64,000 bases of DNA from Phaeosaccion multiseriatum (taxonomy: Eukaryota > Protista > Ochrophyta, other classes). Made by a program: the position numbers and the translations under genes. Positions 1-64,000 of the stretch are shown here, piece after piece. Below the pieces are notes generated by a model. It ran no database searches, was not told the origin of the DNA, and saw only the letters and a program-made list of their open reading frames with translations. The stretch lies in NCBI GenBank assembly GCA_965112735.1, contig OZ218952.1, positions 4,154,001 through 4,218,000 of the forward strand, in the 5' to 3' direction. The number at the start of each line of letters is the position of its first letter. Position 1 is the stretch's first letter.

Positions 1-1948
1 GACTCAAGGCGCCGTCGAGGTTACCATTGTGACTGCCAGCACCCGCGCACCCATTGAGCCCGACAACATCACCATCAGCGTCGACATTGAAACCCTTGTC
101 AACCTTCACGACGACGCCGGACCTTCGGATGAAGTGGAGCGTCGGCTGGCGGAGGGAGATGCACCCCCCGTAGCCATCAGCGCCGCTGTTGGGGGCCTCT
201 TGGACACGATAGCAGAGGCGGTGGGAGATGCCTTGGACGAGATCGCTTCCGGCGCTGCTGCCGTCGGCGTTGAAAGCTTCTCCATGGTCGAGACGGCCGA
301 CGCCGACGGCCTCCCCGACACGACGTCTTACCGTCTGAGCTACACAATGGTCTTCGTCGTGCCCGCGGGTATTGATCCCGACCCGGCAGACCTCGTCGTC
401 ACCACCACGGTCATGGTCCAGGAGTCAATTGTGGATCAGATGGAAGGGGTCGAGGTTGCCATGATCAGTGCCACCCCCTCTGTACTCACCGCTACCCCAA
501 CACCGGTGTCATTGCCAGCGTCATTTTCAGACACTGGTGCGCCAACACCGGCGCCAGCTTTCGATGAAGTATCGTTTCCATCCACTTCCTGGGAGACCTT
601 TGCGCCAACAAGTGCGCCAACACCGACGCCAGCGTCCTATCTGTGAGTACTCCCCCGCCTCTGTCGAGGGTCTGTAAGCACTGTGATGAGGCTAATAGGT
701 GTATCAGGTGCATACATGGACTAGCACACGGGTTTAGGGGCGCAGCGGTGATTTCAGTTTCAGTTTCGATAGGGACTCCTCTGTTTGCCCCACCCCCGCC
801 CGACTGTCGCTCGCTCCTCGCCCCCCTCCGTCATGCTCTCCTCATCTCGAGGGCTAAAAGGGTGACCCTTTGCAGAGTGTGCGTCCCTTTGCTTGCCCCT
901 CTCGACCGCTGCTCGCTCCTCTACCCGGCCCCTGCTTGCCTGACCCTCTCCTCGCCCCTCCCCTTGTCCTCCGCTGTCGTACCCTCGTGTCTTGCGCCTG
1001 CAGCGGGGACACAGAAACCATCACCGTGGACTTTGACGTCATCGTCAATGTCCATGATGACTTTATGGGCGACGATGACGGCCACGACGACTTCAGCAAC
1101 TACAATGACGACTACTACAACGACGGCAGGAGTGGCAGAAGGGGTCTTCTGCGTCGGCTGGCGGAGGGGGATGCGCCTACCTCCGACTTGAGTAAAGAGC
1201 TTCAGCTCTTCCTAGACGATGAAGCACGGGATATGGCGGGTGTTGTGAGCGCTGTGGACTACAGCGTTCAAGACTTCTTCATGGTCGAGACGGCCGACAT
1301 CGATGGCCTCCCCGACACGACATCTTACAGTGTGAGCTTCGCCATGGTCTTCACTGTGCCTGTGGGCGTTGACACCAACTCAGCCGGAGGGCTCGTGGTC
1401 AGTAGCATGGCAGAGATACTTGGGAATGTCGGAGAAGCGACTCAAGGCGCCGTCGAGGTTACCATTGTGACTGCCAGCACCCGCGCACCCATTGAGCCCG
1501 ACACCATCACCATCAGCGTCGACATTGAAACCCTTGTCAACCTTCACGACGACGCCGGACCTTCGGATGAAGTGGAGCGTCGGCTGGCGGAGGGAGATGC
1601 ACCCCCCGTAGCCATCAGCGCCGCTGTTGGGGGCCTCTTGGACACGATAGCAGAGGCGGTGGGAGATGCCTTGGACGAGATCGCTTCCGGCGCTGCTGCC
1701 GTCGGCGTTGAAAGCTTCTCCATGGTCGAGACGGCAGACGCCGACGGCCTCCCCGACACGACGTCTTACAGTCTGAGCTACACAATGGTCTTCGTCGTGC
1801 CCGCGGGTATTGATCCCGACCCGGCAGACCTCGTCGTCACCACCACGGTCATGGTCCAGGAGTCAATTGTGGATCAGATGGAAGGGGTCGAGGTTGCCAT
1901 GATCAGTGCCACCCCCTCTGTACTCACCGCTGCCCCGACACCGGCACC
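1..1948 (+). repeat. Near-identical intragenic direct duplication (1-~510 = 1439-~1948, offset 1438 bp)
   Basis: gactcaaggcgccgtcgaggttaccattgtgactgcc starts at both 1 and 1439 and stays almost identical for ~500 bp. Confidence 0.95.
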
Positions 1949-4758
1949 CACCCCAGCGTCAACTCCGGTAAGCAATGGCCATACATGTCTCTTCACGCGA
2001 CGAGTCGCACCGAAAACTTTGCTTACTGAGTTGCTTCCTCTCGTAGCTTCTTCTTCTGACCTGCGCCTCCTTTCGTGTCTCCCGTTCTGCCACTGCTTGG
2101 TCTTTGAAGGTCCCGACGATGGCAGCCCAAACGTAAGTACTCCCCCACCTCCATCGAGTCTTGTCCTCCAGGCTCAGGGTGGGCTCATGCCACAGCACTG
2201 AGCGAGTCGATAAGCGCTTTGTGAGAGCTGTCTGCCTTGAGGGGCGTATGGGTGATGCCAGTTTCAGTTTCAGTTTCGACAGGGACTCCTCTGTTTGCTC
2301 CACCCCCGCCCGACTGTCGCTCGCTCCTGGCACCCCTCCTTCATGCTCTCCTCATCTCAGGGTGTTAAAAGGGTGACCCTTTGCAAAGTGTACATCCCTT
2401 TGCCGGCCCCTCTCGACCCTCTCGTTTCTCTGTCCGACCCCTACTGTGGTATGAACCCCCTCACCCCTCCTCCCTTCTTTCACTGTCATTCCCCTCCTGC
2501 CCCGCACCTAACCATCTCCGGGCTGCTAGCGGGGAAACAGAAGTCATCACCATGGACTTTGAACTGATTGCCACTGTTCATGACGACTTCGAGCTTCTAT
2601 TCACCACAAGCGACATCCTATCGGAGCTTATGGACGACATTGCCGAGCATTTGGCGGCCGATGTGTTGAGCGCTGTTGACTTCAGCATCCAAGACTTGTC
2701 CATGATCGAGACGGCCGACACCGACAGCCTCCTCGACGCGACGTCTTACAGAGTGAGCTACGCAACGGTCTTTGATGTGCCCGTGTCCGGGGGCATGGAT
2801 TCCGACTCAGCAGGGCTCGTCATCGGCACTGTGGTGGAAATGCTTGAGGCAAGGGCAGCGGAAACCCAAGGCGGTCTCGACTTCATCCTTGTCAGCGTTA
2901 GCACCCGACAAGTGAGCGCTGCCCCGACTGCAGCCCCAACACCGACACCCATCGCCACCAATGTGGCGACAGTCTCGCCGCAGGGAGACGCCGAGGACTG
3001 CGAGTGCGACTTGACAGGCCTCAGTGGGGCAAACACGGACGAGCTCCAAGCCTCCGGATTCGAGCTCTTTTGCGACACGCGCTGCCTCGGCCCGGAACCC
3101 TACCCCAACGGCGGACTGTGAGTGTATCAGGACGACTGAGTGAGGTTGTGTGTGTGTGTGTGTGAGTGTGTGTGTTTCTTTTCGGTGCTGTATTGGTTGA
3201 AGAGGGTGCGGCCCTAGGGCCTCTCTCACCTTTTCAACGAAGTGCAGCGCAGAGGCTTTCTTGTGCTTTTGAATTTCCGAAAGCTGCGCCATGGGATTGT
3301 ACTCGCGGATTTTCAAATTCTCCCTATTTCTTCCCCTCTCCTTCACACACACACGCACGCACGCACGCACACACACATGCACGTACACATACCCGTACAC
3401 ATACACAGGTGGTGCAACATGTTTGGCTTGAGCCAGTGTATTCGAAGTTGCTACACCACCGCTGGTGCTGCTGCCTACCTCGCCGCCAGCCCTGACCATA
3501 CTTGCGACAGCGTCATCGTGTGCGCCGGGGCCGAGTGCTTCGAGGACAGCGAGGCCCCTTCTGTCGAGGACAGCGAGGCTGCTATAGTGCCCCCCACTAT
3601 AGCTTCGACTGAGACACTGACCGAGGCGCCGACTGAGCCATCGATGGAAGCACCAACGACGGTGAGTGACGTCCCTAATCAATACTGCCTACTCCTGACT
3701 GACTGTTAAATGTGCTCTGAGGAGCGAGGGCTTCGGCGAAGTCACCCCACCCCCACCCCACCCCACGGGGCATCGTTGCTGACGTGCCTGCTCTCTTCTA
3801 TTGGTGTCCCATCCCTACCCCTAGGCTCCTACCGTACCACCTACGACAGCTCCGACTACTCTGACCCCCACCAAGGCCCCTACCGCGGCCCCCGCAGCCG
3901 CCTCTCCCACTCCTTCGCCCGGAGGCTGCACGACTGCCGAGGACTGTTACGCTCGGGCCAGTGAATCGGATACCGAATACCTCGAGGACAACAAGAACGG
4001 TGCGTGCTAGAGCAGAGGTGGGGGCAGGCGGGTGCAAGCAGGGACGGCGGTCTTGCTTCAAAGGTGCGGGAGCGCCTGGAGTGAGAGCCACCTGGAGCGG
4101 GCTTCTCTTGGCTCCCCTTTCGCTCCCTTGCCTCCCCTCTCGACGAGCGTCCTATTCGCTCACCACCCTCGCTTCCTGCCCCGTTCATCACCCGCCCCTC
4201 ACTCGTTCCTCACTCGTTCGCTCTCGCCCCATCGCACACCACCAGAGCTGTACTGCGACCCCACCTGCTCGGAGGACGGCACCTCGTACGGAGGCCTTCT
4301 CTGCGACATGTTCGAACTCGGCCAAGACTGCCGGGGGTGTTACCTCGAAGCAGGTATGTGCATGCGTGCATGCATGCGTGCGTGGGTGCGAGTGTGCACG
4401 CGGGTTTGCTACTTTGTGTGTGCGCGCGTTTGGGAAGACCTCCGCTCCTCTCACCTAGCACCCCCAACCCCCCCCCCTCATCCCTTCACTCTCGTCCGCC
4501 CTTCCCTTAGGTGCCCAGGAGTACCTGGCCCTCAATCCCACGCTCAAGTGTGACGTCATCAATATGTGCGAGGGAGAGCCTGCTTGCACAGAGCCAGACT
4601 CCTCCGAGAGCAGCCTCCTAGAGCAGAGCAGCAGCGGCTCCGGCGGCAGTGGCGTGTCGGGCGGGGCGTTGGCCGGAATCGTGATTGGGTGTGTCGCTGG
4701 TGTTGTTGCAATTGGTGCGGGGCTGAGGGTGGCCGCCAAACGCAGGGCAGAGCCGTAG
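1..4758 (+). CDS. Modular single-pass cell-surface protein, paralog 1 (5'-truncated by window): 4+ acidic repeat modules, Pro/Thr linkers, Cys-rich modules, C-terminal TM
   Basis: Exons approx 1-642, 1004-1967, 2110-2132, 2530-3117, 3409-3661, 3825-3999, 4247-4353, 4512-4758 bounded by GT..AG. Repeated module ETITxD...RRLAEGDAP...SYSLSYTMVFVVP; Cys modules DCECDL..FCDTRC..GGLWCNMFGLSQCIRSCY and YCDPTC..GGLLCDMFELGQDCRGCY; ends GALAGIVIGCVAGVVAIGAGLRVAAKRRAEP*. Confidence 0.8.
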
Positions 4759-4897
4759 TTGCACGATTGTTTTGTGGCTCTCTGTCTCAACATTTTCTTT
4801 CTCCGTGCTTGTTTAGATGTCATATTTGTGTTGCTGTAATAATAATGTGTTATTTGTCGCAGTAAGAGTAACCACTCACCTCCAAGGAAAGGAAAAG

Positions 4898-5003
4898 TCG
4901 GCCCCTGACAAGGTTCTGAGCCACCCAGGTTCCAGGTTCTGGGATAATGAGGGCCAGGGTCCAGGTGTGGTGTGTGTGTGGGGGGGGGTTAGCTAGGGGC
5001 CGA
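4898..5003. mobile_element. MITE, TCGRCCCCTG family (degenerate)
   Basis: Termini tcggcccct / aggggccga; flanks gaaaag (4892-4897) and taaaag (5004-5009), a 5/6 match for a TSD; internal aggttc x3. Confidence 0.6.
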
Positions 5004-5219
5004 TAAAAGCTAAGTGCAGTGCCACTAATGTAAAAGAGATTAAACGGAGGATTGTAATCCCCTTCCCCACCCCTACCTGGGGAGCGTAACAAAAACGACT
5101 CAACTCGGCGATGGAGGCACTTTAGGGGGAGGGGGGGGGCTCTGGGCTGCAAGACACCCTTACGTAAGACCCGCATGGCCCTTACGTAAGGAACAGGACT
5201 TTCAGTTTGTTAGGCCTCC

Positions 5220-5378
5220 TCGGCTCCAGGCGAGGTTTCTCTGGCCCCCGATAATAAGCAGAAGCCACCGAAAACAAGAACCCAGGGGCTGGGCCTGCGG
5301 CTTCAGAAGCCAGCAGGACAATAGCGAAGCCCCCCCCCCCCGCCCCCTCTAATTTTTTTCTCCCTGAGAAGAAGCCAT
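5220..5378. repeat. Dispersed non-coding repeat, related to 46875-47202
   Basis: ttctctggcccccgataa..gcagaagcc..gcaagaa..ggggctgg.cctgcggc recurs near 47050-47140; ggcttcagaagccagcag..ccccc..taattttttt..ctgagaag recurs inverted near 46945-47033. Confidence 0.7.
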
Positions 5379-5497
5379 TTGGATTAGAAGTGACAGTTAC
5401 AGTTTCAGTTTGCTGGTTTTCTGTTTTTATTATTGTGTTCTCCCGACCTTCCCCAGCCTTCCCTCCAACCACACACAACACACTCGTACGCGGAAAG

Positions 5498-14307
<8,810 letters not shown>

Positions 14308-14491
14308 GTCGCAAAATTATTTACCACCCTTCCATTACAGTTGTAAGTGTTTTTTATTTGTCGCGTTCCCTCCCTCCCTCCACTTGTGGTCGGAGATTTG
14401 CCGTATTCTGTTTGTTTCGTTGCTTTAGAGCAACAAAGTGGAATTTGGACCGATATTTTCTTTATAATAATAGTTTACCTTTGCTTTTTTA

Positions 14492-14625
14492 ATACTCGAT
14501 TTGCGTAAGAATCGCCCAAATCGCCCGTTTTTTGGGTCGGGCATCAAGGGGGTCGAAAGGGAGTGCTCTTGCAGAAATGCTGACAAGTACAGTGTTGTAG
14601 CAAGGGTAGGGAAGGGCAAAGCCCC
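14492..14625. mobile_element. Partial copy (one end) of the ACACTCGATTTGCGTA MITE at 37812-38067
   Basis: actcgatttgcgtaagaatcgcccaaatcgcccgttttt..gagtgctcttgcagaaatgctgacaagta matches the reverse complement of 37975-38067. Confidence 0.75.
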
Positions 14626-14816
14626 GGAGTTTTGCGAAAAAAAAAAAAAAAAAAAAATTCTGTTCCTTGATACTGTAAAAACAACAACAATTGCTATTAC
14701 ATTGTACAAAATTGGTGAAACTCAAACTGATTCCCGGGGGCCTCTTCCTCTCTCCCTTCCCTTCCTTCGCTTTTCCTCTCTTGCTGTACCAATTGCAGCC
14801 CTTGTGCACCTCCGAG

Positions 14817-17088
14817 ATGGCGTTTGCTTCCCATGCAGTGGTGGCTGCGGCCGCAGCGGTGCTGCTGCTGCTGAGCTCCTGCGTGCAGGCTTTCGCGCCC
14901 ACTGGCGGGCTCACACGTGTTGGTGAGTGGGGCATGCGAGCAGCTATGGGAAGCGGGAGAGGAGAGGGGGCGTATTGAGGACGTAGACCAGGATTCAACC
15001 GCGGACCTGCTCAGGAGCTTTGTAGAAGTGGAAAGATCGAGAGATTGAAGCGAGATTGGGAGGAGAGTTGAAGTGATGTGGACACGCATTCACATTGGGA
15101 GCACGGTTGCATGCCGGTGCTGCTGCTCCACATCCTCCTCCGTTTTCTCCTACTACTGCCATTAAACCACCTTCTCGTTCTCGTCCGTATCATTCAGCTC
15201 TACTTTGACACACTCTCCCCACCTCCTCCCCCACCCCCCTTTGCAGGCATTAGTCCAGTGGAGTCCTCCGTAGCCAGCAGCAGGGGCTGCGGCAAAGTCA
15301 GAGGCGCGTGGGGTAGCGCAAATTGCGGTAAAAGCAGCAGCAACGGCAGAGTCGGTTTGGCACCTTTGTACATGGCGAAAAAACCCAAGACCAAAAAAGC
15401 TAAAGCTGGGGGGGGGCTGCCGGGGGTGGGCAGTCTGAAGCAGAAGCTGAAAAAGGGCGGCAAGACAGAGGCCCTGTCGGAGAAGGCTCTGCGAGCGAAG
15501 CAGGCCAAGTTGTACAGGCTGCTCGGCCTCTCTGTGGACGCTAGCCCCGCGGATATGCAAGAAGCTGCCGAGAGGTCAGTGTGGTCTCTCCCTCTCCGTG
15601 TGTGTATCGTGCGTTTCTTTTTTTGTGTCATTCTGGGTGCTCCATCTCGTAGGCGAATTAGGTAGTACTCCTTCTATTGCTCAGACAGGCTCAAGCTGGC
15701 TTTTGGTGGACGAAGTGAAACTCTGCTGCGCCAGGAAGGGAGTGGTCGCTGCTGGCTCCGTGGTTCACGTGCTTTTACCTCTCTCTTTGTGCATTTGTTG
15801 TGTGTGTCTGTGTGTGCGTGCGTGTGCGGGCTTGTCTCTTGATGCGCAGGTTGAAGGAGAAGTACAAGGACAACGTCCAGGAGAGGGTCAAAGTCGAAAT
15901 TGTAAGTAAACCCTGAGCTGTTGACACCCGCGTCGAAAGAGCCGTCGGGCTAGCCTCTGTCATCGACGCTCCATACCGACAACTCGGGAGTGGGGTCTTC
16001 ACGACGTGTGTCGACATGTTACATCACAGCGCTGTCCTGTACTTTTGGAGTTACGCAGCTTTTTAATTTGGGACCCTCTCCCACAGTCACCCCATGCCTG
16101 AACTGCTTCCATGTACTACCAGCTCACATGCTCCCCCTCTCTTTCTGCTATGCCCCGTGCACCATTATCGTGTGAGCACACCCTCCTCACCTCGTCTCCT
16201 CTGATTGGACCCCCAGACCGCCGCCTCCCTCTGCAGTCGATCATTGATACTAACGCCTGTACACCACTTCCCTACCCCTCCCCCTCCTCTCCCGGGTGCG
16301 CATTGCTACACCCGTCCTCCTCCCTGGCTCCCTCCTGTGTCCCTCACTCCCTCCCGTGCAGGTTGAGGACCAGATTAACGAGATGCTCATGCAAATGCGC
16401 ATGTCGGGCGTGATTAAGGGCAAGAAGAATAAGACTGCTGAGAAGGCGCGCAAGTCGGTGTCGAAGAAGAAGAACAAGGCTTGGTGAGTCAGTGAGTCAG
16501 GGAGTGGGTCAGTGCGTGAGTGGATGGGTCAGTGTGTCAGTCAGCCAGCCAGTGAGTGGGTCAGTCAGTCAGTCCGTGAGTGAGTGGGTGGGTGGATCAG
16601 TGCGTGAGTGAGTCGGTTAGCCAGTGAGTGGGTCAGTCAGTCAGTCAGTGAGTGGGTGGGTCAGTTAGTTAGTGAGTCAATGAATGGGGTCACTGGGTCT
16701 GTGAGCGAGTGAGTGGGTCAGTGAGCGAATGAGTGGGCAGTGCGTGAGTGAGTCAGTCAGCGAGTGACTTGGCCAGTGAGCCTCCCTCGAGAGAGTGGTG
16801 TTGGTGAGGGCGTGAAAGTCACGCGTACATACACTTCTCTCGACCGACTTTTCGCGTGAAGGGCTTGGATGGAAGCTCGGACAAACGGAGGGAGGGGGCA
16901 GGACCCCAACCCCTGTGGGGAATGAATGCACTCCTCCACATCATGTCCACTTCCCTTCCCTTCCTTCTCTGCTTCCCTCTGCCCATTACATTTGCATCTG
17001 GCCTTAATTCTCCGTCATCCCCTCTCCTTCTCTCACCCATCCTCGTAACGCCCTCCGTCCCCTCCCCGCTCGCGCGCGCCGTCTCGAC

Positions 17089-17119
<31 letters not shown>

Positions 17120-18087
17120 ACACAACGACACAAAAAAAGGTACACCAAACTCTTCAAACCGCCAAAGTGGATATACCCGTTCCTCAACAAGCCCACCAAG
17201 GAGGACATTATCAAAAAGACTTTGTACTTTGCCGCCTACTCTGCGGCAGTCGCCGGGTTCGCAGAGACGCGCCCCATCCTCATGATTATGGCTGGTGCAA
17301 CAACGGTAGGCTTCCTCGGGGCCAACGGGGCGCCTCCCCTGCCCAGGGATGAGACAGGAAGGGTGTCCGAAATTGTCGTCCCCAGCAAGTTCACCTCTCT
17401 CTCTGCACTGGGCATCGTCACGTCTATTGCTGTGGTGAGTTATTGCCCGGTTTAGCTTGGCTTGGCTTGGGATGAGGTCGCGAGTTAGGTCCAGCCGTGT
17501 CGCAAAGCAAAGTCTGTCGAGCCTGCGCACGTGTCTGTCTGTCCGCCGCCCGTCCGTTTGTGCTGTTTTTAAAGCCCACGTCGTGTCTCTCTGTTGCCAA
17601 CCCCCTCGCCCAGAGCACCATCTTCTGACCTCAATGAGCCACTGTCTCCCTCCCTCTCTCTACCTTCTCTCTCCCTCTCCCTCCCTTCTCTACCTTCTCT
17701 CTCCCTCTCTCTCTCTTCTCTCTCTCCCTCTCCTCTCTCCTCCTCTCCTCTCTCTCTCCCTCTCCTCTCTCTTCTCTCTCTCCCTCTCTCGTCTCTCTCT
17801 CTCTCTCTCTTCCTGCTTTCCTTCCCAATTTGTCGTTCGTCCCGCCCCTGCCTCCCCCCCGACCGTTCCAAACTCTTCCCCTTGGGTCACAGGTTGGTGA
17901 TCTGCTCGGGAACATCCTTGCTGTGATTGTAGGGGAGAAGTGGGTGTCGGCAACTTCCCTCTCTTTCACCGTCTGTTGTTCCATGTTCTGGTTCTGCTCA
18001 GTGTTCCTGACGACGTGGCGAGAACAGGGATCAACGAGGAGAGCGGGACCAGGAGGGGGAGGGAACAGGACCCTCCTGGGCGGATAA
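14817..18087 (+). CDS. CPP1: Plastid-targeted chaperone-like protein of POR1 (CPP1/DUF3353-like, J-like domain lacking HPD + TM helices)
   Basis: Leader MAFASHAVVAAAAAVLLLLSSCVQ-AFAP; spliced LYRLLGLSVDASPADMQEAAERLKEKYKDNVQERVKVEIVEDQINEMLMQMRMSG resembles the CPP1 J-like domain; hydrophobic C-terminal exons. Exons approx 14817-14922, 15247-15574, 15850-15901, 16362-16483, 17140-17433, 17893-18087. Confidence 0.7.
16485..16770. repeat. Degenerate (GAGT/CAGT)n intronic satellite
   Basis: Direct reading; the same type occurs at 35640-35950 and 58372-58470. Confidence 0.9.
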
Positions 18088-18871
18088 GGATGACAAAATG
18101 AAATGAACAGCGTTTTAATGGCGGGAAGAATGGCATGGGACGGGAAGGCTGAGCGCCGGCGCCGGGACGAGCAGATGGGAGTTTCGCGCTGTGCTTGCTA
18201 CGATCGGCGCTGTGCTCTTGGTGTGAGGGGCCGGGCCCACAGGGAAGCAAGGAAGTCAGGCACTTAGTTTTTTGGGGGCACACTCGTAGCTTTGCTTCGT
18301 GTTACCCATCCGCCGTGAGAATTGAGTGCCGGACAAGAGTCGAAGGAGAAGGAGACGAGAGCGCACAGCAGCAACAGCCGGGCGACGAGCAAAGGAAGGC
18401 ATGACGCTGTCGGGTGCAAAGGGTGGGGGGGGTGAGAGAAAAGGGAGGGGGGGTGGATGGGAGGGAAAATGAAGGAAAGGGCGTTTCTTCGACGACAAAG
18501 GCTGCCCCGCACGCCGTACCATACGAAAACTATGCATTAATATAATCACTAAAATAGAGTTTTAATATAACAAAATTAACGAAGGCTTCTCCTTCTCCCC
18601 TCGAAGGCTAGAAGTGGTCGTTGTTGTGGTGATGGCCCGGCTGGCTGTTGCTTGCTTGGCTTGCTGCAGCTCAGCGACGGGTCATAAAAAATCGTCACAT
18701 GTGCCCTCACACGAAACAATCCTAACGTTGCAACTCTGTAGCCCCTAGCGCCCTACCAAGTGCTTAGGTGAGGGCCTTCCCTACAAAATACTTCTCAGTA
18801 TTAAGCGTATACTCACTCTTTCCACACACTCGGCCTAACTAACTCTCTCTCCTCATTCCCCTTTTCACCAC

Positions 18872-21761
18872 CTACATCGGCGTCTTCTCCCTTCCAACCG
18901 CCTGCCCTTCCCCCCCCTCCGCCCCTCCCTGCTCTGTCTCACTCGACGAGGATGAAGGAGGAGAAGGAGGAACGAAGGAGGCCACCTGGCGGAGCAACGC
19001 TCGTGCGGCAATTCTGCGTCGGTCAGCAGAGGGCGAGGAGGGGGGAACGGAGGAGGAGGGGGAGGAGAACGCCGACTTTTGTTGCTGCTGTTGCTGCTCC
19101 ACGCTGGCATTTGCGGCTTTCATAGCTGCTGCAGCCGCCTCCGCCGCCTCCGAGCGAGCCACAGCAGCCTTCGTGGAGGCACTCGAGCTCGTGCGGATGA
19201 CGGTGGGCTGCCTGCCTTGTGCAGTGCCCTTGTCAAAGGGTTGCTTCTTCAGGTCCTCGTAGAGAGCCAGAGACGCCTTCATCCGCTCTCGCTCCTTCAC
19301 ATTCAGGTTGGCTGCTTCGCTGTCGGCGTCGCCATTTGCGGACGATGATGGCGTAGGACGAGGAGGGATGGAGGTGACCACCTGTCGGAGCAGCTTTTGT
19401 GCAGCGTTCTTGCGTCGGTCGTTGAAGGCAGAAGCAGGGGAGGAGGAGGAGGAGGAGGGGGGGGGGGGGAGGAGGGGATGGAGGGGAGTGGGGAGGAGGA
19501 GGTGGTGGTGGAGGAGGTGGTGGAGGAGGGGGAGGAGGAGGAGGAGGTGGAGGAGGAGGAGGAGGAGGAGGAGGAGGAGGAGGAGGAGACGGAGGAGGAG
19601 GAGGAGGAGGAGGAGGAGGAGGTGCGGCTGGAGGGGGGTGGGGAGGAGAAGGAGGAGAAGGGAGAGGAGGAGGGGGGTGGGAAAGAGGGAAGGGAGTCGG
19701 AGGGCGGGGTAGAGGGCGAGGAGAAAGGGGAGCGAGAGGAGAACGGGGAGGAGGGGGGAGGGGAAGGTGAAGCCAACTTCTGTTGCCGGTGCTGCTGCTG
19801 CTGCACGTCTGTGGTGCCTACGGCTGCCGCAACCCCTGCCGCCGCCTCCGAGCGAGCAGGCGCCGCCCTGGCCCTGGGAGGAGTGGGCTGTGCGAGAAGG
19901 GCCTGCACCGCCAGACGATCTGCTGTGCTCTTGTCAGTCTCCTTCTTGTCGAGGCGCTTCGTCAAGCCGTCATAGCCGGCCAGCGAAGCCTTCACCTGCT
20001 GGAGCTGCTCCAATTCCTCCTTGATCATGAGCTCCGCAGCTCGGGCTATCTTCTCCTCTTTCTTTCTCCTCGCCTCTTGCTCGGCCTCCTCTATGGCCTT
20101 TCTCCTCTTGGCCTCTACCTCTTCCGCCATCATGACGTTGCGCCTCTCCTGTGACAAATCATCCTGTTCGCTCTTGCTGGCCATCACCACTGGTGCCCCC
20201 TCCTCCTGCTTCCCCAGCAGTGTCTCCCGCAGAGCCGTTTTCGAGCCACTAACCGCCACAGAAACCCCATCGGTGACCGTGGAGACGCCCTTTCTGACCA
20301 GCTCTCCTGGCAGCTCGGAAACCTTCTTGGTGGTGCTGCTCACAAAGTCTTGCGCGGCTTTCTGAGGTGCCCTCACGACGACATCCCCCACCCTTTCCAC
20401 GGCGTCGTCCACTGCCTTCTTCACTGCCGCCCCAATCGAATTCGAGGCCCTGAATACAGCCCCAGTGATGGAGTCGCTTGTGCCCTTGACCGCTCCATCG
20501 ATGGTGTGGGTGGTGCCCTGGACCACGCCGTTGATGGAATCGGTCGTGCTCTGCACTACCCCATTGATTGCACCATCCACCGCTTCAAACGCCAGGCCTT
20601 GAACCCTGGCGCCCACGGACCGAGCAGCTGAGCCCCAAAAGTCGTCTCTGGTATATAGCGTCGTTTGTTTTGGGGGGGAGAGAAGAGAGAGAGACCGAGA
20701 GAGAGAGAGAAAGAAAGAAAGAAAGAAAGGGGCTACATGAGAGGGGTTTGATGGGTGGGTGAGAGAGACAAAGGGCTGGGGCGAGAGAGAGAGGGGATGG
20801 GAAGACGTTTCGGAAAGCCGAACGGTACAAATTAACATCCGATACGCGCACCTTCCTCCCAACATCCAGCCGGCGGTGGATCCGAATGCAAAGCCCACCG
20901 GGAGCAGCTCCACAGACCGGGCGTTGACTCCTGCTGCCGCCCCCAGCAGCACACCGCAAGTCAGCGAAAAGCTCAACTGGCCAGAGAATGGGTCCACCTC
21001 CGCGGGCACAGCCACCAAGCCACCAGCTTTCGATGTGGATTCTTCCACTGCAGTGGCTGCTTGTGCTGCCGCTTGTGCTGCTGCTCGTGCTGCCGCCGCT
21101 TCCTTCTGCTTCCTAATCTGCGCCTCTTTTGCCTACAGAAAGAGGGAGAGAGGGACGTGGAAGATTAAATGACAATGTTCCACATCTCCCCCATCAAGTT
21201 TACCCTTGCGCACACACGTTTCCCAGTCACGACACCCACCTTTGTCATGGCCAAATAGTGCAGCTCCACTTCCTCCTTGGAAATAAGCCCTTGCTTAAAG
21301 AGGGCCAGCACCTTCGCCGCCGCGCCCAGCTCCAGCTCCGACAGCACCTCCTCACCCTGCATAGCCCCGCCCTGCTCTGCCTCCCCTCCTTCACTGCCGA
21401 TGCTACTGCTGCTGCTGCTGTCAATCAACGGCAGGGGCTGAGGAGCAACGTCGCCCTCCCTCGCTCCCGAATCCGAAGAAGATGGTAGCGAGGCCGCCGC
21501 TTGTCTTCGGGTTGTGGTGCGGCAAACACCATCACAGGACCTCGTCCTGACGGTGCGCGTGCTAAGGCTCGCACGCGCGGACGGCCCACGGTCGTGCCCC
21601 TCTCTCCCGCTCTCTCTGTGCCAGCTGTCTAGCGGCGATGATCCCGGCGGACAGGCGATGTAAGCGTTCGCAAGCAGAACTTGGCAGCAGCATACACAAG
21701 CCACCTGTACCACCGCTGCTCTTCCCCTCCTCCTCATCACGCCTCTCCTACGATCCTTCAT
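18872..21761 (-). CDS. Unknown protein with N-terminal signal (secreted or plastid), hydrophobic hairpin, amphipathic repeats, coiled coil and low-complexity C-terminus; apparent frameshift near 19460
   Basis: Leader ..AAVVQVACVCCCQVLLANA-Y; exons approx 21761-21238, 21137-20851, 20650-18872. ORFs 19303..21048 and 18872..19381 overlap in different frames around a G homopolymer. Confidence 0.6.
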
Positions 21762-24700
21762 GAAAGAAAGAGCTTTGACTCATCAGGAGGGACACTTTTG
21801 AGTTTCAGTTTCTTATCCTTTTTTTTTTTCCGCCTTCCTCCGCCTCACACATTATACCCATGCCAAAGAAGGACCATGAGGGCGAGAAGCAGCGCTGCTC
21901 CAGAGGGAGCAGAACGGCGTGCTCTGCTTTTAACTAAGCATGCGCTCGTCCTGCTCTAGTCTCAGTTCTATCTCTCTGGGAAGTGGAAAGGACGGGAAGG
22001 AGGAGGGGAATGCAGCAGAATGCCTGGGACAGCCATAAGTAGGGAAACTTCTAAGATGAAGCTCCTATGAAAGGGGGGGGGGGCACTACCAACAACAATG
22101 TCCCCCCCTGAGGTGGAGGGCCCTGCTATTCCATGAGATGAAAAGGACGAAGGTATCAAGCCGAATGTGTGGACCCGACAAGACATAGGTACGTACATGG
22201 ATACGAGTGTGAAGATTTCTTGGGTTGTAGGCAATACGCTAGGGTGTGGGGTCTATGGCGGAAGGCGTGGGGTGGGGTGGTTGGCCGGCTGCGTGTAAAG
22301 TCTTGCCTCTGCTGATGATTTGCAATTTAAAGTTTGAGAACTGATTCCTGAAATGAGGAGTAAAAACACTGCATGTGAAGCACGAGCGGACAAGGACGGA
22401 CAGGCGTGGGCCGCTTGTGGGTGCCGGACCAAACGAGAAGAGGGCAACGTCTGCCATGCAAATCTGATACTGAACATTCGCAGCTTTAACCCTGTTGTTC
22501 TCCCAACTCTCTTGTGGTGTGTTTCGCCCACTGTTTTCAGAGTCGCCGTGGACGCCTGCTGCATTTTTCCTTTGTGGAGGGGCTAAGACGCTTGGCGAGG
22601 GACAATGGGTGCCGCTCGACGACACGAACCTCGCTCCGGCAGAGGCTTTGTAGCGCCACTCTCCGACCTCCTGCTTGAGGTGAGGCACCAGACATTTGAG
22701 ATGGGGGGGGAGGAGGTGGGGTCGGAGCTGCTGCTGTCAGAGTGTTCCGTTCCTCGTTCGCTGTGTGTGTGTTTCTGTGTGTACATGTGAGTGTATGTTG
22801 GTGGAGAGATGAAGAAGGGAAGTGATGACCAACGAATCAGCTACTCCGAGAGCGGTTTAGTCGCCGCAGCCTTTTTAAAGGAATCTTGTGGACCCGTCAT
22901 TTACTAGATTGACTGATCCCTTCGTCTCGTCGATACTTTTGTGTACCTCTCGCGTGGCCCGGACGAGTGGTGTAACGCGAGCGACACAACCAAGGAACAC
23001 TCTCACCAACCCCACCCCCCCGTCCTTCCGTTCCTCCCCTACCTGTACCTTTTTTTGTTCGTTTCTGACAAAGGCGTGGTCCTCCTTGCTTGTTAGAGGT
23101 CGTTGGAGGTGTCCACTGGGCCTTCTCCGCTCCTGTCCGGGCCGCTGCAGAAGTGTGAGATGAGGACCCGCAGCGGGACTCCCAGGGCGAACCTCACTCA
23201 CGGGCTTCGTGCTTCATCCTCAGCGAGCGCTGCCGTGGAGGACAGTTTGCAGTTTGCACACGGTGGCGCGTCTCTACCTGCAAGATTACTTGGTCCACGC
23301 CACGATGCATACATTGCTCCAGGATCCAGCCAGGTACGGTACGCGTGTGACTGGGACTCGAGACTGTTTCGGAGCATTGTTCCTCCCTGTTTTGACTGCA
23401 TTGAGCTGTTCACGGCCGTGTCGGATGCTTGTTGATTTGAGATGAGGAAAAACACCCAATTTATCATAGACCTGTTCGTAATGGTTCTGCGCCTCCCGTG
23501 CTGCGGTGCTGAAAAGCATTGCGGGCGGGCAGGGTCATGCGTCCGCTTTTTGACGACAAAACATGCACCACTATCTGATCAATCAACCCCCCGCCGTCCG
23601 TCCGTTTGCACTCAATTGATGACTCTGAGGCAGCAAGTGTCAAGGGAGTGAGCGAACCAAACCTCCATCTGATGTCTCACTACCACCTTTGTCCCTGCTC
23701 TGCTGCTACTGCCCTCCGCGCCCCATCTCTCGGGCTCCGACCCTTGCTCTACCCCACCCAGCGCTGTGGTATGCCCCACTACGTTGCGCGGGACCAAGAG
23801 GAGCGGGGTCTTTCCTTTCAGGGCAAGCAGCGGCTTCCTTCCCTTTCATCACGGCGCGAGATAAATGCTTCCAGTAGGCGCCACGTTAGAGATGCGAACG
23901 CCGCAGGACAGAACAGGACAGAACAGGACAGCATCGCGAAGACAGGGTGAGTGAGGTGAGGGACTGAAGGGAATGAGGTGAGGGAGGGAGGGAGGGACGT
24001 GGTTCTGGTGCAGGTGCTGGTGCAGGTGCTGGTACCTCGCTCCCCCCTGACCTGAGCTTGATGGAGTGGTGTTTTCTGGCCGCGGCTCTGTCTCCAAGCA
24101 TGATTTGACTTGGAGTTTTCTATCTTGGTGTGTGTGAAAATGCTGGTCCAGCTAACCGCTTGTGAGCCTACGGGCACATGTCAAGCGGTCCGTTACAGTT
24201 CTCAGCTAGAGTGAATTTCGCAGTTTCTCTTTGTTGTTTAAACAAGACAAGAGAGGGCGACTCGTGAAAAGCCTTAGTTCCTGCCCCCCTTCGCTTAGGG
24301 CCCTTTTTCGCTGTAGCCTCGTTCGGCCTCTGGATGTCGGCTTGACTTGTCCCTTCCCTCTGGTATCGATTCGTTCAAGTTGGGAACACCAAAAAGGTGC
24401 CCAATGAGAGAGTTTCGAACCGCTTGGGTTGTGGCAGGGTCTTGCCTGCGCCTGGGCCATTAGAGCAATTAGCAGCAGAGGGCCTGGAGGGGCTGTGTTG
24501 GTCACGCTTCACGCCGTGGTGCAGGGGAAGGCACATGCCACATTCCATTTCTCATCAAGCGACCCCTTGTGCCATCGTCTATGTTTGCAACTACTCACAA
24601 TCGTCATTCACCCCATTCCTCCTCTTCTCCACCTCCTTCCGCCCCACACATGTGAAAAACTACCTACCTATCTACCTACCTACCTATCAAGGTTTCTGGT

Positions 24701-24989
24701 CATTGCCGAGGGCCTTTGGAGCACTGCTGCGCGGAGCGAGACTCAAGGGGCATTCGAGGCATTTGGGCAGCAACTTCGACACCACTCTTCCGCCCCGACC
24801 TCTCCTCACCACACCCATCGACATCTACTGCACCCTCGCTTCTCTACAGCTACGCAGATACACGTAACAATTAGCCATGTCATCATCAGCAGCAGCAATA
24901 GCAGGAGGAGCAGCAGCGGTAGCCTCGAACAACTATGGCGCGTTGGAAGGTTTTCTCGACGGAGATGAGAGATTGGCCAAAGAGATGCT

Positions 24990-25560
24990 TACAATTTTTT
25001 GGTACTGTTGAGCTGTACGCAAAGACCGTATCGCAAAGGGGCCTTCAACACACCCTGGAGGGTAGTGCCTGGGAGAGGGTGGACTTGCGCGCATTCACCA
25101 GGGGAGCGAGCAAGGCAGCACTTCGTCGGTCGCGTGCTCTCATTGGAGGTGAGGTCCAAGTCATGAACAGGCCGGGCCGGGGCCGAGGCAGCGAGGACGG
25201 CGTTCTCAAACCCGCGGTGCTGGCCTATTTGCAAAAGGGACCGGGTGTCGAAGCATGGGAAGACGAGCACAACCCAGAGAGGGTGGTGATGCGGGTCGGA
25301 GGGAATTAGACACACCCGGGTTGTGTTTGGCTTCCCATCCTGTCGCGGCTGGCTGGCTTGTCTGTCTGTGCACACTCTACTCTGAATGGGAGTGAGTTGG
25401 ATGATCGCATTTCCTAGCTGCAGAGCGATATACTTGGGCTGGAAGCATGGCTGGCCATGCCACTCTTTTGGGTCTGCTTCTGGACCAGGGACGGGTCTTC
25501 TGTGTCTATTCTTCTCGCCGTGTGAGTAGAACGCTGATGGTGAAGCTGTGGTGTCTGCAG
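24990..25560 (+). pseudogene. Orphan, degenerate 3' fragment of a PPR-Smr gene (Smr domain + 3' flank)
   Basis: ELYAKTVSQRGLQH..VDLRAFTRGASKAALRR..GRGRGSEDGVLKPAVLAYLQ..WEDEHNPERVVMRVGGN* aligns to the C-terminus of 54376-56283. Downstream acacacccgggttgtgtttggcttcccatcctgtcgcggctgg is the reverse complement of 54333-54375. No PPR repeats upstream. Confidence 0.85.
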
Positions 25561-26144
25561 CTCCTACCGGACGCCCAAGAATGTCTGTCGAGGGGGGCTA
25601 GGTTTTTTTTCTGCTCGGAGGGAGGGAGGCTTCGGCAGATGAGTTGGGCGTCGAGTGCGGCGCGGTTGGTGTGGGTAGGTGTATCAACGCGCTGCGGGAG
25701 GGCGTGATGTGACTAAGTAATCATGAATGCATCTATCGCTTCAATTCGCTTGCCCTTCTCGAACTTGGCAGGGCAGAGCCCCCACCCACTCCAGCTGTAA
25801 ATAGGACTCGTTCATTATACACCAGACGAAGCAGGCGTAGACTAAGCGCTGCATGAACTACGACACACGAGCGAGAGGGACCTCACTTATATGTGTGGGT
25901 GAGTACCAGAGGCGTTGTCGCCAAGTCGGATGGCACTCGAAGGCTCGTCCTTCATCCTCCATGGCTGGGGCATGAGGGCTTGTGCGAGAGCTGTTTGCGT
26001 CATTCGGCGGCGATTGGCCGTGGCGCTCCAGCGGGGCCGACACGATCGATCGATTCGACACAGGGTCCTGGTCAATTCGATGAGGAGGGATATGAGATAT
26101 GAGTTGGGTGGGTGTACAAGTAAGTCTCTTCCACATGCCAGTCA

Positions 26145-26322
26145 CTCGCCATTTGTGAGTCCCTCCTACTTTTGCTCCTCCTCGCTCGCTCCTCCTTTCA
26201 TCTTCCTCTCCTCCACTCTCCCTTCTTCTCCCACTGCTTGCCAACCCCAACCCTCTTCTCTCCTCCTCCTCCTCCTCCTCCTCCTCCTCCTCCTCCTCCT
26301 CCCTGCCGAGGGCGCAGCCCGA
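26145..26322 (+). repeat. Local direct duplication of sequence upstream of PPR-Smr A (second copy ~26900-27053)
   Basis: cactcgccat(t/c)tgtgagtccctcctacttttgctcctcct...ccctgccgagggcgcagccc occurs at both positions. Confidence 0.85.
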
Positions 26323-27111
26323 AGCATACACTTTGTTGTAGATAGACCTATATAAGATTTCTTTTACCCGTACGCCTCCAAATGTGCCAAAATGCTGCAC
26401 GCTCAGCGCTCTAATCATATGCCTCTACGGTTTTCCTCCGGAACGGCTCCCCACTGCCTTTTCCTGTAGTACAGGCTCCCCGGTACCTCGTCCAGCACGC
26501 TGGGCGCCCCCTTCGTGCGGGAAAATCCGCTTGAAGATGACTTTTCACCCGCTTGCACTTTCTGGCCAGCACACACGCTGTGCCTATTTTTTTTTTTGTA
26601 AGCTTCTCTGTCACGCCCATCAATTCTCTTCGTCTGTCTTCTCTCCTACAGCCACCTCTTCTCCTTCCCCTCTTCTATCTTCTCTCCTGCAGACTTCGAG
26701 TCTTTCGCCTTCCCACCCATTTCCTCCACGCGGCAGCCGATTTCCCGCATGGATTACCTGCAGGCCCACCCGCTCAAGTCCGGAGACGCATCGCAGCCAG
26801 ACCGTTATCTGGAGACGCATCGCAGCCAGACTAACCTCCTCCTCCTCCTCCTCCTCCTCCTCCTCCTCCTCCTCCTTGTCCTCCTCCTCCCACATCCTGC
26901 ACTCGCCATCTGTGAGTCCCTCCTACTTTTGCTCCTCCTGGCTGCGCGCCTCCCTTCCCTCTTTCACCTTCCTATCCTCCACTCTCCCTTCTCCCACTTC
27001 TTGCCAACTCCAACCCTCTTCTCTCCTCCTCCTCCCTGCCGAGGGCGCAGCCCTAAGCACCACCTTGTAATATATAATCCTCCTCTGCGAATCGTGAGGG
27101 CGATCATCATC

Positions 27112-29025
27112 ATGCTGATGATGCGAGTGATGTCGTTGAGGAGGGTGGTCAGGACCTGCATTGGCAGGAGGGCAAGACCGTCAAGAAGCACCGCGGCGCA
27201 ACGTAGGGTAGAGACTGCGCTTTCCCTTCCACAATGCCCACAATGGTCCTGCTACTCGAATGGGGGACGGCGGGGGGGTGACAAGGCGAGGCAGAAGCAG
27301 CTCATGAGGGAGATCCAAGCTCTGGGTGCAAGCAAGGACTGGAAGAGGGTCGCGCCTACTCTGGAACGCGCACGACGAGAGGGCCTGCAGCCCAATCTGT
27401 ACTGTCTCAATGCTGCCATATCCGCGATTGGGAAGTGCGGGCGGTGGAAGGGCGCTTTGAAACTTCTGGAAGAGATGAAGAAGAAGGGCATTGAGCCGAC
27501 TGTGGTCAGCTATAACTCAGTCATTACCGCTTGTGCCAATGGCAAGAACCACGTGGAGGCCTTGCGACTGCTCAGGAATATGAAGGCGGTAGGACTCAAG
27601 CCAGATGTTATCAGCTTCAATACCACCATTACTGCGTGTGCCAACGACAACAACGAAGTTGAGGCCCTGAAGCTCTTCAATGAGATGAGGGCGGTAGGAA
27701 TCGCTCCTAACGAGAGGACCTATAACACTATCATTACGGCGTGTGGCAGAGCTGGCGAAAGTACACAGGCCCTGAAGCTCTTCAAGGAGATGAAGGCGGT
27801 AGGACTCAATCCTGATGTGATCAGCTTTAGTGCAGCCATCACTGCATGTGGCAATGACAACAATCACGTGGAGGCCCTGAAGCTCTTCGAGGAGATGAAG
27901 GAGGCAGGACTCAGGCCAAATGTGATCAGCTACAGTGCAGCCATTACTGCATGTGGCAACGGCAACAACCACGTGGAGGCCCTGAAGCTCTTCAAGGAGA
28001 TGAAGGCGGTAGGACTGAAGCCTGATGTGATCAGCTACAGTGCAGCCATCACTGCATGTGGCAACAACAACAACCATGTGGAGGCGTTGAAGCTCCTGAG
28101 AGAGATGAAGGCGGTAGGACTCAAGCCTGATGTGATCAGCTTTAATGCTGCAATCACTGCATGTGGCAACGACAACAACCATGTGGAGGCCCTGAAGCTC
28201 TTCAAGGAGATGAGGGGGGTAGGACTCAACCCGGATGTGATCAGCTTCAATGCAGCCATCACTGCATGTGGCAAGGACAACAACCACGTGGAGGCCCTGA
28301 AGCTGCTCAGGGAGATGAATGAGGTAGGAATCAAGCCGGATGTGATCAGCTACAGTGCAGCCATTACGGCATGTGGCAACGAAAATAACCACATGGAGGC
28401 CCTGAAGCTGCTCAAGGAGATGAGGGGGGTTGGACTCAAACCAAATGTGATCAGCTTCAATGCAGCCATCACTGCATGCGGCAACGACAACAACCGCGTG
28501 GAGGCCCTGAAGCTGTTGAATGAGATGAAGGCGGTAGGGCTCAATCCTGATGTGATCAGCTACAGTGCAGCCATCACTGCGTGTGGCAACACGAATAACC
28601 ACGTGGAGGCCCTGAAGCTGTTGAATGAGATGAAAGCGGTAGGACTCAAGCCAGGTGTGATCAGCTACAGCTCAACCATTGATGCTCTGCAGGACGGTGG
28701 CGACGAGGAGGCTGCTGACGAAGTGTACGCAGGGGCCGTGTCGCAAGGGGTCTTCAGACACTGGAACAAACCGGGGCAGGAGATGGACTTGCACGACTTC
28801 ACCCAGGGAGTGAGCAAGGCAGCGCTTCGTCACGTGCTCTCAGTGGAGAAGGTGGAGGGTGAGATCCAAGTCATCACAAGCCGGGGCCGAGGCAGCGAGG
28901 ACGGCGTCAGCGTTCTCAAGCCCGTGGTGCTGGCCCATTTGCAAGAGAGGCCTGGCGTCGAAGTATGGGAAGATGAGCGCAACCCGGGGATGGTGGTGAT
29001 GCGGCTCGGTGGTAGTGCGAGGTAG
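27112..29025 (+). CDS. Intronless P-type pentatricopeptide repeat protein with C-terminal Smr domain (PPR-Smr A), probably mitochondrial
   Basis: About 14 tandem 35-aa motifs (VISY/F-N/S-AAITACGN..EALKL..EMK..GL.PD/N); Smr motifs MDLH and VITSRGRGS..LKP; Arg-rich presequence-like MLMMRVMSLRRVVRTCIGRRAR. Start placed at ATG 27112 because homology to paralog B begins just upstream. Confidence 0.93.
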   Translation: MLMMRVMSLRRVVRTCIGRRARPSRSTAAQRRVETALSLPQCPQWSCYSNGGRRGGDKARQKQLMREIQALGASKDWKRVAPTLERARREGLQPNLYCLNAAISAIGKCGRWKGALKLLEEMKKKGIEPTVVSYNSVITACANGKNHVEALRLLRNMKAVGLKPDVISFNTTITACANDNNEVEALKLFNEMRAVGIAPNERTYNTIITACGRAGESTQALKLFKEMKAVGLNPDVISFSAAITACGNDNNHVEALKLFEEMKEAGLRPNVISYSAAITACGNGNNHVEALKLFKEMKAVGLKPDVISYSAAITACGNNNNHVEALKLLREMKAVGLKPDVISFNAAITACGNDNNHVEALKLFKEMRGVGLNPDVISFNAAITACGKDNNHVEALKLLREMNEVGIKPDVISYSAAITACGNENNHMEALKLLKEMRGVGLKPNVISFNAAITACGNDNNRVEALKLLNEMKAVGLNPDVISYSAAITACGNTNNHVEALKLLNEMKAVGLKPGVISYSSTIDALQDGGDEEAADEVYAGAVSQGVFRHWNKPGQEMDLHDFTQGVSKAALRHVLSVEKVEGEIQVITSRGRGSEDGVSVLKPVVLAHLQERPGVEVWEDERNPGMVVMRLGGSAR

Positions 29026-29668
29026 TTAGACTGGACAAGACGGCAGGGCGTCAAAGGGCCGGGGAAGGTCTCAACCAGGGTTTGATTCACGCCCTTATTT
29101 GTTTTTTCTTTTATTTACACGCTTTGCTCGCAGGCAAGTGAGTAATATATGGAGACCAAAGGCTCTTTGAACTCTAAGACCTTGTTGGCGCCCGATGCCC
29201 AAGTCGACCCCACCGCAGAGGCTGGGACATCTGAGACATGGCTTGCGGCCCAAGACCCCCCCCCAAACAACAGAATCGTCTACTCTCCGTACCCCGTCCC
29301 ATACCAACTCTATCCGCAACAACAACAACCAACCAGCCAACCAACCTCGCACGTGATCTGTCTCGCAAACACCCCTCTGTGCTGCAGCACATACACACAC
29401 ATATATATGTAAACACATATATACATACACATGTCTCTGCTTTTCAAACACAACTTGAACCCCTCTCCCGCAAAACTGCTTATGAACAGTGTAAAAAGCG
29501 TTTTCTCCACTCCCGTCCTTGGCTCCACTTCCCCTCCCCCCTCCCCCCCCACCTCCCCTCCGCCTGCCTCACGGCCGACGTTACATGGCTATGGCCGTAG
29601 CTGTGTGACTGTGTGGCATGAGCTTCGGCAGCCAGACATGCTACCAAGCCCCATGCAGCAGAGCTAAG

Positions 29669-32600
29669 CTATACCAGCTCCCAGCAGTGCACACGCATCG
29701 GGCCTCTTCTCCTGTTGACCTTGCCCTCCGCCAACAACTTGCAGAGGTTCTGCTCCACGTTGTAGTGTGCCGTCAAGAACAGGGGAGGCGCCAGATACCC
29801 ATACACCTGCCATGTGATCTGCACCGAGGACAGCAGCGGGACGGGCTTGACCCCTTCGCCATCCCGTACCACGTGATTTAATTCATCCTCGACGAGGGGG
29901 CGGCCTCCCATCGCTTCCATGATCTGCCCCTCCCTTTGCGAACGGTGGGTAAGATACTCCTCCACCTGAGTGGAGTGGAGTGGAGTGGAGTGGAATGGAA
30001 GGACGCAGGGGCAGGCGGAGGTAAGCAAGCAAGGAAGAAGGGGCCACCAAAATAGACACTTTTGGTGAGAAAAGCAAAAAGAAACCCCCCCTTCCCCCCG
30101 TTCTCGTACCTGCAATAGCGGGTCATACACCACGGGCCCATGCCCCGGATAGAGCGCTTTCAATCCCTCGGGCCCTCCACACAGCTCCTTCACCTTCCTG
30201 AGGGAGGCAATGTAGTCGGCGTAGTGCTCGAAGCAAGAGCTGCCGCAGCCCAGAATGAGGTCGCCGCAAAGGAGTGCCTGTAGGGTAGAAAGGCGCAGGG
30301 CAGGGTGGAGGTGTATGGGCAGAGCAGGGCAGGGTGGAGGTGTGTGGGCAGAGCAGGGTAGGGCAGAGGTGTATGGGCAGGGCGGGGCGGGGAGTATGGG
30401 CAGGGCAGGGCAGGGCAGAGGCATATGAGCAGAGCAGGGCAGGGCAGGGTGGAGGGCGAGGCAGAGTGAATGGTGCAGGTAGTGTCAGTCGGTGGTGTTA
30501 TTGGCATGTGCAAGGAAAGCCAGTGTGCTTTGGGGAGGGGTGCATTTCGTGCGTGCGTGCGTCTACCTTGGCATTAAATCAACCATTTGGCTGCACATTC
30601 CTCTCTCTCTTCTTCATGGGCTCCACCCTCCTCCCCGACCATGTCCTCTCCTCCCCTCCCCTTCCTCTTCCTCCTCTCTTCCTCCCGCCTCCACCACCCT
30701 CACGCCACCCAAGCAGCCTCCTAACTAACTCACCCTGTCGTCCACCAGAAGGAAGCAGCAGTGATCAGAAGTGTGGCCGGGAGTAAAGATAGCCTTGAGT
30801 GTGCACCCTTCGCACTCGAATTCCTGCCCGTTTGTTATGGGTGTAAAGTCGTAGGGCTCCTCGCGATTGGAGTCAGCCTGGGATGGACAGCAGAGAAGGG
30901 GGGGGGGGGTATGGGGGTGAGGGGGGAGGGAGAGAGCGTGAAGGGAAGACAGACAGATGGACAGACACACACACAGAGAGAGAGGTAAAAGGGGGGATGG
31001 TGGGAGGGATAGAAGAGAGCGAGAAATGGCGCCAAGGAAAATGGATGTAGGAAGGGAAGGTTAACTCTCATGGTGGGGCTGTGAGGAAGGCGAAGACACG
31101 AGGATGGAATGGAGGGGAAGGGCAGTTATGGAAGCGGCTGGACCCGCCAACGTGCGCTATTTACTTCTCTTCTCCAACCACCCAAACCCCCTTTTTCTCA
31201 TCACTCACCTCGCCACGAACGAACTCACCCACCCCTCACCCACCCACCCACTCACTCACCTACCCACCCACACACTCACTCCCTCACTCCCCTCCCTCAC
31301 TTACAAACTCACTCAACTCACCCTGCAGTTCATGTAGTCATTCACTCCCCTACCCACCCACCCACCCACCCACCCACCCACCCACCTTCTTGAAAATAGG
31401 GATGTCTGGGAAGAGTGAGAGGATGTGTTGGATGCCTCCCGTGTGATCGAAGTGGTGGTGGGACAGCACAATTGCACGTATTTCCCTGCACCCCACCTCC
31501 TTCATCACGTCGAACAGCAGCCTCGCATAATCTGTGCGGTCATCGAGACGACCGAGGGAGGGAGGGAGGGAGGGAGGGAGGGAGGGAGGGAGGGAGGGAG
31601 GGAGGGAGGGAGGGAGGGAGGGATGGACGGGAGGGCGAGAGAGGGAGGGAGGGGTGCGAGCATTAGGGGTTTGTGCTGCCGGTCACACATAGACGCCTAG
31701 TGAGGGACTCCTCCTCCTCCCCCTCCTCCTCCTCCTCCTCCTCCTCCTCCTCCTCCTCCTCACCTCTCTTCCCCTCTCCGGTGTCCACTAGGATGCGAGT
31801 GTGCCCCTGCCCCACCAGATAGGTGTTCGTGCCCGTCAGAGTGTGAAGGCCTGGGTTCAAGCCTTGAGGAAGCAGGAGCAGAGCCGAGTGCAGGCAATAC
31901 AAAGCGCAAGGGAAGGTAGGTGAGACAGTGGGGGTGGGTGGGACAATGGCGGTACAGTGCCGTGTGTATAGGTGGGTAGATTGGGATAAGAGGCGGCAGG
32001 GAAAGATGCTTGTAGGGAGTATGACCGATGACCGGGAGACTTGATGGGTAGGGAGGGGGGGGGTAGTGTGGGACATAGAAGGGGGATCAACAGAAGGGCT
32101 CGGCTCTGTCGCACTGAGTGGGAGGTGGGTGCGTGAGCGGGGCTCTCTCCCCGAGAGAAAAAAACACGGGTCAACAGCAGCAAGCAGGCGCAAGCAGCAG
32201 AGTCGACACCCGTCCTTTCTATACTCCGTCTTACCGAGGAGCCTGACACAGTTCTGGCCGAGTCTCTCCCACCGCTCCACTGCGCGGACGATTGGGTCAG
32301 CAGGGGATGATGTTATGGAGCCAGTACATGTAGTGGGTCAGTGCGTGAGGGGGAGTGAGTGAGTTGAGTAAAAGTGCGAAGAAAAAGAACTTAAAAAATG
32401 TGTCCGGCAATATAGGGCTAGAGGAAAGAAGAAAGGTGGAGTGGTAAAAGGAAAGGGACGTGGGGAGGGAGTCCGTAATCAAAACAAAAAGTTAAAGCCA
32501 CTTCACTTTTTACGCTCTTCACCTGTCGGCATCCCTGGTGGGGGCTTTCCCCGATCGAAGCGCTTCAGGAATCGATGCCAGGTCGAATCCGTCCTCAGCT

Positions 32601-32778
32601 TCCTTCCTAAGTAAGAGAGGGCTGCACTGATGACTGCGAATAGGCCCAGCAAAGTACATGACCACATCTCGTTCTTAGTGAAGGGCTCCTCCGGGTCCTG
32701 CGGGTCCAGGGGCTCCTTCTCAGCTTGGGCTTCGACGCGCCGGCGTAACCCCCTGCGTTCCGTCCTGTGTTCACTCAT
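29669..32778 (-). CDS. LACTB2: LACTB2-like metallo-beta-lactamase-fold endoribonuclease with N-terminal hydrophobic segment
   Basis: Spliced motifs GLNPGLHTLTGTNTYLVG..ILVDTGEG, SHHHFDHTGG (HxHxDH), TPGHTSDHCCF, LLCGDLILGCGSS, LYPGHGP, EYLTHRSQREGQI and a winged-helix tail. First exon 32778-~32523 splices in phase (MPT-V-ERWERLG). Confidence 0.85.
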
Positions 32779-33218
32779 GCCTCTACACTGCGCATCCGAT
32801 GGGGACCACCTTCTGGGAAGAGGGGAAGGGGCAGCAGCAGCAGCAGCAGCAGGGAAGGTGGGGGATGCCAGAGTCGCAGAGGGGGGGGCAGTACAAAAAG
32901 TGAGGTCAGCAAGAAGGAGCAGAGGCAGCAAGAGGGCCAAGAGAGAGAGGCGGATGAGAAGGAGGCAGCGTTGACAGATGAGCAGGGAGCTACCGTGCAG
33001 AAGAAGGACAGGGACACATTGCGTAAGAGAGACAGAGGAACAGCAGTACCGTGCCTTAGAGAGGAAGAGGAAGCCAGACCAGAGAGGCAGGTGGTAAGGA
33101 AGGGTAAGGACGTTAGGACAGGAAATCGGTTGAAATCAAGTATTAAGTCAGCGATTTCTCTGCCCGGCCGATGCCGGCCGCCCCCCCCCTTCCCACACAG
33201 GAGGAGAAGTGAGTTGCA

Positions 33219-36200
33219 ATGAATCCGCCGATGGCGCCGCCACCTGGGAAGATGCCCAGCAAGGGTGGAGGTATGCCTCCTCCTCCCCCAGCTGCTCTCT
33301 CTAACGGGGGGCGATCGGCGTCTCCTCCCCGACCAAGCATGCCCCCCCCCCCCCGCAATCGAAGTATCCGAGGCAGTGCTGGCGGTGATAAAGAAGCTGA
33401 CGGGGAGGAGAAGAGCGACAGAATCGTCAAGCCATTGACGGAGCCGCCAGAAAAAGAAGAAGCAGGGCTGGCGCCCCCCCGGCCACCAACCCTTGTCGGC
33501 GGCAAGTATCGCGTTCCGGACTGGGCTGGGCCTCCCCGTGCAGACCTTCCCTTTCGCTTTGAGGTGCTCAAGGGGGGGATCATCTTGGACGGCGTAGAGC
33601 TCAACGACACCAACAAGGACGGAGGGACGTATTTGATTGGGCGGCAGCAGGGGAAGGTGGACCTGCACATGGAGCACCCCAGTCTGTCCCGACAACATGC
33701 CGTGCTGCAGTTCAATCAGGAGGGCCTTCCTTCTCTCATCGACCTCCACAGCACTCATGGGACACGAGTCAACAAGGAGGTCCGTACGCAACAAGCAAAT
33801 GAGAGGGCTTCGACGAAAAGCAAAGTGGAGGGCTTCAATGCCAATGCCAACACCTTGCACTGCTCTGACAAGTACTCTGACCCCGCGGCTTAAGCTCCTT
33901 CACGCCTCTAACCCCCTCTACCCCCCCCCCCTCCTCCTCCTCCTCCTCCTCCTCCTCCTCCGCCTCCTTCTCTTCTTCTGCTGTGACGAATAGCGCCTCG
34001 CCGGTGGAGTGTGGCGGCAGCTGAATGTAGGCGATGTGCTTAAGTTCGGCGACAGTACACGCCTGTATATCCTGCAGGGACCGGAGGCCCTCCAGCCGGC
34101 CGAGTACGAGAGCGACCACCTACGTAAGATGCGAGAGAGGGCAGAGGCCCTGGCCGAAAGGCGGAGAGAGAGGAGAGAAGCAGCAGGACTAGGCCGAGGA
34201 GGAGAAGGAGAGAGAGGGGGGGGAGGAGGAGGAGGAGGAGGAGAAGGAGAGGGGTCTAACCAGGCAGAAGACCAAGGAGCATCTTGGGGCTTCGGAGAAG
34301 ACGCGGTGAACGAGGAGGACGAGGACGATGGCGAGGAGGACGACGAGGAAGAGGAGCTGCCTGAATACCTCAAGGGTCTCAAAACGAGCGGCCTTCAGGT
34401 ACACATGGATGTACATGGTCTGTGGCCATTGCTCTGCCATTGCGTCAACCTCTCCTGTTTGGCCCCCTTTCCTCTCTCTGTTCCCTACTGTTACCCCCTC
34501 CCCATCCTTCCTCTTCCTAGCAACTTGTGCTCAGCCGTGCCTTTCCCTCCCACTCAACGCACCCCCCCCCCCCCCGCTCTTCATTCTTCATGCTTCATGC
34601 TTCACCTCCCTCCTCCCCGCTTCCAACAAAGGCGGATAAGGCGAGGGACACAGCCCTTGCCGTGACCGCGGAGGAAGTGAGCGAAAAGGATATGAAGAAG
34701 ATGGAGAAGCTTCAAAAGAAGATCCAAAAGATTGAGAATCTGTACACTGAGATGGAGAGAATACAGGCACGTACATTGGTGTCGCAACCTGCGGAGGGGG
34801 GGGGGCGGGTGCAAGGGTGCAAGGCCATGAGGTGCCGTGAAGTGCCATTTGTATGTAGGCACGGGCAGAGTACTGCAACCGCTTGCTTTCAAGCACTCGG
34901 GACGGAACCACGGAACCTCTTACTTCCTGCTATTCTTCTTCTCGGGAAGGTGTTCTTTACTTGTGCACACGACATACGTTACAGAATCCGCTGTTTGTGC
35001 CCGATTTGACGAGGTTTTGAAGCTATGGAGTCTGATAAAGAGTCTTTCTGCCACGCTTCGCTTCGCGCCCCTCTCTGCCCTGCCCCATTGCTCTCACCTC
35101 CCCTTAACGGACTTTTGCCACAGAACAAAGACAACGGTCAAGGCGGTCTCACCCCGGGTCAAGCTCTCCAAGTGGAGCGCAACGAGCAGCGCATTACAGA
35201 GCTGCGCAGTCAGATCGCAGACATGGAGGAGGGCCTCAAGAGCAAGAACAAGCAGCGAGTGGAGCAGAGAGACAAGCAGCAGAAGGAGATGGAGACCCTA
35301 GAGGAGAGAAAGAGGAGGCGGGAGGAGGAAGGCGAGGACGGTGATGACGTCGGAGATGAGTTCTTTGATCGCACTGGTACAAAAGAGTTTGGTGGTGCAG
35401 GTGGTGGGGGAGAGAATGGCCGCGGCTCGGGCTGGGGGAAGCGGCGTAGCAAGGCGGAGTTGTTGGCGGAGAGAAAGGCAAGGAGGTTCGGAGGAGGCAA
35501 AGGGAGTCACCGTGGGAGTGGGGATGGAGGGGGGGGAGGAGGTGGGGCGTTGGGCAGTGCGAAGGAGAAGGGGGGCGCTCTCTCACACCAAGACCTCGTT
35601 GCTCTCCTGGAGAAGGCCAACAAGCAGCTCAGGTATGGTTCACTCAGTCACTTAGTCACCCAATCTCTCAATCAACAGTCACTCAGTCACCCAGTCTCTC
35701 AATCACACAGTCACTCAGTCACTCAGTCACTCCGTCACACAGTCACTCAGTCACTCAATCACAGAGTCACACAGTCACTCAGTCACTCAATCACAGAGTC
35801 ACACAGTCACTCAGTCACTCAATCACAGAGTCACACAGTCACTCAGTCACTCAATCACACAGTCACACAGTCACTCAGTCACTCAATCACAGACTCACGC
35901 AGTCACTCAGTCACTCAGTCACTCAATCACACAGAAACACAGTCACAGTCACACATTTGGTTTCCACACACTTCATTTGCGCCCAGACCCAAGCAACCTC
36001 CTCCTCACCCCCCCATGCGATCTTAGAGTGTCTCTCTTCACCCCCCCATGTGATCTGAAAGCGCCCCTCTCTCTCTGACACACTCTCTCTATGTTTGTCC
36101 ATGTATGCCACTCTCACACTCATACATGCACATACACACACACACAAACGCCTCCTTCGCCCCTCAACAGCGTGACCCGTAAGTCCCTAGCCTCGGTGGA

Positions 36201-37564
36201 GGAGAACAGGCTCAAGCTGGGAGCAGGAGGCACCGCTACACCTACTGCTGCTGCTGCTGCTGCTGCTGCGGACCCTCTGGACGCTTTTATGATGTCCAAC
36301 AGGAAGGAGAATGTCGAGGTCGAGAAGAAGGTGAGATTGACGAGACGGATAATGCAGAGGTGTAGAAGAGTGTCGGGAGACCTGCCATACTTTGAAGCAG
36401 GTGTCATCCGCCTGTGATTGACCATCCATCAGGGACAGGTGTATGCTCTCCTAAGCTGACACACACAGATACACATACACATAATACACACACGTCTCTT
36501 ATCGACCTCGTCCTGCCTCTCATCGACATCAAACATGCAAACCCTTCTCTTTCCCCTTTCCTTCTTTCGTTCCTCCCTTCCTCCCTTCCTCTGTCTCTCC
36601 CTCTCTCCCACCGCAGCTGCTGTCCGAGAAGGAAGCTGCTCAGATGAAGGAAGTGGCCCGCTTGGGGGCGCTCGTCAAGATGACACGATCCGCCCTGCCA
36701 GACCTTGCCCCTCCGACCGCCAAGGCCCCACCGGCGGCTACAGCGGTAGCAGACAGAGAAGGTGGTGGTGGGGTTGGCGACGATGATGGGATAGCCCGTA
36801 CGGAGGAGGAGGACAGCAGTGTGCGTGTGGCTTCACAGAGGAAGCTCAAGTCACCAGCACCACAGGCACAGGCAAAGGTCGAGAAGGGGCCGCGTCGGCC
36901 GCCGTCGGATCATCCGCAGCAGAGAGAGAATGTAACGGTAGAAGGGGAGCAGGAGAGTGAGGGGCAAGGGCGTGAGGCAGCAGCAGCAGTAGGAGCAGGA
37001 GCAGCAGCAGGAGGAGGAGGAGGAGGAGGAGGGGAGGGGGGGGGAGTTGAAGAAGCGGGGAAAAAGCGGCCGAGGCCTGGTGCGGCTGCTGCAAGCAGAG
37101 GCTTGAGCATGACAGACGCTCTACGGCAGTTCCAGCGGCAGACGCAGAGAGACGAGAACGAAGACAGCGGCGAGGAGAATAACGGTGTCGAGGGGCAGGA
37201 GGAGGACGATGATAACGAGAGAGGCGAAGGCAGTCACGAGGAGGGTGGCGGAAGGCACCGACAGAGGAAGAGAGGGCGACAGACAAGGGAGCGAGCCCCT
37301 GCGGCTGCGTCTGCTCCTCTCGAGTTTAGGCCAATGAAGGGCCCTGCGTTAGGACCGTCGGGCGCAGACTTGGGGCCCCAATCGTCCGCGGGGCGAGGAG
37401 GAGGAGGAGGAGGAGGAGGAGGTGGGGGGGGGGGGATGGGCCAGAGGAGGAAGGGAGGGCATGCAGGGGCTGGGGAATTGGAGGATGGAACGGCCGATTG
37501 GGTACCTCCGAAGAACCAGGACGGCACGGGCAGAACGAGTCTCAATGACAAGTTTGGGTATTGA
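33219..37564 (+). CDS. SLC4A1AP: Kanadaptin (FHA-domain nuclear protein, SLC4A1AP-like)
   Basis: YRVPDWAGPP..FEVLKGGII..IGR..HPSLSRQHAVLQF..DLHSTHGTRVN..VGDVLKFGDSTRLYILQGP; QGGLTPGQ..RNEQRI; DEFFDRT; DPLDAFM; C-terminal WVPPKNQDGTGRTSLNDKFGY*. Confidence 0.9.
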
Positions 37565-37811
37565 GTGTCAGGACCCACAGACAGACACACATATGCACTC
37601 ATGGTATTGAGTGTCATGCACGAGTGTGAGGGAGAGAGAGAGAGGCTACTCGTGGAGCGAGGGACAAAGAAGGCGCAGTGGCTCCTTGTCAGCGTATTTC
37701 GCCTCAGCGACGTTGAAGGTGGGGATTGCGCCTCCCGGACCAGGCGGTAGGTCGAGTCTCGAAGCAGCACGTCTTCAAATAATGTTAATTCTCTTGCTTT
37801 TCTTTTTTAAA

Positions 37812-38067
37812 ACACTCGATTTGCGTAAAGATCGCCCAAATCGCCTGAAGTGCAATAAAGTTTTTGGACACATGCAGGAAAATGACGCTGGGAGAAGCTG
37901 TTGCTCTTCGTGTAGCTCTTTGAGATGCCTATCGATCCCCCCATAGTCTTTCGGCTTTCATCGCTTTTTCCCTTCCCTACTTGTCAGCATTTCTGCAAGA
38001 GCACTCCACCTTGCCGCCCGATCTCTAAAAAACGGCGATTGGGCCGATTCCTACGCAAATCGAGTGT
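37812..38067. mobile_element. 256-bp MITE with ~34-bp TIRs, between convergent genes
   Basis: Left acactcgatttgcgtaaagatcgcccaaatcgcc; right (reverse complement) acactcgatttgcgtaggaatcggcccaatcgcc; second partial copy at 14492. No clean TSD. Confidence 0.8.
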
Positions 38068-38180
38068 CAATAATAATAAATTGAAAGTCGGGCGGACTGG
38101 TACGTATCGGTTAGGCCCAAGGAATGGTATCGAAAGGTCAGAAGCCGCCCTTGCGTCTCTGCTCCTCTGCCGGCCAAATA

Positions 38181-40498
38181 CTACAGGTCAGCGAAGAACT
38201 TCTCCGACGGGGTGGCCATCTTCGCCCTCGAGGGCCTGTTTCCGTTGCCGGCGTCGCTATCATCGTCGTCGCTATCATCACTGTCATCATCACTGTCCTT
38301 GTTCGCACCCTTCGTCTTACGCTTTCCCCCCTCCTCCTCCTCCTCCTCCTCCTCCTCATCATCATCATCATCATCAGCATCATCATCCCCCTCGTCCTTG
38401 TCGCTGCCCGAGCGCTTTCTTTTCTTGCCATTGCCCTTTCCTTTGCTCTCGTGCTCCCCCTCTTCGTCGCTATCATGCTCAGCGGTGGCGCCGCTTGCTG
38501 CCTTGCCCTCTCCACCTCCGTCGTTGCCCTTCTTCTCCTCACCTTCCTCTTCGTCTTCGTCTTCATCATCATCCTCATCATTCAGCAAGCTCGAATCCCA
38601 GAGTCGAACTTTATCGTCGTGGCTGGCCGTGGCGATGAGGGTCTCGTCGTGGTTCATTCTCATCGTCTCTACCGGGAAACCCTCGTGGTCGCCCAAGCAA
38701 CCCAAGAGCTGTGGGGCAAAGGAACACACACACGCACACACATACACACGAAAGAGAGAGAGAAGAGAGGCGTCAGTACACAAAGAGAACAGAGACAAAC
38801 GCTCCGTTCTACTCCGTTCCACTGCACTCCGCTCGGCACCGCACCGCCCCTCCCCACCACCGCCCTCCTTTGTGTGAATGTATGTGCCTGTACCTATACC
38901 TGATTGGGGTGCACGCTGACTACCCGAATGAAACCGTCGCTGCTGCCCGAGAGCAGGGTGTTCTCGTCGAGCTGCAGCATGGAGTCAATGCTCTGCGGAT
39001 GTCCGGGGAAGCGGTCCGTGGGGTCGCGCCACGTGCCTAGAACGAACGAACGAACGAACGAACGAACAAACAAAACAGCAAAACAAACCAAACGAATAAG
39101 CCCGTCCGGGGGGGGATTGGCTGAAAGAAAATTCAACGATACAGACACACTACACTATGGGGCCAGGCAACACTCGGTACCATACAGAAGAAGAGAGTAC
39201 AAAACACGATGACTTCCACCCACCCTTCCGGCCCTTTTCTAGCCTTCGATCTCTACCTCCATCGTTCCCTGCACCTCACCTGCGGAGAAGATGACCAGTA
39301 GACCGTTCTGCGCCCCGCACACCACCTTCCTGCCTCCCTTCATCACGCATAGAGAGAGCAACTCGTCCTCCTGCGGGGCCGCCCAAGGCACATCACACAT
39401 CATCACGTGACATCATACATGAACAACGGAATTATTATGGGGTGGGTGCATACAAAGGACATAGGCAAGGCAGGGCATGAGGTGCCAAGGAGAAAGGGAC
39501 AGTCCTGGCACGTTCACCCTGTAAAGATGGCATGCGAGCAGCAGCAGCAGCATGCAGCAGTGATACGATCACAGATGTGCCCGCCCTCACCTGATCTTCA
39601 GACCTTTCCACGAGCTTCTTCCGCTTGACGTCGTAGACTGACATGCCTGTGTCACCGCTAATGGCATACAACAGATGCTTCTCTCCCCCTCCTCCTCCTT
39701 CTCCTCCTCCGGTACTCGCCAACCCCGAAATAAAGTCGGTGTGCTCCTTGCACTCCATGAGGGCGCCCCTCCCCGCGCCTCGCCTCTCCTCCTCGCGCGT
39801 ATCCCATATCTTCACCACGCCATCGTCATCCCCCGAAGCGAGCAGGGTGGGCGAGAGCACGTGGAGGGCATTGACTGCGCCCGAGTGGGCCTCTCTCTGC
39901 CGCCAGACCACTTGGCCCGATCCCACGTCGATCATGGAAATGCTCTTGTCCTTGCTGCCTGTGAAGAGCCACGCACCATCGCTCGAGAACGTTACCACAC
40001 GGCAGGCTTGGGCGTGGTGGAGGCACTCGTGGAAGATGGTAGGACTCGTGCTGCTGCTTGTTGTGGGTGGAGGAAACGTGCCATCCTCTATAAAGGACCG
40101 TATGACGACCTTTCCGGTGATGAGCCCTACTGCAATGACATTCTGGGAGGGGTGCAGATCCAACCCACACACCTGGCAAGCGAGAGCAAGGAGGGACGGA
40201 GAGAGGAATTCAGGGTGAGACTGCGATTACGGAAGACGTCCTTCCTACCCCAGACCCGCAGACACTTCTCGCTGACCTGCTCTCCGAACGCCAAGCTCTT
40301 GCCCTTACTGGGGACTCCAGTCGGCTCATCTTCGTCGTCGTCCTCGTCGTCATCACTCTCCTCTCCTCCGTCCTCTCCACCACTTTCGTCGTCGTCGTCG
40401 TCCTCCTCATCCTCCTCCTCGGCCACATCCTCCTCGGCCTCCTCGCCACCGCTCTCCTCCTGTCCTCCGAGTATGCCGTCTTTAGGTTCCATCAACAT
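38181..40498 (-). CDS. WDR55: WD40-repeat protein WDR55/JIP5-like
   Basis: LAFGEQVCGLDLHPSQNVIAVGLITG, LFTGSKDKSI, LLASGDDDGVVKIWD, EHTDFIS, SEDQEDELLS, DRFPGHPQSIDSM, GSSDGFIRVV.VHPN, acidic tail ending FFADL*. Confidence 0.9.
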
Positions 40499-40619
40499 GT
40501 CTCCCTTTTTCCCTTGATGAGAGAGAAAGCCAGAAAGTAAAGCGCCACCTGTGAATGTGTATCACCACCCTTCCCTCCTCTTCTCTCACTTTCAGTTTCA
40601 CCTCTTCTTCCCCCCCTCC

Positions 40620-40748
40620 TCGGCCCCTGACGGGATTCTGAGGGGGAGAGCACGAAATCCGGAATCCGCCCTACAGAGGCCATCAAAATCCGGAGTCCGC
40701 CCTGCCATCAGAATCCGGGATCGGAACTAGAATACCGTCAGGGGCCGA
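40620..40748. mobile_element. 129-bp MITE, TCGRCCCCTG family
   Basis: TIR tcggcccctgacgg(g/t)attct (20 bp, 1 mismatch); perfect 6-bp TSD ccctcc at 40614-40619 and 40749-40754; internal aatccg repeats. Confidence 0.88.
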
Positions 40749-40907
40749 CCCTCCTCTTCCTCTTTCCTGCATCTGAGAGCAGAGAGTAAAGAGTTGTTTT
40801 TTGTGTTTTACATGAAGGTCTATTGTCCGCGAGATGAATTAACACTAGGCTGATTCAAATGTCTGAATAAAGTATGTGTGATGGTGTGATGAGCAGTGGG
40901 GGTCAGC

Positions 40908-41053
40908 TTAGTAGCGGTGTGTGTGCACGCCGACTCTTTGTACGCTTTCTCTGCAGGACGTCATGAGGTCTCCCGCAATCCCGCCCCAAACCACCTCCGG
41001 ATGGAAGCGGAAGGAGCGCGACCACTCTCTTTCGGGCTCCTCCTCGTCCTGTG

Positions 41054-41095
<42 letters not shown>

Positions 41096-43751
41096 AAAGA
41101 GCAGAGAGAGAGAGAGTACACATGGCGTGGGAGGATACACATTAGCCTTCCTTCCGAAATCCCTCTATTCCTACCCACTCACCCGCTCGCTCCCTTGCTC
41201 CCCCCCCCCCCCCCCCCACCCCCTCCCTCCCTCCCTCCCTCCCTCCCTCACCGAGTCGTAGTTGTTAGTGCCATGCCTCTGTCCGGCAAAGGGCATGGAC
41301 GAGGAGCGATGTATGGGCACGAAGCGAGAGCCGTCTTGCGTGGCGGACTCAAAGGGGGTGCCGAAGGCCTGTCGGGTGGGGCGTGAAGGAGGGCAGGGGG
41401 TGGGGACGGGAGGGCGAGGAACTCGACATCGACGCCTTATCAAGCGACTGACTACTGACCCACTGATGCCTCCCTCCCTTCCTTCCTTCCCTCCATCCCT
41501 TGCAGACAAACTGACCTGGCCGCTCAGCCAAGGGTGCTGCAGTGCTTGCGTAGCACTCCACCTCGCCACGGGATCCGTATCAAGGAGGTGTTGGATGAGA
41601 TCCTTGACCATCGGGCTGCGACTCGCCCACCGGGACTCGGGGAACGTCAGGGCGTAGGGCTGTACAAGGTGACGTTGGCCTGTTTGTTTGTTTGTTTGTT
41701 TGTTTGTGCGGCGGTGTGGGGAAGGGTTTTTTGGTTGGTTGTTAGATGGTGCGATGGTTTGGCAAACAATTTATAGTTAGAGGCGTGGAAGGGCGGAGGG
41801 GGAGAGGAGGGGCCAGGGATCTTGCTCTCCTCTCTCAGGCCCAACCAAGAAGCAAGCAAGCAAGCCAACAACCCTATCCATTCAAGTTTCAAGTTAGCAC
41901 CTCACTTACCTTTAGGCATGGCGGCAATATCCGTGACGAATGGCAGCCTGGCGCTGAGCAGCAGATAGAGGATGATGCCACAGCTCCACAGGTCAACCGA
42001 CTGTGAGTACTGCCGCTGCTGCCGGATCTCAGGCGCCAAGTAGCCCCCCGTGCCCAAGTACGAGCCGTGCAACATGCTCGCCTTGCTGGCGAAACCGAAG
42101 TCTATGAGCTTGACCCTAGGCCAGGAGTCGCCGTGCTTGCCGCCTGTTGGGCCCACCAGGAGTAAGTTCTCCGCCTGCCCTCGTGTAGCGGTTGGTCGTA
42201 AGTGGGCGGGGGATGGGGGAGGAAGACGTGGGGGAGGATGAGAAAGAGGACGAGAAAGAAAGAGGAAGAAAAAAACGCACGTCGTCAAGCAGTGCTCCTC
42301 CCTGTCCCACGCCTACCCCTCCCCTCCCCTCCCCTCCCCCCCCTCCCTCTTTCCCTCCTTCCTTCCCTCTCTCCCTCCCTCCTTCCCTCCCTCCCCCCCA
42401 TCCCACCTTAATGTCTCTATGCACGATGCCCTCGCTGTGCATATACGCCACACTCTCGAGTACACCGTGCATGAGCCGAGCTGCCTTCTCCTCAGGGAGC
42501 GGCCCCTGCTCCAGCAGGTACTCCGATAGCTCTCCGCCGCTCAGTAGCTCCATCACCATGATGAGGACCTACGGAGGCACACACGGACAAGCATACGGAG
42601 TGGCCCGAAAGGAATAGTGGGAGGTGGGGGTGGGTCCAGGTAGGGCCTCTGCCTTCCTTCTCCTTCGACACGCTTACTCCACCTGTTCGTTTTCCAGCAC
42701 GGTCTTGACCGAAACGATGCCGGGGTGGCTAACGTTGGAGAGAATCTGAGGAGCGCGTCCACGAGAAGCACACGCAGGAGAGGGGTGAATGTGTATCAAG
42801 TTACTCCCGTGTTGTACAAATCGCTACAGCGAGAAGTGCTGTACCAAGCACCATAGCGAGACTACAGTGCCAATCCGGGAATGGAGAAGCGGCAATGGCA
42901 GCAGGGGGAGGAGGAAGAGGAGGAAGGAGCATTGGTGCCGAAAAATACCCCCCCCTCCCTTCCTCCCTTCCTCCTCTCTTCTACGCCATAGCGCACCTCG
43001 ACCTCCCTCCTGAGCTGCTTCATGAGTCCCCGGCCCTCCGAGGGAAAGTCCAGCAGCAGCTTGCGCTTGTTGATGACTTTGCAGGCGAAGCGCTCTCCGT
43101 CGGCCCTGCGAGAGCAAATGTACACCTTCGACGTGGCCCCCACCCCTTTGTGGGTAGACACAGGTACGTAGATACGTACAGAAAAGAGGAAGTAACCGGG
43201 AATCGTGCAGGGTGAAAGGCGAGAAGAGAGTGGCGAGAGAGAGAGAGAGAGAGAGAGAGGCGGAGAATGACAATGACTGTGACAATGACTTTTCATACTC
43301 TTCCAAGATTTGGCCTTCAGACTCCTCCTTCCCATCTTACCAATTAGGGTCTCGAGTACGTAATGGTTGTCGAACTCCTGTGGCACCGGCTGTCTCAGAG
43401 GCTGCCACACAATAGAGAAGCAGCAGGGGGGGTGGGCGGGCGGCCGTAAGAGGACCACACACACGGAAGAGCAACTCTTATGCTCTTGCCTTTGTAGGAC
43501 AGCCAACTCACCATGCCAGCTCCACCGATGTTTCCGTCACTTTTTGCCTTGTTCAGCCCGCGCTTCCTCCGTCTGTTTGCAGGGCCATCGCTGAGTTTCT
43601 TCCTCGGCAGCAAAGCCTGGCGCTCCCCGTCCTTTCCTTTCCCCTCTCGAAACCAATTGAGACACCAGCCGCAACAAACACAGTCTACATCGCTGCCCTC
43701 GTCTTCGTCGTATAGTGCATACTCATGGTCATCCGCGGTTCCTGTCGTCAT
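40908..43751 (-). CDS. Ser/Thr protein kinase, CAMK group, with N-terminal Cys cluster
   Basis: Spliced IGVGATSKV, FACKVINK, REVE, VMELLSGGEL, HRDIKAENLL, KLIDFG, GTGGYLAPE, SVDLWSCGIILY, HLLDTDPVARWSATQALQHPWL; about 9 exons; no EF hands seen. Confidence 0.9.
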
Positions 43752-44169
43752 GAGGGAGGAAAGGACCTAAGATCCTCGCCCTCGTACTCCTCCCTCCTCT
43801 CAGACTGATCCTCTACAACCGAGTAGCGCGTGCACCATAGGAAAAAATCACAGAACAAGGAGGAAGCACGGGTGAAAGTGGCAGCGTGCACTCAAAAGGT
43901 GGTAGAGGTTCTTGTTCCCCCCTCGCCTCCTCCGGCCCTCGCGCGAGCCCGGCGGGCTCTTCTCACAGATGGCGTGGACCACCACTTTCCTATCCTCATT
44001 CTTTTTTCTTCTCTTTTTCCTCCTTCTTCTTCTTCCTCCTTCCTTCCTCCTACTTGTGCTCTCTCTCACTCTGAACCTCTTCTTGGCTTGGCTCTATTCT
44101 GGTTCCCTCTCCTGCCGTTCCAGCTGTAGTGCCTTTTCTTCCCTTCCACCATTCTCTTCCTTTTTATCA

Positions 44170-45430
44170 AAATCCCTGAGCTGTACTCCTCCAGTAAGGA
44201 GGGACTCACGGAGCGAGTGGAGGCGCGTAGGGGGAGAAGATGAGGGAATCGAAGCAGCAACAGGGACAGCAGCAGCAGGAGGAGAAGGAGGAGGGGCAGG
44301 AGGAGGAGGAGGAGGAGGCGGAGGGGTGGTGTGACCAGCAATCGCCGTAGATACAGGTCGAGAATACCCGCTAGAGTCCACCATCGATGCACAGGCGCCT
44401 CAGGTAAGAGGAAGGAAGGCAGCAAAACGTGCCCTCGTCCACCAAGGGGTACTTCGAAGTAGGGCGTCCATTGGTTCCTCATCCGTATGTTTGGGCAAGC
44501 ATCCCGTCCCTCGCTCCCTTCCTCCCACCCTCACCCATTGCCTCCCACCCTCACCTCCTCCCTCCGCCCCCCATCCACTGCCGTCCAGTTCAGGTGCAGT
44601 GGGAGCGCTTCTTCACCAGCGCGATGGTGCTGCGGGACAAGGTCGGCTGGTACGCAGAGCAGCAGGTAGGTGTGTGTGTAGGGGGGGGGGGGGGGGGGGT
44701 GTACATGAGGCAGGCAAAGCAGCAGATAGGTGTGTGTAGGGGGGGGGGGGGGGGTGGGTGTGCACATGACGTAGGCAGAGCAGCAGGTAGTGTGTGTGTG
44801 AGTGTATGTGGGTGGGTGTGCGTGTGCACGAGGTAGGCAGAGCAGCAGGTGTGTGTGTGTGCATGAGGCAGGCAGAGGAGCAGGTAGTGCGTGTGTATAG
44901 GTGTAGACGTGTGTGAAGGTGGGTGGGTGTGCGTGTACATGAGGTAGGTAGAGAAGAAGGTGTGTGTGGGGGGGGGGGGGGGATGAGGCAGGCAGAGCAG
45001 CAGGTAGAGTGTGTGTAGATGTAGGTGTGTGTGTGTATGTATGTCTATGTGTGTGTGTGTGCACATGAAGGAGGCAAGTAGGGGGTAATCAAGTGCGTGT
45101 GTGTGAATGAGGCAGGCAGAGCAGTAGGTATCGTAGGGCACCAAGTGCATGTGCGTGCGTGCGTGCATGCAGGCACTGCATTGTCGCCCCTTACCAGGCA
45201 TGTCGCCCGTTGCTAAGTGAAGGGGTCTATTGAGTATTTGCTCCTCTGTGCATCGTCCTGGGCCCAGGGCAGGGCAGGACAGAGCCCCAATCTGACGAGA
45301 AGGCGAACGCCCGCGCTTCTCTAGTGTTCTTTACACCTTTCGTTGTGCTGCACCACGGCAGCAGAGCAAGCGTTTGAAAATGTCTTCTTGAGGGCGACGA
45401 CTAGCAGGTGAGCCCGCAGCCTTCCTTCCC
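44170..45430 (+). pseudogene. Degenerate duplicate of the 5' part (exons 1-3) of the WDR26-like gene at ~47990-48990
   Basis: Colinear blocks accagcaatcgccgtag.tacaggtcgagaat.ccgctagagtccaccat.ga.gcacaggcgcctcaggtaagag, ggagcgcttcttcaccag.gcgatggtgctgc and ggcagcagagcaa..agggcgac..caggtgagccc. The ATG of MPLEST is ATA here, part of exon 2 is deleted and downstream exons are absent. Confidence 0.85.
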
Positions 45431-45859
45431 ATTACTTAGAGTCCGGACCTGTTCCCATTCCTTCCCATTAGCTCCTCTTCCTGCTCGCAGTAGCCCCCAT
45501 TTTGTTCGTACTCAAGTCTGAGGAATGCGAGGTGTCGGTGACCGAGCGCTGCGCTGGGGCCCTGGACCTTGGCACGAACGGTGGCACGAACGGAAGCAGC
45601 AGCAGCAGCAGCAGCAGGAGGAGGAGGAGGAGGAAGGAGGCAAGGAGCACTGGTGGCGAATGTCATCCTCCCTCCCAGAGAAAGCACAGTATTCGTGTAC
45701 AATTTTTTAATTTTAAAAAAAAATGATAAGGGTCTTTGAGTCGCCTCCGCCAGCAAGGGCTTTGCGAGGTTGTTTCTAGAAGCACAGTTGACACCGCGTG
45801 GACCTGGTGAGGCCCAAACCCCAACCAGGAGAAGCAGAGTTGAAACCGTGTGGACCAGA

Positions 45860-46693
45860 TCAGGCCTTGGTAAACACGAGGGTGGAGGCCTGGCCGTGCA
45901 CGTCAAGAAGAGGCTGGCAGTTCTCCTTGTACCAGTCCTGGAACTTGCCCTCCTCGGCAAGCTTGGTGACGTCCTCCACGGCCTTTTGCACCTCTTGTTT
46001 GGGGGAGAGAGCCCAGTCGCTGATCTGGTTGCGTCCCTCTTCGCTCACCATAAACACCGGGTCCGTAAAGTCTTCCAACCTGATAAGGGTCTCCTTGTGC
46101 AAGTAGGCGATCTTCTTGGTGAGCTCAGTACCCACGGCCATCTCGCAGAGGCGTTCGTTGCTGACAAGGCGGGCGTGCATGTTCTCGAACGCCACGGGAA
46201 GAAACTTGAGGTACCAGTAGGTCTGCAGCTGGTCGGGCTCGCAGTGGTTGATGATGACCTGCCCGCCCTTCTTCACTACGCGTGCCGCCTCCTGGACAAA
46301 CTTTGAAATGCCCTCGTCTCCAAAGTGGTGCAGCGCCATGGTGCAGGTAACGGCGGTGAAGGTTTCGTCTGGGAACGGGAGGTCCTGTGCAAAACCTTTC
46401 TGAACTTCGATGTTCGTCAGACCACCCTTCTCAATCTTCTGCTTGAGCTGTGCAATCATGCCCTCATTCAGCTCAACGCATTGCACGCTCGCGCATATCT
46501 TGGAGACGGGAATGGTGTAGTTGCCAGTGCCGCACGCGACGTCCAGAATGTGGTGCTCCCCTGCGAAAGGAGAGTCTGCGAGTGCCGATTTAATATCCTC
46601 CACGCCTACCGGCGTACGAGTGCGGTCGTATACCTTCGACACGGTGTTGTAGTCTTCATACTGCGGCCTCACCACTTCTGTACCCACTACCAT
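45860..46693 (-). CDS. Intronless class I SAM-dependent methyltransferase (Methyltransf_11/UbiE-like)
   Basis: 277-aa ORF from MVVGTEV; motif I ILDVACGTGN, VELNEGM, AQDLPFPDETFTAV..MALHH, EAARVVKKGG. Confidence 0.9.
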   Translation of the reverse strand: MVVGTEVVRPQYEDYNTVSKVYDRTRTPVGVEDIKSALADSPFAGEHHILDVACGTGNYTIPVSKICASVQCVELNEGMIAQLKQKIEKGGLTNIEVQKGFAQDLPFPDETFTAVTCTMALHHFGDEGISKFVQEAARVVKKGGQVIINHCEPDQLQTYWYLKFLPVAFENMHARLVSNERLCEMAVGTELTKKIAYLHKETLIRLEDFTDPVFMVSEEGRNQISDWALSPKQEVQKAVEDVTKLAEEGKFQDWYKENCQPLLDVHGQASTLVFTKA

Positions 46694-46874
46694 GTTGTGC
46701 TTGCTTGTATAAATGATCTGAACGAAAGGCCAAGTTGCTGGACCAACTGGTGGGAAAAGGGGCCAAAAAAATTCGCAAAAAAAGAAGAACAAAAAAAAAA
46801 AAATGGAGAATTGGGTCAAGGAGAAAGTGTGGGTGGTGCGCTGCGAGTGATTGAGAGCTATTGCCGAAGCTTTT

Positions 46875-47202
46875 CGGCTCGCTCCAGGCGGGGTTTCTCT
46901 GGCTCCTGGCTTCTGGGCCGTAGCTCCCTCCTGGCTTCGGGCTTCTGGCTTCTCAGGCTGGGAGAGAAAAAAAAATTAAAGGGGGGGGGGGAGGGGCTCG
47001 TTTTACTGTCCTGGGCTGCTGGCTTCTGAAGCCATCGGCTCCCAGCAGGGCTTCTCTGGCCCCCCGATAAGCAGAAGCCTGAGGCGGCCTGCGGCCGAAA
47101 GCAAGAAGTCCGGGGCTGGCCTGCGGCCAGAAGCCTGCATAATCTTCTCCCCCCCCCCCTGAGCCCCCCTGAGAAGCCTGGCATCAGCCAGGCAGGGGTC
47201 GA
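46875..47202. repeat. Composite inverted/direct copies of the GGCTTCT/AGAAGCC dispersed repeat, ending in a caggggtcga terminus
   Basis: Matches 5220-5378 in both orientations; many ggcttct then agaagcc motifs; the right end resembles the MITE family terminus. Confidence 0.6.
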
Positions 47203-47326
47203 GGAGTTGGCTGGTGCTAGCTACTAAGGACCTGGTACCGAGCGCCGAGCTGATGAGGAGCGAGGGCTCTCCCTCACCTAACAGCTTCTACTCGAGATAT
47301 TTTCTGTCAGTGACCTACCTTCCATT

Positions 47327-47570
47327 CCCTGGACAAGGTTATCTGATTACTGATTACGGCCGGCGCAGCCGGCCTGATTACTGATTATGGCGCCAGCCGG
47401 ACCTGATTACTGATTATGGCCGGCGCCAGCCGGGTCTGATCATGATTGGCGCCAGCCGGCCTGATTACTGATTATGACCGGCGCTAGCCGGCCTGATTAC
47501 TGATTATTGGCGCCGGCCGGCCTGATTACTGATTATGGCCGGCGCACACTGTAACCTTGTCCAGGGTCGA
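47327..47570. mobile_element. MITE with internal ~30-bp tandem array, TCGRCCCCTG-related family
   Basis: Perfect 15-bp inverted repeat ccctggacaaggtta (47327-47341) / taaccttgtccaggg (47552-47566) followed by tcga; about 7 units of ctgattactgattatggccggcgccagccggc. Left tip eroded. Confidence 0.8.
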
Positions 47571-48120
47571 TGCCAGGAGGGCAGCAAAGTCGAGTAAAGC
47601 AGAATTTAGAGCTACATCTTCCCATTGACTTACTGTACTGTACAGATGGCACGTGTAGCACCACTTCTCCTTCCTCGTTACTTTTAGACAATCATAGATG
47701 GCACCGAAGGGTGTAATATACAAACATCTCTCTCTCTCCCTCCCTCTGTCGCTCCCTCTTGGGATGGGATCTCTTAATCGCTTGGATCTCCTCTGCTCCC
47801 GTTTTCTCACCTTCCAGCCGTAGAAGTTTTTCTTCTATCGCAGCGGAATGAGCGGGTTGGATCCTGCCAGCGGGGCCAAACAAGTGAGTGGAGTGTTTGA
47901 TCATCTTGCGACGGCTGCTTTGCGTTTTGAGCCTTGCCCCACCACCACCAAAACTACTCGTCCTGTAGCACCTCGCCATGCCATCGTTGCGTAACCCTGA
48001 CCTGCTCCTCACCTCTTTCTTTATAAGGAGGGACTCATACCGCCGCTGCAAGAGGATAGGGGGAGGGGAGGCGCGCAGGGGGGAACGGATGAGGGAATCG
48101 CAGCAGCAGCAGCGAAAGCG

Positions 48121-48151
<31 letters not shown>

Positions 48152-48291
48152 GAGGAGGAGTAGGAGGAGGAGGAGGAGGAGGAGGAGGAGGAGGAGGAGG
48201 AGGAGGAGGAGGAGGAGGAGGAGGAGGAGGAGGAGGTGGTGGTGGTGTGCGTGGTGGCCTCACCAGCAATCGCCGTAGGTACAGGTCGAGA

Positions 48292-48654
48292 ATGCCGCTA
48301 GAGTCCACCATTGACGCACAGGCGCCTCAGGTAAGAGGGGAAAAGGCGCAAAAGGCCACGCATGGGAGGGGACTCTCGCCCGCCAAGGGTTACTTCAGAA
48401 TAGTGCATCCATTGGGGGGGGGGGGGGGGATGAGTCCCCGATCCATAGGTGTAATGAAGCACCCCTTCCCTATTCCCTCCCACCCTCGTCCCCTCTCTCC
48501 ATCTCCCCTATCCACTGCCATCCCCCTTAGGTGAAGCTGGACATCGTGCGCATGATCGTGCAGTATCTCAACGGGGAGCGCTTCTTCACCAGTGCGATGG
48601 TGCTGCAGGACGAGGTCGGCATGAGGCAGGCAGAGCAGCAGGTAGGTGTGTGTG

Positions 48655-48689
<35 letters not shown>

Positions 48690-49607
48690 GCGGGCGCTGC
48701 GTTGTGGCCCCTTGCCAGGCATGTCGCCCCTTGGTAAGGGAAGGGGTCTACTGAGTATTGGGGGACTCTTACATATGCGTCTCCTGCATTTATCCTCGTT
48801 GCCCCAGGGCAGGGCAGGGCAGGGTAGGGCCCATATCTCACGAATAGACCAAACATCTTCGCTTTGCTTTTTTTGTCTTGCACATTGTATTATACTGCAC
48901 TACAGTCTCGCCGGCAGCAGAGCAAACGTTTCAGAAAAGCTATTCTGGAGGGCGACTGGGAACAGGTGAGCCCCCAGCCTTCCTTCCCTGCTGTACCCCT
49001 ACTTCGAGTGCTTAGTGTCCGGACCTGCTCTTATTAGCACCCTGATATCCGCCCCTCTCCCCTCCCCTCCCCTCCCCTCCTCACTACAACTACAACTGCA
49101 ACCTCTCGCTGTGTGCGTGTTGTTTTTAGGCTTCGCAGCTGGTGACTAAGACTCTGCCCCGTAGCCTGCAGAAGAGCTACAAGTAAGCTTCGAGATGATG
49201 ACACCTCTCCCTGCCCCGTCTACCCTTACCTCCGACCCTAACCTCTACCCTTGTCCCTACCGTACCCATCCACATGCGCCTCCCTCCCTCCAACCCTCCA
49301 ATCCAACCCAAACTATCCAACCCAACCCAACCCAACCCAACCCAACCCAACCCAACCCAACCCAATCCAACCTAACCCAACTCAACCCAGATACACCCTG
49401 TACCGCCAGGAGTTCCTGGAACTTATTGAGCGACAAGAGTCCCAGAAGGCCTTCGCCTTCCTCAACCGCTACCTCAAGCCAATGGAAGCAACATGCTCTT
49501 CCAACCCGGAGGAGTTTCGCTCGCTCTGCTACCTGCTTACCTGCAAGACGGTGTCCTCCTCCGACTACTTTAGCAGGTGGGTGCGCCTCCTCCTCCTACT
49601 ACTACGC

Positions 49608-49686
<79 letters not shown>

Positions 49687-49736
49687 CACTGCTACTTCTA
49701 TTACTCATACTAGTACTACTACTACTACTACTATTA

Positions 49737-49775
<39 letters not shown>

Positions 49776-49795
49776 AACTTCTACTAAAACTACTG

Positions 49796-49828
<33 letters not shown>

Positions 49829-50291
49829 AAGCTTCTACTAAAACTACTGCTACTACTACCACCTAAGTGCAACTCGTTCCCTCTGTGCCTCCCTCTCCCC
49901 ACTCCCTAACGTGCATCCAACGGTCTGTCCATAATTCCTGCCTGTCTGCCTGCCTGCCTGCCTGCCGATCAGGTGGTCGGGTGTGATGGCGAGTCGCGAG
50001 GAGCTGGCAGAGGAGTGCTGTCGCGTCATCGAGATGGACCACCCCACCAGCATCAGCAGCGGTGGCAACAGCGCAGGCAGCAGCGGCACCACAAACGGAA
50101 GCAACAACAACAACACGAACGGACACAGCAGCAGCGGCAGTGGTAGTGGTGGTGTTGGCCGGCTGGAGCCCCACACGCAGGGCCAGGCAGCCAGCAATAC
50201 CCCCTTGCCGCCCAACCGCCTCCTTACACTGCTCGAGCAGGCGCTGGCCTACCAAATAGAGTTCAACAGGTGATTTTCCTTGGTACTGCTA

Positions 50292-50325
<34 letters not shown>

Positions 50326-53300
50326 GGCTTCTAATGCTGCCCTCGACGGTCGGCCCGATGTTCTCCGTGTGTCTCCGTGTGTCTCATCCCCTCTCTCTCT
50401 CCCCTCTCTTGTTCTCTGCTTCTCAACCCCCCCCTGCCCCACCGCCTCTCCCTGCTCCCCGGTCAGATATCACCCCAAGTTGGTACCCGTGGTTGGGTCC
50501 CTCGCCACAGACTTCCGCTGCGTGGCGGTACCCAACTGTGAGAGGGACTGCTTCGTGGTCAGCAGCAGAGGCGTGGAGACGATGGAGGAAGGGAGGCATC
50601 AGCAGCAGCAGCAGCAACATCAGCAGCAGCAGTTGGTGATACAACAGCAGTTGGTGACACAGCAAACTGGGGCGGCAACTGGAGGGCCTGTGGTAACTCT
50701 AGAGGAGATGGCAGCGGGAGGAGGGCAAGGAGGAGGCGGGGGCGCGCTCAAGTGCGTGGAGTGGGTGGGCGAGGAGGGGTACCTTCTGGCAGCGGGGGGC
50801 ATGGACGGTTACGTGCACTTTTGGACAGCCAATCCGGGAGTGGAGACCGGTCTAGATATTGAGGTGCGTCCATACTCTATCGGCCTGTATTTTATCGTGG
50901 ATGCTTGGATGTGGCCGGATGCGTGTGCCTGTGCGGATCACCGCGGAGCAGATCGGTCAGGCGGACGTGTGTGCGTTTGTGTGTGTGTGTGTGTGTGTGC
51001 GTGTGCGTGTACGTGTGCGTGTGCGTGTGCGTGTGTGTGTGTGTGTGTGCGTGGGCGTGTGTATGTGTGTGTGCATGTGCGTGTGCGTGTGTGTGGGCGT
51101 GGGCGTGTGCGTTGGCGTGTGCGCTGTCCTCATGCTCAAGCCTCTTCTCCCTCATCTCCCCTCTCCTCCCTCTCCCCCCTCATTGCCAATCGCTGCTCTC
51201 TCCCTCTCCCTTTCTTTCTCTCTCTCCCTCCCTCCGTCCCTCCCTCCCTCCCTCCCTCCCTCCCTCCCTCCCTCCCTGATGACTGAACAGGGCCGAGACC
51301 ACGAGTCCGGGCGTGTGAGTGCCCCCTGCCTGTCCCTGTGCTTCGGCAGCAAGGTGTGGGATGTGAGCTGCAACACCATGGGGGACAAGATCGCTGCAGG
51401 AGGAGCCGACGGAAGCGTCAAGGTCAGTCACTCTCTTCTCTCTCCTCTTCTGTCTTCTTCGTCCTGATGATTTCTCTCTCTCTCCGTTTCTCTCTCCTAC
51501 GCATCATCTAGAGGAGGCTCGTGCTGTCAGCAGTCAACCCTGCCCCACGTTCCTCAACCCTCAATCCTCCTCACAACTCCTTACATCCCTGCTTTCATGT
51601 CCCCTCTCTCCTCTGTGTTGGTGTTGTTGCTGTTGTCGTATATGCCATCCATCCATTGTCATCCATCCACTGCCATCCACCCCCTTGGCAGATCTGGTCT
51701 TTGCCCTCCTGCGCTTCCCTCGCGGAGACGGAGAGGGCCGGAGAGGACCCGTTAGCGGCGCTGAGGAGCCTGTCCTCCTCCTCCTCCACGCCGGCGGTCG
51801 GTGGTAGCAGCAGCGAGGCACAGGAGTTGGCAATACAGCAACAGGCGCCGCACACCAGGCACTTCCACCACGGGAATCAGGGTCAGGACGTTTACTGTGT
51901 TGCCTGGCACCCCTCGCAGGTACGTCAAGCTCTCTCTCTTGTCCCTCCCTCTCTCTTTGAATCTCTCTCCGTCTCTCTCACTTTCTCTCTCTCTCTCTCT
52001 GTGCCCCCACTCTCCCTCTCACACACACCTTTCCCTCCTCGTATGCATACAACCCAGCGCCAAGTGATTAGCGCAGGGAACGATCGTGCCGTGCGCATAT
52101 GGGATGTGGAGACCAGCCAGGAGCTCAAGGTAACGAATTGAAGGAGGAACGTGGGCAGCGCAGGGGGCCCTCAGAGGGCTCTCAGAGGGCTCTGAGGTTT
52201 CTGTGGTTGTCGTGCTTGTCCCCAACCTATTCTATTGTGTATTGTGCGTAGTGGAAGTGCTTTGAAACTACCAGTGGGGGCGGGGGGGAAAGGCTCATGC
52301 CCATCCCGAGTCATGACTCTCATCCCCATCCACTGCCATCCGCCGATGTCTCTCTTTCTCTCTCCCGACTACACACACATACACGCGCACACCCACACAC
52401 ACTTAGTCCTTCGTGAAGCACGACGGAAGTGTCCTGCACGTGGCGTCCAACAAGCACGGCAACTTGCTTGCCTCCGCCGCTAGAGACAGCACTATTCGGT
52501 AGGGAGGGGAGGGGGGGTGTGGAAGGCACAGCACCTTTCGGTAGAGAGGGGAGGGGAGGGGAGGGAGCGTGTTGAGCGTTGCCATCCGCGCATGTATGTA
52601 CCCTCCCTTTCTCTTGTCCATCTCTTTCTCTATCTGCCTCTCTCTTTTCGTGCATTTTGGTTCCAGCTGATGAGGCGCGTCATGCCCGCTCACAGCCACA
52701 CAATTCCCTGCCGCTGTTGCCTCTCCTCCTTTTCCTTCTCCTCCCCCCCCCCCCTCCTCCTCCTCCTGCTCCTCCTCCTCCTCCTCCCTCCCCTCCCCCG
52801 CCCCACCCCCCCCCCCCCAAAACTAGCTTCTGGGACATGCTGAGTGGTGTGTGCGTCAGCACCCTCTCCCACCCCCTCGGGGCCGTCCGCTCTGTGGCCT
52901 ACTCCCGAGACGGGCTGTACTTGCTCTCGAGCTGTAGGCACGGGGCTGCTCGTCTGTGGGACATGCGTATGCGGAGGGTGGTGCAGCGCTACAAGGTACA
53001 TGAGGCAGGGTAGAGGTATATCGGCACAGAAGTTGGTGATACAGGGCAGGGCAGAGCAGGGAAAGGCAGGGAAGGGTAGGTAGATGAGTCGGTCCGTCGG
53101 TCAGTCGGTCAATCACATCAGTCAATCACGTCTGCCGGTTATGACTCACTGTGGAAATGTGCCTCCCGTTTCCTCCTTTCCCCCTCCTTTGCCCTCCCGT
53201 TGCCCTCGTGTTTTCCAACACCCCCCGTGTGTGCATCTCTGCTGTGTATCTATACTCTCTGTATCTACTCTATCTACACGTGTATCTGACTGTGTATGTG

Positions 53301-53326
53301 TGTCTGACTGTCCGTGGGTGGGTGTG

Positions 53327-53360
<34 letters not shown>

Positions 53361-53808
53361 TGATTAGGGCCAGCTGAATACGTCGAGTTCCTTCCTGCGG
53401 GCGAACTTCGGAGGAGACGACGAGCTCGTGGTGGGGGGAAGCGACGATGGAGCCATCTGCGTGTGGGACACGTGAGTCAGTCAATCAGTCAGTCCAGAGA
53501 GAGAGATATAGCCCTACTCCCCCTCTGCTTAACCCCTCTCCCTCCCTGCTCCCCCCCTTGCTGGACCCTTTGCTTGACCCCTACCTACCCAACCCCAAAG
53601 GCGGAGTGGCGGTTTGCTGGAGCGTCTGCGTGGGCATGTGGGTGCGGCCTACCGAGGGGCGTGGAACGCTCCACAGGGGCTGTTGGCGTCGTGTTCGGAG
53701 GACGGAACGGTCCGCACATGGTGGTGGGAGGACGAGAGCGACGAGGGAGAGGATGGGAGGAGAAACAAGGAGGAGGGGGAGGAGGAGGGGGGGAGCGCCA
53801 GGACTTGA
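48292..53808 (+). CDS. LisH-CTLH-WD40 protein, WDR26/GID7-like (start uncertain)
   Basis: LisH DIVRMIVQYLNGERFFTSAMVLQDE; CTLH FRKAILEGDWE..YRQEFLELIE; LPPNRLLTLLEQALAYQ..SLATDFRC; WD repeats ending FLRANFGGDDELVVGGSDDGAICVWD and LRGHVG..WNAPQGLLASCSEDGTVRTW. Confidence 0.8.
49597..49860. repeat. (CTA)n intronic microsatellite; (CCCAA)n at 49315-49390
   Basis: Direct reading. Confidence 0.95.
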
Positions 53809-54375
53809 AAATAAAAATGAGAGGGTTTTGAACCCTTCCTCGCACTGACCGAGAGGGACTGACTCAGAGGGACTGAGTGAGAGGGGTTGGGTGCGGACGG
53901 ATCCGTGCGGTAGAGGAGGGGAGGCAATGCGACACAAAAGCCAGTGCTAGTGCCAGTGCTTGCCTCCCGTAGTGCAGTCTTTGCCTCCCCGAAGTGGCCA
54001 AGGGGGTGAGGTGTTACTAAATCAACAGTTTTCGACGCATATATATGAGTACTTAATTACATCACCCCCAAGAGTGTTGATATATCCCACCCACACCAAC
54101 CACGCCACGGTATCTCGCCTGCTCGACAGAGCTTCTCGGGCGTCGGGTAGGGGCAGCAGACACCACAGCTTCACCATCAGCAGCAGGGCTCTACTCACAC
54201 GGCGAGACAGACAGACAGACAGACAAGACGCGTCCCCGGTCCAGAAGCGGGCCCGAAAGGGTGGCCTGGCCAGCCATGATTCCTCCCGAGGGAAAATGAG
54301 CTACTCCCAGGAAATGCACAGACAGACAAGCCCCAGCCGCGACAGGATGGGAAGCCAAACACAACCCGGGTGTGT

Positions 54376-56283
54376 CTAATTCCCTCCACCGACCCGCATC
54401 ACCACCCTCCCCGGGTTGTGCTCATCTTCCCATACTTCGAGGCCCTGCCTCTCCTGCAAATAGGCCAGCACCACGGGCTTGAGAACGCTGACGCCGTCCT
54501 CGCTGCCTCGGCCCCGGCCTGTGATGACTTTGATCTCACCCTCCACCTTCTCCACTGAGAGCACGTGACGAAGCGCTGCCTTGCTCATTCCCTGGGTGAA
54601 TTCGTGCAAGTCCATCTTCCTCCCAGGTTCGAGCCAGTGTGTGAAGACCCCTTGCGACACGGCCTCAGAGTACACCTCGTCAGCAGCCTCCTCGTCGCCA
54701 CCGTCCTGCAAAGCGTCAACGGTAGCGCTGTAGGTGATCTGATTGGGGGCAAGTCCTTTGTCCTTCATCTCTTTGAAGAGCTTCAGGGCCTCCACGTGGT
54801 TGTTGCCGTTGCTACACGCAGTGATGGCTGCACTGTAGCTGATCACATCTGGCATGAGTCCTGCCGCCTCCATCTCTTTGAATAGCCTCAGGGCCTCCAC
54901 GTGGTTGTTGCCGTTGCCACATGCAGTAATGGCTGCGTTATAGCTGATCGCATTTGGCCTGAGCCCTATCGCCTTCATCTCGTTGAAGAGCCTCAGGGCC
55001 TCCAGGTGGTTGTTGTCGTTGCCGCATGCAGTGATGGCCGCACTATAGCTGATCACATTTGGTCGGAGTCCTACCACCTTCATCTCACTGAGGAGATTCA
55101 GGGCCTCCACGTGGTTGTTGTCGTTGCCACATGCAGTGATGGCTGCACTATAGCTGATCACATTTGGCCGGAGTCCTGTCGCCTTCATCTCGTTGAATAG
55201 CCTCAGGGCCTCCAGGTGGTTGTTGTCGTTGCCGCATGCAGTGATGGCCGCACTATAGCTGATCACATTTGGCGTGAGCCCTACCGCCTTCATCTCATTG
55301 AAGAGCTTCAGGGCCTCAATGTGGTTGTTGCCGTTGCCACATGCGGTGATGGCTGCATTGTAGCTGATCACACCAGGCTTGAGTCCTACCACCTTCATCT
55401 CATTGAAGAGCTTGAGGGCCTCCACGTGGTTGTTGCCGTTCCCACATGCAGTGATGGCTGCATTGAAGCTGATCACATTTGGCCTGAGTCCTACCGCCTT
55501 CATCTCCTTGAAGAGCTTCAGGGCCTCCACGTGGTTGTCGTTGCCGCATGCAGTGATGGCTGCACTAAAGCTGATCACATCAGGCTTGAGTCCAACCCCC
55601 TTCATCTCCTTGAAGAGCTTCAGGGCCTGTGTACTTTCGCCAGCTCTGCTACACGCCGTGATGATAGTGCTGTAGGTCCTCTCGTTAGGAGCGATTCCTA
55701 CCGCCCTCATCTCATTGAAGAGCTTCAGGGCCTCAACTTCGTTGTTGTCGTTGGCACACGCAGTAATAGCGGTATTGAAGCTGATAACATCTGGCTTGAG
55801 TCCTACCTCCTTCATATCCCTGAGCAGCCGCAAGGCCTCCACGTGGTTCTTGCCGTTGGCACAAGCTGTAATGACTGAGTTATAACTGATCACACTCGGC
55901 TCAAGGCCTTCCTTCTTCATCTCTTCCAGAAGTTTCAAAGCGCCCTTCCACCGCCCGCACTTCCCAATCGCGGAAATGGCGGCATTGAGACAGTACAGAT
56001 CGGGCTGCAGGCCCTCTCGCCGTGCGCGTTCCAGAGTAGGCGCGACCCTCTTCCAGTCCTTGCTTGCACCCAGAGCTTGGATCTCCCTCATGAGCTGCAT
56101 CTGCCTCGCCTTGTCGCCCCCCCGCCGTCCCCCATTCGAGTAGCAGGACCATTGTGGGCATTGTGGAAGGGAGAGCGCAGTCTCTACCCTACGTTGCGCC
56201 GCGGTGCTTCTTGACGGTCTTGCCCTCCTGCCAATGCAGGTCCTGACCACCCTCCTCAACGACATCACTCGCATCATCAGCAT
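54376..56283 (-). CDS. Intronless P-type PPR protein with C-terminal Smr domain (PPR-Smr B), probably mitochondrial
   Basis: Same N-terminus as A; about 14 PPR motifs (one of 34 aa); Smr motifs MDLH and canonical VITGRGRGS. Confidence 0.93.
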   Translation of the reverse strand: MLMMRVMSLRRVVRTCIGRRARPSRSTAAQRRVETALSLPQCPQWSCYSNGGRRGGDKARQMQLMREIQALGASKDWKRVAPTLERARREGLQPDLYCLNAAISAIGKCGRWKGALKLLEEMKKEGLEPSVISYNSVITACANGKNHVEALRLLRDMKEVGLKPDVISFNTAITACANDNNEVEALKLFNEMRAVGIAPNERTYSTIITACSRAGESTQALKLFKEMKGVGLKPDVISFSAAITACGNDNHVEALKLFKEMKAVGLRPNVISFNAAITACGNGNNHVEALKLFNEMKVVGLKPGVISYNAAITACGNGNNHIEALKLFNEMKAVGLTPNVISYSAAITACGNDNNHLEALRLFNEMKATGLRPNVISYSAAITACGNDNNHVEALNLLSEMKVVGLRPNVISYSAAITACGNDNNHLEALRLFNEMKAIGLRPNAISYNAAITACGNGNNHVEALRLFKEMEAAGLMPDVISYSAAITACSNGNNHVEALKLFKEMKDKGLAPNQITYSATVDALQDGGDEEAADEVYSEAVSQGVFTHWLEPGRKMDLHEFTQGMSKAALRHVLSVEKVEGEIKVITGRGRGSEDGVSVLKPVVLAYLQERQGLEVWEDEHNPGRVVMRVGGGN

Positions 56284-56538
56284 GATGATGATCGCCCTCA
56301 CGATACGCAGTACGATACGCGTACGCAATCATGGTAATGAAGCTTTTATTTGGGTCCAATTGGCGACGATTGTAATTCTTTTTTATTTTATTTTGAGGCT
56401 TGAGCGAAGGCTGGGAGGAAACAAAGCCAACAAAACCCTTGCATCGACCTCATGAGGAGAAAGTGAAGGAAACCGTAGGTTCCACACTCTCCACACGCAC
56501 ACACATCCTCACGCGCACACCACGACCGACCCACATCT

Positions 56539-56744
56539 TCGACCCCTGACACGCTATCCGCTAACGCTATCGCCGGCGCCAGCCGGCACGCTATCCGCTA
56601 TCTCCGGCGCGCTATCCGCTATCGGCCGGCGCCAGCCGGCACGCTATCCGCTATCGGCCGGCGCCAGCCGGCACGCTATCCGCTATTGGCCGGCGGCCGA
56701 TAGCGCGCTATCGAGAATGTGAGCGATAGCGTGTCAGGGGTCGA
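56539..56744. mobile_element. 206-bp MITE, TCGRCCCCTG family
   Basis: Perfect 20-bp TIR tcgacccctgacacgctatc / gatagcgtgtcaggggtcga; perfect 6-bp TSD acatct at 56533-56538 and 56745-56750; internal units acgctatccgctatcggccggcgccagccggc. Confidence 0.92.
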
Positions 56745-57283
56745 ACATCTAAGATCTTACTGATTAATTCCCCTTCCTTTATTGTTTGCCGTATCCTCCT
56801 CCCAGTCCTTTGTTTACTAATAAATTATAAAAATAAAAAGAAGCCACAGCTAAAATCAGCTAATGCTTACCCTCTCCCCCTCCTCTCCTCCACCACCCCA
56901 CACATAAATATCCCCCCCGCCCTATAGCAACCCTGTAGTAAGTGGTGCAACATTCAGCCTCCTACCCCCCCTCCCCTCCCTCCCCATTTCAAAACACAGC
57001 ACAGAGCACAACGTCCAAACTTCTCCTCAGAAGGAAAGAGCGCGGAGAGGCGCGAGACAAGGCAAAATAAAAGCAAGCAAACACCCCTCTAATTCATTCA
57101 TTCCCCCCCACAAGTACAAAAAACTCCACATCCCTCCCTCTTTCCCCATCCACGGTAATCAATCATCCACGACACACCTCGTCTCTCCCTCCCATCTTCC
57201 CCGTCCCCCTCCCCCCACCTCACTCTCTAGTAGCGCCATTAGATGGCAGATAGCAGGCAGACAAGGACTTGAGATGGACGCGC

Positions 57284-63789
<6,506 letters not shown>

Positions 63790-64000
63790 CTGGTTGGTAT
63801 TGGTAGTAAGACAATGGGTAGGTGGATGGGTGGGTGGGTGGTTAAATTGGTTGGTTATGTGGTTGAGTAGGTAGGCTGGGTGGGTGGATTGGGCTGGTGG
63901 GTCATTGGGTGGGTTGGGAGAGTCAGGTGGGTACGGTGGGTGGGTGGGTGGTTTGGTTGGTTGGGAGTATGATTGAGTGGTTAGGCAGGTGGGTGGGTCG

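Follow-up and report, generated by a model that had tools for sequence, protein, structure and literature searches.

Intronless PPR-SMR genes of Phaeosaccion multiseriatum: a putative lineage-specific family with probable gene conversion and repeat reshuffling

Two intact genes, A and B, and a dead copy, C, lie in a window of 64,000 nucleotides of the Phaeosaccion multiseriatum genome (contig OZ218952.1, positions 4,154,001 to 4,218,000; coordinates below are those of the window), and the analysis covered these three copies. They probably represent a lineage-specific, intronless, multi-copy PPR-SMR family, the products of which would be organellar RNA binders and the members of which were altered by conversion and reshuffling. 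Judged by sequence and modelled fold, membership of A and B among the PPR-SMR proteins is solid.

The gene pair and its PPR tracts

Gene A (27112..29025, + strand) consists of 637 codons and a stop, and gene B (54376..56283, − strand) of 635 codons and a stop. Both are intact single ORFs with 12 Pfam PPR_2 stretches each (E 5.6e-125 and 2.5e-113, respectively), and the encoded proteins are 85% identical and 92% similar. The initial annotation described them as intronless inverted paralogues about 25 kb apart with the same repeat count. This description is borne out by the uninterrupted reading frames, the opposite orientation, the 25.4 kb gap and the 14 units found in each protein. The gene models were derived from DNA alone, and an upstream exon, encoding e.g. 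a signal peptide, may exist. In a pairwise nucleotide comparison the homology block (90%; A 27085..29012, + strand, versus B 56310-54386) begins 27 nt upstream of the ATG and stops about four codons short of the stop of A. Beyond this block, i.e., the CDS and 27 nt, the flanks are unrelated.

Codons 1–60 of A (27112..27291, + strand) encode an Arg-rich, mitochondrial-presequence-like extension. The near identity reported earlier for this region was recovered as complete identity with B at the protein level, accompanied by two synonymous differences. The N-terminal 33 residues include 10 R/K and no D/E, with hydrophobic runs of at most four residues and without a signal-peptide-like hydrophobic core. 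This composition makes mitochondrial targeting plausible, and the extension would most likely import A and B into mitochondria.

The P-type tract is confirmed by the Pfam PPR_2 matches, with 14 units in register in both proteins. In A (27292..28761, + strand) all units are of 35 aa (tandem period 105 nt, 10.4 copies, 81% matches). In B (54637..56103, − strand; period 105 nt, 10.8 copies) unit 6 is reduced to 34 aa by a one-codon deletion, and the other units are of 35 aa. The lists of fifth and last residues given in the initial annotation were reproduced exactly. For units 2–13, positions 5/35 are NT, ND, NN, ND, SN, SD, SD, ND, ND, SN, ND, SG in A and NS, ND, NN, SD, SN, NG, NN, SN, SN, SN, ND, SN in B. 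Seven of the 12 pairs differ (units 2, 5, 7, 8, 9, 10 and 13), in every case through single transitions (AAT/AGT at position 5; GAT/AAT/GGT or ACT/AGT at position 35). The 13 code-bearing P-type repeats would bind single-stranded organellar RNA over a length of about 12 nt, the N-terminal repeat specifying the 5' base. According to the land-plant PPR code, which has been validated in land plants only, the two tracts are predicted to recognize different RNA sequences, the 5' third being common and the 3' two-thirds differing; the predicted motifs contain few fixed bases.

The Smr tail

The Smr domain of B (54379..54636, − strand), recognized by profile and fold model and, below the cut-off, by Pfam Smr, contains the full DLH, TGRG and NPGR motifs. 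In the domain of A (28762..29022, + strand), motif alignment showed that DLH is intact (D559, H561), TGxG is changed to TSRG and NPGR to NPGM. The lost glycine codon (S590, 28879-28881, + strand) encodes Gly in 27/27 relatives. Single sequences score 18.9 and, for B, 22.9 bits against Pfam Smr, below the gathering cut-off of 25.7, and 22 of 30 aligned tails match Smr. With the tail profile, plant pTAC2/PAP2 scores E 1e-18, over the whole tail, and the Smr domain of N4BP2 1e-8. The modelled tail has a pLDDT of 91.5, and its top Foldseek matches are PAP2, N4BP2, YdaL and MutS2 Smr. The PPR-SMR identity proposed earlier is thus upheld by the PPR_2 matches, the profile and the Smr fold together. 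Across the 30 tails D44 is invariant, while H46, G75, G77, N109 and G111 are nearly so.

The Smr domains of A and B had been called almost identical, a description that conceals 17–24 replacements, including the one at the invariant motif glycine of A; the dS of the core is 0.048. Derived tail replacements number seven in A versus four in B, and the dN/dS of the Smr core is about 1.2–1.3, calculated from few changes. Judging from the lost invariant glycine and the faster evolution of its Smr domain, A, damaged in TGxG, is more likely to be a binder only. In B, which keeps all the family motifs, the domain could cleave RNA on the 3' side of the bound site, or it could act as a docking module.

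A tenable, though not the favoured, possibility is that the proteins are non-catalytic throughout. They would then be RNA stabilisers, splicing or translation factors, or components of a ribosome or polymerase complex, with an Smr domain that is structural or used for docking and does not cut. Among solved structures the nearest relative of the tail is PAP2/pTAC2, a structural component of the plastid RNA polymerase, and pTAC2/PAP2, PPR53 and PPR-SMR1 are named as precedents for a structural or docking Smr module. Reviews assign most plant PPR-SMRs to stabilisation, splicing or translation; SOT1, the one plant member for which endonuclease activity is reported, only 'may have' it according to these reviews, and nuclease activity is not established for most plant PPR-SMRs. 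The dN/dS of about 1 in the Smr core and the glycine missing from A are in line with such a role. Against it stands the retention of DxH, TGxG and NPGR by B and by the majority of the 27 relatives, which argues that the Smr site is important to the family as a whole.

Divergence between the copies

Copy C (24935..25592, + strand; tblastn, ORF and blastn) is a 5'-truncated relic comprising the Smr tail and a 3' flank. Its ORF (24935-25309, 124 codons) encodes the Smr tail only, in which DLR replaces DLH and RPGRG with an insertion replaces TGRG. It is 53% identical to residues 537–634 of A (tblastn), and its segment 25010-25592 is 75% identical to 54678-54122 (blastn). The 3' UTR of C is 85–95% identical to that of B, and A is without this flank. 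Copy C was missed in the initial annotation. A possible decayed, frame-shifted single PPR unit was also found at 22083..22166 (+ strand), as a weak match to an nhmmer unit profile (E 1.3e-4).

The divergence between A and B is a mosaic. Their dS is 0.046 in the presequence, 0.13 in units 2–7, 0.39 in units 8–13 and 0.28 in the unique unit 14 with the linker; the contrast of the latter with the Smr core comprises about nine synonymous differences. Units 2–7 and 14 are reciprocal best matches between A and B (88–98%). Units 8–13 are not positional orthologues: their positional pairs (81–89%) resemble each other no more than randomly paired units do (86%). In A, the unit identity matrix delimits homogenised units 6–13 (27817..28656, + strand), which are 81–90% identical to one another in nucleotide sequence. 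In B, unit 9 is 96% identical to unit 11, and unit 6 is 91–93% identical to units 9, 10 and 11.

The mosaic synonymous divergence and the homology ending at the CDS borders point to gene conversion and repeat reshuffling. Conversion between the paralogues would preserve near identity at the 5' end and in the Smr core, and the near-identical 105-bp units 8–13 would be replaced or converted unit by unit. The orthologous units 2–7 differ by single-transition toggles, which affect code residues as well as surface residues. Retroposition as a source of the CDS-only homology was rejected, since the homology ends within the last codons and not at a UTR or poly(A), and the 3' UTR common to B and C is absent from A. 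The code state of a unit is uncoupled from the similarity of its backbone (permutation p = 0.58), and whole-unit inheritance as the sole source of code differences is unsupported overall. B units 6, 9, 10 and 11 nonetheless resemble unit copies.

The PPR scaffold is under purifying selection (A versus B dN/dS 0.23 for codons 1–250 and 0.38 for units 6–13). Its description as almost identical was overstated: 62 of the 73 substitutions in units 2–13 fall outside positions 5/35, mostly at 25, 29, 30 and 33, and the one-codon deletion in unit 6 of B adds one more difference. The differences at code residues are real, but four of the seven lie in units 8–13 and do not compare orthologous positions.

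These values bear on the proposal of a restorer-of-fertility-like (RFL) arms race, in which diversifying selection acts on recognition residues and new paralogues bind and cut newly arising selfish or harmful mitochondrial transcripts. Such an arms race is unlikely here. Replacements in orthologous units are enriched at positions 5/35 relative to the average site (5/14 versus 16/230, p = 0.0035), and uncoupling of the code from the backbone is expected if the backbone is homogenised and the code kept distinct. The mitochondrial-like N-terminus is also compatible with it. However, the enrichment drops to p = 0.053 without unit 7, and in units 1–7 position 29 changes four times, compared with two changes at position 5 and three at position 35. 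In a site test approximated from A, B and their internal units, piN relative to mean piS shows no real excess over 1 (position 5, 0.66; position 35, 1.05), and five non-code positions (14, 25, 29, 30 and 33) reach 1.2–1.65. For the diversifying selection at 5/35 suggested earlier, the values give an enrichment over the average site but do not demonstrate positive selection. Further points against the arms race are the invariance in A and B of repeat position 2, a hypervariable site in RFLs, the broken TGxG motif of A and the fact that no selfish organellar target is known.

Known systems and meaning of the family

The best relatives of the whole proteins are from stramenopiles and dinoflagellates (identity up to 47%, with partial coverage), and plant proteins are 23–27% identical. 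A HMMER search with the tail against 1.84 billion representatives yielded no match at E ≤ 1e-30 and identities no higher than about 47%; a scan of metagenome contigs gave at most 32%. The nearest named tail relatives belong to Chrysoparadoxa and Aureoumbra, both stramenopiles, and PPR-SMRs have already been recorded in heterokonts (PMC3858433). Neither two very large protein collections nor metagenome contigs yielded a protein with more than 50% identity. This, together with two intact copies and one truncated copy within 31 kb, agrees with clustered, species-specific paralogues subject to birth and death. An arms race would also account for the missing close homologues, and clustered paralogues with a dead copy alongside fit birth-and-death evolution; however, the lack of homologues may merely reflect poor sampling of the lineage.

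With plant PPR-SMRs (pTAC2/PAP2, SOT1/PPR53, GUN1, SVR7 and mitochondrial PPR-SMR1) A and B share a P-type tract directly followed by a final, degenerate PPR and the Smr domain, as well as the Smr fold and the DxH motif; TGxG is shared by B. The plant members are few and old, with stable orthologues and heterogeneous repeats, whereas the A/B repeats are 81–90% identical in DNA and the genes are multi-copy and recombining.

The SACEK-type uniform PPRs of CASH-lineage algae and dinoflagellates (PMC12787238) also consist of near-identical runs of 35-aa units of the VISY(N/S)AAI-AC type, and some are Smr-tailed. Lag-35 identity is 0.64–0.78 in the public homogenised PPR-SMRs P0127, P0030 and P0014 and 0.70–0.77 in A and B. 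No PPR gene was found within 10 kb of P0030. In A and B, helix-a positions 9–13 are TACGN, followed by (D/G)NNH, instead of SACEK followed by GGQW. Across the 16 homogenised units TACGN is (nearly) invariant, with 15/16 having G12 and N13, and overall identity to SACEK-type proteins is at most 45%. By these sequence features A and B fall outside the SACEK type proper and appear related to it in type only. The PPR part of the profile strongly matches the designer and consensus proteins dPPR and cPPR (PDB 5i9f, 5orq), in which a uniform scaffold is likewise combined with base preference set mainly by residues 5/35. A and B differ from these in being natural, in varying at about seven further positions and in carrying an Smr tail and a targeting extension.

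Plant RFLs share genomic habits with A and B, being intronless and clustered, with dead copies alongside (PMC5138203), a parallel that speaks for the arms race. RFLs are also P-class proteins with code residues differing between paralogues and a probably mitochondrial N-terminus. They differ in having no Smr domain and forming a single angiosperm clade, and their hallmark is omega >1 concentrated at code positions, in contrast to the piN/piS values of A and B, much of whose change occurred through unit reshuffling. A and B are not RFL-type proteins by descent or architecture, given the extra Smr domain and the stramenopile and dinoflagellate relatives, plant proteins being more distant in sequence identity (≤27%).

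It is quite improbable that the family is a functional RFL analogue made up of PPR-SMRs, i.e., a large set of nuclear-encoded, sequence-specific RNA endonucleases imported into mitochondria, whose code is rewritten under selection by organellar transcripts while conversion preserves the import signal and the nuclease. In that scheme the rewriting would proceed through recombination among near-identical 105-bp units and single-transition toggles. That A and/or B are recent non-functional duplicates heading to decay, with code differences as neutral noise, is very improbable: dead copy C next door, the lost motif glycine and greater number of tail replacements in A and the deletion in unit 6 of B would suit this explanation, but both reading frames, each about 636 codons long, are open throughout, the dN/dS of the PPR tract is 0.23–0.38 and the presequence is free of replacements.

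PPR-SMRs are known in plants as few, old and stable genes. Multi-copy, near-uniform PPR-SMRs with base-specifying residues that vary from one neighbouring copy to the next would be a natural counterpart of designer PPRs and, should they prove to cleave, a programmable RNA cutter occurring in nature; they would also carry the RFL-type logic of co-evolution between nucleus and organelle beyond flowering plants. As far as their sequences go, A and B do not establish an RFL-like arms race or RNA cutting. As members of a probable lineage-specific family of organellar RNA binders, they mainly document gene change, with conversion at the ends, reshuffled repeats between them and, in one of the copies, the loss of a nuclease motif.

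The gene pair and its Smr tails

Genes A (27112-29025, forward strand) and B (54376-56283, reverse strand) are long uninterrupted ORFs with products of 637 and 635 amino acids, respectively. In pairwise alignment the proteins show 85% identity, 92% similarity and a single one-residue gap; residues 1–60 are exactly the same, and 35-residue cuts starting at residue 61 give 14 units in each. The pair of paralogues proposed in the initial annotation is real on these grounds, and its lists of the 5th and 35th residues (the RNA base-specifying positions of the land-plant PPR code) for units 2–13 were reproduced exactly, with 7 of the 12 pairs differing between A and B. Tandem Repeats Finder detects a 105-nt period in both genes (10–11 copies, ~80% matches), and Pfam PPR_2 matches are very strong (E 1e-125 and 1e-113 for A and B). 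In unit 6 of B (window 55540-55545 region), a one-codon deletion at the helix a/b turn leaves a 34-residue PPR unit (GNDN-H versus GNDNNH).

The common N-terminus carries 10 Arg/Lys and no acidic residues in its first 33 positions and contains no hydrophobic run of more than four residues; judged by composition, it is typical of a mitochondrial presequence. Secondary-plastid import in stramenopiles needs a signal peptide, which this N-terminus appears to lack.

The last 110–120 residues of A and B, taken as single sequences, score 18.9 and 22.9 bits against Pfam Smr, under the curated cut-off of 25.7. Among 1.84 billion representative proteins the B tail has 144 relatives at E <= 0.001, of which the nearest is only ~47% identical; the nearest named ones belong to two stramenopiles, Chrysoparadoxa australica and Aureoumbra lagunensis, in keeping with the stramenopile origin suggested in the initial annotation. 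When 27 relatives are aligned with the tails of A, B and C (a truncated third copy near A), the Asp of DLH is invariant, at least 90% of the 30 tails keep the His of DLH, the two TGxG glycines and, in the C-terminal NPGR, Asn and Gly, and 22 of 30 match Pfam Smr individually. With the profile of this alignment, pTAC2/PAP2, a plant PPR-SMR protein, is matched along its full length (E 1e-18) and human N4BP2 through its Smr domain (E 1e-8). The AlphaFold model of the B tail (mean pLDDT 91.5) finds its best structural matches in the Smr domains of PAP2 (TM 0.70–0.75), N4BP2, YdaL and MutS2; PAP2, a structural polymerase subunit, is the closest solved relative. The products of A and B are PPR-SMR proteins, an architecture on record for brown algae and diatoms (PMC3858433) and for dinoflagellates (PMC12787238).

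Code residues among the variable repeat positions

All seven code differences are single transitions: position 5 switches between AAT and AGT, and position 35 among GAT, AAT and GGT or between ACT and AGT. The target motifs predicted with the land-plant code are xUYUAGGUUAUx (A) and CUYGAxYAAAUA (B), for which some 0.1–0.2 matches by chance would be expected in a genome of 40 kb. Across units 2–13, A and B differ at position 5 in 5 units and at position 35 in 6; the corresponding counts are 8 for each of positions 25 and 29, 7 for position 33, 6 for position 30 and 4 for each of positions 4, 14, 22, 24 and 28. In units 1–7 the code positions are enriched for replacements versus the average site (5/14 versus 16/230, Fisher p = 0.0035; p = 0.053 without unit 7), and in these clearly orthologous units the position with the most changes is 29, with 4. 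Among the 16 homogenised units (A6–13 and B6–13; mean synonymous diversity 0.284), piN/mean piS is 0.66 at position 5 and 1.05 at position 35, and reaches 1.34, 1.31, 1.21, 1.29 and 1.65 at positions 14, 25, 29, 30 and 33, respectively; 21 of the 35 repeat positions are invariant or nearly so. Because the latter five positions are as variable or more so and most of the repeat is fixed, the code residues form part of a set of ~7–10 positions that escape the strong constraint on the rest of the scaffold, and are not singled out. Positive selection of the kind known from Restorer-of-fertility-like PPRs (RFLs) is not demonstrated at the code residues by these ratios, and much of the A/B difference is recombinational.

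Relation to known proteins and the nuclease question

Position 2 is hypervariable in plant RFLs (PMC5138203) but invariant in the A/B repeats. A and B are not RFL proteins, contrary to the initial assignment. Runs of near-identical SACEK-type repeats have been described in CASH-lineage algae (PMC12787238); the A/B unit differs from the SACEK-type unit as its TACGN variant. Lag-35 repeat identity is 0.77 and 0.70 in the A/B pair, against a median of 0.21 for 187 database relatives. Equally uniform public Smr-tailed proteins are P0127 (0.78), P0030 (0.72; locus L010:10001-11695) and P0014 (0.64), all environmental or transcriptome proteins, so other protists have homogenised PPR-SMR arrays as well. 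Within 10 kb of P0030, no PPR gene was called. P0006 (eukprot GEMP01002953), a public transcript-derived protein, has two successive PPR-plus-Smr modules in a single chain (residues about 270–480 and 560–998), which might reflect either a tandem fusion or read-through across two adjoining PPR-SMR genes.

The dN/dS ratio between A and B is 0.23 for codons 1–250 and 0.38 for units 6–13. This tract is therefore under purifying selection, and both genes appear to be functional, or to have been so recently. The Smr region, with few changes, has dN/dS of ~1.2–1.3 and is richer in replacements than the N-terminal part (20:5 versus 13:14, p = 0.017); polarised with C, the derived tail replacements number 7 in A and 4 in B. 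In the tail of A, the first TGxG glycine, which is Gly in 27/27 relatives, is replaced by Ser, and the NPGR Arg by Met. With these two residues lost, the reading of the pair as RNA nucleases looks weakest for A. In the literature, plant PPR-SMR roles are mostly RNA stabilisation, splicing, translation or participation in the polymerase complex, and on RNA cleavage the statements go no further than that SOT1 may cleave. What survives of the original reading is a genuine, clustered pair of intronless PPR-SMR paralogues that are predicted to recognise different RNAs and share an N-terminus of mitochondrial type; the RFL label does not, A has a damaged Smr motif, and RNA targets and cleavage are putative.

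Recombination and proposed turnover of copies

Synonymous divergence between A and B is a mosaic along the gene: dS is 0.046 in the presequence, 0.13 in units 2–7, 0.39 in units 8–13, 0.28 in unit 14 (non-repeated) plus the linker and 0.048 in the Smr core. For units 2–7 and 14, each A unit has its B counterpart as best match and vice versa (88–98% nucleotide identity). The positional pairs 8–13 (81–89%) resemble each other no more than units paired at random (86%). B units 9 and 11 share 96% identity, and unit 6 of B shares 91–93% with units 9, 10 and 11. Since units 8–13 are not positional orthologues, four of the seven code differences lie in repeats without position-by-position orthology. 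Across the 16 units, code state does not follow from similarity of the backbone (permutation p = 0.58), so point toggles or short tracts of conversion must be at work too. Such a pattern would fit the retention of code residues against homogenisation but is no proof of it.

A/B homology starts 27 nt upstream of the ATG and ends ~4 codons short of the A stop, and the flanks are unalignable. Their sole similarity is in CTC/CTT-type simple repeats near both genes (26253-26307 and 26835-26891; 52738-52803 and 53724-53795), which encode in-frame Leu, Ser or Glu runs. A SAM methyltransferase ORF with a class-I domain (45863-46819, reverse strand; Methyltransf_25, E 4e-24) has a single, distant relative (27% identity) in a 5.8-billion-cluster protein collection.

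Copy C, overlooked in the initial annotation, is an ORF of 124 codons (24935-25309, forward strand) with the C-terminal domain only. Its tail is degenerate, with DLR versus DLH and a disrupted TGxG loop. Together with a 3' UTR that it has in common with B (85–95% identity) and that A lacks, the copy occupies 24935-25592; the coding part of C is less similar to B (55–85%) than this UTR. C may be a dead remnant or else an Smr-like ORF in its own right, and an nhmmer hit to the 105-nt PPR unit, weak and frame-shifted (22083-22166, forward strand; E 1.3e-4), may be the last trace of its repeat array.

In the simplest account, these genes would be older paralogues whose coding regions have been overwritten repeatedly by gene conversion, latest at both ends, with intragenic unit exchange in the middle of the gene and birth-and-death turnover of gene copies. 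These PPR-SMR genes form a multi-copy, homogenised, recombining family.
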